This document shows positions 1 to 64,000 of a stretch of 64,000 bases of DNA, piece by piece. Source of the stretch: an uncultured Gemmatimonadaceae bacterium. Its GTDB lineage: Bacteria > Gemmatimonadota > Gemmatimonadetes > Gemmatimonadales > Gemmatimonadaceae. The notes beneath the pieces are model-generated. The model was given only the letters and a program-made list of their open reading frames with translations, was not told where the DNA came from and did not search any database. The position numbers were made by a program, and so were the translations under genes. The stretch lies in the NCBI GenBank assembly GCA_963781585.1, contig CAWAGQ010000004.1:672001-736000 (forward strand). The letters are read 5' to 3'. How positions within the stretch are numbered: position 1 is the first letter of the stretch; the number at the start of each line of letters is the position of its first letter.

Positions 1-1
1 G

Positions 2-520
2 CGCTTCCTCTACCTCACCGGCTGGCGCGCGGGTGAAGCGCTCGGGCTCACCTGGGCGGGCGTTGATTTTTCGGCCGGCGTCTTGCGGCTCGAACCAGGC
101 GTGACGAAGAATCGTGAGGGGCGGGAGTTTCCCTTTGCGGGCTTCCCTGCCCTGGCCGAGCTCCTCCGCGCACAGCGCGAGCATACGTCGGTGATCGAGC
201 GGAAGCGACAGCGCATCATCGCGCACGTCTTCCATCGGAACGGCAAGCCGCTCCGGTCGTACAGCGGCGGATGGGACGCGGCGACGAAAGCGGTTGGGCT
301 CGAGGGCCGGCTCGTGCACGACTTGCGGCGCACGGCGGTGCGGAACCTCGAGCGGGCCGGCGTCTCGCGGTCCGTGGCGATGAAACTGACGGGCCACAAG
401 ACCGAGGCCGTGTACCGTCGTTATGCGATCACGTCCGCGGCCGATCTCTCCGAAGGCGTCGCGAAACTGGCGACGCTGCACGCGGGGCCAGCGAAGCGCA
501 CGACGGCCGGCACCCGATGA
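2..520 (+). CDS. Tyrosine recombinase/phage-type integrase, C-terminal part (truncated by window start)
   Basis: Open frame from nt 2 with catalytic motifs TGWRAGE (Arg), HDLRRT (H-x-x-R), LTGH and VYRRY (Tyr). Confidence 0.93.
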   Translation, partial: RFLYLTGWRAGEALGLTWAGVDFSAGVLRLEPGVTKNREGREFPFAGFPALAELLRAQREHTSVIERKRQRIIAHVFHRNGKPLRSYSGGWDAATKAVGLEGRLVHDLRRTAVRNLERAGVSRSVAMKLTGHKTEAVYRRYAITSAADLSEGVAKLATLHAGPAKRTTAGTR

Positions 521-521
521 C

Positions 522-542
522 TTCTAGCACAGTTCTAGCACA
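522..542. repeat. Tandem direct repeat TTCTAGCACA x2, candidate integrase arm-type sites
   Basis: Exact 10-mer at 522-531 and 533-542 (11-bp period) right after the integrase stop. Confidence 0.6.
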
Positions 543-607
543 ATTTCGCGATATTCACGCGTGGCAGCACTTCAGGTGACGGGCTCTAAGTCCTTATGCT
601 GCAACGA

Positions 608-691
608 TGCCCAGGACGAGACTCGAACTCGTAAGGGCCGAAGCCCGGCGGATTTTGAGTCCGCTGCGTCTACCAGTTCCGCCACCCGGGC
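608..691 (-). tRNA. tRNA-Leu(CAA)
   Basis: Acceptor stem GCCCGGG/CCTGGGC-A, D-loop TGGTAG, anticodon arm GCGGA-CTCAAAA-TCCGC, long variable arm GGGCTTCGGCCC, T-loop GTTCGAG. CCA not encoded. Confidence 0.97.
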
Positions 692-806
692 TCGACGGCA
701 ATGTAGCACGCCGTGCCGTCCGGACTCAACGGAGCAGCCACCGCCCGGACTGCGCCGCTCCAGCGTCCGGTTCCGCCGCCGCGTGAATGCCCGCGGCGAG
801 CTGGAA

Positions 807-1352
807 CTAGACGGGTGGGCGCTTGCGACCGCGCCCCGGCGCCCCGGGACGCCCGCTCAGCGAGTCATCGACGAATCCCGGACGATCGCGGAACTGCTCG
901 ATCCGCCGGCGCGTCTGCTCCTGCAGGCCCAGATACCTTGCGCGCTGCGATGGCGTGAGGAACTTCGCCAGATCCGCCTGCTCGTTGTCCGTCACGTCGA
1001 GCCGTTCGTGCTGAATGCGCGCCAACTCCTGCAGCTGCTGCGCGACCCGATCCTCGCTCGGCGCTCCGCTCTCCATGAGCTCCTTCCGCAAGGCCATGCG
1101 CGCCTGGCGCTCACGCCGGACGAGATTCAGGCGCAGGGGCTCGTATTTCTGATTCACCTCCGCCAGGCGGCGCATCTCGTCGTCGCTCAACCCGACCTGC
1201 TTCTGAACGACCGACGCCAGCCGCTCACGGAAGCGCTGCTCCAGGGCAGCGCGGTCCGGCGGTGCCTGGCCCCGCCCGCGCTGCGCCGCCGCCGGATGCG
1301 GGAGCGCTGCCGCGATCGCAGCGACCAGGCTCGCCAGAATCAATCGACGCAT
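807..1352 (-). CDS. Secreted helical protein, Spy/CpxP or periplasmic heavy-metal-sensor-like
   Basis: Signal peptide MRRLILASLVAAIAAALPHPAAA; GLSDDE and FLTPSQ (LTxxQ-like) motifs; last gene of the ECF cluster. Confidence 0.72.
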   Translation of the reverse strand: MRRLILASLVAAIAAALPHPAAAQRGRGQAPPDRAALEQRFRERLASVVQKQVGLSDDEMRRLAEVNQKYEPLRLNLVRRERQARMALRKELMESGAPSEDRVAQQLQELARIQHERLDVTDNEQADLAKFLTPSQRARYLGLQEQTRRRIEQFRDRPGFVDDSLSGRPGAPGRGRKRPPV

Positions 1353-1354
1353 TC

Positions 1355-1948
1355 CTATTCCTTCGATGTATCCGGTGTTGCGGGAACCACGGGCGCCACC
1401 TCGGTCGGCGGCAACGCATCCGGCTCTGCCGGTGGTGCCGCCTCCAGAGACTCGAGCGAACCGATCAACGCCTCGAGATCTTCGGTCGCGAGGTCGCTCA
1501 CCCCACCGCCGAAGGTGATGCCGGAACGACTGGCTTGCGCCACCACGAGCGGCTGCGACGTATCGCGCGCGAGCATGGTACTGTCCACCCGCGTCAGCCG
1601 ACCGTCGCCGCTGAAGAACGAGCGCGCCACCACCAGCGAGATGCCGCCCAGCGAGATGAACGAGATCGCGGCGGCCAGACGCCATGCTACGAGCCGGCGC
1701 AGGTGCGGACGCCCGAGCGTCCAGGAACGCTGGTGCGGCTGCGGCAGCGCGCGGACAATCGCCGCAGTGTCGATGGGCGGTACCAGCGCGAACGCCTGTC
1801 GGACCGCGCGGAGCGTTCCCAGCTCCGCGACGCAGTCCTCGCAGATGGCCAGGTGTGCGTCGACGCGCGCCCGATCGGACGCGGCGAGCCGGCCGTGCAG
1901 GTATTCCGGCAGCAGCTCCCGGATCTCGACGCTCGTGCAATCAGACAT
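1355..1948 (-). CDS. Zinc-binding anti-sigma factor (zf-HC2) with one TM helix
   Basis: HLAICEDC (HxxxCxxC), hydrophobic segment LAAAISFISLGGISLVVA; overlaps the ECF sigma stop. Confidence 0.88.
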   Translation of the reverse strand: MSDCTSVEIRELLPEYLHGRLAASDRARVDAHLAICEDCVAELGTLRAVRQAFALVPPIDTAAIVRALPQPHQRSWTLGRPHLRRLVAWRLAAAISFISLGGISLVVARSFFSGDGRLTRVDSTMLARDTSQPLVVAQASRSGITFGGGVSDLATEDLEALIGSLESLEAAPPAEPDALPPTEVAPVVPATPDTSKE

Positions 1949-2492
1949 ACAGGCTCTCCTTCACCGTCCGCAGCGCATTATGGTAATGCACACGCGCGGC
2001 ACCTTCGGTTGTGCCGACGATCCCGGCAATCTCCTTGTACGACAATCCTTCCGACACTCGCAAGATGAAGACTTCACGTTGGGTGGGCGAGAGCCTCTGC
2101 ACGGCATCCTTCACTCGTGCCTCGGCCTCGTCCGCGATGATGCTGTCCAGCGCCGTGAACTCCGTGGCGGCGCCGACATTGTCCAGCGATCCGACATCTT
2201 TCCGCCGCCGCGCGGACCGCCGTCGATCCACCACCAGCCGTCGCGCGATGGTAAACAACCACGTCCTGAGGGCGCTGTCGCCCCGAAACGAATCGAGTGA
2301 CGAGAACGCCCGAACAAACGTATCCTGCACCACCTCATCCACCGCGTCCCGCTCGCCGAGGCTCAACACGTACCGCGACAGGGCGGTTGCGTGACGCTCC
2401 ACGAGGCCGGTGGCCGCCCGTTCGTCACCCCCGCGCCAGCGCGCTATCAACTGCTGGTCGAGGGCGTCGCTGCGGTTCTGGTCCTCAGCCAT
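1941..2492 (-). CDS. ECF RNA polymerase sigma factor
   Basis: Region 2 VQDTFVRAF...TWLFTIARR; region 4 LSPTQREVFILR...LSYKEIA. Confidence 0.95.
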   Translation of the reverse strand: MAEDQNRSDALDQQLIARWRGGDERAATGLVERHATALSRYVLSLGERDAVDEVVQDTFVRAFSSLDSFRGDSALRTWLFTIARRLVVDRRRSARRRKDVGSLDNVGAATEFTALDSIIADEAEARVKDAVQRLSPTQREVFILRVSEGLSYKEIAGIVGTTEGAARVHYHNALRTVKESLYV

Positions 2493-2509
2493 GTGTTTGC
2501 GCAGGATAG

Positions 2510-2533
2510 GACGTCACGGTGCTGCAATCGTTA
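2510..2533 (-). promoter_or_regulatory. Candidate autoregulatory ECF promoter
   Basis: Minus strand TAAC-N16-CGTC just upstream of the sigma ATG, matching the generic ECF AAC/CGT pattern. Confidence 0.35.
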
Positions 2534-2628
2534 AGACAGATTGCCCGAATGCGGCGCCCCACTGATCCGGCCGCGACGCCTCGTCTCACGGCACGCCGGC
2601 AGATGGCGCCGTGCCCCTGGAGGACGGT

Positions 2629-3321
2629 ATGAGCCGCCCGGAAGTCATTGCCCACCGGGGTGTTGTCAGAGGGGTGCCGGAGAACTCCATCGCGGCATTC
2701 CGCGCGGCGCTCGTCCTGGGTGTCGACGGCATTGAGCTCGACGTTCATACCACTGCTGACGGGGTGGTAGTGGTCCACCACGATCCGCTCCTGCCGGCAC
2801 CGGACGACGCCGGCGAGGGTGCCCCGATCGCCCGTCTGTCGTGGCAGGCGCTCCACCGTGAGACAACGGAGGGCCGTCACATCCCGACCCTCGACGAAGT
2901 GCTCGAAGAAGTCAACGCGCGCTGCAGGGTTTATGTGGAGATCAAGGCCCCGCGAATCGAAGCCCAGGTCTGTCGCGCCCTTCGTACCCGTTCCGCGTGG
3001 TGCGCGGTCCACAGCTTCGACCACCGCACGATCTCCAGGGCTCATGCGCTGGCGCCCGGCATACCGGGAGGTGTGTTGATGTCGAGCTATCTCATGGATC
3101 CCCTCGTTCCGCTTCGCGACACGGACGCGCGGGACCTCTGGCAGCACGTCGACATGGTCGACGAGGAATTGGTGCAGCGCGTTCACGGGATGGGGCGGCG
3201 GCTGATCGTCTGGACGGTCAACGCGCCGGACGATATCACCCGGTTGAGCGCCTGGTCCGTGGACGGGTTGTGCACCGACGCCAGCGAAGTGGCGCTGGCG
3301 TCGGTGCTGGTCGGCGGATAG
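2629..3321 (+). CDS. Glycerophosphodiester phosphodiesterase
   Basis: IAHRG, PENS, IELDVH, HHD, EIK and VWTVN motifs; GGAGG upstream of the ATG. Confidence 0.93.
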   Translation: MSRPEVIAHRGVVRGVPENSIAAFRAALVLGVDGIELDVHTTADGVVVVHHDPLLPAPDDAGEGAPIARLSWQALHRETTEGRHIPTLDEVLEEVNARCRVYVEIKAPRIEAQVCRALRTRSAWCAVHSFDHRTISRAHALAPGIPGGVLMSSYLMDPLVPLRDTDARDLWQHVDMVDEELVQRVHGMGRRLIVWTVNAPDDITRLSAWSVDGLCTDASEVALASVLVGG

Positions 3322-3345
3322 CGGCCGCGCGTCGCGCGCTTTCGC

Positions 3346-3678
3346 TCAGCCGGGCGGCGTGGTGCCGCCTTCGGCGCCGGGCTCGGGGGGCTTGTCCGCA
3401 CCCTCCTTCTGGCTTGCCGTGCGCAGGAGCTCCTCGAGCCGTTTCACCTCGGCGTCGCGTTCGGCCAGCGCGTTCACCAGGCGCGTCAGGGATTCCCAGT
3501 CGGGGTCCTGCCCGGCCTGGCGTGCACGGAATACCGCGTAGCCTAACGATTCCGCGGACTTGTCCGCGAGCTGACGGGCCCGGAAGGCCTCCAGGCGGAG
3601 CTTGCCCTCATCGAGTGCGCCCTGCGCCGCCTTGCCGGCGCGGTCGAGTTCCGTTCTGAGCTTGTCCCACAGTGCCAT
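3346..3678 (-). CDS. Hypothetical helical/coiled-coil protein
   Basis: 110 aa with host-like codon usage and a GGGGG SD-like element upstream. Confidence 0.75.
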   Translation of the reverse strand: MALWDKLRTELDRAGKAAQGALDEGKLRLEAFRARQLADKSAESLGYAVFRARQAGQDPDWESLTRLVNALAERDAEVKRLEELLRTASQKEGADKPPEPGAEGGTTPPG

Positions 3679-3823
3679 GTGACCCCCGATGCAGGACGGC
3701 GCGCCACCAGACGCCGCGCCGGATGTGTCCGGTGCCCGATGGCCGACGAGGCCTGGCCCTCGAGCAATGGCCGCAGCCAGCCATACGCGACGGCGGCGCT
3801 GAAAGTTGCATCGGTGGGCGGCG

Positions 3824-3854
3824 AAAAAAAATCCCCGGCCGTGCAGGACCGGGG
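3824..3854 (-). terminator. Rho-independent terminator after rpmA
   Basis: CCCCGGTC-ctgcac-GGCCGGGG hairpin followed by A and T8 on the minus strand. Confidence 0.85.
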
Positions 3855-3875
3855 CGGGGTCGCGTCCGTCAGCCG

Positions 3876-4154
3876 TTAGGCAGCCGTTTCATCGGCTCCC
3901 GGACGCGGGTAGACGCTGACACGGTAGCGGCGCTTGCTCTTGTGCTCGAACCGCACCACGCCGTCGATGAGCGAGTAGATGGTGTAGTCGGTGCCCAATC
4001 CCACGTTGGTTCCGGGATGCCACTTCGTCCCGGTCTGCCGGAGGATGATGTTTCCGGCGCGGACGTACTCCCCGCCATACTTCTTCACCCCCCGGTATTT
4101 CGGGTTGCTGTCGCGGCCGTTGCGAGACGAGCCGACGCCCTTCTTGTGTGCCAT
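3876..4154 (-). CDS. rpmA: 50S ribosomal protein L27
   Basis: [16 protein letters not shown] signature. Confidence 0.99.
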
Positions 4155-4167
4155 TGCGTCCTCGACG

Positions 4168-4488
4168 TCAACCGAGCGCGATGCGCTCGATGCGGATTTC
4201 GGTGAAGCCCTGCCGGTGTCCCTGCTTGCGCGCGTAGTTCTTGCGCCGCTTGAACTTGAATACCACGAGCTTCTCGCCCCGCCCCTGCTTCACGATCTGA
4301 CCGGTCACCTTCGCGCCGTCGAGCCGGGGGACGCCGGTGTGCAGGCGCTCGCCATCAGAGCCGAAAAGCACGTCGTCGAACTCCACCGTCGTGCCGGACT
4401 CGCCCGGCAGCGACGGCACGCGCAGGGTGGAGCCTTCCTGCACGCGATACTGCTTACCGCCGGTTCTGATGATCGCGTACGATGCCAT
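4168..4488 (-). CDS. rplU: 50S ribosomal protein L21
   Basis: [13 protein letters not shown]...KRRKNY...GHRQ. Confidence 0.99.
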
Positions 4489-4527
4489 GGGGTGAGCCCT
4501 GTAACGTTTCAATATGTGGAGCCGCTA

Positions 4528-4557
4528 AACATAGCGGGCCGTGGGACTTGCCGTCAA
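4528..4557 (-). promoter_or_regulatory. Sigma70-type promoter for rplU-rpmA
   Basis: TTGACG-N18-TATGTT on the minus strand. Confidence 0.6.
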
Positions 4558-4662
4558 CGCCCCTGCTCTGGAAAGGAGCCGGAGCCGCCGGCGCGAGCGC
4601 GGCCACGTCGACGTTGTCGTTGGGAGCGACGATCGCCGCGCGTACGGCGAGGGCCGCACGAC

Positions 4663-6219
4663 TCAGGCCACCGCGTACTGCTGCGTCACGTCTCGACCCG
4701 CGGTCTTCACCACCAGGCGGAACTCGTCAGGTCGCAGACGCGGATCGTCGCGCAGCTCGACGGCGAATCCCGCGATCTTCTCCAGCTTCTTGAGAAAATC
4801 GCGCTCCTCTTCGAGCAGGTGCAGCGCCACGTCGGGGTGCAGCTTCACCACCACCGCCTCCTTCTTTCCCTCGGCCTGCATCCGCCGCACAGCGCGCTCC
4901 ACGCGGCGCACAATCGTCCGCGGCGTGAATACGCGGCCGGTGCCGTGGCACGTCGGACAGGGTTCGGTCATGTTCTGGAGGTGGCTCTGCCGCACGCGCT
5001 GTCTCGTCATCTCCACGAGCCCCAGCTCGCTCACGGCAAACGCGCGGGTCCGGGCACGGTCGCGGCCGAGGTGGGTGCGCAGCTCCTGGAGGACCTTCTC
5101 GCGGTTGGTCCGCGATTCCATGTCGATGAAGTCGCAGACGATGATGCCACCCACGTCGCGGAGGCGAAGTTGACGGGCGACCTCACGTGCCGCCTCGAGG
5201 TTCGTCCTGAGGATGGTCTTTTCGGGGTCCTTCTTGCCGGTGAAGCGGCCGGAGTTCACGTCGATCGACACCAGTGCCTCGGTCGGCTCGATAATCAGGT
5301 AGCCGCCGGCCGGCAGGTCGCAGCGCCGCTTGAAGAGATCGCGGATCTCGGTCTCTATCTCCGCCTGGTCGAAGAGCGGAACGTGCCCCTGGTACAGGTG
5401 GATGCGTTCGACGAGCTCCGGGGCGATCTCCTTCAGGTACTCGACGATCTCGTTGAAGACCTGGCGGGAATCGACCTGGACGCTCTCGATCTTCGTGCTG
5501 AATACGTCCCGGATGATACCGCGCGTAAGGTTGGTCTCCCGGTGCAGCACCGCCGGCGCCCGCACGAACGACGTCTTTCGCTTGATTCGCTTCCATTGGG
5601 ACATCAGCGACTGCAACTCGCGCTGGAAGGTGTCCCGTGTCACGTCTTCCCCGACCGTGCGGACGATCACGCCCCCGGACTTCTCGGGCAGCATCTCCTG
5701 CACCTGATCACGCAGGCGTTGCCGTTCGGCGCGGTCTCCGATCTTGCGACTGATGCCGACGCGAGCGGCGAACGGCATGTAGACCAGGAACCGTCCGGCC
5801 AGCGAGACCTGGGCCGTCACGCGCGGCCCCTTGGTGGAAATCGGCTCCTTGGTGGCCTGGACGACGACGTCCTGGCCTTTCTTCAGGACGTCCTGGATCG
5901 GCGGCGCCTTGTCGCGGCGCGCCCGTCGACCCTCGTCGCCATTCTCCTCGTCCTCGCCGTCCTCGGGGTCGTCGGGTTCTCCGCCGTCCTCGTCGTAGAC
6001 GAGATCGGACGCGTGCAGAAAGGCGCTCTTTTCGGTGCCGATGTCGACAAAGGCGGCCTGAATGCCCGGCAGGACTGCTTCCACACGACCGATGTAGATG
6101 TCTCCGACCATGCGCCGGACGTCGGGCCGGTCGACAAGGAGCTCAACGAGCTGGTCGTCCTCGAGTATGGCGACGCGCGTTTCGCGCGGCGCCGCGTTGA
6201 TCAGGATTTCGCGTTTCAT
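4663..6219 (-). CDS. Ribonuclease E/G family endoribonuclease
   Basis: [36 protein letters not shown] and Zn-link CPTCHGTG; no long C-terminal scaffold. Confidence 0.96.
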
Positions 6220-6628
6220 CGGAGACCGACGCGCTCGCGCTGGGTTGCGACTCGACCCGCGGACCGCGACGGAAGAGAGTGGTGGTGGGCGCGTCCCCGA
6301 AGCCGACTGTTCCCGGCCGGGCGTGTCGCGTGACCAGGTGGGGCAGACGCGAAATCGTGATCGTCCACGTCGCGTCCGGACCACACGCGCGTCCGGCGGG
6401 AGAGCGCGAGTGCGTCTCCCGTGGCGCGGGTGCGGTCTGTGATCGGAGTGACATGCGATCGAGTTCCAGGCTCGGAATTGCGATTCCGTCGTTGCCGGCC
6501 GGGCCCGCCGGGGGCGTCACGCGCCTCCGCGGCTCCGGCCAATTCGAGCGGCGCTGCGCGAGTCGCGCGCGGCGCCGCCAGGTGAGCATCAGTTCCGGAC
6601 CGTGCCAGTGGACCTGACCTGTTCCCTC

Positions 6629-7180
6629 CTACGGTCCGACCTTCTTCCGAAAGACGAGCCAGGCCATGGCCAAGGCAAACCCCAGCGCGGCCTTCCACTC
6701 GCCGTGCTTCAGATACAGGTCAAAGCTAAACGGTGCGGCGTTTTCCCGGCGAGAGCCCGTCCAGGGGGTGACCCGCGGAACAAACGCCGGCACGTTGGCC
6801 TCGTACTCGGCGTAGGCATCGGGAAAGCGCGAGCGGATGTTGGCCCGCTCGCGCTCCATCGTGGGGGCGTAGACCAGCACGAAGAACGAGATCACCAGCA
6901 GGAGCAGCGACCAGTGCGCCGCCACCGCGAAGCCGGCGGCGATGAGGAAGCTCCCGAAGTACAGCGGGTTCCGGGTATGGGCGTACGGGCCGGAGGTGGC
7001 CAGCCGTTCGTTCTTCGCGATGTGTCCCGAGGCCCAGGCCCGCACGCCGAGGCCGACCAGGGCCACGGTGCCGCCGAACATCAGGGCGCCCGGCGTGGGG
7101 TGCACGAACGCGAGGTACAGCAGGGAGAGCGTGAACCCGAGCGGGAGGCGCAGCCGCTTCGCGACCAGCGAGTACGTCAC
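6629..7180 (-). CDS. ICMT/PEMT-family membrane methyltransferase
   Basis: [15 protein letters not shown] motif and several TM segments. Confidence 0.85.
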
Positions 7181-8394
7181 ACCGGGAGGTTTCCGAGCAG
7201 GTCGCGGGCGATCACGAGGCGTTGAATCTCGCTCGTGCCTTCCCCGATCTCGCAGACCTTGGCATCGCGCATCATGCGCTCGACGGGAAAGTCCCTGGTG
7301 TAGCCGTAGCCTCCGTGGAGCTGGACGGCCTTAATCGTCGCCCGCATGGCCAGTTCCGAGCAGAACAGCTTGGCCATCGCGGCGGCGGTCGTGTACGGCT
7401 TGCCGTGCTGCGCCAGCCAGGCCGCGTGGTAGACGAGGTGCTTCCCGGCCTCGATCTCGGTCGCCAGGTCACTGAGCTGGAACTGGACGCCCTGGAACAG
7501 GGCCACCGGTTGCCCGAACTGGCGGCGGCCCGAGGTGTACCGGACCGCCTGGTCGAACGCCCCCTCGGCGATGCCTAACGAGAGAGCGCCGATCCCGATG
7601 CGTCCGGAATCGAGCGTGCGCATGAAATTGACGAATCCCTCTCCCTCATTTCCGAGGCGGTTCTCCACCGGCACTTCGACATCCTCGAGGATGAGCTCCC
7701 GGGTATCTGATGCGCGCCATCCGAGCTTGTCTTCCTTCCGGCCGGAGCGAAACCCCGGCATGGCCGCGATGGTCGGGTCGTGGCCGATGCCGTGCGGGCG
7801 GGCACGCTCCCGATCGTCGTTGTGCTTGGTGAGGATGAACGAGGTGATGCCGCGCGCCTTCCTGGCGGGGTCGGTGAGCGCGGTCACCACGAAGATCTCG
7901 CCCACGCCGCCGTGCGTGATGAAGCGCTTGGATCCGTTCAGGATGTATCGATCACCCTTCCGCCGAGCGACCGTGCGGGTGCCCCCGGCGTCGCTGCCCG
8001 CACCCTCTTCGGTGAGTCCAAAGCCGCCCATCACCCGACCCGACGCCAGCGGCGCCACGAAGCGCAATCGCTGGGCATCGGTTCCGAAATGCACGATTGG
8101 CGACGTGCCCAGCGTGGTGTGCGCGGAAATCGTGAGCGCATGAGACGCGTCGACCTTGGCCAGTTCGTGAATGGCGATGATGTAGCTGAACAGGTCGAGG
8201 CCGGCGCCGCCGAGTGATTCGGGCCACGGGATGCCCAGCAGCCCGAGTTCCGACATGCGCCGGATGTTCTCCCAAGGAAACTCGGCTGATTCGTCGTACT
8301 GCGCGGCAACCGGCGCGACCACGTCGGTCGCAAACGCGCGCACCATCTCGCGCACCGCCAGATGCTGCTCGGTGAAATACAGCCTGTCGTCCAT
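7177..8394 (-). CDS. Acyl-CoA dehydrogenase
   Basis: [44 protein letters not shown]. Confidence 0.96.
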
Positions 8395-8510
8395 TCGGGC
8401 CCGGAGGAGTACTCGCTGGCGAGGGTCTCGGTGGCCGCGGCGCGTCGCTCTCGCCGCCGCCGGCATTCCGCTCCCGGACGCCGTCGGAGAGGCGGCGCCC
8501 GGGAGAGAGA

Positions 8511-10187
8511 TCAGTCGTCGCAGTTATCGCACCGTGAGCACGTAGCCCGCGCCGACTCGTCGCCGAAATATCGAAGGATGTATTCGCGGCGGCAACCGCG
8601 AGTTGCAGCGTAACCAACCATCGCGTCGAGCTTTGCACGTTCCCCGGCTCGCCGGTGCTCCAGGCGATGGAGCGCTGCGGCCAGGTGGAGCTCTGCGCGA
8701 CGGCCCGTGTCGAGGGTGCCGTGGCGGACGTGGCGGCGCACGTAGACCAGCTGCCGGCCCTCGAGCTCCTGGAGTGCGCGCTGAAGCACAAACGGACGCG
8801 CCACGAGCGGCGGCTGATCGACGGCGATCCAGTCGTCACCGCCGGTGTCGCACGCGAAGCGCAGAACGCGGCGCGCCGATTCGGAAAGCGCGGCCTCTTC
8901 GCAGACTGCCCGGAGGGGCGAGGCCAGCAGACGGATCTGGACCGGGTCGGCGCGGTCGGCCACGTGCAGGAGGCCATTCTGTTGCAGGAAGTCGGCGGCG
9001 CGTTTGAGAGAGTCCGGCGCGAGACGCTGTCGCGAGCCGGCGGCCAGCCGCGAGGGGTCGAGGCGCACCGGCGCCGATTCGCGGGCCAGCAGGTCGTAGG
9101 TGCGCCTAACGACGGACGGTTCGGGATACGACACGTCGCGAAAGCGATCGTGCACCCGCCGATCGCGGGGATGGAAGAGGAGGATGCAGCGCGCCGCCGC
9201 CCCGTCACGACCGGCGCGGCCGGCCTCCTGATAGTAGTCCTCCAGCGAGCCCGACATCGCGAAATGGAGCACCAGTCGTACGTCGGCCTTGTCGATGCCC
9301 ATGCCGAAAGCGTTGGTTGCGGCAATGATCGGCACCCGGCCGCTCATGAATGACTCCTGCGCGCGTGCGCGACGGTCCGGCGAGAGCCCGGCGTGGTATC
9401 CCACGGCCGCGATGCGCTGCTTCGCGAGCAGTCGGACCACATGCTCTACCTGTCGCCGTGTGGCGGCGTACACCACCACTGCCCCGGACGGATTGGCGAC
9501 CAGTCCGGCCATCGCCTCCACGCGCGCGGCTTCGTTCGCGACGGCGGCGACGCCAAGGCGGAGGTTTGGTCGGTCGAAGCCGCTGACGATTTCGACCGGC
9601 GCCCGCAGCCCCAGCAACTCGCGAATGTCTCGCCGAACCGCCGGCGTGGCGGTTGCGGTCAGGGCGACCGTCTGGGGCATTCCGAGCGTCCGCCTGACGT
9701 CGCGGATGCGGAGATAGCTCGGTCGGAAATCGTGGCCCCATTCGCTCACACAATGCGCTTCGTCGACAGCCAGGAGCGACGGCCGGAGCACGCGAAGCAG
9801 GTCGATCGTGGACGCGATGACGAGTCGCTCCGGGGCGACGTACAGCAGTTTGATCTCACCCCGCCGCAGCCGGGCAAGTCGGCGCGCCGCCTCGTCAGGC
9901 GGCACGGTGCTGTTGATGACTTCCGCCGCCACGCCGCGCTTCTGGAGGGCCTGCACCTGGTCCGCCATCAGCGAGATGAGGGGGGAGACGACCACAGTCA
10001 GACCGGGCAGCAGGAGCGCCGGAATCTGAAAGCAGAGGGACTTCCCGCCGCCGGTCGGGAGCACGATCAGCGCATCCGCGCGCCGAAGCACGGCCTGCAC
10101 GGCACCGATCTGCGGCGCGCGAAAGTCGTCGTAGCCGAAGGTGGCGCGGAGTGCGCTGCGTGCATCGTCGAGCGTGAGCGGGGGCAC
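8511..10187 (-). CDS. recQ: RecQ-family ATP-dependent DNA helicase
   Basis: [38 protein letters not shown]-terminal CRR...CSRCDNC Zn site. Confidence 0.95.
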
Positions 10188-10507
10188 GCCGAAAGCTGCG
10201 CGCTCGGCGATCGACCTGCGCCATCGCGCGGTTGCACCCCGGAGCAGAATCCCGCGCGAGCATCAGGTCTCGCGCAGATGTGGCGCAGCAGGTAATCCCG
10301 TCGGCTCCGAGCGACTCTGTGGGAGATCCCCCGACGCTGCCGTCAGGGTTCGACTGGAGCCCGGCGTGGTGACGTGACGACGCTTCATTAGCGATCGTCA
10401 ATGTTGCCGAGTAGTGCGCCATCGGCAGTAATCGACGCGGGCTGACAAGGAAGTTCGCGCGAAACAAGGGCGGCGCATCCCATCCCTCAATGCTGGAGGT
10501 GGTACCG

Positions 10508-11080
10508 ATGCTCCGTCTCACCCGAGCAACACTGTCTGTCGCTGCGCTCCTGGGCATGGCGCAGGTGGCGACCGCGCAGGGCGGCCTCACATCGAACATC
10601 GCAACGGCAACGCTGTCAGCCGCGAAGGCCGCATCGTTGAGCGTGTCGATCACGTCGGGCGCCTCACAGTCGATCGCCAATCTCGTCGACAACGCGGTGA
10701 ACACCTTTCCCGGCGCAACGCCGGTGGTCATTCAGACTGACTGGGACATCAATCCGAGTGCCGCGAGCATCTCACTGGTGGGCTACTTCAGCGCGCCGTC
10801 GCAGGCCCTCGCCAACGGCACCGACTACATCACGAGCAGCCTGATTCTCGGCCGCGTGTCCACCGGACTCCCGACCTCGTTCACGACCTTCACGCAGAAC
10901 GCGCTTGCTGGCGTCGGGACGGCGGGTGGCAGTCTCGTCCTGTTCACGCAGGCGATCAACGGCACCAACAAGCAATCGTCGCGAACGGACAATCTCGAGC
11001 TGCGGATCGACATGACCGGCCAGACGGCCACGGCCGGCACGTACACCGGAACGCTGAACCTCCGGCTCGTCACGCAGTGA
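10508..11080 (+). CDS. Secreted beta-rich protein, putative pilin/fimbrial major subunit
   Basis: GGAGGT SD, Sec signal peptide, T/S/A/G/N-rich mature region, C-terminus AGTYTGTLNLRLVTQ like archaic/alternative chaperone-usher pilins. Confidence 0.65.
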   Translation: MLRLTRATLSVAALLGMAQVATAQGGLTSNIATATLSAAKAASLSVSITSGASQSIANLVDNAVNTFPGATPVVIQTDWDINPSAASISLVGYFSAPSQALANGTDYITSSLILGRVSTGLPTSFTTFTQNALAGVGTAGGSLVLFTQAINGTNKQSSRTDNLELRIDMTGQTATAGTYTGTLNLRLVTQ

Positions 11081-11814
11081 TGACCGGCAACGACGTCCGA
11101 TGGCTCGCGGTGACTTCCCGGATCGTTCGGGGCCTGCTGTGGACCGTCGTTCTCCTGCCAGCCACGGCGCGGGCGCAATCGATCAGCCCCGCCGTGGTCG
11201 AATACCGTGAAGCGGCACGCGGCAAGTTCGAGCTCGCCAACAAGACCCTCTATCCCCTGCGCGTGGTGCTCGACCCCCGCGGATTCGTGGTGGAGGAGTC
11301 GGGCACACTGATCGACGAGCCGCTTGACACCACGGTCGTGCATCTCCGTCTGTCGACGATGAGCTTCACCATTCCACCGCTGCAGAACTACGCCGTGTAT
11401 TACGAGGCGAGCGCCTCGAAGTATCCCGCGTGGTTCCAGATCATCAGCGCGATCAGCGGCGGGCGGACGGCCGAGGGACTGAACGTCCGCATCGAGATGC
11501 CGCACGTCGTGTACCTCCTGCAGCGCCGTTCCCTCGCGCGCGCCGACGTTTCGATCCGGGGACTGTCGTACGATTCCGTGGGGCACCGCGTGCTGATCGA
11601 CGTGGAGAACATGGGGAGCGCTCTGGGGCGGATCCTTCGTACGGAAGTGACGGATGGCAGCGGCGCGCGGGCGGTTGGGCCAGCACTGCCACTCTTTCCG
11701 AACAGCCGGCGACATATCGAAATCCCGTGGAACCATCCCGAGTCGGCGGAACGGGTGATCCTGCGCTTCGCGGGGTTTTCGGTCGAGGAACGCCGACGGG
11801 CGGCGTCCAACTGA
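11077..11814 (+). CDS. Putative periplasmic pilus chaperone (PapD-like, two beta domains)
   Basis: Signal peptide, then SISPAVVEY...FELANKT...SFTIPP, and second domain IDVENMG...LFPNSRRHIEI; overlaps the upstream stop. Confidence 0.6.
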   Translation: MMTGNDVRWLAVTSRIVRGLLWTVVLLPATARAQSISPAVVEYREAARGKFELANKTLYPLRVVLDPRGFVVEESGTLIDEPLDTTVVHLRLSTMSFTIPPLQNYAVYYEASASKYPAWFQIISAISGGRTAEGLNVRIEMPHVVYLLQRRSLARADVSIRGLSYDSVGHRVLIDVENMGSALGRILRTEVTDGSGARAVGPALPLFPNSRRHIEIPWNHPESAERVILRFAGFSVEERRRAASN

Positions 11815-11815
11815 G

Positions 11816-13429
11816 GTGGGCAGACTGCCGCGTCGCTCCGTTCTTGCTGCCGTCATCGCGTGCGCCGCACCTTCGGCGCTCTCCGCTCAGGTCATTCAGA
11901 TTCAAGGGACAGCCTCGTCCCTGGAGTCGGGGGTCGGCGCCGCTCTGAAGGTGTGGGGCGACGGTTACGACGGCGGTGCGGGCATCGGGTACCTGCGTGG
12001 GCTTCGCACGAGTCTCTGGGTGCGACGCGCGATCGGGCGCGACACGCTCCGGCTGGGCGACGATGTCATTCCCCTGCGCCTCGCGTCCGATGTATTCGGC
12101 TCGAGTCCGGTGATTCTCGCGCAGGGGGCAGGGTTGCGCGCGCGCCGCGGCCGCACGGCCTTCAGCGTGTTCGCCGGCGCGAGTGCACGCGCCCTGCCCT
12201 CTCCGCTCTTCACATCGACAGAACGCGAATCACCGCTGGGCTACCTGCACGGCGAGAGCGCGATCTCTCCGAGGATTTTGCTGGCGGGAGACGCGGTGGT
12301 GGCACACCGACAGACGCTGCTACTGAGCTCTTCGTGGCAGCCGGTGTCGGACATGACGGCAAGCGCCTCCGCCGGCGTGGGTGGCAACGCGCCGTATGCC
12401 GCGTCCGCGTTCCGGGTTCACCGGGAGCGCTTCGACGTCACAACGGCGTACGTGTATCACGGAGACGCCTATCGGCGCGCCGATGCGCCCCTCAGCGTCC
12501 ACGCCGAAGTCGAAGGGGCGAATGCATCCGCGACCTGGCGCCCCTTGCCTTCGTTCGCCATCAACGCCGGCCGACAGCACTTCCGGCAGGACAGCGTGGT
12601 GGCCGGCATGTCGCCCAATGCCACATCCACTCAGGCGTCACTCTCCTGGGCCTCAACCGCATTGGCCGCGTCGCTGGGTGGCTTCGAGTCGCAGTCGGAT
12701 TCCGTGCGCAATTTCAGTTCGTTCGCGTACCTGCGGCGCGACCTGACTTCGTGGTTTCGGGGGGATCTCTATCTGCTCTCGATCTGGGAGCCGCATCGGA
12801 TCCGCAGCACGACCCCGGTCCTGTACCTGCGCGAAAGCCTCTCGCCACGCGCGGAGTTCGTTCAGGTCGTGACGCGCAGCGACCGTGGCACGACGGTCAA
12901 TTTCGGCGGGGCCCTGCGGGGCGGACTCAGCGAAGTGAGCGTCGACTATCAGGTCGTGCACTCCCCGCTCCGCGTCAACGACCCCTTCCAGACGTCCATG
13001 GGGCTGACGGTGAGGCTGCAGCTTGGCGCCCTGCAACTTTCCCTCGGGAGCTTCGTGGCGCCCGACGGCCGCACGTACTTCTCGGCGTCGGGCGGGAGCT
13101 TTCTCTATCGCGCGGCGTCATCGATGGGGCGAGCCGAGGGGCTGCTGTTCCAGTTCGACCGATTCCTCGTGCGGGGACGCGTGGTCGACGAGGAGGGCAA
13201 CCCGGTCGAGGGTGCCGCCATTCGACTGGGAGACGAGACCGTCTACACGAACCGCCGCGGTGAATTCTTTCTCCGACGCCCCTCGGCGCAGGCGCTGCCG
13301 CTCACGGTGCTGCCAACGGACTTTCTGCTGCCGGGAACCTACGAGACCGTCAGCGCGCCCGAACAGGCGACACCGGCACGAGAGGGACACGAGCAGCCGG
13401 TCACCATCGTGGTCCGCAAGCGCGCCTAA
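11816..13429 (+). CDS. Outer-membrane beta-barrel-like protein with C-terminal carboxypeptidase-regulatory-like domain; putative usher
   Basis: Signal peptide, many amphipathic beta strands, C-terminal VRGRVVDEEGNPVEGAAI...TNRRGEF. Confidence 0.55.
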   Translation: MGRLPRRSVLAAVIACAAPSALSAQVIQIQGTASSLESGVGAALKVWGDGYDGGAGIGYLRGLRTSLWVRRAIGRDTLRLGDDVIPLRLASDVFGSSPVILAQGAGLRARRGRTAFSVFAGASARALPSPLFTSTERESPLGYLHGESAISPRILLAGDAVVAHRQTLLLSSSWQPVSDMTASASAGVGGNAPYAASAFRVHRERFDVTTAYVYHGDAYRRADAPLSVHAEVEGANASATWRPLPSFAINAGRQHFRQDSVVAGMSPNATSTQASLSWASTALAASLGGFESQSDSVRNFSSFAYLRRDLTSWFRGDLYLLSIWEPHRIRSTTPVLYLRESLSPRAEFVQVVTRSDRGTTVNFGGALRGGLSEVSVDYQVVHSPLRVNDPFQTSMGLTVRLQLGALQLSLGSFVAPDGRTYFSASGGSFLYRAASSMGRAEGLLFQFDRFLVRGRVVDEEGNPVEGAAIRLGDETVYTNRRGEFFLRRPSAQALPLTVLPTDFLLPGTYETVSAPEQATPAREGHEQPVTIVVRKRA

Positions 13430-13956
13430 CGTGCCTCCCCGACCGGACCGATGAGGTGCAGCACATCCTCGCGATCGGCGACCAACCGACCATTCACATC
13501 GAACAGTTCGTACCGCAGGCAGGCCGCCCCGGTCGCCTGTCCGGGTTCCGCGATCACGCGATATCGGACCACGCGCTCCGCGGTCGCTGACAGCATGACG
13601 GGGCTGGCCCCGGCCGCCTCGGGAACGATGACCAGACGGCCCGCGCTGTCGCGAACGAACAGGCGCGTCACGTTGTCGCCGCGGCTGCACTGGCCCTTCG
13701 TCAGGCCGAGGACATCGCCAGTCCTAACGACAAACGGTATCGGCGCGGTGACGTCCAGAACCTGCGGGCCCACCCGGCGGACGGTCTCACCGGTGGGGAG
13801 TCGTGGTTCGGGGGCGCTGATGGGCGCGGTGGCAGGCGGCCGCTTGACGACGATCAGGGTTACTTGCGCGACCCTGCTCCGGGTTGCCTGCGCCCTGGTG
13901 CTGACGGGGGTCAGCAACAGGCAGGCGACCAGGGTAACGGGGAGCGTCCGCTGCAT
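13426..13956 (-). CDS. Secreted hypothetical protein convergent on the pilus-like operon
   Basis: Signal peptide MQRTLPVTLVACLLLTPVSTRA; beta-rich; two Cys in the mature part. Confidence 0.6.
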   Translation of the reverse strand: MQRTLPVTLVACLLLTPVSTRAQATRSRVAQVTLIVVKRPPATAPISAPEPRLPTGETVRRVGPQVLDVTAPIPFVVRTGDVLGLTKGQCSRGDNVTRLFVRDSAGRLVIVPEAAGASPVMLSATAERVVRYRVIAEPGQATGAACLRYELFDVNGRLVADREDVLHLIGPVGEAR

Positions 13957-14186
13957 CCACGTCGCCCGTTCGGCACGACATCTGGTGTTGTGGACCACGC
14001 CACAACGGGCCGGTGAGACGGCGCTCGGTGCGGGTCGAAAGGTAGTGCCGGCCGCCTTCCGTTCTGGCTCGGGATGCATGCTTTACAGCCTCGGCTGGCC
14101 ACCCCTGAAAGTTTAGCGCTGCCTCGCATACCGGAAGAGGTTGCCCGCGGGTCAATTCCCCAATACTCCCGTGCGACACGGCGCCC

Positions 14187-16736
14187 TCACACCGCGCGTG
14201 CGAAATGGCCCCGGGTGAAGGTCGTCCCAACAATGGCACGCGGCGCGTCCAGCGCCGGCCGCGCGGCTTGTGCCAGCGAATCGAGCGCGGCGGCGTATGC
14301 GCGCACCAGCCCGGCGACCGGATCACCATGGACGTTGAAGACGGCCCGGTACGCCCGTATCCCCGCGCTCCAGAGCCGCGGCAGGTATTCCGATGCCTCG
14401 ATGGGACGGGAATGCAGCAGGCGATTGCGGCAATGCGCATCGGTCGCCACGGGAAACGTGTATCCGGCGGGATCGGTGAGCGCCACGATGGGGTGCTTGT
14501 GTACGCACAGGTCCCGGCAAGTGGTGGGTTTGCGGTCGAATGCTGCCGAGAGCACGCAATGCTCCAGTGTCATCCCCTCGGGGCGACCGTAGATCAGCAC
14601 TTCGAAACGCTGTCCGCGCCACGGCGCGACCATTTCGGCCAGCTCATCCGCGGTGAGTTCGACGGACGCGGTGACACGAGTGGCGCCGCGGATCAGGATC
14701 TCGGCGGCGGTGTGCTGGTTGAAGCAATTGGCCGCGTAATCCACGACCACGTCGCGGCCAAGCGCGGCGAGCTCGGACGCCAGGCCGAGGTGTCCGGACA
14801 GGATTGGCAGATCGAGGGCCAGCCACTTCTCGAGCGAGCGATTCTCTTCCGGCCGGAGAATTGTCGGTGTCCGCAGTCGCAGCGCGATCCCGCGCGCGGC
14901 GAGCTCCCCGGCCAGCGAGCGCACGTGCGATGCCGACGGCGTCGGATGGCGAAGGAACGGATCGAACACGATTTCCGTGGCCCCGGCTCCGGCAGCCTGG
15001 TGGGCGTCGTCGTCGCAGAACACCTCGGCAACCAGCGCATAGCGCGGCGGTGGCAACGAGCTCCCGTTTCCGGCGTTTCCCCGGTCCGCGCTGGCTGTCC
15101 GTGGTGGCGCGATATCGGGCGCGCTGGCCTTTGGAGGAATCGCGACAATCGCGGTGTCGATAGCGCGCTGCCGCTCCGCGAGCCGCACCTGCTCCAGGTC
15201 ACGACGGCGTCGCAGTAGTTCGTCAACCGCCCGGCGTCGCATCTCATTCAGCTCTCGAACCGGGAGGAAGACACCGGAGGAGAGGCCCGCGCGATCGAGC
15301 GCCCCTAACGCGAAAGGCGTGTCGCCCAGGCGCGCCCAGTGCTCGCGCAGTCGCGGTTCGTCGAGCTCGTGCGCCCGAGCGATCGACAGCTGGCCTTCGC
15401 TTTCCACGGTGACGTCGAGTCCCACGCACGAAAACAGGGCGGTCAGGTGCGAACCGGCCCGACCGAAGGCGCGAACCTGGAGCGCGATCCGATCGGGTCC
15501 CGTGTCGGCGGAGAGCCCGCTGGTGCTGGCCCGGGCGCGGTCGATCAGCGCCGCGTCGGCGCTTCGCACCACGCGCCACCCAATGGGCACCGGTATTGGT
15601 GACCGGATCGCCTGGCGGACTGCTCCGGTGCGAGGCCCCAGCGCCCGCACGTCGCGCACACGAAACCCGCTGCTCGGCCCCGACGCGCCGGGGGGAGGCT
15701 CGAACCCGAGTCCGTCTCCCACGCGAACCGGTTCGGCTACCTCGATCGTGATCTCTCCCTTGCGGCTTCCGACGACGACGCCGAGTTCACGGCCGCGATT
15801 GTCCGGTTGGGTTCGGGTCACGTACGTGCGGCCGGCGCGGCCGTGCAGCATGCCGGCGGTGAACCCGCGGCTGTAGATCTGGACGAGCGGCGTCACGGCC
15901 TCCGGGGAAGGAATCGTGTCGTCGCCGCGGGCCAGCCGATCCAGGAACTGCCGATAACTCCTGGTCGCCACAGCGACGTACTCGGGCTTCTTCTTGCGCC
16001 CCTCGATCTTCAGGCAACCCACGCCCAGGTCGGCGAGCTGCGACAGCTCGTCATGCGCAGCCAGATCCCGGGCGGAGATCAGGTATCCGCGATCGAGCTC
16101 GTCGCCGGTGGCGCTATCGCGCAGGACGTAATCCTTGCGGCACGCCTGGGCGCACGATCCGCGGTTGGCGCTGCGGTCCGAGATCATCCCCGACATGAGG
16201 CACTGCCCGGAGTACGAAATGCAGAGCGCTCCGTGCACGAACGTCTCGAGGCCGAGCTCCGGCACCGCGTCACGGATCGCGCGCAGATCGTCCAGCGTAT
16301 TCTCGCGTGCCATGACCACCCTTTGCACACCGAGCTCACGCAACAGTCTCGCGCCGCGCTCGTCGTGAACCGTGAGTTGCGTGGAACCGTGGAGCTCGAA
16401 TCCCGGAAAGACCTGGTGGATGAGCCGGATCAGCCCGATGTCCTGGACGATCGCGGCATGGATGCCTTGATCGATCGCACGTCCCAGGAGATCGAGCGCC
16501 GGCGCGAGCTCGGCGGGCTTGACGAGCGTGTTGAGGGTGAGGTAGAGGCGCACGCCGTGGGCGCGGGCGAGTGCGCCCGCCTGCCCGAGTTCCTCGACCG
16601 TAAGCTGGGCGCCCTCGTCGCGGGCGTTGAAGCGCTCGACGCCGAGGTACACGGCGTCGGCGCCATTGGCCACGGCTGCCCGCACAGCCTCGAGCGAGCC
16701 GGCCGGTGCAAGAAGCTCCGGGATGCGTCGCGTCAT
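14187..16736 (-). CDS. U32 family protein with long C-terminal region (RlhA-like Fe-S RNA hydroxylase)
   Basis: PELLAPAG, GADAVY, HGALCISYSGQC...NRGSCAQACR, LKIEGR. Confidence 0.9.
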   Translation of the reverse strand: MTRRIPELLAPAGSLEAVRAAVANGADAVYLGVERFNARDEGAQLTVEELGQAGALARAHGVRLYLTLNTLVKPAELAPALDLLGRAIDQGIHAAIVQDIGLIRLIHQVFPGFELHGSTQLTVHDERGARLLRELGVQRVVMARENTLDDLRAIRDAVPELGLETFVHGALCISYSGQCLMSGMISDRSANRGSCAQACRKDYVLRDSATGDELDRGYLISARDLAAHDELSQLADLGVGCLKIEGRKKKPEYVAVATRSYRQFLDRLARGDDTIPSPEAVTPLVQIYSRGFTAGMLHGRAGRTYVTRTQPDNRGRELGVVVGSRKGEITIEVAEPVRVGDGLGFEPPPGASGPSSGFRVRDVRALGPRTGAVRQAIRSPIPVPIGWRVVRSADAALIDRARASTSGLSADTGPDRIALQVRAFGRAGSHLTALFSCVGLDVTVESEGQLSIARAHELDEPRLREHWARLGDTPFALGALDRAGLSSGVFLPVRELNEMRRRAVDELLRRRRDLEQVRLAERQRAIDTAIVAIPPKASAPDIAPPRTASADRGNAGNGSSLPPPRYALVAEVFCDDDAHQAAGAGATEIVFDPFLRHPTPSASHVRSLAGELAARGIALRLRTPTILRPEENRSLEKWLALDLPILSGHLGLASELAALGRDVVVDYAANCFNQHTAAEILIRGATRVTASVELTADELAEMVAPWRGQRFEVLIYGRPEGMTLEHCVLSAAFDRKPTTCRDLCVHKHPIVALTDPAGYTFPVATDAHCRNRLLHSRPIEASEYLPRLWSAGIRAYRAVFNVHGDPVAGLVRAYAAALDSLAQAARPALDAPRAIVGTTFTRGHFARAV

Positions 16737-16747
16737 CCTCGATGAAG

Positions 16748-16915
16748 CTAGCGCGGCGCGCGGTCGCGCGGCTTCACGAAGCGAAGCACCCAGGCCGCGG
16801 CCACGATCGCGATGCCCACCATGCGCAGACGCGAGTGGTCCAGCCGCACCCCAACGGCAAAGACACCGACGCCGATGATGGCGAGCGCGAGTTTGACGCG
16901 GGTGAGCAGGGTCAT
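16748..16915 (-). CDS. Small 55-aa two-TM membrane protein (absent from the ORF track)
   Basis: MTLLTRVKLALAIIGVGVFAVGVRLDHSRLRMVGIAIVAAAWVLRFVKPRDRAPR; ATGA overlap with the upstream stop. Confidence 0.7.
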   Translation of the reverse strand: MTLLTRVKLALAIIGVGVFAVGVRLDHSRLRMVGIAIVAAAWVLRFVKPRDRAPR

Positions 16916-17301
16916 GGGGGCGACCAGGCGGCGGACCGTGACGCGGCAGCCGGCACGCCGGGCAGCGCGAGGCGGCGTGCTTCGTCGTCAGGCACGTCGA
17001 GCACCATCCGCAGCAAGGCCGTGGAAAAGACCTTGCCCTGGGCGTCGGTCTTGAGCGACAACGTGCCGCCGCCGTCGAGGGCGCCATGCAGGAGGAAGTT
17101 GAGAGCGCCGAGGTTGGGCAGATCGAACCGTTCCACTCCGCCAGTGATCATCCCGCGGAAGTGTGCCGCCACCCGTTCAACCGTGAGCTCCCGGGCGAGC
17201 ACGGCATACCAGTCCGGCCTGAGGGCGATGACGCCCACGTTCGCCGTGTCGCCCTTGTCGCCCGATCGGGCATGCGCGATGTCGACCAGTCGCACGTTCA
17301 C
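16912..17301 (-). CDS. AtuA-associated small domain protein
   Basis: AHARSGDKGDTANVGVIA...LDGGGTLSLKTDAQGK. Confidence 0.85.
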   Translation of the reverse strand: MNVRLVDIAHARSGDKGDTANVGVIALRPDWYAVLARELTVERVAAHFRGMITGGVERFDLPNLGALNFLLHGALDGGGTLSLKTDAQGKVFSTALLRMVLDVPDDEARRLALPGVPAAASRSAAWSPP

Positions 17302-17422
17302 GGTGCAACTCGCCGACTGCGCTTCGAGGAGCTCGCGGCGTTCGAGCCATGCGCCGCCGGTGGCGCATCCGGATGCCCGGCGCGTGCATTCCGCACACGC
17401 GGTGCGGCGGGCGTGACGCGCT

Positions 17423-18784
17423 TCACGTGACGAGCTCCACGCGCGTCTCGACGGCTGTCTTGTCGATGAGCGCGGGCCAGTATGCCACGATCTCCTCCAC
17501 CTTGGGCCGACCGCCGGCGAAGCCGGTGACGGTGGGGGGGCCGTTGAGCACCAGCGGGGCGATTTCCCGGGTGAATCGCGCCACCGGCGCCTGATCCGCG
17601 GAGCGCACGCCGACACGCAGCTGGACCTCGGGGAAATCGCACGGCTCGTGGACCAGCGGACCGTGCGTGGCGTTGGCGCCCACGAACTCGGTCACGATCG
17701 CATCGAACCGCAAGCCCAGCCTGGCGAGACGCTCGCGGAGCACACGATCGGCACGCTGGGCCTTGGCGAGAGCCTGGGGCCAGGCATAGACGAGGGTCCC
17801 CACCGCCTTGAAGCCCGCGCGATAGGCGATCGAGACCTTGAGCCTGTCGGTCGGCGGCTTCCCGACGATGTCCGAGACGTGCACGCGGTCAGGGCCGGCC
17901 TGGGTGAGCCGGATGCTGGTGAAGTCGGCGACGACGTCCGGCGTGATATAGGAGCGCGGGTCGCCCATCTCGTAGACGAGTTGCTCGGTAACCGACGGAA
18001 CGGAAATGCGGCCCCCGGTGCCGGGATGCTTGGTGATGTCGAAGGAGCCGTCGGGGTGCGCCTCGACGATCGGATATCCGACATTGGCGAGGTCAGGGAT
18101 CGTTTCCCAGTCGTGGAGGCAGTTCCCTCCCGAGCACTGGGCGCCGCATTCGATGATGTGTCCGGCGATGATGCCGGCGGCGAGCCGGTTCCAGTCACCG
18201 GCCTGCCAGCCGAACTCGAAGCGAAGGGGCGCCATGGTGAGGGCGGTGTCGGTGGACCGTCCCGTGACGACCACATTGGCCCCCATGCCTAACGCCTCGA
18301 CGATCGGTCCGGAACCGAGGTAGGCGTTGGCGGCGAGGACGCGGTCACGGACGCGGGAGAGGGGATCACCGGTGTCCATGTTCGAGAGGGCGTGGCCTTC
18401 CGCCAGCAGCGCGTCGAGCCGGGGCAGGAGATCGTCGCCGGTCACAACGCCCAGCCGGAGCTTTCCCCTGACGCGACGTGCGTCGGCGAGCGCAAGCAGG
18501 GCCTTTGCGCAGGCCCCCGGATTGACGCCGCCGGCGTTGGCGACCACCCTGACGCCCCGCTCGACCACGGCCGACAGGACGCTGTCGACCGCGTCGACGA
18601 AATCGCGGGCGAATCCGGCATCGGGGTCGCGTTCCTTCTGCTTCTGCAGAATGGACATCGTGACCTCGGCCAGATAGTCGAGCATGAGGTAGTCGATCGG
18701 GCCACCGGCGACCTGCCGTCGCGGCGCCTCGAGCCAGTCGCCCCAGAAACCCTGTCCGGCGGCCACGCGCACCGTGCTCTTCAT
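17423..18784 (-). CDS. Acyclic terpene utilization AtuA family protein (DUF1446)
   Basis: [51 protein letters not shown]. Confidence 0.92.
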
Positions 18785-20403
18785 CGCACCGCGTCCGGTT
18801 GCGGCGGGAGAACGAACGGTCCGATATGGGGCCCCGGATTGTGCAGGGCGGCGCGCAGCGCGCAGGCCAGAACCTGACGGGTATTCTCGGGATACACGAT
18901 CGCGTCCACAAATCCGCGCGCGGCCGCATAACGCGCATCGAGCTGATGCTCGTAGTCGGCCCGCAGCTCCTCCATCGCATCGACCACCGCGGGATCGGGA
19001 GACTGGTCGCGCTCGCGCGCCTCCTCGAGGGCACGGCCATGCACCGCCTGCACGGCCGCCTCCCCCTCCATCACGCCCATGCGGCCGGTGGGCCAGGTGA
19101 AGATGAAATCGGGGTCGAATCCCTGCCCGGCCATGGCGTAGTAGCCGGCGCCCGAGGCGTGATTGACGGTCAGGACGATCTTCGGCACGCGCGCGCACGA
19201 CATCGCTTCGACCCAGCGCGCGCCGGCCCGGATGATGCCCGCGTGCTCGGCCTCCGGTCCCACCATGAATCCCGAGACGTCCTGGACGAACAGGAGCGGA
19301 ATTCCCTCGCGGTCGCATCGGTCGATGAAGAACGCCACTTTTTCCGAACTCTCGGGGTAGACGATTCCGCCAAACCGTGGCTTCTCGCCCGGATGACCGC
19401 GCACGATGCCGCGCTGGTTGGCGATGACGCCGACCGCGATGCCGTCGATGCGGGCGTCGGCGCAGATCATTTCGCGCGCCAGGTTCTGCTGGAATTCGTC
19501 GAGCGCCCCGTCGTCGACCAGGGCGCGCAGCACCGCGTGCATGTCGTACGACATCCGGTGGTCGGAAGGGAGGAGGTCATAGAGCACGTCGCCGACGGCG
19601 GTGGATGCCGGGTCGCGTGCGGTGTCCCCGTGGCCGGCGCGAGGCTCGTACGGCAGCCGCGCAACGAGCTCCCGCAGTTTTTCCACGCAGGCCGCGTCAT
19701 CGTCCACGGCGTAGTGGGCGACGCCGCTGGTCTCGGTGTGGGTGACGGCGCCGCCCAGGGTTTCCGCATCGATGACCTGTCCGGTGGCTCCCTTCACGAG
19801 GTTGGGGCCCCCGAGTCCCATGAAGGACGTTCCCTTCACCATCACGATCTCGTCCGACAGCGCCGGCAGGTACGCCCCACCGGCCACGCACTGCCCCATG
19901 ACGGCGGCGATCTGCGGCACGCGCAGGAAGCGCCGCATGATGGAGTTGTAGTAGAACAGACGAGCGGCGCCGTACTGACCGGGGAAGACGCCGCCCTGGT
20001 AGGGGAGGTTCACGCCGGCCGAGTCCACCAGGTAGATGATCGGGATGCGGCAGCGCATCGCGATTTCCTGGGCGCGGAGCATCTTCCTGATCGTCTCCGG
20101 CCACCACGAGCCGGCCTTCACCGTGGCATCGTTGGCGACGATCACGACCTCGCGGCCTGCCACCACGCCGATGCCGGTCACCACGCCGGCGGACGGGGCC
20201 TGTCCGTCGTAGGCATCGCAGGCGACGAGCAGCCCGATCTCGAGGAAGGTGTCGGGGTCATCGACCAGGCGGGCGACACGTTCGCGAGCGGTCAGCTTGC
20301 CCTGGGCGTGCTGGCGGGCAATCCGATCCGGGCCGCCGCCCTGACGGATGCGCTCCTCCAGCGCTCGGACCTGGGCGCTGAGTTCGCGCAGACGGCTGGT
20401 CAC
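18781..20403 (-). CDS. Acyl-CoA carboxylase carboxyltransferase (beta) subunit
   Basis: [38 protein letters not shown]. Confidence 0.93.
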
Positions 20404-20813
20404 GCTTCCTGCGTCTGCCGGCTCGTGAACCACTGGCGGATGTACTCCACCAGCGCTGAGGTGGACGTGCCCGGACCGAACAGCTGTCCGATGCCCTGCG
20501 CCTGCAGCGCCTCCATGTCCTCGTGGGGGATGATCCCGCCGCCGGTGATCAGGACATCCTCCCGGCCGGCGTCGACCAGCAGCTGCCTAACGCGTGGAAA
20601 GAGGGTCATGTGCGCGCCGCTGAGAATCGAAAGCCCCACCACGTCCACGTCCTCCTGGATCGCGGCGTTGGCGATCATCTCGGGGGTCTGGTGGAGTCCC
20701 GTGTAGATGACCTCCATGCCGGCGTCGCGGAGCGCCGCGGCGACGACCTTGGCGCCGCGGTCGTGGCCGTCGAGACCGGGTTTGGCGATGAGCACGCGAA
20801 TGGGTCGGGACAT
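20400..20813 (-). CDS. Cobalamin-binding small subunit of an acyl-CoA mutase
   Basis: [10 protein letters not shown] (DxHxxG), SILSGAH, GGGIIP. Confidence 0.95.
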
Positions 20814-20969
20814 CGAAGGAGGCGAGCGCGTTTCCAGTGGCCGAGCCGCGAGTGTGGTGTATCCTAGCGCATTGGCGGAACGAGTGGCAGGCGATGCGCC
20901 CCGACGGGGCCGGACCGCGTGCGAGACCGTGCGGCGTCACCGTCGCAGACGGGGGATGCCGAGGCGCCT

Positions 20970-22664
20970 CTAGAAGAACACCGGCTCGCGGTAGGCGCCG
21001 AACACCTCCTCCATGGCGTGCCGGATCTCGAACAGCGTGGCGTAGGCGCGCGCGCAGTCGAGGATCAGGGGCACCAGATTGGCATCGGTGCGGGCCGCGT
21101 CGCGCAACGCGTCGAGCCGACGCCTGACGAGCGCCGCGTCGCGGGAGGCGCGCAGGGCCGCCAGCCGCTCGCGCTGTTCGCGGTCCACGCTGTCGGCCAC
21201 GCGCAGGACCGGAATCGTGAGCTCGTCCTCCCCGGTCGCGAATGCGTTGACGCCGACAACCAGGCGCCGGTGCTGCTCGACTTCCCACTGCTGGCGGGCC
21301 GCCGATTCGGCGATCCGTCGTTGAAACCACCCCTGCTCGATTCCCCGCACCACACCGCCGATGGCCTCGATCTCCTGGAACATCCCCTCGGCCTCCCGCT
21401 CGAGGCGGTCGGTGAGCGCCTCCAGGTAGTATGAACCGCCCAGCGGATCGATCACATTGGGGACTCCGCTCTCGAAGGCGAGGACCTGCTGCGTGCGCAA
21501 TGCCACCTGCGCCGCGGCCTCGGTCGGGAGGGCGAGGGTCTCGTCCATGGAGTTCGTGTGCAGTGACTGGGTCCCGCCCAGCACCGCCGCCAGCGCCTGA
21601 TAGGCCACCCGCACCACGTTGTTCATGGGCTGCTGCGCGGTGAGCGTGACACCGGCCGTCTGCGAGTGGAAGCGCAGGGACCACGACCGCGGGTCGCGCG
21701 CGCCGAAGTCCTCGCGAAGGTGACGCGCCCAGATGCGCCGAGCCGCGCGCAGCTTGGCAATCTCCTCGAAGAAGTCGTTGTGGATGTCGAAGAAGAACGA
21801 GAGGCGCGGCGCGAACAGGTCGACGTCGAGCCCGCGCGCCCGGCCGCGCTCCACGTAGGTGAATCCGTTGGCCAGCGTGAATGCGAGCTCCTGCGCCGCG
21901 GTGGCCCCGGCCTCGCGGATGTGGTAGCCGGAAATGGAGATGGTATTCCATTTCGGCGCGTGCGCCGCGCCCCACTCGAACAGGTCCTCGATCAGGCGCA
22001 GCGCCGGCTCGATGGGATAGCACCAGGCGTGCTGCGCCATGTACTCCTTGAGAATGTCGTTCTGCACCGTGCCGCGGAGCGCCTCCGGTGCGACGCCCTG
22101 TTTCTCCGCCGCCGCGACGTACATGCAGAACAGGATCACGGCCGGGCCGTTGATGGTCATCGACGTCGACACACGGTCGAGCGGAATGCCGTCGAACAGG
22201 ATCTCCATGTCGGCGAGACTCGAGATCGCCACCCCGGTCTTTCCCACTTCGCCCTCCGACCGCGGATGGTCGGAGTCGTAGCCCATCAGCGTCGGGAAAT
22301 CGAACGCTGTGGAGAGGCCGGTCTGTCCCTGCTCGAGCAGGAACTTGAACCGCTGGTTGGTATCGCGTGCGCTCCCGAATCCGGCGAACTGCCGCATGGT
22401 CCACAGCCGGCCGCGGTAGCCGGTGGGGTGGATGCCGCGGGTGAACGGATACGTCCCGGGAACGGGCAGCTGCGCCGGATCGCGCTCCGCGCCGTCGAGC
22501 GCCGTGTAGAGGGGATCGACCTCGCCCCCGGAATTCGCGAAGGCGATTTCGCGCTTTTCCGCGCGGTCGTATAGGGCCTGCCACCGGGCCACCTCGTCCC
22601 GAAGGCGCTCGATGTGAGCCCGCTGCTCGCGCACGGCATCCGACAATTCGCGTAGTGACGTCAT
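20970..22664 (-). CDS. B12-dependent acyl-CoA mutase large subunit (isobutyryl-CoA mutase-like)
   Basis: [47 protein letters not shown]. Confidence 0.93.
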
Positions 22665-23752
22665 GGCTCAGTCCGCGCGATAACGTGAGCGCCCCGAGCG
22701 AGAAGCTCGTCGGCGATTCCGAACGGCGACAGTTCACCCGACTCGATGCGGGGGAGCATCTGGTCGATGAACGCCTGGACCGCGGCGTCGCCCCAGAGGC
22801 GTCGGCGCAACCGGTACTCGGCGACATCCACGATCTGTTCCCGCAGCCGCCGGTGACGTCGCCGCCTCAGGTCGCCGCTGTGCTCAAGATAACGCACATG
22901 GCGGTCGAGCGCGGCGATCATCTCGTCGATTCCCTCCCCGCGAACCGCGACCGTCTTGATCACCGGCGGAACCCACACATCGCCTGCCTCGCGAGCAGCG
23001 TCTTCGCGGGCGGCACGTCCCGGATTCAACACCGGCGCGAACTCGACGCCGTGGTGCGCCGGCGCGCCCTGGAGCGCGTGGCCGCGCCGAAGGCCGAGCA
23101 TCAGCTCCAGATCGTTGCGCACCCGGTCGGCTCCCGGCCGGTCGGCCTTGTTCACGATGAACAGGTCGGCGATTTCCATGAGCCCGGCTTTGAGGGTCTG
23201 AATCGAATCGCCCGACTCCGGCACCAGAATGACCACGGTGGAGTCGCAGACCCCCGCGATCTCGAGCTCGCTCTGCCCCACCCCGACTGTCTCCATGAGG
23301 ACGCGGTCGAAGCCATAGGCATCCAGTACGTCGGCGACTGCGCGCATGGCGCCGGAGATGCCGCCGAGCGAACCGCGGGTGGCGAGGGACCGGATGTACA
23401 CGCCGGGGTCGAGCGCCACCGCCTCCATGCGGATGCGGTCGCCCAGCAGCGCACCGCCGGTGAACGGCGAGGTGGGATCGACCGCGATGACGCCGACGGT
23501 GAGTCCTGCCTGACGATAGGCGGCGACGAGGCGGCTGGTGATGGTGCTCTTGCCGGCGCCGGGAGGGCCGGTGAGACCGATTCGTCTGGCGCGTCCCAGC
23601 CGGCCGTGCAGGCTGCCCAGCAACTCCTCGAAGCCCGGCCGCTGGTTCTCGACCAGACTGACCGCCCGGGCCAGCGCGGCCGGCTTGCGGGCGTCGAAAT
23701 CGGCGAGCAGGCGCGCCAGCGCACTGGAGCGATCTGCTGAGGTGGTCGTCAT
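22661..23752 (-). CDS. meaB: Mutase-associated GTPase MeaB
   Basis: [41 protein letters not shown]. Confidence 0.96.
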
Positions 23753-23797
23753 CGTGAACCGCCGTTTCTCGGCCCGAGGCGGCGCCTCATCGATTGC

Positions 23798-24784
23798 TCA
23801 CGGGTGCGCCGCACGGACGGTGCTTCGGACCCCCGGCTCGTCGTGCTCGTCGCGGATATCGCCGACGAGTTCTTCGAGCAGGTCCTCGAGCGTGACGATG
23901 CCAAGGGTCGAGCCGGCGTCGTCGCGCACGACCGCCAGGTGTTTCCGATCCCGGAGCATCGCGAAGAGCAGTTCCTTGCAGGATGCCGAAGGCCGCGCGA
24001 ACGCGACCGGCCGAAGCTCCGGCCACGCGCCATTGGAATGTTTGAGGATGTCGAAGACGTGTACCATGCCCACGATCTGGTCGATCGACCCCCGGCAGAC
24101 GGGAACGCGACTGTATTCGGCGCGCGCGACGAGCGCCGCGAGCTGGGCGGGGGCGACGCTCCGGTCCACGACAAACACGTCGGCGCGGGGCGTCATCACG
24201 TCCCCCGCCCGTTTCTCGCCGAACTGCAGCACGCCGCTGATGATGGCGAATTCGGTCGCGGCGCCGATTCCCTCGAGTTCGCCTTCGCGCATCAGCTCCT
24301 CGAGGGCCTCGTCGCCGGTTTGCGGGCGTCGCAGCTGATCGTGGGCGCGTTCACCGGTCAGACCACGGACCACGCGCAGCGCCGGCGACAGGAGCAACTC
24401 CACCACGCGCAGCGGCGGCAGCAGCGCGGGAACAAGCGCGGTCGCCCAGCGGCGCGCGATCGCGCGCGGGACGAGCTGGCCCGCTACCAGGAGCGCCACC
24501 GCATAGGCGATTGCCGTGGGCAACACGACGAGCGGCACGCTCCGGATGCTGGTTCCGATGTCGACACCGGCGGCGAAGACCGTGAGCGAGACGGCGGTGG
24601 TGGCCGCGAGAAGCATGCGGTGCGGGCGGTCGAGATACAGCGCCGCGGTGCCCGAGCCCCGCAGTTGCTGCTCCACCCAGTGCCGGAGCCAGATGCGACT
24701 TACCGAGCGGACGGCCGTGGCGGCGGCCGTGAGCCAGGCGACGACTGCGATCGAGGCCAGCAGCATCGTGCTCCACAGGATCAT
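23798..24784 (-). CDS. CNNM/hemolysin-family CBS-domain membrane protein
   Basis: N-terminal TM region, VMTPR, YSRVPV, GIVTLEDLLEELVGDIRDEHD. Confidence 0.88.
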   Translation of the reverse strand: MILWSTMLLASIAVVAWLTAAATAVRSVSRIWLRHWVEQQLRGSGTAALYLDRPHRMLLAATTAVSLTVFAAGVDIGTSIRSVPLVVLPTAIAYAVALLVAGQLVPRAIARRWATALVPALLPPLRVVELLLSPALRVVRGLTGERAHDQLRRPQTGDEALEELMREGELEGIGAATEFAIISGVLQFGEKRAGDVMTPRADVFVVDRSVAPAQLAALVARAEYSRVPVCRGSIDQIVGMVHVFDILKHSNGAWPELRPVAFARPSASCKELLFAMLRDRKHLAVVRDDAGSTLGIVTLEDLLEELVGDIRDEHDEPGVRSTVRAAHP

Positions 24785-26019
24785 GCGGCGTGCTCCGCGT
24801 CGAGTGCCGTGCGTTCGAAGTAGACCCGGCGCACGCGCCGCCGGTCCACGCGTTCGACCACGACGCGGAATCCGTCGAGCACGAATTCCTCGCCCGATCT
24901 TGGCACGCGTCCGAGGCGCTCATACACCAGGCCGCCCACGGTCGACACGTCGTCCCGGTGGAAGTCGTGGCCCAGCAGTTCCGACAGTTCCGTGAGCGTA
25001 AGCCTCGCCGACACCCAGAATCGCCGCCCTTCCTCCTGGACGACGGAGGCCTCCTCCTCGTCGTACTCGTCACGGATGTCGCCGACGATCTCCTCCAGCA
25101 CGTCTTCGATGGTGATGAGGCCGGCGGTGCCGCCGAACTCGTCGACCACGATCGCCATGTGGGTTCGGCTTGCCTGAAAGTCGCGGAGCTGGACATCGGC
25201 CTTCTTGGCGCCTGGAATGAAGACCGCGGGCCGCACCAGGGCGGGCCAACCGCCCGCCGGTGGCTCGTCGCTCACCACCGTGGGCAGCAGGTCCTTGGCG
25301 TAGAGGACGCCGACGATGTTGTCGATGGTGTCGCTGTACACCGGAAGTCTGGCGTGCTCGGAGCTGCGGACGCGGTCGACGACTTCCGACCAGGGCGCTT
25401 CGCGATCGATGGCGATGACGTCCACTCGCGGGACCATGACATCGTGGACGTCGGTCTGGGCGAGACGAAAGACGCCGTTGAGCAACACGGCCTCGTCTTT
25501 CGAGACGTCTGCTTCGGCGGCCACCACGGCCTTGAACTGTTCGGCGGTTGCTTCGCGTTCCTCCTCGGCGCGCTCGGGCGGCGGGAGCAGGAGGTGCAAT
25601 CCGCGGTCGATGATCTCGCCGAGCACGACGACGGGAGCGAGGAGATTCTCGAGCGCGCGGATGAACGGCAACAGACGCTCGGCGGCGGGCGCGCCAATGG
25701 TGTCGCCGGCGCTCCGCGCGACGCTCTCGGCGAGTCCGACCAGCAGGACCGCGGCGGCGATGGTGGTTGCCATCCACGCGACAGTGGAACGGGTCCACGA
25801 TGCGGCGACGACGGCGGTACCGATTCCGGCGCCGAGGTGCCCCAGCACGCGGGCGAAGGCGAGCGCGCGGTGCGCGCGTTCGCGGCGGGCGTGCAGGGCG
25901 ACCAGCGGCGGCGAGAGCGCGTCGTCGGGGTCCAGGGAGAGCATCGCGCCGTCGGCGGCCGCGCAGAGGGCCGCCAGCGCCGCGGCGGCGAGGGCGAACA
26001 GCATGGCGGCCACGCTCAC
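24781..26019 (-). CDS. CNNM/hemolysin-family CBS + CorC-domain protein
   Basis: VMVPR, HARLPVY, VDEFGGTAGLITIEDVLEEIVG, STVGGLV. Confidence 0.9.
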   Translation of the reverse strand: MSVAAMLFALAAAALAALCAAADGAMLSLDPDDALSPPLVALHARRERAHRALAFARVLGHLGAGIGTAVVAASWTRSTVAWMATTIAAAVLLVGLAESVARSAGDTIGAPAAERLLPFIRALENLLAPVVVLGEIIDRGLHLLLPPPERAEEEREATAEQFKAVVAAEADVSKDEAVLLNGVFRLAQTDVHDVMVPRVDVIAIDREAPWSEVVDRVRSSEHARLPVYSDTIDNIVGVLYAKDLLPTVVSDEPPAGGWPALVRPAVFIPGAKKADVQLRDFQASRTHMAIVVDEFGGTAGLITIEDVLEEIVGDIRDEYDEEEASVVQEEGRRFWVSARLTLTELSELLGHDFHRDDVSTVGGLVYERLGRVPRSGEEFVLDGFRVVVERVDRRRVRRVYFERTALDAEHAA

Positions 26020-26483
26020 AGGAGGCCCTCCCGTTGGGCCAGATGCAACAGCCGCTCCTGGCGCCGCCACATGGGCGAGCGCTCGCGGCGCCCGTTCTCC
26101 GGGTGGCGCATGCCTAACGCGTGGAGGATGCCGTGGATGACCACGCGGGCCAGTTCCTCGCGAACCGGGAGACCGAGGCGCCGGGCCTGGGTCCGCACCA
26201 CATCGGGCGACACGTAGATGTCGCCGACCACCGGCGCCGCGGAACCGGCGCGTCCGAGCGCGAAGGTGATGACATCGGTGGGGCCCTGATGGCCGAGATG
26301 GCGGCGGTTCATCGCGGCAATGCGGCGGCGGGACACGAACGCCAGCGACAGCAGCGCCTGCCGCTGGCCCTGGCGGTGCAGGACGGACTCCCCGAGGGCG
26401 CGCAACCGCCGCGCGCCCAGGGCCGGACGAAAGCCGCCCAGGTCGATGTCGATCGCCAGGTCAGGCGTTGAAGTCTTCCGCAT
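26016..26483 (-). CDS. ybeY: rRNA maturation endoribonuclease YbeY
   Basis: [24 protein letters not shown]; downstream of phoH. Confidence 0.92.
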
Positions 26484-27408
26484 ATGCCTTGATGATGTCG
26501 CGCACCAGGCGATGCCGGACGACATCGATTTCCGAGAGGTAGTGGAATGCGATGCCATCGATGCCCGACAGGATCCGCTCGATCTGGATGAGCCCCGACT
26601 CCTCCCGCCGTGGGAGGTCGATCTGCGTCTTGTCGCCGGTGATCACGGTGCGCGAATTCACCCCGAGCCGCGTGAGGAACATCTTCATCTGCGCGCTGGT
26701 CGCGTTCTGGGCTTCGTCGAGAATGACGAACGCGTCACTCAGCGTGCGACCGCGCATGTAGGCGAGGGGCGCGATCTCGAGCACCCGCGACTCGAGGGCG
26801 CGCTGCATCCGCTCGGCCGGCATCATGTCCTCGAGCGCATCGTAGAGCGGCCGCAGGTACGGGTCCACCTTGGCCTGCATGTCACCAGGCAGGAATCCGA
26901 GACTCTCACCCGCTTCCACCGCGGGCCGCGCGAGAATGATCCGGCGCACCCGCTTCCGCATCAGCGCGTCCACGGCGGCGGCGACGGCGAGATACGTCTT
27001 GCCGGTGCCGGCCGGACCGATGCCGACCACGATGTCGTTGTCGAGAATCAGACGAAGGTACTCCGCCTGGCCCGGCGTCCGCGGCTGGATGATGCGGCGC
27101 ACTCCCGGCAGCACGATCCGCTCGCCGGCGTCGGCCGTGTCCCGCGAGGTGTCGAGACTCATCCGGAGCACGTCATCCGCGTCGAGCGTGAGGCGCTGCC
27201 GTGCGGCATCGATCATGCGCTGGGCAATGGCGGTGGCGCGTTCCACCGATTCGGGCGCTCCGGCGACGCTCAGCGTGTCGCCGCGGAGGGCGATGCGCGC
27301 GCCGGTTTGTCGCGCCAGCTCGATCAGATTCGCGTCATTCACGCCGGCGAGGACGAGCAGGTCCGCACCTTCCGCGTTGAGCCGCTGGGTCGGGGAGTCG
27401 TCAGGCAC
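26461..27408 (-). CDS. phoH: PhoH-family ATPase
   Basis: [37 protein letters not shown]. Confidence 0.96.
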
Positions 27409-27421
27409 GAGGGGTGCGCGC

Positions 27422-29200
27422 CTACCGCCGCCGCAGGTGGAGCGCGGCCAGATCAGCCTCGGTCACCGGACTGGGCGCGTCCTCGAACAGGGCGCGCGCG
27501 GCCGTGGTCTTGGGAAAGGCGATCACGTCGCGCAGCGAGCCGCTTCCCGACAGGAGCATCACGGTGCGGTCGAACCCGACGGCGAACCCGCCATGCGGCG
27601 GCGCACCGGCAGCCAGTGCCTGGAGCAGAAAACCGAACCGCTCCGACGCCTCCTGCTCGCTCATCCCGAGGTGGGTGAAGACGCGGCGCTGTATCGCGGG
27701 ATCGGTGATCCGGATGGAGCCCGACCCGAGCTCATTGCCGTTGTAGACCGCGTCGTAATGCAGCGCCCGGCACGAGAAGGGCGCGCTGTCCAGACGATCG
27801 CTGTCATCCGGATGGGGCGAGGTGAACGGGTGATGTGCAAACACCGGCCGGCCGGTCCCGGGATCGGGCTCGAAGAGCGGAAAGTCGACGACCCACAGAA
27901 ACGCGTGCCGGCTCTCCGGTTTCACTGCAGTTCGCCTGATCACCTCCTGTCGCACGCGATCGAGCACCGGAGACGTCACGCGATCGGGTCCGACTGCCAT
28001 CAAGGCGGCGTCGCCGTCGCCGACACCGAGATTGTCGAGCGTGTCGGTGGTGAAGAACTTCCCCAGCGAGCCCGACACCTGGCCCGCCTGGCGCTTGACC
28101 CACGCCAGTCCGGACGCGCCGTGCAGTTTGGCGGTTTCGGCAAGCTGGTCGAGGTCCTTTCTCGACAGCGACGCCCCGGCGGCCACCGCGAGCCCGCGCA
28201 CCCGCGATCCGTCCGACAGCGCCGATTCGAAGAACGGAACGCCGAGCGGACGGACGGGGCTCGTCCAGTCGGCGATCGGCAACGCGTACCGCAGGTCCGG
28301 CTTGTCGGTGCCGTAGCGTTCCATGGCGTCGCGCCACGCGAGACGCGGGAACGGGGTCGCCACGTCATGGCCCGCAGCTTTCCACAGTGCGACGAGCAGC
28401 GCCTCCACGAATCCGAGCACGTCCTCCTGCTGCACGAACGACGCCTCGAGATCGATCTGCGTGAACTCCGGCTGCCGGTCGTTGCGGAGATCCTCGTCGC
28501 GGAAGCATCGCGCGATCTGAAAGTAGCGGTCGAAGCCCGACACCATGAGCAGCTGCTTGTAGATCTGCGGCGATTGTGGAAGGGCGTAGAACTCGCCGGC
28601 ATGGACGCGAGACGGGACGAGATAGTCGCGCGCGCCTTCCGGAGTGGGCTTGGTCAGAATCGGAGTCTCGATTTCGAAGAATCCCTGTTCGCTCAGATTG
28701 CGCCGTGCCGCCTGCATGAGTCGGTGGCGCAGCAGCAGGTTGTCTCGCAGCTCGGGACGCCGCAGATCGAGGTGCCGGTAGCGGAGGCGGAGTTCTTCGG
28801 CGGGCAGGTTCTCGCCTTTCGCGCGCGCCACCGGGATGGCGGGAGTGACCGCGGGACCCACCACGCGGGCGGTGCGAGCCCGAACCTCGATGTCACCGGT
28901 TTCCAACTCGGGATTGCGTCCTTCCGGCGGGCGCGGCGCGACCGTGCCCTCGACCAGGATGACGTCTTCGCTGGACAATTGCTCCGCCACGCGGAGGGCG
29001 TCTTCGGTCGCGCTGCCGGGCGCGAATGAAACCTGGACGATGCCGGCGCGGTCCCGCAGGTCGATGAACAGGAGTCCGCCGAGGTTGCGCACGCGATGCA
29101 CCCAGCCGCCGAGCCGCACGTTCACCCCCTGGTGTTCGAGGCGCAGAACGCCACACAGGTGCGTGCGTAAGCTGGTTGCTCGTGGTAACACGTCCGTCAC
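27422..29200 (-). CDS. aspS: Aspartate--tRNA ligase
   Basis: [47 protein letters not shown]. Confidence 0.97.
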
Positions 29201-29371
29201 GCGGTCGAGGCTCCGAGCGGGCAAATCTCCCGGTCCGCGACGCGACCCGACCCTCTCATCCTCATGTGCGGCAAAGATCGCTCGCGGGTGCCAAGCGCAA
29301 TGGTGGCGATGGTCGAGGCATTGGTGCCTTGGCAATCTAAGGGACAGGGACGTGGGCGGGTAGCGATGTCG

Positions 29372-29400
29372 TTGACCGCACCTGGTCTGATGCATAAGCT
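29372..29400 (+). promoter_or_regulatory. Sigma70-type promoter, probably giving a leaderless mRNA
   Basis: TTGACC-N17-TAAGCT; ATG 7 nt after the -10 element, no SD. Confidence 0.6.
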
Positions 29401-29407
29401 TAAGTCA

Positions 29408-30313
29408 ATGCGCCACAATGGGTTTTGGGCAGCGCTTCTTGCACTTTCGCCGCTACTGGTCTCGGCGCAGCAGATCCCCGGACGGGATCTGTTCGAGTTT
29501 CCCCTGGGCTCGCTGGCGGAGGGACGGGCTCTGGCGCTCGCGACCGGCGATGGTCTGCGGAACCCGGCATCCATTGGATTGCCGACAGGCGTGCGCGCCC
29601 GATTCTCGGTCTCGTCGCTCACCAGTGGGACGGATGAGGGGGTGGCTGGACAGATCCTGTCGGTCGCGGTGCCGGTTCGGAATCAGGTCACGGCCGGCGT
29701 GTCCGTGGCCCGGGCTGCGGTGAGCGGGATCGGACTCACGCAGGACGATCCCCAGTCAGTGGGCAGCGATCTGCCCTACAGCGTATTCGTGCTGTCGGCA
29801 CTCGCGGCGCGTCGCTCGTCTCCCAACGTCACAACCGGAGTGGCACTCCGCTACCAGTACGGGGAGCTGGATACGGAGCACCGGACTGCGCTCGGGGTCG
29901 ACGCTGGCGTGGTTGTGGAGCACATCCTCACGGTCGACGGCCGGCTTGGTCTGTCGAGCTTTCTCTGGCGTCCCGGGACCGGGAGTGGCGATGGCGCGGC
30001 GTTTTCCGGAGCGTTCGACGCGAGGATTGCGGGGCGTGATTCGCTGGCGCAACTGCGCGCCGGCTATTCGTACAACGACTCGCCCGGACTGGACCGGGAG
30101 CATTACGCGTTCGCGTCGGCGCGCGTGGGACGATGGGAGGCGCGCGGCGGGCTCGCGCGGACCCTGGTGGCGGGGCACTACACGTCGCGGATGCGTTTTG
30201 CGATCGACCTGCACTACGCGCGCTACCTGGTGGGTGTGGCGCGCGACGAGAGTCCGGCGGGGCTGACGGCGATCTATCATTTCACGTTCGTGACGTCGGT
30301 GCCCTCGCCATGA
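29408..30313 (+). CDS. Outer-membrane beta-barrel protein (FadL/PorV-like pattern)
   Basis: Signal peptide, N-terminal ARG/NPA-type plug motif (GRALAL...NPA), alternating beta strands. Confidence 0.6.
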   Translation: MRHNGFWAALLALSPLLVSAQQIPGRDLFEFPLGSLAEGRALALATGDGLRNPASIGLPTGVRARFSVSSLTSGTDEGVAGQILSVAVPVRNQVTAGVSVARAAVSGIGLTQDDPQSVGSDLPYSVFVLSALAARRSSPNVTTGVALRYQYGELDTEHRTALGVDAGVVVEHILTVDGRLGLSSFLWRPGTGSGDGAAFSGAFDARIAGRDSLAQLRAGYSYNDSPGLDREHYAFASARVGRWEARGGLARTLVAGHYTSRMRFAIDLHYARYLVGVARDESPAGLTAIYHFTFVTSVPSP

Positions 30314-31386
30314 CAATCAATCTGCTCGATCTGCTGCCTGACGAGGCCGAGCAGGCGGTGGCCGCGTTCGCTCGCGAGCAGGGCGAACCCACGTATCGCG
30401 GGCGCCAGGTGGTCGGGCACCTGTGGCAGCGCCCGGCGGCGTCGTTCGAGGCGATGAGCGATCTGCCGCGCGCATTCCGCGACGGCCTCACTGCGCGCTT
30501 CACCGTCCCCCGCCTCGCGCTCGAGGTGCGGCAGACGTCGCTCGACGGGACCGAGAAGTTTCTGTTCCGGCTGCACGACGGCCAGGCGATCGAGACGGTG
30601 GCGATCCCCGACCGCGGACGCCTCACGCTCTGCATCTCGTCGCAGGCCGGGTGCGCCCTCCAGTGCGCCTTCTGCGCGACCGGCGCGATGGGGTTTGCGC
30701 GGAATCTGCAGCCGTTCGAAATCGCCGGGCAGGTGCGGGAGATGGCGCTGCTCGATCCACCCCTGCGGCCCACCAACGTGGTGTTCATGGGGATGGGGGA
30801 GCCGCTGATGAACTGGCCTGCGGTGGAACGGGCGCTCGAGCTGCTCAATCATCCCAAGGGGCTCGAGATCGGGGCCCGCCATATCACCGTGTCGACCGTG
30901 GGTGTGCTGCCCGGCATCGAAGCGTTAGGCGCGCGCCCGGAGCAGTTCCGGCTGGCGATCTCGGTGCATGCTCCCACCGACGCGTTGCGCCGGTCGCTGA
31001 TGCCGATCAACCTGAAGTATCCGCTGGCGTCGGTGATCGAAGCCGCAAAGTGCTTCGCGCGGCGCGTGACCTTCGAGTACGTGATGCTGCGGGGCGTGAA
31101 CGACAGCGCCCAGTCGGCCGATACGCTGGGCGCGCTGGCGCGGGAGTGCGGCGCGTTCGTGAACCTCATTCCGCTGCACCCTGGCGGCGCCGGACCGTTC
31201 TCTCCCACGGCGGCCGCGGATATCCGGCGGTTCGCTGGACGCCTGCGTGCCGCAGGCGTCCGCGTGGCGGTGCGAAAGAGCCGGGGCCTGGACATCGCGG
31301 CCGCCTGCGGTCAGCTACGGGTGGAACGGCTGCGACGGCGGCCGCCAGTCGGTGCCGAGGAGCACCGTGACATCCAGGTAGCGTGA
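30310..31386 (+). CDS. rlmN: Dual-specificity RNA methyltransferase RlmN (radical SAM)
   Basis: CISSQAGCALQCAFC, MGMGEP, DIAAACGQL. Confidence 0.96.
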   Translation: MTINLLDLLPDEAEQAVAAFAREQGEPTYRGRQVVGHLWQRPAASFEAMSDLPRAFRDGLTARFTVPRLALEVRQTSLDGTEKFLFRLHDGQAIETVAIPDRGRLTLCISSQAGCALQCAFCATGAMGFARNLQPFEIAGQVREMALLDPPLRPTNVVFMGMGEPLMNWPAVERALELLNHPKGLEIGARHITVSTVGVLPGIEALGARPEQFRLAISVHAPTDALRRSLMPINLKYPLASVIEAAKCFARRVTFEYVMLRGVNDSAQSADTLGALARECGAFVNLIPLHPGGAGPFSPTAAADIRRFAGRLRAAGVRVAVRKSRGLDIAAACGQLRVERLRRRPPVGAEEHRDIQVA

Positions 31387-31746
31387 GGAATCGGGGCTCA
31401 GTTCCACGCGCCCGCCGCCGAGCGCCCGCACGACGAGCCGGGCCCAGTTGGGATTGCCGGATCGATCGAGCACCACTGTGCTGTCGCGCCGTCCGGTATC
31501 GTTGGCATACCGCACCACGTCGAACCCGGCATCGCGCAGTGCAAAAGTGGCGCGTCGCGCCAGGCCGCGCACGCCGCTGGCGTTCAGGACCTCGACCTTG
31601 ATCCGGACGCCGGCGGGTGCCACGGATTGACGGGATGCGGCCGGTCGTCCCGCGCCGTCGTGACGCAGCCAGAACAGAAGACTGATCGCCGCGATCGCGA
31701 TCAGCAGGGCCCCGGTGGCTGCGCGCCTCAGAGGAGGCAGTTCCAC
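31315..31746 (-). CDS. LytR C-terminal domain membrane protein
   Basis: TM helix, then VEVLNASGVRGLA...AGF...DVTVLLGTD. Confidence 0.85.
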   Translation of the reverse strand: MELPPLRRAATGALLIAIAAISLLFWLRHDGAGRPAASRQSVAPAGVRIKVEVLNASGVRGLARRATFALRDAGFDVVRYANDTGRRDSTVVLDRSGNPNWARLVVRALGGGRVELSPDSSRYLDVTVLLGTDWRPPSQPFHP

Positions 31747-32270
31747 AGCGCCACTGTCCCCGGGAACACGGGCTTCCCTTCCCGAATGGTCCACTCGAGC
31801 CGCATGCGGACGACCTGCGCGAAGACGCCGTCGAAATCGCCTGGCACCCGCTGCGCCAGGAACGCGCGGTCGCGGCGCATGAACGGACGCCCGGGCTCGA
31901 GAAAATCGGCCATGAAGAGCGCCCGGCCGGCACGAGCCCAATCCGGATTGCCGAGCGTATGCCACCGGACGGCCTCGAGGACGGCGTCGCGATCCTCACC
32001 TCCGGCAGCGAGGCGGGCCGCGGCGGCCGGACCGTGCAGCACGGAGAGCGGAAGCGAATCGTCCGGCGCCCAGCGGCGCAACTCGGCTTCGGGGGCGTCG
32101 CGCATTGCGTCGTGCCACGCGCCGGCGTCGTGCCAGGCGCGGGCCTCGCCGGCCGGCAGGTGGAGCGTCTCCCCCCACGCGTCGAGCAAACCGACTACGC
32201 GGGCGACGTGACTGCGGCGCTTCTCCGTCATCTGTGCCCAGTCCGGAAACTCCACCGCCGGAACCGTCAT
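31728..32270 (-). CDS. HD-domain hydrolase, YqeK-like (Ap4A hydrolase)
   Basis: H...WHD...LHG...WHTLG...ADFLEPGR. Confidence 0.82.
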   Translation of the reverse strand: MTVPAVEFPDWAQMTEKRRSHVARVVGLLDAWGETLHLPAGEARAWHDAGAWHDAMRDAPEAELRRWAPDDSLPLSVLHGPAAAARLAAGGEDRDAVLEAVRWHTLGNPDWARAGRALFMADFLEPGRPFMRRDRAFLAQRVPGDFDGVFAQVVRMRLEWTIREGKPVFPGTVALWNCLL

Positions 32271-32689
32271 GCGCGTGCGGAGAGGTGCTCGCGCACGGCA
32301 GCGACCTGGCGGTTCCAGAAGTCGCGATCCGCCAGTCCCGGGTGTGGAAGCGTCAGGTCAGGGTCGTCCAGGCGATAGTCGTCGTAGGTGACCAGGTCGA
32401 GGTCCAGAATCCTCGACGCCCAGCGTTCCCCTCGCACCCGGCCGCGCGCCGCTTCGATGTCGTGCAGCCGGTCGAGCAGGACGCGCGGCGGCAGGGCGGT
32501 TTCCACGGCGACCATCTGATTCAGGTACGCGGGCTGAGCCCGGCCGCCGAGCGGTGCCGTCTCCTCAACCGCCGATGCGGCCAGCACCCGGATGCCGGGA
32601 ACCGCGGCGATGCGCTCTCGCGCGAAGGCCAGATGGGCTTCGCGATCGCCGAGGTTCGATCCGAGTGCGATGAATGCGACCTCACTCAT
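32267..32689 (-). CDS. folK: 6-hydroxymethyl-7,8-dihydropterin pyrophosphokinase
   Basis: IALGSNLGD, YLN, RILDLDL, LPHP. Confidence 0.95.
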   Translation of the reverse strand: MSEVAFIALGSNLGDREAHLAFARERIAAVPGIRVLAASAVEETAPLGGRAQPAYLNQMVAVETALPPRVLLDRLHDIEAARGRVRGERWASRILDLDLVTYDDYRLDDPDLTLPHPGLADRDFWNRQVAAVREHLSARA

Positions 32690-33047
32690 CTCGCGAGAGC
32701 TCGATGGCGACTTCGGCGTACGCCAGAGGGCCGGGAAGCGGCACGTGGGGCTTCCGCACCGCCACACGTACCCGCCGCACGTTGCCGACGTCCATGATTC
32801 CCGCTGCCACGGCGGCGGCGACGCCCTCCAGAAAATCCACCGGGCCGCGCGCGAGAACGGTGGCCGCGGCATCGTAGAGTGCGCGGTAGTCCAGCAGCGT
32901 GCCGGTCGTATCGCGGTCGTACGGAGCGCGCGGCCAGACATCGATGTCGATCTCGATGGGCTGAGGCAATTCCCGCTCATGGGGCAGGATGCCGACGCGC
33001 GCGTGAAAGCGGAGTCCGCGCAGCGCGATCGTGTACTCGGAGCGCAC
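32682..33047 (-). CDS. folB: Dihydroneopterin aldolase
   Basis: FHARVGILPHE, LDY, FLE, VRKP. Confidence 0.92.
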   Translation of the reverse strand: MRSEYTIALRGLRFHARVGILPHERELPQPIEIDIDVWPRAPYDRDTTGTLLDYRALYDAAATVLARGPVDFLEGVAAAVAAGIMDVGNVRRVRVAVRKPHVPLPGPLAYAEVAIELSRDE

Positions 33048-33088
33048 GGCCGGAACGTAGGTGCGGCTTCCCAACGTGTCAAACGACG

Positions 33089-35164
33089 TCAGGAAATCCG
33101 CGTCAGCCGCCGAGTGAGATCGCCAAGATAGATGGCCAGTTCGCGCAGGTCGCGCGACGCGCTTTCGAGTTCGGCCAGCGCGCGGGCCTGGTCGCCGGCC
33201 GACAGTCGCACCTGTTCCGAGCCCGTGCGGTTGCGGCGTGAGATCTCGGCGATGCGCTCGGCGCGTTCCTGCATCAACCCCGAGGCCTGCTCCTGCTCGC
33301 GCGAGACATCGGCGATCCTCCTCGCCCAGGCGGACGCGGCGCGGCTTCCCTCGAGGATCGCTTCCATGGCCTTCATGGCAGACGCCGACAGCGATTCCAC
33401 GTCGCCGACCAGGCCGCGTCCGCGCTCCATCTGACGCGCCACGCGCTCCATGCGGCTGGCGAATTCCGTGAGGATCGAGCTGGCGCTCTCCGACGCGCGG
33501 GCGCTCTGCGCGGCCAGGCGGCGGATCTCTTCGGCGACGACCGCGAAGCCCTTCCCTTCCTCACCGGCGCGGGCGGCTTCGATGCCGGCGTTGAGCGCGA
33601 GGAGGTTGGTCTGATCGGCCAGCTCGCGGATGACCGCAATGAAGCCGGTGACCTGCTTGGTGCCCTGCCCCAGGCTCGTCATGGCCTCGGTGCTCTCGGT
33701 GACGAAGGCCTTGGCCGTGACCAGCCGATCGACCGCAGTGCCGATGGTGGTGCGGTGCTCGGCGGCGAGGTCGGCTGATCGCTCGCTGGCGCCGGCGGCT
33801 TCGCGCGCGTCGCGGGCGATCCCGGACGTGGCGCGAAACAGCGCGTCGGCCGTTTCCCGGCTGCGAGCGGCCTGGTCAGCTTCGTCGACGATGGTGCGAT
33901 TCATGTCATCGAGAAGGCGGGCCACGGCCTCCGCGCCGCTGCGCAGGAGGTGCGCCGAGTCATTCAGCTTGGCGATCTGGGTTTCCAGACGGGAGAGGGT
34001 TTCGGCGAGCGGCGCCCGCAGGTCCTGGATCTGAATCGTGGTGGCGAGCTGTCCGGCGAAGCGTTCGATGGCCTCCAGCTGCTTGCGGCCATACATGGCG
34101 CGCTTGCGGTGCTCGATCTCGAGCAGCCCCAGGATGCGGTCGCCGAACCGGAGCGGGGCGACGACGACGCTGCCCCGGTCGGTCCCCGACACGCCGCGAT
34201 CGCGCAGCGCATCGCCGATCGAGACGAGCCTGCTCCGGTCCACGGCTTCGCGCCGCAGCGCCGCCAGGGCCGGGTCCGGTTCGCGATCGTGCGGAAGCAG
34301 TCCTTCTCCGGCGGTGAAGATGAGACGGGGGGACCGCTCGTCGAGCCGCAGGATGCGGAAGTCGGTCCAGTCCACGAGCCGGTTGGCGAGCGCCGCGACG
34401 CGCGCGAACGCGTCGGCCACCGTTGCGTCGGTGCTGACCATCAGCTCGAGGGCGTGGATCCGGTTCAGCTCCTCGGCGGCGGCGGCTTCCTCGATGATCC
34501 GTTTCAGCAACAGGCCGCCGAAGCCTAACGCGAGGGCCACGACCGGCCACCCGCCGCGGCGCACGTTCGCCAGCGTCAGGAGCGTGGCGATCACGCCGAC
34601 CGCGGTCGCGCCGAAGGCCACCACTTCGTACCGCAGGATGAGCGTGCGTTCGTCGGGCAGCAGCTTGTCGCGCACCATCAGCGAGAAGTACTGGAGCGCC
34701 CGCCCCAGCAGGAACTGCGCGAACACGAGCACGGCGATCGCGGGCAGGGCCTCGGCGGTGAGCTCGCCGGTCATCGCGCCCGCGGTCTGGGAGGCGACCG
34801 CCGCGTAGAATCCGTACGCGGCGTAGAGCGCGAGCGGCTCGCGCGCCCCATTGATCCAGGCCGCGTCAACAGTCTTTCGCTGCAGCAGCCAGTCGACGCC
34901 GAGCACGCCGATGAAGAGAGCGATCGCCGTGGCCGGCAAGCCCACCGCGATCGCACCCGTGACCGCGACCACCGGCACCGCCGTCAGCCGGGCGTACTTG
35001 GTGACGGCTACCCCCTGCCCGCGCAGCACAGCGGTCGCCAGGACGAGCAGCACCAGGGGCCACGGCTGCTCCAGCCACCGCGGGTCGCGCGCGGCCCCGA
35101 CCACCAGAACGATCGTGCCGGCGAGTCCGGTCAGTCGCGAGATGAGTCGGACCCGTTGGCGCAT
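33089..35164 (-). CDS. Methyl-accepting chemotaxis-like protein (multi-TM + GAF + MCP signal domain)
   Basis: [40 protein letters not shown]; about 7 N-terminal TM segments; GAF-like [16 protein letters not shown]. Confidence 0.92.
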
Positions 35165-35165
35165 G

Positions 35166-35966
35166 TCAGGGCGTGTCGAGTGACTGGCGGAACGTCCGGG
35201 TGAGCGCGGCGGCCGCGTTCAGGCTCTCGCCGGCAGCTTTCACGAGGGCGCTGCCGACGACGATCCCGTCGGCCAGCGCGCCCACGCGGCGGGCCTGGTC
35301 GGCAGTGGAAATGCCGAAGCCCACGCAGATCGGCAGCGATGTCGCCCGCCGGAGTCGCGCCACGGTGGCGGGCAGTTCGATGGGAAGGTCGTCACGGGCG
35401 CCGGTTACGCCGAGTCGGCTGATCAGATAGACGAAGCCGTTGCCGAGGGCGCCGATTTCGCGCATCCGGTCGTCGGGGGTGGTCGGGGCGACGAGGCGCA
35501 CGAACGCCAGCGGCGAGCCGGCGAACCAGCGTTCGCGCTCGGGGTCGGCGCCGACGGGGAGGTCGGTGATCAGGATGCCATGGACCCCGCTGGCGGCGGC
35601 CCGGGTGAGCGCGTCCGGTCCCGCGGCGACCACGGGATTGAGGTAGCTGAAGAGCACCACCGGAATCGTCAGGCGGGCGTCGCGGACGAACCCGAGCACG
35701 GAGTCGAATGTGACTCCCTGTTGCAGCGCCACCTGCGAGCTCGCCTGGATGACGGGGCCGTCAGCCATCGGATCGGAAAACGGGACGCCGACCTCAATGA
35801 CGTCGGCGCCGGCGTCTTCGAGCGCCCGGAACAGGGGAACCGACGACTGCGGATCGGGATGGCCGGCGGTGACGTACGTGACGAGGGCCTTGCGTCCGTC
35901 GCGCGCCAGCGCCGCGAAGCGCCGGTGCAGCAGGTCAGACGAAGTAGTCGCCGACGCTGATGCCAT
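35166..35966 (-). CDS. trpA: Tryptophan synthase alpha chain
   Basis: [32 protein letters not shown]. Confidence 0.97.
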
Positions 35967-37449
35967 ACCGGTCGGGGTTCTCCGTCTTGATGATGGTCCG
36001 CAGGAAGGCGCCCTGGGCATTCTGCTCGGTGAGATCGACCAGCTCGCCGGGATAGAGCACGTTGCCGCGATCGTCGCTCACGATGCGCACGATGGGGCGC
36101 GAGATCGACTCCGGGCGCGGATGCACGGAGTGGACGATGGCCAGCTCGAAGGTGTCGAGCACGACCAGCGTCCCGACCGGATAGATGCCGAGCAGATTGA
36201 TGAAGCCCTTGACGATGACCGGGTCCATGCCGCGTCGTGGATTGTCGCGCATGCCGGCGAGCACGGCGGCCGGCGACATCGGAACGGTCTGGTAGGCGCG
36301 GCGGGTGGTGGCGGCATCGAATCCATCGGCGACCGCGACGATCTTGCCGAAGATGGTCTGGACGCGACTGCGAATCGGCTTGGGGTAGCCCGACAGATCG
36401 TTCTTCATGTGATGTTCGTAGGCCACCACCATCGCGCGGTACGGCAGTTCCTGCTGTCCCCGCATGTGGAAGAGCGCCAGCACGCCGAGCCAGGGGTGGG
36501 CCGCCAGCCAGCGCCAGTCTTCGTCGGTCAGGCCATCGGTCTTGTTGAGGACCCCGAGCGGTACCCGCGACTTGCCGATGTCGTGGAACAGCGCCGCCAG
36601 GCCGAGATCGTACAGCTGCAGTTTGGACAACCCCAGTCGCCGGCCTAACGCGACGGCGAAGATACAGACGTTCACCGAGTGGGTGAAGGTGTATTCGTCG
36701 TAGTCGCGGATGGTCGTCAGCCCCACCAGCGACGTCTCCTCGTTGAGGATCTGGTCGACGATGGTCTGCACCACCCGCTTGATCTTGCGGATGTTGGGCG
36801 CCTGCCCCATCCGGAGCGAGTTCATCACGTCCCTGGTGACCGCGACCGAATGCGAATACGTCCGCTTGGCGGCTTCCTTGGCGCGACGCATGAAATCGGA
36901 ATCGTCGTCGGTGACCAGCGGCGGCCCGAGCTCGAAGGCGAGGATGCCGGCGGTTTCGAGCTTCTGAAGGAGGTCGTAGACGGTGACCTCGTCCTCCTCC
37001 TTGCTCATGGTCAGCAACTGGTAGAGGAGGACGTGCCAGTCGCGTGCCTGCGTCGCCTCCGACGCCCGCACGGTCCCCACGCCGCACTTGCGCAGCACCG
37101 ACAGCAGATGGCTGAAGCTCGCGTAGTTGTCGAGGTCGAGGCGGAGGCGTGTGGAGTTGACGAAGATGAACTCGTTCGAGACCCGTAGCTCCAGCTCGTG
37201 GTCGCGCTCGATGATGGCGCGGGCGGCGGACACCAGATCGTTGAGGGCGTTCTTCACCGCCTCGTTTTCCGGCGGATACATGCGAATGACCCGCATGGCG
37301 CCGTAGAGGGACACGATCAGCTGACGGCCGGCCCGGCGGATGAACGAGTCGGAGAGGAAGTCGCTCGATGGAGCGGGGAGCGCCCCGGTTCCGTGGGGCG
37401 CGGGCGGTGCGGCGACCGGTGCCGGGGTATGCGCGGAGGTGTCCGTCAC
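35935..37449 (-). CDS. HD-GYP domain protein (cyclic dinucleotide phosphodiesterase family)
   Basis: YTFTHSVNV, HDIGK, EHHMKNDLSGYP, ADGFDA, YPVGT. Confidence 0.92.
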   Translation of the reverse strand: MTDTSAHTPAPVAAPPAPHGTGALPAPSSDFLSDSFIRRAGRQLIVSLYGAMRVIRMYPPENEAVKNALNDLVSAARAIIERDHELELRVSNEFIFVNSTRLRLDLDNYASFSHLLSVLRKCGVGTVRASEATQARDWHVLLYQLLTMSKEEDEVTVYDLLQKLETAGILAFELGPPLVTDDDSDFMRRAKEAAKRTYSHSVAVTRDVMNSLRMGQAPNIRKIKRVVQTIVDQILNEETSLVGLTTIRDYDEYTFTHSVNVCIFAVALGRRLGLSKLQLYDLGLAALFHDIGKSRVPLGVLNKTDGLTDEDWRWLAAHPWLGVLALFHMRGQQELPYRAMVVAYEHHMKNDLSGYPKPIRSRVQTIFGKIVAVADGFDAATTRRAYQTVPMSPAAVLAGMRDNPRRGMDPVIVKGFINLLGIYPVGTLVVLDTFELAIVHSVHPRPESISRPIVRIVSDDRGNVLYPGELVDLTEQNAQGAFLRTIIKTENPDRYGISVGDYFV

Positions 37450-39151
37450 GACGTCGCGCCTCCACGCAGCGAGCGGTTCACGGCATTGCGGACCAGGACT
37501 TCCTTGTCGCTCGAGGACTTGCGCAGCGCTTGGACGGCAGCGTCGGTTCCGATCCGCCCGAGCGCCAGGGCGGCGCAGGCACGGACCTCGGCGTCCTCGC
37601 GCTTCCCGAACAGACCACGGCCGTTGAGATAGGCATCGAGCATCGAGACCCCGGCCTCGCCACACATGGCGCCGTATGCCTCGAAGAAGGCCATCTTCTC
37701 CGTGAGGTCGCTCTCCTGGAGGCGCTTGCCCTTGACGACGCCCTCGATGCGTGGAAGTGCCGCCCGGTAGCCGCGCGCGGCGAGCGCCTTGGCGGCGGCC
37801 ACGCGAACGTCGCGCTCCGGGTCGTCGATTCCGCGTTCGAGCTGCTGTAGCGCCCCCGGCGATGCGATCTCCGCCAGCGCCTGCACGACCGCGACGCGCA
37901 TCTCGGCGTCGCCCTGGGTGAGCAGCCGGGCCAGGGCTGCGACCGCGGCCGCGGCCTTCGCGGCGCCGGCCCGGCGTACCGCCTCGAGCGCCACGTCGCG
38001 CTCGCTGGCGCCGAGGAGCCGGACCAGCTCGGCGGTGTTGGCTGAAGCCAGGCGGTCGGCCGTGGCCTCGAGCAGCTTTCGCACCGCGACCGATTGCAGC
38101 CGCCCCATCCACGCGAAGAGGGTGCCCAACGCTCCGCCCCGGAGCTGCTCGAACAGCTCGTTGAGTTCGTCCTGCGGCGGAAGTTCCACGCGTTCGTCGA
38201 GGGCCTGCAGGAACTGGGCGAGGGCCTCCGGCTCGCTCATGCGACTGGGGAGCGACAGCAGGAGTTCGCGCTGGGCCGGCGTCAGATCGCGGGCGCGGTT
38301 GGCTGCGATGTTCACCTCACGCAGCAGGAGTGCGACCGTGCGCAGGTGGCCGGACGAGAGGAGCTGGACCAGCATGCCGTCGAGGATCCCGCAGATTTCG
38401 TCGCGAATGGCCGGATCCGTCTGCTGCTCGAAGACGTCGAGCAGGATGGTCACGACGTTGGCGCGCAGGTCGGCGGCGTAGTGCCGCTGCACTTCGGTGC
38501 GGAGATAGTCGACCTCCGATTCGTCGAGGAAGTAGAGCGTGGAGTCGAACTCGTCGAGATTCACCACGCCCGGCGGCGCGACCACTTCCTGCGGCGGCTC
38601 GTGCACGATGGCGGTGTCGATCAGCCGCGGGCGCTCGGATTCGTCGGTGGCTTCGATCGCGTCGGCGGTCTCGAAGCTGATGTCGACGTAGCGGTATTTG
38701 ACGTACGAGAACTCGTGCTCCCACAACAGGGTGAGCAGATCGTCTTCGTCGGGCGATGCCTTCCGGACCCGGGCCACGATCTGCACGAGGGCGACGATTT
38801 CCTGCTCCTCGATCCCCTTGAGGAAGCGGAGCTCGCGGATGCCGTCCTTGTACAGCACCCACGGCAGCGCGTCGCCCGTCTTGTCCGGCTCGTTGACGAC
38901 GGCGTGCCCTTCCCAGGTGAGTCGCGTGTCGCTCACCTCGAACACCAGCTCGTCGGTGTGCGTCCAGATGGGGCTGAACGCGCCCTTCACGTTGTCGAGC
39001 GCCCGCAGGTAGGTGGGATTGTTCTGCAGGTACAGCTGATGCGCCCGCACGGCGCGGGCGAACAGGCGCAACATCTCCTCGACCAGCGCGATGTTGAACG
39101 GTGGGTCGGGTCGCTCGGTGTCCGGGGTCGCCGCCGACGTGGTCGGGAGTG

Positions 39152-39155
<4 letters not shown>
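37446..39155 (-). CDS. HEAT-repeat protein
   Basis: C-terminal repeats such as [40 protein letters not shown]. Confidence 0.88.
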
Positions 39156-40327
<1,172 letters not shown>

Positions 40328-40335
40328 GCGCTTAC

Positions 40336-40983
40336 CTAACGAGGGATGTCCGCGTGAACCGCCTCGACAAAAGCGCGCATCCGTGAGGGGTCCTTGACGC
40401 CGGGCCCGGCCTCCACGCCCGACGAGACATCCACCACATCGGGACCGAGGGCCGCGATCGCGCGACCCACATTGTCCGGCCGGAGACCTCCGGCGACCAC
40501 CAGCTGCGCACCGGCGCGCATCCCGGGGACCACCTCGCCCGCTCTCGCCCAGTCGAACGCCTCACCGGTGCCCCCGTTTCCCCGCGGCGAGCGGGTGTCG
40601 AGGACCACGCCGTGGGCCACCTCGAAGAGGGAGCGCGCCTCCGCCGGCACACCCTGCGACCCGATGGGCACAACCGCCCACACGATCCCACCGAAACGAG
40701 ACAGGGCCGCCGCGATCGAACCGGCTGCCACGGGTCCATGCAACTGCACGCCATCCAGACGCAGGCGTTCGGCCACTTCCACCGCCCGGTCCACTCCGTC
40801 ATCGAACACGCCGATGCAGCGCACCCCACGTTCCTGCACCGACCGCGCGATCTCCAGCGCGCGCACCTCGGACACCAGGCGGGGACTCCGGGCGAAGATG
40901 ACTCCCACGTAGCGGGCGCCAAGCTCCGCCGCCAGCTCCGCATCGACCGTGCGGGTGATTCCGCAGAACTTGATTTCAGGCAC
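40336..40983 (-). CDS. trpF: Phosphoribosylanthranilate isomerase
   Basis: KFCGIT, QLHG, GGTG, AGGL, DVSSGVE. Confidence 0.96.
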
Positions 40984-41806
40984 GCTGCCCCCGCCCGTGG
41001 CGGAGCACACCACAAAGGGCGCGCACCGCCTCCTCCCCGTCCGGTGCCCGCGACAGGCTCGATCCCACCAATACCGCGTCGGCTCCCAACGTCGCGGCCG
41101 CGAGCACCCCCGTCCGGCTGGTGATGCCGCTCTCGGCGACGGTCAGGCAGTGGCCCGGGACCAGAGGGACCAGTCGCTCGGGTACCCCATCGTCAATCTC
41201 GAGCGTTTCCAGGTTACGGCGGTTCACCCCGATTACCACAGCGCCCGCTTCGAGCGCCCATTCGAGTTCTGCCTCGTCACGGACCTCGAAGAGAGCCTCG
41301 ATGCCCGCCTCCGCGGCAGCGTCTGCGAGCCGGGCCGTCCTGACCGGGCCCAACGCCCGGACAATCAGGAGCAGCGCCGATGCCCCCAGCGCGCGCGCTT
41401 CCCACACCTGGGCCGCCTCGACATGGAAGTCCTTCTTGAGCACCGGCAACCGTGTCGCTCCGAGAACGGCGCGCAGGTCGTCGGTTGATCCCAGGAATTC
41501 GCTGGGCTCCGTTAGAACGGAAATGGCGGAAGCTCCTCCGGAGGTGTAGGCCAGCGCGCGCTGCCCCGGGTCCAGCGTCTCATCGAGGGGCCCCTTGGAC
41601 GGGGCCCGTCGCTTGATCTCCGCAATCACGTGCAGGGCGGTTCCCTGACGCAGGGCATCCGCCAGGGATGTTGGAGGCGCGTGAGAGAGTGCCTCCCGTC
41701 GCAACGAGGGGAGATGCGATGAGAGCGACGCGGCTCGGAGCGCCGCGCGCTCACAGAGGCGGCCCAGGACGCCGCTCGGAGGGATCCAGTGGGTCTGCGC
41801 TTGCAC
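40976..41806 (-). CDS. trpC: Indole-3-glycerol phosphate synthase
   Basis: IAEIKRRAPSKG, SVLTE, KDF, GVNRRNL, ESGI, LVGS. Confidence 0.96.
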   Translation of the reverse strand: MQAQTHWIPPSGVLGRLCERAALRAASLSSHLPSLRREALSHAPPTSLADALRQGTALHVIAEIKRRAPSKGPLDETLDPGQRALAYTSGGASAISVLTEPSEFLGSTDDLRAVLGATRLPVLKKDFHVEAAQVWEARALGASALLLIVRALGPVRTARLADAAAEAGIEALFEVRDEAELEWALEAGAVVIGVNRRNLETLEIDDGVPERLVPLVPGHCLTVAESGITSRTGVLAAATLGADAVLVGSSLSRAPDGEEAVRALCGVLRHGRGQRA

Positions 41807-41849
41807 TTCGGGGATTCTTCGGTTATCGTGGTCTTCGGCAGTTGTTCGG
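41806..41849. promoter_or_regulatory. Candidate LexA operator: two STTCGG-N5-STTCGG direct-repeat pairs
   Basis: CTTCGG at 41806 and 41817; CTTCGG at 41833 and GTTCGG at 41844; both pairs have an 11-bp period and lie upstream of lexA. Confidence 0.5.
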
Positions 41850-41895
41850 GTTGCTCCTGTGATCCCGCCGCCGACACCACCAGTCGGAGTGCTCC

Positions 41896-42504
41896 ATGCC
41901 GCTCACGAGGCGTCAACGAGAAATCCTCACGTACCTGCAGGCGTACTCGGGCGAAAACGGCTACGCCCCAAGCTTCGAGGAGATCGCGCGGCACTTCAAC
42001 TATAACTCGCTCGCTACCGTGCACGAGCATCTGAGCAACCTGGAGCGCAAGGGCTACATCAAGCGCTCTTACAATGAGAGTCGTGCCATCCAGATCCTGC
42101 CTTCCGAAGTCTTCCCGCGCGCTGTCGAGCTTCCGCTGTACGGCACGGTCGCGGCAGGTACCCCGATCGAGGCCGTCGCCGGCTCCGAAACGGTGTCGGT
42201 GCCCGAGGAATTCGCGCAACGCCGGGGTCACCATTACGTCCTGCGGGTGCGCGGGAATTCCATGATCGACGAACAGATCCGCGACGGCGACTTCGTGATC
42301 GTGAACGAGCGGCAGAGCGCGGATGAAGGGGAAATGGTGATTGCGCTGCTGAACGGATCGTCCGCGACGGTGAAGCGTTTCTTCCGCGAGCGTGACGGTC
42401 GGATCCGGCTCCAGCCCGCCAACGAGACGCTCGCGCCACTGTATGTGCACGAGAACGACATCCTGATTCAGGGAGTCGTGGTGGGCGTTATCCGGCGCTA
42501 CTGA
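41896..42504 (+). CDS. lexA: SOS repressor LexA
   Basis: LTRRQ...PSFEEIA wHTH, VAAG cleavage site, GNSM (Ser), TVKR (Lys). Confidence 0.97.
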   Translation: MPLTRRQREILTYLQAYSGENGYAPSFEEIARHFNYNSLATVHEHLSNLERKGYIKRSYNESRAIQILPSEVFPRAVELPLYGTVAAGTPIEAVAGSETVSVPEEFAQRRGHHYVLRVRGNSMIDEQIRDGDFVIVNERQSADEGEMVIALLNGSSATVKRFFRERDGRIRLQPANETLAPLYVHENDILIQGVVVGVIRRY

Positions 42505-43541
42505 ATGTCCCGGGCGCGCGCGTAAGCGTCGCGCATGCGTTCCAGGGCAGCCTTCCCCGCCCCCTGCTCCAGCGCCTGGGTCGCGTCGTTCACGCATTGA
42601 GTGAACGGGCGACCGCGTCCGGACACGTAGAGGGCGGCGGCGGCATTGAGAATCACCGCGGCGCGCGCCGCTGGCGCCCCGTGCCCGGCCAGCACTTCAG
42701 TGATGACCTGCGCGTTGTCCGCCGGCCCGCCTCCAACCAGGTCATCGGCGGAGAAGTCGCGCATCCCGAGTTCACGCGGATCGAAAATCCACTCGGTGAC
42801 CACACCCAGGCGAACCTCGGCGATCCGGCTGGGTCCGAGTGGCGATATCTCGTCTATGCCGGGTTCGCCGAAAGCCACCAGAGCGTGGTGCGTGTCCAGG
42901 GCAGCCAGCGCACCGGCCAGCAGCGACAATCGTCGCAGCTCGGCGACGCCGACGATCTGGCGCCCGGCCCGGGCCGGATTGGCGAGTGGTCCGACGATAT
43001 TCATGACGGTCGGGATGGCGATCTCGCGCCGAACGGACGCGACGTGGCGCATCGCCGGGTGCATGGTGGGCGCGAACATGAACACGATGCCCGCCCGTCG
43101 CAGCACGAACGCCATCTGGTGTGGCGTGGCGTCAATGGGGACGCCGAGCGCCTCCAGCACCTCGGCGCTGCCGCACTGCGAGGTGAACGAACGATTCCCG
43201 TGCTTGGCGACTCGAACTCCGGCGCCGGCGGCAAGCAGTCCGGCGGCGGTCGAGATGTTGAAGGTGGTGAGCGCGCCGCCACCCGTACCGCAGGTGTCGA
43301 CCAGCTCGTGAGGCGCGTCCGCGTCGAGCTGGACCATCGCGGCACGGAGTGCGCGGGCGGCCCCGGCGACCTCGTCGGCGGTTTCGCCCTTGACGCGCAG
43401 GCCCATCAGCAAGGCTGCCACCTGGGCCGCACTGGCCTCGCCCTGCATCACCACGCCGAACGCATCGGCCGCTTCCTCCGGCGCCAGCGACTCTCCGAAA
43501 GCGAGGCGCCGGATGGCGGTCTGCATGACGTTAGGCGGCAT
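42498..43541 (-). CDS. trpD: Anthranilate phosphoribosyltransferase
   Basis: DTCGTGG, FNISTAA, KHGNRS, GPLANP, DEIS. Confidence 0.97.
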   Translation of the reverse strand: MPPNVMQTAIRRLAFGESLAPEEAADAFGVVMQGEASAAQVAALLMGLRVKGETADEVAGAARALRAAMVQLDADAPHELVDTCGTGGGALTTFNISTAAGLLAAGAGVRVAKHGNRSFTSQCGSAEVLEALGVPIDATPHQMAFVLRRAGIVFMFAPTMHPAMRHVASVRREIAIPTVMNIVGPLANPARAGRQIVGVAELRRLSLLAGALAALDTHHALVAFGEPGIDEISPLGPSRIAEVRLGVVTEWIFDPRELGMRDFSADDLVGGGPADNAQVITEVLAGHGAPAARAAVILNAAAALYVSGRGRPFTQCVNDATQALEQGAGKAALERMRDAYARARDIQ

Positions 43542-44841
43542 GGATGGAATCGAACAGGCGGGTGGCGAGTTGGGCGCGGGTCGTGATGAGGGCGATCACC
43601 AGCGCCAGCAGTCGCACCCGCTCCATGTCCTCCTCCACGAACACCCCGCGTTTGGCGCGGTTGGTAAGGTTGACGACGCCAAGCAGCTCGTCGTGGTAGA
43701 TGAGCGGGAAGCTGATGAACGAGCCGGTCGTCAGGTACTCGTCTCGAAGGAGCGGATGGGTGACTCCGTCAGCCACGTCCTGCACCAGGAGAGGCTCACG
43801 GGTGCTGGCGACGATCCCGGCAACGCCTTTGCCGAAACGCGTCCGTTGCCCCATCTGCACGTGGGGGAGCAGACCTCGCGCCGCCGCCAGAAAGAGCGAA
43901 TCCGGTTCGGGCGCGCGCAGCATGAGCGAGCACCGCTGCGCCTGCATGTCGTCGCCGACCAGGGCCAGCAGGCCGTCGACGAGCGGGGCGGGCTCCCCCG
44001 TCGTGTTGTCGAGGGTGAGGGCGCGCTCGATGAGGTAGAGCGTACGCGTCTTCTGGCGCAGCGCCTCATGACGCCGGTGCAGTTCGATGTGGGCCTGTTC
44101 GAGCTGGCCGATCGCCGCCGTGAGCTGGTGCTCGAGCGACTGCGCCCGGTGCGCCGCGCGTCGCGCATCCTCTTCGGCGCGGGCCATGCTGTGCTCGAGC
44201 TGGAGCAACCGCGCGGTCTCGTGCACGCCCGAATGGGTCACCGCATCACGAGCGCGCGCGAGTTCGTTCTCCATCTCGCCGAGCTTCTTGAGGTAGTCGC
44301 CGTGCACACGCTGGGTGATGTCCTCGAGCGTCCGCACCGCTTCGGCGCGCGCCTCGCGGTCGGCAAACCGGGCGAATGCCAGATCGAACAGCGCCGCGTC
44401 GGGGGCGAAGCGTTCGCTGGTGCGGGTGCCGAACATCTTCCGCTGTTCGTACAGGGCCAGCACGGAGGTCAGCGCGCCGTCTGTCGACAGCCCGCGCAAC
44501 GAGAGGATGCCGCCGTCGGCGAATGGTGAAAGCCCCAGCAACCCCGCGTACTCGGCGGAGCGATCCCCGAGGTCGACGAACTGACCGCCGGCGGAGACGA
44601 GCGTCCGGATGGAGGGCGGCAGATGATCGAACGTGGTGTCCACCGGAGCGCGCTCTACCCGGTCGCCGATCGGGGTCAGTCGTTCCCGGAGCATCTCCCG
44701 GCGTCCATCGTAGCGCAGCAGACCGAGGACGGCGGAGCGGTCGCTGTCAGCGAGCGCTTCGCCGAGGGCCACGAGTGCCGCGTCGAGGTCCGGTGAGACT
44801 GCCAGCGCGTGCGCGAGCGATGGGAGAGAGCGGGTAGCCAC
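43531..44841 (-). CDS. GAF domain / coiled-coil protein
   Basis: C-terminal GAF (GVAGIVA...SFISFPL...LLGVVNL...F), central coiled coil; start uncertain. Confidence 0.82.
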   Translation of the reverse strand: MATRSLPSLAHALAVSPDLDAALVALGEALADSDRSAVLGLLRYDGRREMLRERLTPIGDRVERAPVDTTFDHLPPSIRTLVSAGGQFVDLGDRSAEYAGLLGLSPFADGGILSLRGLSTDGALTSVLALYEQRKMFGTRTSERFAPDAALFDLAFARFADREARAEAVRTLEDITQRVHGDYLKKLGEMENELARARDAVTHSGVHETARLLQLEHSMARAEEDARRAAHRAQSLEHQLTAAIGQLEQAHIELHRRHEALRQKTRTLYLIERALTLDNTTGEPAPLVDGLLALVGDDMQAQRCSLMLRAPEPDSLFLAAARGLLPHVQMGQRTRFGKGVAGIVASTREPLLVQDVADGVTHPLLRDEYLTTGSFISFPLIYHDELLGVVNLTNRAKRGVFVEEDMERVRLLALVIALITTRAQLATRLFDSIHAA

Positions 44842-44973
44842 TACGCGTTGGAGGACAGAGGTCGAAGGTCGGATCGGCGGAAAGGAAGCGCCCCCGGCGG
44901 CTCGCACCTCCGTCTCCGGGTTCGAACCGATTCCCGACTGCCGGTCTCCGGGCTGGACATTATGTGGAGCAGG

Positions 44974-45003
44974 AATGTGGGCGCGTACGTGAAGCCATGT
45001 CAA
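44974..45003 (-). promoter_or_regulatory. Candidate sigma70 promoter for GAF gene-trpD
   Basis: TTGACA-N18-CACATT on the minus strand. Confidence 0.4.
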
Positions 45004-45028
45004 TCGTTTCCGTGTGCTCACGCGTTGC

Positions 45029-45056
45029 TTGACTTGAACTGGCGGCGGGCTAATTT
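45029..45056 (+). promoter_or_regulatory. Sigma70-type promoter of the truA operon, probably leaderless
   Basis: TTGACT-N16-TAATTT; truA ATG 8 nt downstream. Confidence 0.55.
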
Positions 45057-45064
45057 CCGAGTCG

Positions 45065-45841
45065 ATGACGGCGCGCACCGTGCAGCTGGTGCTGCACTAC
45101 GACGGCACCGACTTCGCGGGTTGGCAGCGACAACCGAATGAGCGGACCGTCCAGGGCGAACTGGAGCGCGTGCTCGCCGATCTCTGCGGACAACGGATCG
45201 TGGCGCAAGGGGCCGGCCGCACCGACGCGGGCGTTCACGCGCGCGGGCAGGCGGTCGGTGTACGGGTGTCTGACAAGTGGTGTGCGGCGCCGCTGCGCCG
45301 CGCGGTCAATGCACTCCTGCCCAGGGACGTGTGGGTCGCGGCGGCGTACGACATGCGCCCCGAGTTCCATGCACGCTTCAGCGCTACCTCCCGTCGCTAT
45401 GTCTATCACGTGGGAACAGACGAGGACGCGCGGTCTCCCTTTCGGCGTCGCACCGAATGGGCGTACCGACGTCCGGTGTCGCGCGCCTCACTGGACGAAT
45501 CGGCGGCGCGGATCGTGGGCAACCACTGTTTCGTGGCGTTCGCGGCGCGTGGGACGGCACCGCCCACCGATGCCCACCGATGCACGGTGTTCGAGGCCGC
45601 GTGGCGCGACCGCCCCGGCGGCATCAGTCTGCAGATCGAGGCGAACCGCTTTCTGCACCACATGGTGCGCTTCCTCGTTGGCACGATGCTGGAGGTGGCC
45701 AGCGGGCGCCGCGATCCGGACACGGTGGCGCGTCTCCTCGAGGCCGTTACCAACGATGAGGTCTCACCCCCGGCTCCGGCGCACGCGCTCGTGCTGGAGC
45801 GGGTCACCTACCCTGCGGCGCTGTATCTGAGCCCGGCATGA
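45065..45841 (+). CDS. truA: tRNA pseudouridine(38-40) synthase
   Basis: YDGTDFAGWQ, GRTDAGVHA, FHARF, FLHHMVR. Confidence 0.97.
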   Translation: MTARTVQLVLHYDGTDFAGWQRQPNERTVQGELERVLADLCGQRIVAQGAGRTDAGVHARGQAVGVRVSDKWCAAPLRRAVNALLPRDVWVAAAYDMRPEFHARFSATSRRYVYHVGTDEDARSPFRRRTEWAYRRPVSRASLDESAARIVGNHCFVAFAARGTAPPTDAHRCTVFEAAWRDRPGGISLQIEANRFLHHMVRFLVGTMLEVASGRRDPDTVARLLEAVTNDEVSPPAPAHALVLERVTYPAALYLSPA

Positions 45842-46491
45842 AGATCTTTCTCGCCAGTGCTTCATTCGACGACGTGCGATGGGCGGCGTCGTGTGGATTC
45901 CTCGACGGCGTGCTGGTCAGTCCCTCTTTGATGGAAGGCGAGGAGGAGGGGGCGACCGCACGCGCGCTCGAGATTGCGCGCCTGTTCGCCTGTCCGGTGA
46001 TCCTGTCCCTGGGGTCGCACGACGCCGAGGATCTGTATCGGGAGGCACGGGCACTGGCACACAATACGGACGAAGTCATCCTGGAATTTCCGCTCGCAGC
46101 CGACACGGTCGAGGGGCTGCATCGCGCGATGAGCGACGGCATGCAAGTGGCGGCGAGCATGGTGTTCACGTCGGCACAGGCGCTGCTGGCCGCGAAGGCC
46201 GGCGCGTCGGCGGTGCTCGTGCACATGCGTGCCCTCGAGGCCCAGGGCCAGAATGCCACCACCGCCCTGGGGGAGATGCGGGCGATCTTCGATGTGCACC
46301 GTCTTGAATGCGAGATCGTCGCGGTGACGCCGGGCAGCGCGGGACAGGTTGCGGCGTGCGCAGCATCGGGCGTGGACGCCGTGGTGCTCGAGCCGTCGGT
46401 TCTGCGCGACCTGCTGCTGCATCCGCTCGCCGACCGCACTCTGGACGCGCTGCTGCAGGCGGGCCCCGGGGTTCGCGCGAGGGCGGTGTGA
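45838..46491 (+). CDS. Transaldolase/FSA-fold protein lacking catalytic residues
   Basis: MKIFL...DGV..P, REARAL, VFTSAQALLAAKAGA match TalC/Fsa, but active-site positions are substituted. Confidence 0.82.
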   Translation: MKIFLASASFDDVRWAASCGFLDGVLVSPSLMEGEEEGATARALEIARLFACPVILSLGSHDAEDLYREARALAHNTDEVILEFPLAADTVEGLHRAMSDGMQVAASMVFTSAQALLAAKAGASAVLVHMRALEAQGQNATTALGEMRAIFDVHRLECEIVAVTPGSAGQVAACAASGVDAVVLEPSVLRDLLLHPLADRTLDALLQAGPGVRARAV

Positions 46492-48041
46492 TGACGGAAA
46501 AGGCCGTAGGTCATGGACCAAGGGTCATGGGCCAGAGTCCGAAGGCCGGAGGCACGAGACCAACGGCCAGAGGCCGAACGGCACAGGCCAAAGGTCATAG
46601 ACAACAGGCCACAGTCCACACGTCGCAGGCCATCGGCCTTGCGATGTCCCTTGCGGTGGCGGGGTCGCTCTGCGGCTGCGGGAGCAGCGGGCCGCGCGAC
46701 TCGCACGCCGAAACGCTGACGCCGCCGCCGGCGCAGACCAGCGCGTCGGTCGGCGCCTCGCGGCAAACAGCCATCACCGCGGCCGTGGCGCGGGTGGCGC
46801 CGTCGGTGGTGACGGTGCAGACGGAGACGGTGGAACAGGTGCCGATGGACTTCTGGGAGGGGTTTTTCGGCGGGCGGTCCGGCCAGCGTCTGGCGCCGGG
46901 GATGGGGACGGGTTTCGTCATCCGCCCCGACGGCGTGATCCTCACCAACGCCCACGTGGTGAGCGGGGCGACCAAGGTGTCGGTGATGATGCGCGACGGC
47001 ACCACCTATCCGGCGACGGTGCTGGGCAAGGACGAGACCAACGACCTGGCGGTGGTGAAAGTCGATGCGAAGAACATGCCGACCGCGCCGTTAGGCACGT
47101 CGGCCGATCTGATCATCGGCGAATGGGCGATCGCGATCGGCAATCCGTTCGGCTTTGTTCTCGGCAACACCGAGCCGTCGGTCACCGCCGGCGTGATCAG
47201 CGCGACCGGACGCAACCTGATCGGGCAGCAGGAAGGGGGCGGCCTGTACGTGGACATGATCCAGACCGACGCGTCGATCAACCCGGGCAATTCGGGCGGC
47301 CCGCTGGTGAATGCCGAGGGCCAGGTGATCGGGGTCAACAGCTCGATCTACACCCCCACCTCGAACGGGGGTTCGGTGGGCATCGGCTTCGCCATTCCGA
47401 TCGATCGGGCGAAGCGGGTGGCCGACGACCTCATCGAGCACGGCGAAGTCCGTCATCCCTGGGTCGGGGAGCTACTCCAGCAACCGGTGTCGTCGAATCC
47501 GCGCGACGTGGTCACCGCGGGGGTGAAGGTCCGGGCGGTGGTCCCCGACTCGCCGGCGCAAAAGGCCGGACTCCGTGCCGGCGACGAGATCGTTCAGGCG
47601 CACGGCCGGACCCTGCATAACGTGTTCGACTGGGAAGCCGCGCGGCTGACGATGCAGGTTGGAGAGAACGTGCCACTGGTGATCCGGCGCGGCGGACGCG
47701 AGGTCACGCTCACGGTCACGGTGGCCGATCGCCCCGAGGTGAGCGCCCCGAAGCTGACGGTGTTGCGCGAAATCGAGCTCACGGACCTGACGCCCGCGAT
47801 CCGGGCCGAGCGGGGCATCCGGAGCGGCCAGGGCGCGCTGGTGACCAGGGTGAGCGATCGGGTGCGCGACGAGATCGGCATCGATGTCGGCGATCTGATC
47901 TTCCAGATCAACGGCACGCCGGTAACCAGCGCGGCTGGCGTGAAGCGCGCGCTCGATTTCTACGCCGGGCGGCAGGGGATCCGGATGTTGTTCGAGCGCG
48001 GGGGCGTGGCGTACCCCACACCCGACTTCGTCATCCGGTGA
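46491..48041 (+). CDS. HtrA/DegP-like serine protease with PDZ domains, probable lipoprotein
   Basis: TNAHVV, DLAVVK, INPGNSGGPL, PDZ-like C-terminus, lipobox-like LCGC; start uncertain. Confidence 0.93.
   Translation: MTEKAVGHGPRVMGQSPKAGGTRPTARGRTAQAKGHRQQATVHTSQAIGLAMSLAVAGSLCGCGSSGPRDSHAETLTPPPAQTSASVGASRQTAITAAVARVAPSVVTVQTETVEQVPMDFWEGFFGGRSGQRLAPGMGTGFVIRPDGVILTNAHVVSGATKVSVMMRDGTTYPATVLGKDETNDLAVVKVDAKNMPTAPLGTSADLIIGEWAIAIGNPFGFVLGNTEPSVTAGVISATGRNLIGQQEGGGLYVDMIQTDASINPGNSGGPLVNAEGQVIGVNSSIYTPTSNGGSVGIGFAIPIDRAKRVADDLIEHGEVRHPWVGELLQQPVSSNPRDVVTAGVKVRAVVPDSPAQKAGLRAGDEIVQAHGRTLHNVFDWEAARLTMQVGENVPLVIRRGGREVTLTVTVADRPEVSAPKLTVLREIELTDLTPAIRAERGIRSGQGALVTRVSDRVRDEIGIDVGDLIFQINGTPVTSAAGVKRALDFYAGRQGIRMLFERGGVAYPTPDFVIR
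46501..46619 (+). repeat. Degenerate heptamer tandem repeat, 17 units, consensus about AGGCCAN
   Basis: aggccgt aggtcat ggaccaa gggtcat gggccag agtccga aggccgg aggcacg agaccaa cggccag aggccga acggcac aggccaa aggtcat agacaac aggccac agtccac. Confidence 0.8.
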
Positions 48042-49477
48042 CGTCGCGCTCCGTGTACTCCTCGCCGCTCGCCGAGCGCTACGCGTCGCGAGCGATGCTT
48101 GAGTTGTGGTCGCCCGACCGCAGGCATGGACTGTGGCGGCGACTCTGGCTGGCGCTGGCTGAGGGTGAGCAGGCGCTGGGGGTGCCGATTCCAGGCGAGG
48201 CACTGGCGCAGATGCGTGCCCACCTCGACGACATCGACTACGAAGCGGTGGCTGGCTATGAGCGGCGGCTGCGCCACGACGTCATGGCGCACGTGAAGGC
48301 GTTCGGGGACCTCGCGCCGGCGGCAGCGCCGTTCATCCATCTGGGCGCCACCAGCGCGTTCGTGACCGACAACGCCGACCTGGTGCTGATGCGAGAGGCG
48401 CTTGGCCTTCTGCGACACCGCGTGATCGACACGCTTCGCATCCTCGACGCGTTCGCACGGCGCTGGCGTGCGGAACCCACGCTCGGATACACGCACCTGC
48501 AGCCGGCGCAGCTCACCACGGTGGGGAAGCGCGCCACCCTGTGGATGCAGGACCTGGTGCTCGACCTGACCGATCTCGACCATCGGGTGGCGACGATGCC
48601 GCTGCGGGGCGTGAAGGGGACCACCGGCACCCAGGCGAGCTTTCTGGAGCTCTTTGGCGGCAACCACGCCAGGGTCCGCGAGCTGGACGCGCGCGTCACC
48701 TCGGCAATGGGGTTTCCGCGCAGCGTGCCGGCATCGGGCCAGACCTACACACGCAAGGTGGACGCACAGGTGTTGTGCGTGGTTGCGGGAATAGCCGCGA
48801 GTGCGGCGAAGTTCAGCGGCGATGTGCGCATGCTGCAGGCGTTCGGCGAGATGAGCGAGCCATTCGAGACCGACCAGGTGGGTTCGTCGGCGATGGCCTA
48901 CAAACGCAATCCGATGCGCAGCGAGCGCATCGCGTCGCTGTCCCGGTTCGTGTGTACGCTCGAAGCCAATGCCAATCAGACCCTCAGCGTGCAGTTCTTC
49001 GAACGGACCCTGGACGACAGCGCCAACCGCCGTCTGATTCTGCCCGAGGCGTTCCTGGCCACCGACGCGGTCCTGCTGCTCATGTGCAGCGTGGTCGAAG
49101 GGCTGGAGGTTCACCGGGCGCGCATTCGGCAGCGCATCATGGACGAGTTGCCATTCATGGCCACCGAAGCGTTGTTGGTGCGTGCCGTGCAGGCGGGCGG
49201 CGATCGCCAGACGGCGCACGAGATCATCAGACGGCACAGCCTGGCGGCGGTGGCCGCCATGCGGAACGACGGTGTGGCCAACGACATGCTGGAGCGCCTG
49301 GCGGGCGACCCGGCCTTCCCGGCCGGACTCGACGACTTGCGCTCCACGACGGATCCGGCGCGCTTCTACGGCCGGGCCCCGGAACAGGTGGATGAATTCC
49401 TCGTGGAAGTGATCGAACCCATTCTCAGCAGCGCGACGCGCGGCACCTACGACGACAGGGAGAGACCTCAGGTATGA
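48038..49477 (+). CDS. purB: Adenylosuccinate lyase
   Basis: [31 protein letters not shown]. Confidence 0.96.
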
Positions 49478-50397
49478 CACCAGTGACTGCTACGCGACTC
49501 CCATTGAAACTCTTTCGGCGCGGCAAGGTCCGCGACGTCTACCATGTCGATGACACGCGGCTGCTGGTGGTGGCCACCGACCGGGTCTCGGCGTTCGACG
49601 TCGTGATGCGCGAGGCGGTGCCGCACAAGGGCGCCGTGCTCACGCAGCTCTCCGCCTGGTGGTTTCGCCAGCTGAATGGCAGCGTCGCGCACCACATGAT
49701 CACCGCCGACGCCGACGAAATCGTCGATGATCTGCCGAGTCTGGCCGGCGCGCGTGAGCTGCTCGACGGGCGCGCCATGCTCTGCCAGCGTACCTCCGTC
49801 TTCCCGGTGGAGTGCGTGGTGCGTGGCTTTCTCGCCGGCTCGGCGTGGAAGGAGTATCGCACCACCGGCACGTTGGCGGGTGAGCGGCTGTCCACCGGCC
49901 TCCAGGAAAGCGACCGCCTCACACCGGCGCTGTTCAGTCCGGCCACCAAGGCCGAGTCGGGCCACGACGAGAACATCACCATCGACCGGATGGCCGAGAT
50001 CGTAGGCGCCGACACCGCTGCGAGACTGGAGCAGCTGTCGCGGCGCGTCTACGAGTTCGGATGCACCACGGCCGAACCGCGGGGCATTATTATCGCCGAC
50101 ACCAAATTCGAGTTCGGGTCGGCAGGGGATCGCATCCTTCTCGTTGACGAGGTGCTGACCCCCGACAGCTCGCGGTTCTGGGCGGCGAATGAATACCGGC
50201 CCGGGCGCACACAGCCGAGCTTCGACAAGCAGCCGCTGCGAGACTACCTCGACGGCGAACGACTGGCCGGCCGCTGGAACGGTGACGCCCCGCCGCCTCC
50301 CCTTCCCGAAGAGGTCGTGGCCGCCACCAGCGCGCGGTACCTTGATGCGTATCGTCGGCTGACCGGGTCACCGCTGGCCGTCAACGCCACCGCATGA
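49474..50397 (+). CDS. purC: SAICAR synthase
   Basis: [34 protein letters not shown]. Confidence 0.97.
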
Positions 50398-51047
50398 ACT
50401 TCGCACGTGAGGGATTCGTCTTCATCGTGGTGGCGGCCGTGCTGGCCGCGGCCGCCTTCGTCCTCGCGCTCAACATGCGCTCGTGGGGCCTGTGGCTCGT
50501 AGCCCTCGGGCTCACCGTCGTCACGTTGTGGGTCGCGTACTTCTTTCGCGATCCGGAGCGGAGCGGCGCACGAGGAGCGGGGCTGGTCATCGCCCCGGCC
50601 GACGGCCGGGTGGTCATGATCACTACGGTGGACGAACCGTCATTTCTGCAGGAACCGGCGCAGCGGATTTCGATCTTCATGAACGTCTTCAACGTGCACG
50701 TGAACCGGTACCCGGTGACTGGCATGATCCGCTATGTCCAGTACAACCCGGGCAAGTTCCTGAACGCCGCTTCGGAGAAGTCGAGCCTCGAGAACGAGCA
50801 GCGGTCGGTGGGCATCGAGTCCGGCCTCCGCCGCATTCTCGTGCGCCAGATTGCCGGACTGATCGCGCGACGCGTCGTCACGTACAGCCACGAAGGCGAG
50901 CACGTTGTACAGGGCGATCGGATGGGGATCATCCGATTCGGCTCGCGCGTGGACGTGTTCGTCCCGGTCGACACCGAGGTCACAGTTCGGGTTGGTCAGA
51001 GCACCTTCGCCGGGGTCACGGTGCTCGGCACGTTACCGGAGAGCTGA
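50394..51047 (+). CDS. psd: Phosphatidylserine decarboxylase proenzyme
   Basis: FFRDPER, APADG, NVHVNR, RFGSRVD cleavage motif. Confidence 0.95.
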
Positions 51048-51946
51048 TGGCAGGCGACGATCGGGTCGGTCTGGGCCGCACCATCGTGCAGCTTCCGAAC
51101 GGGTTCACGCTGGCGAACCTGTTCTTCGGCGTGTTCGCCATCGTCGCCGCATCGCGCGGCGACCCGTCGCGCGCGGGCGCGTACATCGTCTTCGGAGGCA
51201 TCGCCGACGGCCTCGACGGGCGAGTGGCTCGAGCTACCCGCACCGGCAGCCGGTTCGGCGCCGAGCTGGACTCGCTGGTCGACGCCATCTCGTTCGGACT
51301 GGCTCCGGCGATGATCATGTACTTCGCCGTGCTGAACCAGTCGGGGTGGGATTGGATTCTGTGCTTTCTGTATACGATGTGCGCGGTGATCCGGCTCGCG
51401 CGCTTCAACATCGAGCAGGCGGGGCGCGCGAAGACGTTCTTCAACGGACTGCCGACCCCGGCCGCGGGTCTCACACTGGCGACATACTACTGGTTCAGCC
51501 AGACGCCGTTGTACCAGGAGACGGTGCTGGTCGACCTGCCGTGGCATCAGTTGTTGCGCTACCTGATGATGGGACTGGCGTTCCTGATGATCAGCAACGT
51601 GAAGTACGCGGCGGTGCCGACGATCGGGTATCGCACGCTGCGCGAGATCTTCGGATCGCTGGTGGTGGTGGCGGCCGTGGTTGGCGTGATTCTTCTCCCT
51701 CGGCAGTTCTTCTTTCCGGCGTTGCTTGCGTACGTGGTGTGGGGCGTGGTGCGGACGTTCTTCGTCGGATTGCTGGCGCGGCTGCCGGGCGCCGAATACG
51801 AAGACGCCACCCTTCTGCACAACCCGGCCGACGACGCGAGCGCGCAGGGAGACGGCGCGGGGCCGAGGCGGCGACGGCGCCGGCGACGGGTGCGTGGCGC
51901 GCGGCATCAGCCTCCCCAGAATCCGATGGAGGACCCTCGCGCATGA
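51047..51946 (+). CDS. pssA: CDP-diacylglycerol--serine O-phosphatidyltransferase
   Basis: DGLDGRVAR...FGAELDSLVD, RLARFN, GLPTP; follows psd. Confidence 0.93.
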   Translation: MAGDDRVGLGRTIVQLPNGFTLANLFFGVFAIVAASRGDPSRAGAYIVFGGIADGLDGRVARATRTGSRFGAELDSLVDAISFGLAPAMIMYFAVLNQSGWDWILCFLYTMCAVIRLARFNIEQAGRAKTFFNGLPTPAAGLTLATYYWFSQTPLYQETVLVDLPWHQLLRYLMMGLAFLMISNVKYAAVPTIGYRTLREIFGSLVVVAAVVGVILLPRQFFFPALLAYVVWGVVRTFFVGLLARLPGAEYEDATLLHNPADDASAQGDGAGPRRRRRRRRVRGARHQPPQNPMEDPRA

Positions 51947-52200
51947 CGCGCTTTCGTGTCGCTGTCCACATCGTGCCCCGACGTGGCGTGCTGGACCCGC
52001 AAGGCAAGGCGGTCGCCGATGCATTGCACGCGCTGGGATTCGGGGCGGTGCGCGAGGTGCGCGTGGGACGGCACCTGGTGATCGATGCCGACGCCGCCGA
52101 GCCGACGGCCGCCGAGCGCGCGGTGCGCGAGATGTGCGACAAGCTGCTGGCCAACCCTGTGACCGAGGACTACGAGATCGCCGGAGTGACGCCCGCGTGA
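51943..52200 (+). CDS. purS: FGAM synthase subunit PurS
   Basis: VLDPQG, VRVG, LLANPVTEDY. Confidence 0.96.
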   Translation: MTRFRVAVHIVPRRGVLDPQGKAVADALHALGFGAVREVRVGRHLVIDADAAEPTAAERAVREMCDKLLANPVTEDYEIAGVTPA

Positions 52201-52889
52201 AATTCGGCATTGTGACCTTCCCGGGTTCCAACTGCGACGACGACACGTACCATGCCGTCGTCGACGCGCTCGGCGCACGCGCGGTACGCCTCTGGCACAA
52301 GGACCACGACCTGCAGGGCGCCGACGTCGTGGTTCTGCCGGGCGGCTTCAGCTACGGTGACTACCTGCGCGCCGGAGCCATTGCGCGGTTCAGTCCAATC
52401 ATGCGCGAGGTGGTCGAGCACGCGCGCCGGGGCGCCCCGGTGGTGGGGATCTGCAATGGCTTCCAGATCCTCTGTGAAGCGCAGCTCCTTCCCGGCGCGC
52501 TGCTGCGCAACGCCAGTCTCCGGTTCGCAAGCCAGTGGGTGTGGGTGCGTACCGAGAACGCCGAGACCCAGTTCACCAACCAGTACCATCGGGGACAACT
52601 GTTGCGACTCCCGATTGCCCACGGCGATGGCCGGTACACCATCGATGCGGATGGGCTGGCGCGGCTGGAAGGCAACGGACAGATCGTCTTCCGCTACGTC
52701 GACGCGACCGGGGAACCGACGGTCGCGGCCAATCCCAACGGCGCGATGGACAACATCGCCGGCATCGTCAATGAAGCGGGGAACGTCATGGCGCTGATGC
52801 CGCATCCGGAGCGGGCGGTGGAAGCCACGCTCGGTTCGACGGACGGATTGCCGCTGTTTGAATCGCTTCTGGCGAGTGTGGCCGCGTGA
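52197..52889 (+). CDS. purQ: FGAM synthase glutaminase subunit PurQ
   Basis: FPGSNC, PGGFSYGDYLR, GICNGFQ, MPHPER. Confidence 0.97.
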   Translation: MKFGIVTFPGSNCDDDTYHAVVDALGARAVRLWHKDHDLQGADVVVLPGGFSYGDYLRAGAIARFSPIMREVVEHARRGAPVVGICNGFQILCEAQLLPGALLRNASLRFASQWVWVRTENAETQFTNQYHRGQLLRLPIAHGDGRYTIDADGLARLEGNGQIVFRYVDATGEPTVAANPNGAMDNIAGIVNEAGNVMALMPHPERAVEATLGSTDGLPLFESLLASVAA

Positions 52890-52961
52890 CGCGCCAGCGA
52901 GGCGGCTGTCTGCGGATTCCTGCCGGACCTGACCACGACACCAGACCCCAGACGTGCTGCC

Positions 52962-53267
52962 ATGGATAACGAAAAGCCCAGCCGAAACGAGGACGAATAC
53001 TTCGCCCGCAAGGACGCCGACCTCATTCAGGAGCAACGGGCGCGGCTCGACGCGGAGCGACGTCGCGCCGAGCGCGCGTCCCACTACATGCACTGCCCGA
53101 AGTGTGGCTCGAAGCTGATCGAAACCGAGTTCCACAACATCAAGATCGACAAGTGCCCCGAGTGTTCCGGGGTGTGGTTCGACGGCGGTGAGATCGAGCT
53201 GCTGGAGCACATCGACCAGAGCAGCATCCGCTCGTTGATGCGGTCCACGTTCGGGCTCCGGTGGTGA
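52962..53267 (+). CDS. zf-TFIIB-type zinc-ribbon protein
   Basis: EDEYF, CPKCG...[16 protein letters not shown]. Confidence 0.88.
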
Positions 53268-55573
53268 GCGGAGCGGTCCCCCGCCCCGGTGACCCGGCCA
53301 TCACGCCCGCCCTGGTCAGCGAGCACGGGCTCACCGCGGACGAGTACCAGCGGCTGGTGGCGATGTTGGGCCGCACGCCGACGTTCACCGAGCTCGGGAT
53401 CGTCAGCGCATTGTGGAGTGAACATTGCTCGTACAAGCATTCGCGACCGGTGCTGCGCACGCTTCCCACCTCCGCACCGTACGTGTTGCAGGGGCCGGGC
53501 GAGAACGCCGGCGTGATCTCGGTGGGCGACGGACTCGCCGTGGCCTTCAAGATCGAGTCGCACAACCATCCGTCCGCGGTCGAACCGTATCAGGGCGCGG
53601 CCACCGGTGTTGGAGGCATCCTGCGCGACGTGTTCACCATGGGGGCGCGCCCGATCGCATTGCTCAATTCGCTGCGGTTCGGGAGCCTGGAGCATCCTCG
53701 CACGCGCTGGCTCTTTGCCGGCGTGGTGAAAGGCATCGGCGACTACGGCAACTGTGTGGGGGTGCCGACGGTGGCCGGCGAGGTGGTGTTCGACGATGCC
53801 TACGCGGCCAACCCCCTGGTGAACGCCATGTGCGTCGGCGTGTTGCGTGAGGAGGAGTTGATAACGGCGCGTGCCGAGGGTGTCGGGAACCCGATCATCG
53901 CGGTTGGCGCGCGCACCGGCCGCGACGGGATCCACGGAGCGTCGTTCGCATCGGAGGACCTGTCGCACGAGAGCGACGCGAAGCGCCCGCGGGTGCAGGT
54001 GGGCGATCCGTTCACCGAGAAGCTGCTTCTCGAGGCGTCGCTCGAACTGATCCGGTCGGGACATATCGTGGCCATCCAGGACATGGGCGCCGCCGGTCTC
54101 ACGAGTTCGTCGGCCGAGATGGCGGCGCGTGGCGACGTCGGCGTGACGATCGATGTGCGCCGCGTTCCGCTCCGCGAGGAGGGCATGACACCGTACGAAA
54201 TCCTGCTCAGCGAATCGCAGGAACGGATGCTCGTGGTGGCGCGCCGCGGACACGAGCGCGACGTAAAGGGCATTCTCGAGAAGTGGGACCTCAACGCGTC
54301 GGTGATCGGCGAGGTGATCGCCGAGCCGGTGTACCGGGTGACCGAGGGAGACCGCATCGTCGCGGAATTCCCGGGGTCGCGTCTGGTGACGGACTGTCCG
54401 GTCTACACACCTGAGGCCCGCGAAAGCGAGGAGGTGCGCCGCCTGCGCGAGCGCGAGGTGGATTCCATCGCCGAGCTGGCGGAGGAGAGCGATCCCTTCT
54501 GGACCCTCGAGCGGCTGCTCGGCTCGCCGACGATCGCCGACAAGACGTGGGTGGTGCGGCAATACGACAGCACGGTGCGGGCGAGCACGGTGGTGGGCCC
54601 GGGGTCGGCGGATGCCGCCGTGGTGCGGTTGCGTGGGACCGGCAAGGCGATCGCCATGAAGACGGACTGCAACGGTCGCTACGTCTATCTCGACCCGCGT
54701 GTGGGCGGGCGCATTGCCGTGGTGGAGGCGGCGCGCAACGTTGCGTGTACGGGGGCGCGCCCGATGGCGATCACCAACTGCCTGAATTTCGGCAATCCGC
54801 GGCGTCCCGAGGTCTTCTTCCAGTTCCGGGAGGCGGTGGCGGGCATGGCTGAAGCCTGTGAGGCGTTAGGCACCCCGGTCACGGGCGGCAACGTCTCGTT
54901 CTACAACGAGAGTCCCGGGCGCGCGGTGTACCCGACCCCCACGATCGGCATGGTGGGGCTGATCGACGATCTCGCTCACGTGACACGCGCGGGATTCTCG
55001 TCCCCGGGCGACGCGATCATCCTGCTCGGCGAGAACAGCGGCGAGATCGGTGGCAGTGAGTACCTGCGCTGGATCCACGACGTGGTGGGGGGGTATGCGC
55101 CGCGGTGCGATTTGCAGGGCGAGCGCAAGCTGATCGACGTTCTCCTTTCCGCGATCCGGGGCGGGCATGTGGCCTCGGCGCACGATTGCAGCGAGGGCGG
55201 CCTCGCGGTGGCACTTGCTGAGTGCTGCCTCCTGAGCTCCCCGGAACCCCTCGGGGCCTCGATCGACCTGAGCGCGTGGGAGGCCCTGCCGCGACGGGCG
55301 CTGTTGTTCGGGGAGGCGCAGGGGCGCGTCGTGGTCTCCACCGACGCGGCCGATGCGGTGGTCGAAGTCGCCCGGCTGGGTGGGGTGCCCGCGCGTGTTA
55401 TCGGCCGCGTGGGCGATGCCAACGGGTTATTCTCCGTAAGAACAGGTTCGAGAGAATGGCGGATGCCGGTCGCGAGGCTGGGCGATGCCTATTTCGATGC
55501 GATTCCCTCGATCATGACACGGATCGCCACGGCGAGTGACGAGACGGAGCGGACCTTGACGGCGGACGTTTGA
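53264..55573 (+). CDS. purL: FGAM synthase subunit PurL
   Basis: [35 protein letters not shown]. Confidence 0.98.
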
Positions 55574-55578
55574 TTCAA

Positions 55579-56961
55579 ATGTGCGGCATCTTTGGAGTCT
55601 GGGGTCACTCGGGCGCAGCGTCGCTGACGCGCCTGGGCTTGTATGCCCTGCAGCATCGCGGGCAGGAGTCGGCCGGCATCGTCGCCGTGGGCGAGGATGG
55701 GGTGGCCCATTCCCTCCGCAAGATGGGGCTGGTGTCCGAGGCCTTCACGACCGAGGAGCTCGAGCACCTGGACGGGCGCATCGCCATCGGGCACACCCGC
55801 TACAGCACCGCCGGGACGTCCGCCATCGAAAACGCGCAGCCGGTGCTGGCGCGGTTCCGCGAGGGCCACCTGGCGCTGGCTCACAACGGCAACCTGATCA
55901 ACGCGGTGGAGCTGCGCCGCCAGCTGGAAGATCGCGGTTCGATTTTCTCGTCGAGCATGGACTCGGAGGTGCTGGTCCACCGGCTTGCCAGGTCGTCGGC
56001 CGTGGCGCCCGAGCACCGTCTGGCTGACGCGCTGGCGCGCGTGGAGGGCGCGTACAGCCTGCTGGTCCTGATCGGGGAGACGCTGCTCGCGGCGCGCGAT
56101 CCGCGTGGCTGGCGCCCCCTGGTGATCGGACGGGCCGGAGAGGCCTGGGTCGCCGCCTCGGAAACGTGCGCCCTCGACATGGTGGGCGCGACCCTGATGC
56201 GCGAGGTCAGGCCGGGCGAGATCATCGCCATCGACCGGGACGGCATGCGGTGCTTCCAGGCGTTCGATGTGCAGCCCCTCAAGCGGTGCGTCTTCGAGTA
56301 CATCTACTTCGCGCGTCCTGACAGCTACGTGTTCGGTGGATCGGTCGATCGGGCGCGTCGCGCTCTCGGGAGGCAACTGGCGCTGGAGCGTCCGGCACCT
56401 GGAGCCGACCTGGTATTTGCGGTCCCCGACTCGTCGAACGCAGCCGCGCTTGGTTACGCCGAGGGCTCGGGGCTCCCGCTCGAACTGGCGCTGATCCGCA
56501 ACCACTATGTGGGTCGCACGTTCATCCAGCCTTCGCAGGGCGACCGCGACGCGAAGGTGAAAGTGAAATACAACGCGGTGCGCGAGGTGCTGGCCGGAAA
56601 GAGCGTTGTGATGGTGGACGATTCCATCGTGCGGGGCACGACGACCCGTGGGCTCGTGGCGATGGTGCGCGCGGCCGGCGCGCGACAGGTGCACATGCGC
56701 GTGTCGTCACCGCCCATCACCGGGCCGTGCTATTACGGCATCGACACGCCCCGTCGTGAGGAACTCATCGCCGCGAACTATCCGGTCCGGGAGATCGCCA
56801 GACGGATCGACGTGGACAGCCTGGGATACCTCTCGCTCGAGGGAATGCTGCAGGCCGTACCCGGCGGTCCGGACGGGTTCTGCCATGCCTGCTTTTCGGG
56901 AGATTACCCGACGCCTCCGCCGAGCAACCCTGACAAACTGCGATTTGGCCGCGTAGCATAG
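55579..56961 (+). CDS. purF: Amidophosphoribosyltransferase
   Basis: MCGIFG, QHRGQE, GHTRYST, VDDSIVRGTT, CYYGID. Confidence 0.98.
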   Translation: MCGIFGVWGHSGAASLTRLGLYALQHRGQESAGIVAVGEDGVAHSLRKMGLVSEAFTTEELEHLDGRIAIGHTRYSTAGTSAIENAQPVLARFREGHLALAHNGNLINAVELRRQLEDRGSIFSSSMDSEVLVHRLARSSAVAPEHRLADALARVEGAYSLLVLIGETLLAARDPRGWRPLVIGRAGEAWVAASETCALDMVGATLMREVRPGEIIAIDRDGMRCFQAFDVQPLKRCVFEYIYFARPDSYVFGGSVDRARRALGRQLALERPAPGADLVFAVPDSSNAAALGYAEGSGLPLELALIRNHYVGRTFIQPSQGDRDAKVKVKYNAVREVLAGKSVVMVDDSIVRGTTTRGLVAMVRAAGARQVHMRVSSPPITGPCYYGIDTPRREELIAANYPVREIARRIDVDSLGYLSLEGMLQAVPGGPDGFCHACFSGDYPTPPPSNPDKLRFGRVA

Positions 56962-57049
56962 AGGTTCGCCCGGATGTTCGCGGGCGCGCGGTCATCGGAC
57001 CGCGCAGCGTCCGATCGAACCCTTCCCCGCCCTCCTCCCCTGACGTCCC

Positions 57050-59710
<2,661 letters not shown>

Positions 59711-59790
59711 GGGGCGTGGTGCGTCGCCGGCCGGATGATATTTTTCCGGTGGCATGCAGCACCTCACCCGCCACGCAGGAGCCTACGTCC

Positions 59791-60579
59791 GTGAGTCGCA
59801 CTGCCACTGGATTGCCGGCCGCGCCGGCGCCGGTTTCACCCGGCTCGAGTGGGACCCAGGCTGATCGGTTGTTTGCCGCCACGGCGCAGGGACCGGACGA
59901 TTTCCGCTTCGATACGAACACGGCCGCGGTCTTCGACGACATGGTCAACCGGTCGGTGCCGTTCTACGGAGAGATTCAGCGGATGATCGCGGAACTGGCG
60001 GCGGATTTCGCGGTGCCCGGCACGAACCTCTACGATCTCGGCTGCGCCACGGCCACCACATTTGCCGCCCTGGAGGGCGTGGTGGATCCCGGGGTGCGGT
60101 TCATCGGGATGGATAGCTCGGACGAGATGCTCTCCCGGGCGCGGCAGAAGCTGGACCTGGTGCCGAGCGCGCGGGAGCGGCGGCTGGTGGTACAGGACCT
60201 GAACGACCGGTTCCGGATCGAGAATGCCTCGGTCGTGATCATGATGCTGACCCTGCAGTTCGTGCGGCCGCTGCAACGTGAGCGGGTGGTTGGCGAGATC
60301 GCGCGCGGGCTCCATCCCGGGGGGTGTCTGATCCTCGTGGAGAAACTCACCGAGAGCGATTCGCTCTTCAACCGGCTGTTCATCAAGTACTACTACGAGA
60401 TGAAGCGCCGGCACGGATACTCGGAGCTGGAGATCGCCAAGAAGCGCGAGGCGCTGGAGAACGTGCTCATTCCCTATCACTACGAGGAGAATTCCACGCT
60501 CCTGCTGTCGAACGGGTTCAGCACCCTTCAGACGTGGTTCCGCTGGTACAACTTCTGTGGCATGATCGCGGTCAAGTGA
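59791..60579 (+). CDS. cmoA: Carboxy-S-adenosyl-L-methionine synthase CmoA
   Basis: FRFD...[51 protein letters not shown] upstream of the GTG. Confidence 0.9.
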
Positions 60580-61340
60580 CGGCGTCCGCCAGCGTCACCA
60601 CAAGCGCGGGCCCGACGCCACTGGCCCGGCTCGGTGCGTTCTTCTTCCGGTACCGCGACGCGGTGTTCCCGGGGGTGTTCGGCGTGATGGTGCTGGCCAC
60701 CGATCCGCAGCGCCTGCTGGGCAGTGACCGTCTGGACGCGCTCGCGGATGGCGTGGGGATTCTCCTGTCGGCTCTCGGCCAGGCGCTGCGGATCGCCGTT
60801 GTGGGCTACGCCTACATCATTCGCGGCGGGCGCAAGCGCACGGTATACGCGGAGGATCTCGTGACCGGCGGATTGTTCGGGGTCTGCCGCAATCCCCTCT
60901 ATCTCGGGAACCTGCTCGTCATTCTGGGGCTGTTGCTGATCTGGAACAGCCCGTGGGCGTACGCGGTCTGCGTTCCGTTCTTCCTGCTCGGCTATCGCGC
61001 GATCGTCGCCGCGGAGGAAGGCTACCTGCGCGCCCAGTTCGGACCGGCGTACGACCAGTACTGCCGGGAGGTTCGGCGCTGGCTGCCGGCGTGGGGGCGC
61101 CTAGCGAGCTCCGTGCAGGGAATTGGGTTCCACTGGCACCGGGTCGTGCTGAAGGAGTACGGCACCATCGCGGCCTGGCTGGGCACGACGCTCGCGCTGA
61201 TCGTGCTCGAGACCATCTCGTTCTCGACCGTTGCCGTGCACCCGGTGCGCCTCGCCGTGTGCGTCCTGCTGATCGCAATTGTCGTCGCGCTCTGGGCCAT
61301 CACGCGATGGCTGAAGATCACCCACCGCCTGCATCGATGA
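60576..61340 (+). CDS. ICMT/PEMT-family integral membrane methyltransferase
   Basis: [27 protein letters not shown] motifs, about 6 TM segments; GTGA overlap with cmoA. Confidence 0.85.
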
Positions 61341-63170
61341 GGACGACCGGCGACTGCCGGCGGTCGCCGCCGGCAGCACAATCCGGAACGTAGCCCCCTC
61401 GCCAGGTCCACTCTCGGCCGTCAGTTCACCGTCGTTCGCCTGCACCAGGCTGCGCGAGACTGCGAGCCCGAGCCCGATGCCGTGCGATTTGGTCGTGAAC
61501 AGGGGTTCAAAGATCTTTTCGAGGTTCTCCTCTGCTATTCCCGGTCCGGTGTCGCGTACCTCGAGCCGCACCCGATCCGGCCCGGTCGCCCGTCCACGAA
61601 GCGTGAGGATCGCGCTGCCTCCGTCCACGGCCTGAAGGGCGTTGGTCAGGAGATTGAAGACCACCTGTCCCAGCTGAACAGGATCGGCCCACACCGCCGG
61701 CAGGTCATCCGGGAAGTCGCGCTCCAGGCGGACGCCATTCAGCGAACCGAGCCGCTCGAGTTGCGCATCCACCAGCTCGACCAGAGGGACAGCGACTCGA
61801 TCCGGCGTCCTGATGCGCGCTACATCCAGCAGATCTCCGATAATGCGCTCCGAGAGCGCGACCTGCCGGCGCATCACGCCCAGATATTCCCGCACGTCCT
61901 CCGACGGCTGCTCCAGCACCAGTCCGAGATACTCGATGGCGTTGCTCATCACGCCCAGGGGATTGCGGAGCTCGTGTCCGACCCCGCTGGCAAGTTGTCC
62001 CAGGAGGGTCAGCTTCTCCCTGCGCAGCAGCGCCTCCTGCGCATCCCGCAACTGGCGATTCGTCTGGTCGAGATCGCGCGTCCGTTCGGCAACTTTCTCC
62101 TCGAGCCGTTGCTGCGAATCGCGAATGCGGCCGGCCATGGCTTCGAAGGCCTTGGACAGCCGACCGATTTCATCGGCGCGATCGGTCGGTACCGCGCGCG
62201 AGTAGTCCCCTGCTGCCACCTGGTCGGCGGCGTCGGTGAGCACGCGCAGCGGATGCGTGATACGACGTCCCAGGAACCACTGGACGGCGAGACCGATCAC
62301 GACGAAGGCGACCGCGATCAGCAGGATCTGCCTCAGGAACTGGTCAGCCGGTTCGAGAATGTTGCTGAACGGGAATTCCAGCCGCATCAGCCACGGTCGG
62401 GACGGCATGGCGGTGGTAATCGCCATAGCTGGCTCGAGGGAATCCGTCGCGGCGTAGCGGACCACCGAGTCGAGGGACGGCTCCGGACGGTCGGGCGGAC
62501 CCGATCCAACCAGGACGGACCAGTTGGTCCCGTCGCGATTCCCGATCACAAGGCGGGCTTTTGATCCGATTAGTTGCTGGAACCGCTCGGCGCCGTTCCC
62601 GCCCGGCGACCTCGGCATACGACGCCACTGCACCACGGCTCCGCGCACCGGTTTCCGGAACGTCGCGCCGAAGGGAAAGACCACTGCTCCGTCGTACGAG
62701 CGGAATTCTCCAAAGACGATGGAATCCTCACCGGCACGCCGGAGCATCGACGCCACGCTGGAATCGGCCCAGCTGGGCATCGTGGCGTTCCCCGCCCCGA
62801 GGAGGAGAGTACCCCCCGAGCTGCGCAATTCCGTACGAATCGCGCTGGGCACCGCCTTGTGCGCGGCCTGCAAGGCGTCGAGCGCGCTCAATTCAGTGCG
62901 CGGATCAGGGGAGGCGAGAAAAGTGCGCACCTCCCCGCTGTCCACCAGGGCGCGCAGCTGCAACGCGTTCTGCCGTCCAAGGGCACTGGTCACGGCTGTC
63001 AGCTGCCCGGAAAGGACCTGGAGGCGGTCTGCGGCCGCGTCGATGGCGGTGCGCCGTACCTCGTAGTATGAGGCCAGGCTGAGCGCCGCGGCGAGCAGCA
63101 GGAGCAGCACCGCCGTGATCAGCGGGACCTTGTAGGCGATCGAGAGCCTGGCCAGGAACCCGCTCGGCAT
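61101..63170 (-). CDS. Membrane sensor histidine kinase (periplasmic domain, HAMP, HisKA, HATPase)
   Basis: HELRNPL, NLLTNALQA, DTGPGI, FEPLFTTK, GIGLGL; HAMP DEIGRL; start uncertain. Confidence 0.93.
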   Translation of the reverse strand: MPSGFLARLSIAYKVPLITAVLLLLLAAALSLASYYEVRRTAIDAAADRLQVLSGQLTAVTSALGRQNALQLRALVDSGEVRTFLASPDPRTELSALDALQAAHKAVPSAIRTELRSSGGTLLLGAGNATMPSWADSSVASMLRRAGEDSIVFGEFRSYDGAVVFPFGATFRKPVRGAVVQWRRMPRSPGGNGAERFQQLIGSKARLVIGNRDGTNWSVLVGSGPPDRPEPSLDSVVRYAATDSLEPAMAITTAMPSRPWLMRLEFPFSNILEPADQFLRQILLIAVAFVVIGLAVQWFLGRRITHPLRVLTDAADQVAAGDYSRAVPTDRADEIGRLSKAFEAMAGRIRDSQQRLEEKVAERTRDLDQTNRQLRDAQEALLRREKLTLLGQLASGVGHELRNPLGVMSNAIEYLGLVLEQPSEDVREYLGVMRRQVALSERIIGDLLDVARIRTPDRVAVPLVELVDAQLERLGSLNGVRLERDFPDDLPAVWADPVQLGQVVFNLLTNALQAVDGGSAILTLRGRATGPDRVRLEVRDTGPGIAEENLEKIFEPLFTTKSHGIGLGLAVSRSLVQANDGELTAESGPGEGATFRIVLPAATAGSRRSSSSMQAVGDLQPSRDGPERDDNCDQQDAHGEAHRVHGNGRERDGLEHDQRERRAQPGRDGAVLLQHDPVPVEPNSLHGAR

Positions 63171-63991
63171 GTGGCGAGGAGCACCCGGCAAGCCGGCGCC
63201 AGGACTAGCCGACATCAGTTCGGGGTTGATTGCTGCCAGAACGTATCGGGGGCGATTGCAGGGCGGATGTGACGCGTCGCACGTCTTCACTTCCGGTGCT
63301 CGGCTTGCCGAAGGTCGCCATTGCAGGACTCGTCGCCTGGCCCGTGCTCGTGCGCCTGGGGACCGTCCGTACCCCGGCTCGCCCACCGGGTGCCAGTGCT
63401 GCACTACGCCCAGTGCCCGCCCGACCCCAAGATCGCATCACTCGCTCCGACTCGAAGGAAGGCATGTTGCCATCCGACTTGCAGGGACAGCGCCACCTAA
63501 CGAACCGCCGGGACGCGACCCTTCTCCGCGTGCGCGGGAAGAGCATCGGGCGACACGGACCGCGTGTCCTCGAAGAGTGCGTTCTCCCTAAGGTAGACGC
63601 CGCCAGGCAATGTGCAACCCGCGCGGGCGGCCGTCGCAGCCGGTCCGGAGGTCCGCCCTTCGCGGAAGCGTCCGGGGACCACAAACCGGGCCCATCCAAC
63701 ATCCTGGGGGTGCCGCACGTTCACTGAGGGTGTTTCGTCACATCCCGTGGTATGGCGGGAATTGCACGTGTTGGGCGCGCGGACGCGGATCGCGCTGGCG
63801 CGCCCAGCCCAGCGTTCTGCTGTGTCCGTGCACGCGGGCGCGGAGCGGCTGGGTTCGGTAACATTTCGCCACCCAGGAGCACCACCTCACTTCAGACGTC
63901 CGCACGGCCACGAGCCGCGCCTTACCTCCCGCGAACGCTCAGGAGCGCCAAACGTACGTCGCAAGCCACACACTGTGTTCGGAGGCCCCTC

Positions 63992-64000
63992 ATGGCAGCG
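63992..64000 (+). CDS. Probable start of the next gene (truncated by window end)
   Basis: GGAGG at 63981-63985 followed by ATG GCA GCG. Confidence 0.4.

Follow-up and report, generated by a model that had tools for sequence, protein, structure and literature searches.

Why does a single eight-base word recur throughout this locus, in several reading frames, in stop codons and outside genes? The window, meaning the whole 64-kb stretch of DNA that was analysed, holds 15 exact copies of GCCTAACG/CGTTAGGC, a word that differs from its own reverse complement and is thus non-palindromic. GCCTAACG lies on the plus strand in nine copies and on the minus strand in six, and four further copies carry the core CCTAACG only, which gives a density of one copy per 3.4-4.3 kb (15-19 copies in 64 kb). 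An earlier note on this DNA had reported the same counts, coordinates and orientations, and all were reproduced. Its claim of over-representation, with about two copies expected, held under four null models. Dinucleotide shuffles of the window (n = 100) gave a mean of 0.92 copies and a maximum of 5, with none of the 100 reaching 15, and a third-order Markov model predicted 0.41 copies and placed CGTTAGGC/GCCTAACG and their overlapping sub-words at the top of the window's 8-mers. Synonymous-codon shuffles (n = 300), in which protein sequence and codon usage are held constant, gave 0.28 copies (maximum 3) against 12 observed wholly within gene calls, bearing out the view that protein sequence does not explain the word. 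The rate from 47 other Gemmatimonadota loci, used as a null, was 0.04 copies per 64 kb, and the exact word had 0 copies in the 733,273 bases of these non-bearing loci.

Beyond the eight bases, the flanks carry at most 0.35 bit of information per position, both in a set of 31 copies and in the 778 copies of the plasmid described below. A REP/MITE-type repeat was rejected, since no longer conserved or palindromic unit flanks the 8-base core in the 31 and 778 copies. We found no description of CGTTAGGC in print and, as the earlier note had supposed, the word appears to be undescribed.

According to our own gene calls on the window, eleven copies read nCG-TTA-GGn (Leu-Gly). Those with GCCTAACG on the plus strand lie in minus-strand genes: 3541..3548 in the gene 3346..3678, whose sense strand reads TCG-TTA-GGC (Ser-Leu-Gly); 7573..7580 in an acyl-CoA dehydrogenase gene (7177..8394; TCG-TTA-GGC); and, all as GCG-TTA-GGC, 18287..18294 in an AtuA-family gene (17423..18784), 26112..26119 in ybeY (26016..26483), 34523..34530 in a GAF/MCP-signal gene (33089..35164) and 36643..36650 in an HD-domain gene (35935..37449). 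The core at 15304..15310 (+) falls in a U32 peptidase gene (14187..16736, -) as GCG-TTA-GGG. Copies with GCCTAACG on the minus strand lie in plus-strand genes: 30923..30930 in an RlmN-like gene (30310..31386) and 54864..54871 in purL (53261..55573), both GCG-TTA-GGC; 47089..47096 in an HtrA-like protease gene (46656..48041; CCG-TTA-GGC); and 59412..59419 in the pyruvate phosphate dikinase gene (57050..59710; ACG-TTA-GGC).

The remaining three of the 14 gene-internal copies avoid the TTA frame and read GTT-AGG (Val-Arg), all in minus-strand genes and with the motif as written here on the plus strand: GCCTAACG at 9104..9111 in a RecQ-like helicase gene (8511..10187; GTC-GTT-AGG-CGC) and at 20585..20592 in a B12-binding subunit gene (20400..20795; CGC-GTT-AGG-CAG), and the core at 13723..13729 in the gene 13426..13956 (GTC-GTT-AGG-ACT). 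Five stop codons also fall in the word. GCCTAACG on the minus strand gives rpmA (L27, 3876..4154, -) its GCC-TAA stop at 3874..3881 and a GAF-domain gene (43531..44841, -) the same stop at 43529..43536, the plus-strand core at 40335..40341 gives trpF (40336..41013, -) its CGT-TAG stop, and the single plus-strand copy at 13424..13431 ends two convergent genes, 11951..13429 (+) with GCC-TAA and 13426..13956 (-) with CGT-TAG. The core at 63496..63502 (+) is non-coding and outside the gene calls. These frames agree with those of the earlier note, which had also called both TTA and AGG rare codons at this GC content. Codon usage supports the note: the window's 2033 Leu codons include just 15 TTA, of which 11 sit in CG-TTA-GG. 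AGG is not restricted to the word (3 of 55). Among window stops, 3/3 TAA and 2/12 TAG lie inside it.

The word also fills a complete replicon of a cultured relative. Plasmid 1 of Gemmatirosa kalamazoonensis type strain KBS708 (1,106,233 bp) carries 778 copies (0.70 per kb), and plasmid 2 has 20 in its first 50 kb. On plasmid 1, Leu-Gly accounts for 309 copies, Pro-Asn (from the other strand) for 187, Val-Arg for 24 and Leu-Thr for 23, while 147 copies are intergenic and 88 lie at gene ends. The word takes in 309 of 404 TTA codons, 187 of 518 CCT codons and 61 of 116 TAA stops. Its density is about twofold higher between genes (0.92-1.32 per kb) than in coding sequence (0.64 per kb). One-off variants are enriched (TGTTAGGC 77 vs 0, CGTTGGGC 151 vs 57 and CGTCAGGC 132 vs 75), and CGTTAGGT (14) is the commonest position-8 variant. 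The word has raised the Pro-Asn dipeptide frequency of plasmid 1 proteins, in which PN[ADEGV] occurs 1.21 times per 1000 aa versus 0.35 in non-bearing relatives. About 30 of the 778 copies lie at the end of a repeat of about 45 bp. The word is read as DNA and not as codons or peptides, and it builds up where coding permits, in [APST]-Leu-Gly, Val-Arg, Pro-Asn, Leu-Thr, TAA/TAG stops and spacers, overriding codon bias and at times the amino acid.

Besides the window organism and G. kalamazoonensis, the word-bearing set comprises three related loci, L002 (9 copies in 21.7 kb), L008 (6 in 8.2 kb) and L003 (1 in 4 kb). Relatives show ordinary codons at the orthologous sites (CTG/CTC and GTG-CGG), often for a different residue, so writing the word into place took as many as three substitutions, with nonsynonymous ones among them. 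Most relatives have GTG-CTC-GGC (Val-Leu-Gly) at the ybeY site (26112), and this copy therefore needed three substitutions, one nonsynonymous. The word occurs in 0/28 aligned relatives at the AtuA-family site (18287), where 2/28 have Gly at the residue. At the B12-binding subunit site (20585) relatives mostly have GTG/GTC, followed by CGG/CGC (Arg), CTC/CTG (Leu) or AAG/AAA (Lys). The U32 peptidase site (15304) has the full 8-mer in L002 and GCG-TTG-GGC in another relative, L013. The earlier note had proposed checking whether motif positions are conserved in orthologs, and they proved to be rarely shared: between these distant genomes (MCM identity 78-82%), one of five alignable window copies is common (with L002) and 3 of the 16 copies of L002, L008 and L003 have a partner, making two shared sites in all. 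Word positions thus turn over among species. L008 has eight copies of CGTTGGGC and three of TGTTAGGC beside its six exact copies in 8.2 kb, a dialect-like set. On a single-gene tree the distribution is patchy, L001, the sister of L008, having 0 copies in 11.4 kb, so that the reader of the word would have to be gained or lost fast, a point against the uptake reading given below. The genome-wide, DNA-level signal proposed in the earlier note, which likened it to uptake sequences or HIP1, is borne out by the filled 1.1-Mb replicon, the zero count in non-bearing loci and the overwriting of ordinary codons. It is confined to few lineages, a small group of soil bacteria that carry it in hundreds of copies.

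What reads the word? Our leading reading, which we hold tentatively as a quite possible one and by analogy, is that it may be a DNA uptake sequence, comparable to the DUS of Neisseriaceae and the USS of Pasteurellaceae. A sequence-specific process would hold the double-stranded-DNA word at high, even density in some Gemmatimonadaceae genomes. A DNA receptor of transformation, or of another DNA-exchange pathway, would favour word-carrying fragments; alleles gaining a copy would enter cells and recombine at a higher rate than word-less alleles, and molecular drive, aided or not by selection for self-DNA tagging, would fill the genome to about one copy per few kb. Spacing would become even because a second copy close by would add little benefit.

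The likeness to DUS/USS lies in a short asymmetric word, here at about 0.2-0.7 per kb and equally on both strands, that lacks replication polarity, sits mainly in genes in tolerant frames and is denser in spacers, with one-off variants enriched, the proteome shifted and variants that are lineage-specific. Proteome co-evolution with uptake sequences was reportedly described by Findlay and Redfield in 2009, and DUS dialects are said to have been described by Frye et al. in 2013. Spacing is more even than chance on plasmid 1 (CV 0.88 vs 1.00±0.035 for random placement, the lowest of 2000 random sets giving 0.903), in the window (0.55, p=0.004) and in L002 (0.24, p=0.0001). Bakkali 2007 (PMC1939737) lists spacing more even than random among the traits of uptake sequences, together with no orientation bias, location mostly in ORFs and over-representation of mismatched forms. 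Unlike DUS/USS, the word belongs to Gemmatimonadota of 68-73% GC, is shorter (8 specified bases and no flank preference), is made of the genome's rarest codons, has few inverted-repeat pairs (17 + 2 pairs at most 100 bp apart among the 778 copies of plasmid 1) and is less dense in the window, at 1 per 3.4-4.3 kb, than in the classic cases. Uptake bias, receptor and competence are putative for the word. No competence genes lie within the window and, for Gemmatimonadota, our searches turned up no paper describing sequence-specific DNA uptake.

All the hallmarks cited for uptake would also fit an intracellular reader. A protein inside the cell may bind the word and act, for instance, in organising the nucleoid, in repair or in self-marking, with selection keeping about one site per 1.4-4 kb. 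Such a role, which we consider rather unlikely, would suit the even spacing in three genomes, the strand symmetry and the high density in coding and non-coding DNA alike. The cyanobacterial word HIP1 (GCGATCGC) is a partial parallel, being an 8-base word many-fold over-represented in and between genes, whose distribution Xu et al. read in this way (PMC5861425). The same paper reports HIP1 sites as conserved between genomes, however, whereas only the two sites noted above are shared among the alignable, distant bearing genomes. The function of HIP1 is debated and has lately been tied to DNA uptake (PMC13756078). HIP1 is palindromic and a methylase target, while CGTTAGGC is asymmetric and outside the KBS708 SMRT motifs. 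The enriched one-off variants suit a graded drive no worse than site-specific selection.

A by-product of biased repair appears doubtful. A cytosine-5 methyltransferase would read the word, and very-short-patch-type mismatch repair would turn near-matches into it. 5mC is poorly detected by SMRT sequencing, so the KBS708 methylome is compatible with 5mC in the word, and the patchy lineage distribution would suit a mobile methyltransferase. Against this, copies arose by up to three substitutions, transversions included (GTG-CTC to GCG-TTA), so that single-mismatch repair is not a ready explanation; no C-to-T neighbour is selectively depleted, TGTTAGGC being enriched (77) and CGTTAGGT (14) the top position-8 variant. 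An asymmetric, fully specified 8-bp methylase site would also be unusual. The published SMRT methylome of KBS708 lists solely RGATCY, ATGCAC and CCAGN7TCA, all m6A; CGTTAGGC is absent from these published motifs and none of the three lies within the word (PMC3974934). Methylation, one of the functions suggested in the earlier note, is weakened by this absence, with 5mC still compatible. Methylases do recognise HIP1 (PMC13756078).

A polar signal for RecBCD/AddAB or FtsK is very improbable. Like Chi and KOPS/SRS (FtsK/SpoIIIE), the word is an asymmetric 8-mer at kilobase spacing, and all 14 gene-internal window copies, a uniformity missed by the earlier note, carry CGTTAGG on the sense strand, with orientation switching near 45 kb together with gene direction. 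The RlmN-like gene is a plus-strand gene amid minus-strand genes, and the orientation of its copy at 30923 tracks the gene. Coding constraint roughly predicts this bias (P(0 antisense)=0.067) and largely accounts for it, without true polarity. L002, syntenic with window 11-32 kb, has four copies in sense and five in antisense within a single block of co-oriented genes. Chi and KOPS follow the direction of replication, whereas plasmid 1 has 404 copies on the plus and 374 on the minus strand and, split at a clear GC-skew origin at the ParAB locus, 408 leading against 370 lagging (p=0.18; intergenic copies 78:69). A Chi- or KOPS-like role was rejected for this lack of co-orientation, as the earlier note had anticipated, and the word serves in both orientations without replication polarity. 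We also rejected, as hardly conceivable, a translation- or peptide-level signal (bldA-type TTA-codon regulation or a favoured Ala-Leu-Gly peptide): TTA is concentrated in the word in window and plasmid 1 alike, but the same eight bases also occur in other frames, antisense, in stops and in spacers, 469 of the 778 plasmid 1 copies are not TTA codons, and protein-preserving shuffles fall short (0.28 vs 12).

Returning to the uptake reading, the word could perhaps mark the third independent origin of a system for DNA uptake or self-recognition, one that overrides codon bias, makes stops and reshapes dipeptides; this we put forward with some reserve. If uptake is not involved, the word would point to an entirely novel type of reader inside the cell, one that recognises an 8-base genome word. 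If it is, an uptake-type system would exist in a phylum without reported sequence-specific uptake, and the cultured strain KBS708 would make it amenable to direct test.

We recovered all 15 copies of the 8-mer GCCTAACG/CGTTAGGC (the two strands of one sequence, hereafter the word) that the earlier note had counted in the window, at 3541, 3874, 7573, 9104, 13424, 18287, 20585, 26112, 30923, 34523, 36643, 43529, 47089, 54864 and 59412, with nine on the + strand and six on the - strand. The 7-base core, CCTAACG/CGTTAGG, is present in 19 copies. The claimed over-representation was borne out by dinucleotide shuffles, in which the 8-mer averaged 0.92 copies (maximum 5 in 100 shuffles) and the core 2.23, and by a third-order Markov model, which predicted 0.41 copies and placed the word and its overlapping sub-words at the top of the over-represented 8-mers in the window. 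A synonymous-codon shuffle that kept proteins and codon usage yielded 0.28 copies (largest 3 in 300), set against the 12 copies that lie wholly inside gene calls. The window, with a G+C content of 68%, is an ordinary housekeeping region, whose 60 genes (called by codon statistics and mostly named with Pfam) include rpmA, rplU, an RNase E/G family gene, RecQ, methylmalonyl-CoA mutase, trp genes, LexA, pur genes and pyruvate phosphate dikinase. Scanning the window with Rfam and for tandem repeats revealed just a tRNA and three trivial arrays. At the left edge, a phage-integrase-family fragment (2-520, +) runs off the window and adjoins a tRNA-Leu(CAA) gene (608-691, -), an arrangement typical of the boundary of an integrated element. 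Gene direction is mostly - from 0.8 to 44.8 kb and + from 45.1 to 60.6 kb, switching where the GAF gene and truA diverge (about 44.8-45.1 kb); no clear GC-skew turn was found there, so the switch is not evidently an origin.

Independent gene calls agreed with the reading frames proposed in that note: nCG-TTA-GGn (Leu-Gly) in 11 copies, GTT-AGG (Val-Arg) in three, five stop codons within the word (rpmA, trpF, the GAF gene and the convergent pair at 13424) and one copy outside gene calls. No codon is more closely tied to the word than TTA, which accounts for 15 among 2033 Leu codons in the window, 11 of these 15 within CG-TTA-GG. All three TAA stops read GCC-TAA-CG, and two of the 12 TAG stops read CGT-TAG-G. 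When the motif positions were followed into orthologs, the copies proved to overlie ordinary codons: relatives have GCG-CTG or CTC where the window has GCG-TTA, and GTG-CGG where it has GTT-AGG. At the ybeY site, relatives read GTG-CTC-GGC (Val-Leu-Gly) against GCG-TTA-GGC in the window, and at the AtuA site 26 of 28 aligned loci have a non-Gly residue. The reverse comparison, from the copies of three word-bearing relatives (L002, L008 and L003), also met ordinary codons at the orthologous sites. It follows that a copy can take up to three substitutions to form, and that some of these change the amino acid. Bearing genomes have just two positions in common, one between the window (15304) and L002 and one between L002 and L003, and sites therefore turn over between these genomes, which are themselves rather distant.

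These relatives came from a genome scan with methylmalonyl-CoA mutase as query, which returned 80 loci; the window's own genome is not among them, and the best matches, 82% identical, belong to Gemmatimonadaceae metagenome-assembled genomes. The word occurs nine times in 21.7 kb of L002, six times in 8.2 kb of L008 and once in 4 kb of L003. The 47 other Gemmatimonadota loci hold 0 copies in 733,273 bases, and three non-Gemmatimonadota loci (L054, L060 and L065) have one copy each, which is chance level. Another 44 loci among L001-L053, each 8 kb or longer, showed no 8-mer of their own with comparable over-representation. In a tree built from the mutase gene alone, the window groups with L003, L002 is close to them, and the sister of L008 is L001, with 0 copies in 11.4 kb. 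The word is thus narrowly and patchily distributed. When the plasmid collection was searched with the acyl-CoA dehydrogenase protein, none of the matches listed came from Gemmatimonadota. The nine copies in L002 (3326-20160) switch orientation as + - - + - + - + -, with same-orientation copies about 4.3-5.3 kb apart and the two orientations interleaved, and the word sits at five of the six Pro-Asn sites of this locus. In one Gemmatimonas sp. locus, L018, a local word, ACAACAGAG/AGAGACAA, appears eight times within 21.6 kb, where 0.1 would be expected; this is probably a repeat array with no relation to GCCTAACG/CGTTAGGC.

We also found the word throughout plasmid 1 of the cultured type strain Gemmatirosa kalamazoonensis KBS708 (NZ_CP007129.1; all 1,106,233 bases analysed), which has 778 copies (0.70 per kb; 404 + and 374 -), some in every 25-kb bin. 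Plasmid 2 has 20 copies in its first 50 kb. According to 974 gene calls made in this analysis, the plasmid 1 copies comprise 309 sense [APST]-Leu-Gly, 187 antisense x-Pro-Asn-x (CCT-AAC), 24 sense Val-Arg and 23 antisense [CGR]-Leu-Thr, with 147 intergenic and 88 straddling gene ends. The word contains 309 of 404 TTA codons, 187 of 518 CCT codons, 61 of 116 TAA stops and 42 of 195 TAG stops. Its density is 0.92-1.32 per kb in spacers versus 0.64 per kb in coding sequence, and convergent spacers show no preference over other spacers. The plasmid 1 proteome is shifted as well, with PN[ADEGV] at 1.21 per 1000 residues versus 0.35 in non-bearing relatives and [APST]LG at 3.95 versus 2.90. A codon or peptide signal is ruled out by the mixed frames, the codon shuffle (0.28 versus 12) and the plasmid 1 classes.

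All 14 copies inside genes of the window have CGTTAGG on the sense strand. Sense to antisense ratios are 4:5 in L002 and 3:3 in L008, so the bias is not common to either. On plasmid 1 the word occupies 55.8% of compatible Pro-Asn sites, 23.9% of Leu-Gly, 4.6% of Leu-Thr and 3.0% of Val-Arg sites. The window has just 5 Pro-Asn and 39 Leu-Thr sites and an overall word density below that of plasmid 1; scaled to it, the plasmid 1 class rates predict 2.7 antisense copies where 0 were seen (P=0.067). We therefore rejected the 14:0 bias as true polarity, since it is not significantly off this expectation; we treat it as mostly coding constraint, and it remains slightly odd.

No conserved bases flank the eight in 31 copies or in the 778 of plasmid 1, which rules out an extended or bipartite motif or a longer repeat, although about 30 of the 778 do end a repeat of about 45 bp (...GCTCCGTCAGCTGCAACGATTCGTTAGGC; for example at record position ~794,989). 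This repeat lies outside gene calls in 18 of 30 cases, several in long spacers, and is absent from the window and the 80 related loci. At ~1,005,342-1,005,430 and other places, plasmid 1 also has a tandem array of a 12-base unit, GCGTTAGGCGCG x6, which contains consecutive word copies, and separate 10-base AGGACTGAAG tandem arrays, with GGACTGAA found 120 times versus 6.5 expected. Among one-off variants on plasmid 1, positions 2, 3, 6 and 8 of the word are strict. TGTTAGGC occurs 77 times on plasmid 1 versus 0 in the non-bearing background, CGTTGGGC 151 versus 57, and CGTCAGGC 132 versus 75. The densest locus is L008 (1-8206), with YGTTRGGC 18 times in 8.2 kb: CGTTGGGC eight times (0.9 expected), CGTTAGGC six, TGTTAGGC three and TGTTGGGC once. 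This set may be a dialect of the word. Two further loci, L012 and L013, have CGTTGGGC five times each, with uncertain significance. In the window the transition neighbour CGTCAGGC occurs 11 times (9692, 9893, 13699, 16986, 21122, 23508, 27399, 30336, 35667, 39232 and 39909), ten of them within the 9-mer GCCTGACGA, where the other Gemmatimonadota loci would predict 0.83 copies (p=2e-8). In five copies the reading is G-CCT-GAC-GA, encoding Pro-Asp with CCT, a rare codon, and this neighbour may represent either a variant that is tolerated or another word.

Spacing on plasmid 1 is more even than random (CV 0.88 versus 1.00±0.035; lowest of 2000 random sets 0.903), with a deficit of gaps of 100-400 bp (82 versus 138 expected) and an excess of gaps of 400-2000 bp. 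Copies are evenly spaced in the window (CV 0.55, p=0.004) and in L002 (CV 0.24, p=0.0001; gaps 1.3-2.6 kb) too. The GC-skew minimum of plasmid 1 (1,023 kb) coincides with the ParA/ParB locus; relative to it, 408 copies are leading and 370 lagging (p=0.18), in line with the lack of polarity argued earlier from the window. Intergenic copies divide 78:69, and the sense to antisense ratio is equal in co-directional and head-on genes. Pairs less than 100 bp apart are arranged GCCTAACG...CGTTAGGC 17 times and in the opposite inverted arrangement twice, an excess that fits convergent genes both ending GCC-TAA, as at window 13424. The largest word-free gap (10,862 bp, containing ParA/ParB) is no bigger than expected from random placement (largest gap averaging 10,300), so motif-free islands were rejected. 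In other gaps, where GC is lower, there are SusC/SusD pairs, small hypothetical ORFs and a BrnT toxin, which is only suggestive of foreign DNA without the word.

The earlier note had likened the word to DNA uptake sequences. In one study, the uptake sequences of Neisseriaceae and Pasteurellaceae are significantly evenly spaced and unbiased in orientation, lie mostly inside ORFs with non-coding copies still above expectation, have over-represented mismatched forms, and are needed just once per fragment for uptake (PMC1939737). The word likewise has even spacing, no orientation bias, an ORF majority, a spacer excess and enriched mismatched forms. Proteome co-evolution and dialects of uptake sequences were reportedly described by Findlay and Redfield in 2009 and Frye et al. 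in 2013, and a shifted proteome and a dialect-like variant set are seen with the word too. Because the word shows these properties, we tentatively favour an uptake or self-recognition drive as its possible source, under which word-bearing DNA would be taken up preferentially. An intracellular reader protein that binds the word ranks second and seems rather unlikely. Biased repair linked to 5mC, ranked third, is an improbable writer of the word: SMRT sequencing is poor at detecting 5mC, but very-short-patch repair predicts depleted C-to-T neighbours, and no transition neighbour is selectively depleted among the one-off variants of plasmid 1, which excludes a signature of that type. In KBS708 the word is not a target of m6A or m4C methylation either, as the published genome and methylome paper reports only RGATCY, ATGCAC and CCAGN7TCA and leaves the word unmentioned (PMC3974934), and Chi or KOPS sites are ruled out by the lack of polarity (L002 4:5; plasmid 1 408:370).

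The word is undescribed within the literature searched, and is a hyper-abundant short genomic word in a new phylum. To our knowledge, sequence-specific DNA uptake is proven in two proteobacterial families only, and the role of HIP1, the iterated cyanobacterial palindrome that is the other close analogue, is still debated. HIP1 is a methylase target and, unlike the word, palindromic and positionally conserved (PMC5861425), and a 2026 paper makes the case for HIP1 itself functioning as an uptake sequence (PMC13756078). Our searches turned up no report of sequence-specific DNA uptake in Gemmatimonadota. Among the matches listed, hits to the letter strings of the word look like primer or oligonucleotide matches, and none joins the motif to a Gemmatimonadota term; a Gemmatimonadota chromosome-architecture paper, like the G. 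kalamazoonensis genome paper, leaves it unmentioned. With a third hyper-abundant word, it would become clear whether genome tags of this kind result generally from DNA exchange or from nucleoid biology. The word offers an inexpensive marker for binning and for recognising recently acquired DNA in bearing genomes, and it explains their odd TTA, CCT and TAA usage. The phylum of the bearers, though abundant in soil, has been little studied, and direct tests are possible with a cultured, fully sequenced strain that carries the word. For genetics in the Gemmatimonadaceae, donor DNA would be worth tagging with it.

Follow-up and report, generated by a model that had tools for sequence, protein, structure and literature searches.

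A predicted three-gene pilus operon with a reduced usher-like barrel in an uncultured Gemmatimonadaceae bacterium

Can a pilus be assembled by donor-strand exchange through an usher that lacks most of its standard domains? In the textbook cycle, an usher recruits through an N-terminal domain, gates its pore with a plug and carries two C-terminal domains. Three closely spaced genes in a 64,000-nucleotide stretch of a Gemmatimonadaceae contig (the window, in what follows) raise this question, since the protein in the place of the usher is predicted to be much smaller. The features of the locus are as follows.

10508..11080, + strand: pilin-like subunit, 190 aa; signal peptide 1–23; mature residues 1–19 a predicted free donor-like strand
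11077..11814, + strand: putative two-domain periplasmic chaperone resembling PapD and CsuC; probably starts at ATG 11080; donor strand predicted at 135–142
11816..13429, + strand: short usher-like outer-membrane barrel, 537 aa; 26 predicted strands (25–432), linker 434–447
Residues 450–536 of the usher-like protein: its single C-terminal beta-sandwich, most like usher CTD1
13426..13956, − strand: fourth gene, convergent; 176 aa from ATG 13956; ORF readable from 14079

Gene layout and distribution of the operon

The initial annotation proposed a divergent pilus operon from the first three genes, and all three ORFs and every motif it quoted can be located in the sequence. The translated ORF bears out a Cys-free pilin of 190 aa, and the quoted C-terminus is present, although the true end lies 2 residues further on and finishes in TQ. 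ATG 10508 is preferred over ATG 10490 as the pilin start because GGAGG stands just upstream of it. The chaperone, given as 245 aa, does have an ORF at 11077–11814, but its likely start is ATG 11080, which overlaps the pilin stop (TGATG), and the database copy has 244 aa. The barrel gene begins 2 nt past the chaperone stop. Signal peptides had been claimed for all three proteins and, read by eye, each has a signal-peptide-like A-x-A end followed by Q; this Gln is kept in 143/144 pilins and 90/91 chaperones. No sigma-70-like promoter was found at the locus, and the one terminator-like match lies inside the barrel gene, at chance level. None of the four window proteins has a Pfam or NCBIfam match above cut-off. 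The carboxypeptidase-regulatory-like domain assigned to the barrel protein does correspond to a match at residues 452–498, but one below the Pfam cut-off (26.9 vs 32.3 bits). The fourth, convergent gene at 13426–13956 had not been noted before.

Co-occurrence of the three genes elsewhere proved wide in a gene-neighbourhood survey of genomes and metagenomes. Database searches returned 545 matches for the pilin, 63 for the chaperone and 125 for the barrel, and the chaperone family has 451 representatives at 50% clustering. Among Gemmatimonadota, 28/401 genomes contain the operon; pilin and chaperone accompany the usher in 29/29 usher loci, one of which is frameshifted (L027) and two of which are cut by contig ends (L015, L029). 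The 80 metagenome chaperone loci include a pilin in 71 and an usher in 71, each miss falling at a contig end. The exact three-gene order is the commonest arrangement (14 of 50 fully flanked loci, with near-duplicates not collapsed). Since the three proteins each belong to a family and their genes keep their order, the association is more than chance. Most loci contain between two and four pilin paralogues, and the N-terminus is donor-like in almost all of these. A range extending into Acidobacteriota is drawn from Atlas labels, because a taxon is named for only 1 of 20 distant chaperone clusters. A chaperone tree (FastTree) was used solely to choose a second clade for the metagenome scan. A plasmid tblastn search with the barrel and one distant chaperone as queries gave no match. 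A separate archaic operon with a PF00577 usher of about 800 aa is present in 1/401 Gemmatimonadota genomes.

Fold predictions for the barrel, pilin and chaperone

The third protein had been proposed to be a barrel, specifically an unusually short usher without the N-terminal domain, and its model (pLDDT 87, pTM 0.71) is indeed closest to ushers. Twenty-six consecutive strands are predicted, beginning at mature residue 1, against 24 in FimD and PapC. In Foldseek the 16 best matches listed are all FimD or PapC (best E 1.7e-13) and the first non-usher match follows at E 7.7e-7, with TM-scores of only 0.35–0.48. In VIA, residues 26–428 can be aligned end to end on FimD 139–656 (Z 17.3, rmsd 5.0 over 333), and MtrB (Z 16.6, rmsd 6.6 over 350) comes within 1 Z unit of the ushers. 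The missing N-terminal domain is seen in the model and in the family alignment, where no more than 50 residues lie ahead of strand 1 in 117/117 database homologues. The degree of reduction had been understated, as the plug and one C-terminal domain also appear to be gone. Residues 75–109 align with the FimD hairpin directly ahead of its plug (E 0.29) and include the invariant D76, R79, G81, D83 and D92; the segment that follows is 29 residues long in 192/192 homologues, with no insertion. In a longer usher-like family of this phylum, by contrast, the alignment runs through the FimD plug (E 0.0044). Strand counting and plug detection, both suggested by the initial annotation, therefore give 26 predicted strands and no plug, from the model and the 192 homologues. 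The C-terminal domain aligns best with CTD1 of the longer usher-like family (E 5.5e-5). Three homologues (L127, L146 and L151) carry roughly 230–270 additional C-terminal residues which, by eye, resemble further sandwich domains.

Sequence comparison reaches less far. The barrel has no PF00577 match, and no PF00577 usher was found anywhere in the genome. Barrel closure can be approached through covariation (192 sequences, Neff 81): adjacent strands are enriched, with a mean of 1.28 vs 0.74 ± 0.32, and the strand 1–26 pair ranks 87/299. A profile–profile alignment of whole ushers, made with no structure, is weak and places the post-plug segments out of register with FimD, so the two extra strands cannot be placed on it. 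Searches of PDB sequences with profiles A1, A2, A3, A5 and A7 returned chance matches or the generic C-terminal sandwich only. Overall, links between the operon proteins and known families that are drawn from sequence are weak or lack significance.

The first protein had been read as a pilin with an alternating N-terminal strand, and its model (pLDDT 94) agrees with a pilin: an incomplete Ig-like sandwich with a final strand G-x-Y-x-G-T-L, in which residues 1–19 are left unpaired, resembling donor-strand pilins. Foldseek places FimG first (E 7.5e-4), followed by FimA, PapA and FimF, while VIA places TLP-1b first (Z 8.3, only modestly over background; rmsd 3.4 over 149), followed by CfaE, CsuE and CsuA/B. 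The window pilin has no fimbrial Pfam match, and no profile alignment of its family with FimA or EcpA was obtained.

A PapD-like second protein is suggested by likeness to PapD-family clusters in the Atlas (0.94 to a cluster auto-named PapD family; 0.88–0.90 to PF00345 clusters) and by a model in which it gives a strand to the pilin. The protein itself has no PF00345 match and its profile gives no alignment with FimC. The pilin–chaperone multimer model, another check proposed at the outset, scores 0.74 vs 0.12 for the best control, above a pass mark that is reached by 116/157 solved pairs and 2/215 mismatched pairs. Contact agreement between runs is at least 78% and partner pLDDT at least 85. 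Both chaperone domains contact the pilin in this model, and pilin residues 157–164 pair with chaperone residues 135–142 with both numberings rising; such parallel pairing, as modelled, is typical of donor-strand complementation. The score may also reflect resemblance to solved chaperone–pilin pairs.

The suggested link to archaic (Csu, CupE, SCPU) and alternative (Ecp, CFA/I) systems stands in part. In its favor, PF05229 (SCPU) matches 19/144 pilin family members weakly (best E 1.1e-4; none for the window pilin), a diverse chaperone profile finds CsuC as its only PDB match (E 1.5) and aligns colinearly along EcpB (177 columns, E 0.027), chaperone R185, kept in 90/91, maps to CsuC Arg174 (domain 2) and EcpB Arg148, and the modelled contact with the pilin involves both chaperone domains. 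Against it, on what is a weak alignment, the Arg89 site (domain 1) falls at chaperone position 121 (variable V/T/A/S/Q) and the Tyr196/169 site (domain 2) at P205 (81/91), beside F204 (76/91), so that two of the three non-classical carboxylate anchors are absent. On the same weak alignment the strand D1 proline (CsuC Pro59, EcpB Pro60), described as invariant across the chaperone superfamily, falls at position 94, which is A/T/E/S/V.

A proposed assembly route and its alternatives

Together, we consider it probable that the operon assembles a donor-strand-exchange pilus via a reduced usher, predicted to comprise a 26-strand barrel without N-terminal domain or plug and with one C-terminal domain. 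All parts would be exported by Sec. In the modelled complex, chaperone strand 135–142 would fill the open groove of the pilin, lying parallel to its last strand. Because there is no N-terminal domain, the CTD1-like domain is likely the sole periplasmic docking site, where the fibre's base, still capped by the chaperone, would be kept beneath the pore; further chaperone–pilin complexes would come directly from the periplasm with no hand-over step. The N-terminal strand of each incoming pilin would then displace the chaperone, as the folds suggest, and the linear polymer would thread the barrel. With no plug, no adhesin-triggered opening is expected, and in keeping with this no two-domain adhesin was found in the loci seen. 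At rest, the pore may instead be shut by the conserved strand 5–6 hairpin and the strand 13–14 loop, or by a resident subunit. Since one pilin type suffices in this genome, the fibre is probably a homopolymer with no tip, serving in surface attachment or as biofilm matrix.

How growth would stop brings in the fourth gene. Its product is a putative secreted, fast-evolving beta protein whose mature N-terminus resembles the donor strand of the pilin, a likeness confined to that strand. All genomes in which the gene was found also have the operon, though the two are not always linked; it is absent from 15/27 of the operon-positive genomes that were tested and from each of the 80 metagenome loci. 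Compared with a same-genus homologue, its codon positions (41/43/56) have a mild third-position excess only. Two further matches were rejected, one in G315 (L208) as spurious and a partial one in G249, and the idea that the protein always complements itself via an extra last strand was dropped, as unlinked forms end earlier. The protein is a candidate for a terminator, an anchor or a plug supplied in trans. In this step, which is somewhat doubtful, its strand would go to the last pilin; as it has no counterpart of the pilin's conserved chaperone-binding last strand, growth would stop there and the fibre would be anchored or corked.

For PapC, it is reported that pili need the plug in order to form and that the N-terminal domain is the receiving site (PMC3394950, as far as its available text goes). 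A classical usher from which domains had simply been deleted would therefore not be expected to function, which counts against the reading above. It favors a split or oligomeric usher, conventional in its hand-over logic, whose entry and plug functions come in trans. Here the supplier could be the fourth protein, an unlinked gene or the C-terminal domain of a neighboring barrel. The fourth protein, with its donor-like strand, goes with the operon also where the genes are not linked, and the three homologues with extra sandwich-like C-terminal residues also fit. Nevertheless, the fourth gene is not universal, the genome has no PF00577 usher and no neighbour recurs across clades among the flank clusters listed (a noisy clustering), leaving this arrangement unlikely. 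It is quite improbable that the barrel is a passive exit pore and anchor while chaperone-primed pilins polymerise by themselves into loose matrix fibres or capsule, in place of an usher-catalysed pilus. ElrD ladders do arise without other operon factors, according to the part of the preprint available (bioRxiv 10.64898/2026.10.17.759780), the catalytic accessory domains are missing here and the best VIA match of the pilin is an environmental fibril, but an usher-type pre-plug hairpin with invariant residues, joined to a CTD1-like domain, suggests a docking role.

It is also conceivable that no fibre is made and that a large porin is corked by a periplasmic beta protein which the chaperone folds. 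MtrB is corked by its partner protein, and it stands level with ushers in Z against a barrel that has no predicted plug. This we regard as very improbable, as ushers score lower rmsd and far better Foldseek E-values than MtrB, the subunit is nearest in fold to pilins that form polymers, and multiple paralogues with donor-like N-termini are the rule among loci. A reduced usher that assembles a pilus remains our preferred reading.

Relation to known systems and meaning

Like the classical pathway (FimD/FimC/FimA; PapC/PapD), the operon unites pilin, chaperone and barrel; proteins of that pathway are the best structural matches of its barrel and the best Foldseek matches of its pilin, and parallel complementation is shared in the model. 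The available text describes FimD and PapC as having five domains and a 24-strand barrel (PMC10673952, PMC3394950), and the accessible TCDB survey text gives ushers as 830 ± 32 aa (PMC4827864); the protein here is predicted to differ in strand number and in all three missing domains, its pilin is Cys-free and no two-domain adhesin accompanies it. PapH and FimI, donor-strand-bearing subunits, end assembly and anchor the pilus (PMC10673952, in part), yet both are normal pilins that the chaperone binds and whose pocket is closed, whereas the fourth protein is pilin-like only in its N-terminal strand and its gene lies on the other strand or is unlinked. TLP-1 environmental fibrils (CryoSeek, PMC11494351) also have a secreted subunit with an N-terminal donor strand, but one of 237 residues with 11% identity to the pilin; the text available indicates a Flavobacteriales-like model and names no assembly genes. 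The WxL/DUF916 Gram-positive pilus (Elr) similarly uses chaperone-guided donor-strand exchange without a classical usher. In the available part of the Elr preprint (bioRxiv 10.64898/2026.10.17.759780), tip-less operons exist and ElrB, a strand donor without a pilin domain, is a proposed terminator, like the role suggested for the fourth gene. Elr differs in its membrane-anchored chaperone, sortase anchoring and lack of an outer-membrane barrel, and no Pfam match to WxL or DUF916/DUF3324 was found among family members here. Our literature search found no description of a three-gene reduced-usher system: the phyla listed in the accessible TCDB survey text (PMC4827864) exclude those of the short-usher family and nothing similar is described there, nor is anything resembling it in the available part of a nanowire preprint.

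Of the five domains that are standard in ushers, the barrel is predicted to be without three (entry, plug and one exit domain), which would make it a natural minimal pilus machine. Such a family makes it possible to test directly the minimum that catalysis of donor-strand exchange requires of an usher, and the means by which a large pore in the outer membrane is kept shut when it has no plug. As the Pfam and NCBIfam usher, chaperone and pilin models are blind to it, it escapes pilus surveys of abundant uncultured phyla, and its operons are a candidate origin of environmental fibrils that have no assignment. With three genes, one pilin and no Cys, such a system would also be a simple platform for protein-fibre engineering. 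A wider reading, nearly balanced but leaning slightly against, is that of an undescribed, widespread clade in Gemmatimonadota and probably Acidobacteriota, with a two-domain usher, no tip adhesin and, in many lineages, a separate donor-strand protein acting as terminator and plug in trans. If this is true, hand-over by an N-domain and gating by a plug, as in textbook ushers, would be dispensable additions, and the family would offer a model of an ancestral or minimal usher.

Gene order and distribution

The operon and its convergent neighbour consist of the following genes:

10508-11080, (+), pilin
11077-11814, (+), chaperone
11816-13429, (+), barrel or short usher, 537 aa
13426-13956, (-), fourth gene

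The three reading frames of the operon and every motif quoted in the initial annotation are present in the sequence, and the tight coupling it claimed is borne out by a TGATG overlap and a 1-nt gap. On one side of the operon a RecQ-like gene points away from it, and on the other an ORF runs towards it (neighbour names read by eye); each of its genes occurs once in the window's genome. No PF00577 usher was found in that genome (93.5% complete), and no Pfam or NCBIfam family exceeded its cut-off for the operon proteins. The predicted mature form of all four window proteins begins with Gln after an A-x-A site, a feature conserved across the families that recalls the N-terminal pyroglutamate rules of other phyla.

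Homologues with an organism name belong to Gemmatimonadota, where the chaperone profile matches 28 of the 401 genomes sampled; the chaperone family has 451 representatives at 50% clustering. Look-alikes in the Atlas, a protein-cluster look-up, score 0.98-0.99 for the barrel (514-577 aa, up to 531 members) and 0.94 for the chaperone; where the phylum is known they are mostly Acidobacteriota, a range set by Atlas labels rather than named genomes. Gene content and order are conserved. Every locus found with the barrel profile (29/29) also encodes the chaperone, along with between two and four paralogues of the pilin. A second clade, chosen from a quick tree, gave 279 confirmed metagenome stretches; among the best 80 loci retained, a pilin is present in 71/80 and a barrel in 71/80, and every missing pilin or barrel falls at a contig end. 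Of 119 loci, 50 had a barrel that was complete and flank long enough for gene order to be counted, near-duplicates being counted separately: pilin-chaperone-usher in 14, PCPU in 12, PPCU in 12, PCPPU in 4, PPPCU in 4 and other orders in 4. With 14/50 loci in the first order, the minimal three-gene form of the window is common. All pilin matches are single-domain proteins of about 180-200 aa, and no recurring two-domain adhesin appeared among the flank clusters listed. At one locus (L027) the entire operon is frameshifted at several places in its assembly, either through decay or through assembly error.

Pilin and chaperone models

The mature pilin was modelled with a pLDDT of 94; residues 1-19 lack a partner strand and the model ends on the last strand. 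Foldseek returned FimG (E 7.5e-4), FimA, PapA, FimF and further donor-strand subunits at TM 0.4-0.5. In a wide VIA structure search, TLP-1b ranked top (Z 8.3, rmsd 3.4, 149 aligned) and CfaE second (7.3), with CsuE, FimG, CS17 and CsuA/B at 6.4-6.6, mixed with unrelated sandwiches. This spread of matches over clades points to a predicted donor-strand pilin fold about equally distant from all solved clades. The conserved ends are an N-strand, Q-x-G-L-x-S-x-x-x-x-V-x-L/I-x-A-x-K, and a last strand, G-x-Y-x-G-T-L; in known pilins a disulphide is frequent. In L001-L017 the pilin paralogue directly upstream of the usher belongs to a class of minor pilins whose N-terminus is atypical and contains proline; this class is absent from the window's genome and is a candidate tip or initiator subunit. 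Shortened pilin-like ORFs were seen in L020, L022 and L143.

For the chaperone, a PapD-like fold is indicated indirectly. The pilin-chaperone model scored 0.74 versus 0.12 for the best control, with contact agreement of at least 78% and partner pLDDT of at least 85; the mark for a complex is reached by 116/157 solved versus 2/215 mismatched pairs, counts that are only a rough guide where own alignments are used. In the modelled complex, pilin 157-164 lies parallel to chaperone 135-142, and further pilin contacts fall on chaperone 34-41 and on domain-2 residues 187, 199-205 and 216-217. This pairing has the known complementation geometry, so the complex may pass through its likeness to solved pairs. 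As modelled, the protein acts like a chaperone-usher chaperone. The anchors compared were those described in PMC4654587 (Arg89, Arg174, Tyr196 and an invariant proline); by weak alignment, Arg174 is kept as R185 in 90/91 chaperones, and Arg89, Tyr196 and the proline are not kept in the family. On that alignment the chaperone would fall outside the archaic or alternative class as that paper defines it.

A predicted short usher with no room for a plug

In the barrel model (pLDDT 87, pTM 0.71), 26 strands follow one another, beginning at mature residue 1 and ending at 432, with the poorest confidence in the two terminal strands. A linker of low confidence leads to a single sandwich that spans 450-536. 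In a covariation analysis of 192 sequences (Neff 81), neighbouring strands were enriched (mean 1.28 versus 0.74 +/- 0.32), but the pair of strands 1 and 26, which would close the barrel, ranked 87 of 299. The 16 best Foldseek matches listed are FimD or PapC. VIA placed barrel 26-428 on FimD 139-656 (Z 17.3, rmsd 5.0, 333 residues), with PapC and MtrB (Z 16.6, rmsd 6.6) tied within one unit; MtrB is plugged in trans. That the protein is usher-like and lacks the N-terminal domain, as initially proposed, held up: 117/117 database homologues have at most 50 residues before strand 1, and the model strands start at mature residue 1. At the expected plug site the segment measures 29 residues in 192/192 aligned homologues (sources overlap). 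The register of this segment was set by matching a short stretch, barrel 75-109, to the hairpin that precedes the plug in FimD (E 0.29, by itself not significant), and the structural alignment, which runs end to end, supports it. A longer usher-like family served as the control, and its alignment does extend across the FimD plug. The alignment of the short family leaves no room for an N-domain or a plug. Compared with the longer family, the single C-domain matches the first C-domain (E 5.5e-5) and, more weakly, the second (E 0.0028). FimD and PapC are built of five domains, and their barrels have 24 strands (PMC10673952 and PMC3394950); ushers measure 830 +/- 32 aa (PMC4827864). In the model the usher fold is kept here without four of the architectural features that define the FimD/PapC family.

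Some short ushers carry additional domains. An OmpA-like domain (PF00691) is fused C-terminally in database proteins P0299-P0301 and, by eye, in L019, L020, L022, L106 and L121, which suggests a cell-wall tether; the OmpA-like tail in L025 looks frameshifted. Those of L127, L146 and L151 have 230-270 additional C-terminal residues that look like two further sandwich domains. At L060:5089-7104 and L061:5388-7394, the same pilin and a divergent chaperone accompany a different barrel-like protein of about 640 aa, with only the C-domain in common with the short usher.

The longer usher-like family occurs in 102/401 genomes of the phylum. Its operon (e.g., L074:6563-10907 in genome G126) combines two short genes of pilin-like type with a chaperone gene and an usher-like gene of about 830 aa. 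The product of this last gene, which PF00577 barely detects, has an N-region, a plug and two C-domains; the query used found no match to this operon in the window's genome. In G319:C89, G031:C83 and G215:C7 a distance of 2-4 kb separates the long-usher gene from the chaperone of the short-usher operon, so that both pilus operons adjoin in some genomes. A conventional archaic-type operon of pilin, chaperone, PF00577 usher and two-domain adhesin is found at L073:4607-9283 (G249), whose usher is the sole PF00577 match over cut-off among the 401 genomes. PMC10104325 records archaic systems in proteobacteria, cyanobacteria and Deinococcota.

The fourth protein and a proposed mechanism

Homologues of the fourth gene adjoin the barrel gene in 15/29 named loci, 2/10 further genome loci and one same-genus genome, and in 0/80 metagenome loci. 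Its profile matched 11/401 genomes. Ten of these matches are real, and all of them fall among the 28 genomes that carry the operon; the gene is unlinked to the operon in six of the 10. An extended profile gave full-length matches in 12/27 operon-positive versus 0/33 hand-picked operon-negative genomes, and in 9/14 versus 0/6 inside one genus, counts in which 9 of the 12 positives were seed members and kin are not independent. The next-best genome-wide matches of the extended profile are mostly N-terminal and fall at the operon's pilin genes; in a comparison of the fourth-gene and pilin profiles, only the signal end and N-strand match (E 8.9e-6). When N-termini were scored on the pilin donor-strand matrix against shuffles, with the signal and shared Gln removed, 11/17 fourth proteins, 0/90 chaperones and 1/111 barrels lay above the 99th percentile (family-level counts). 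The pilin last-strand motif is absent from the fourth protein. By analogy with the classical terminators PapH/FimI and with ElrB, the strand-donating proposed terminator of the WxL/DUF916 Gram-positive Elr pilus (bioRxiv 10.64898/2026.10.17.759780), we propose it as a terminator or anchor, not a universal one, that may also cork the pore.

In the mechanism we envisage, the operon proteins would be exported, docking would take place on the single C-domain, and donor-strand exchange would proceed without a hand-over. The pore would be gated by conserved loops or by a resident subunit, and growth would be terminated by the fourth protein. Searches of the open-access literature found no account of the operon family or of any plug-less usher; TLP-1, the environmental donor-strand fibrils, is described as uncharacterised pili in PMC11494351. 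The operon is a real, conserved variant of the chaperone-usher pathway, apparently undescribed so far, and its product would have an adhesive or matrix role.
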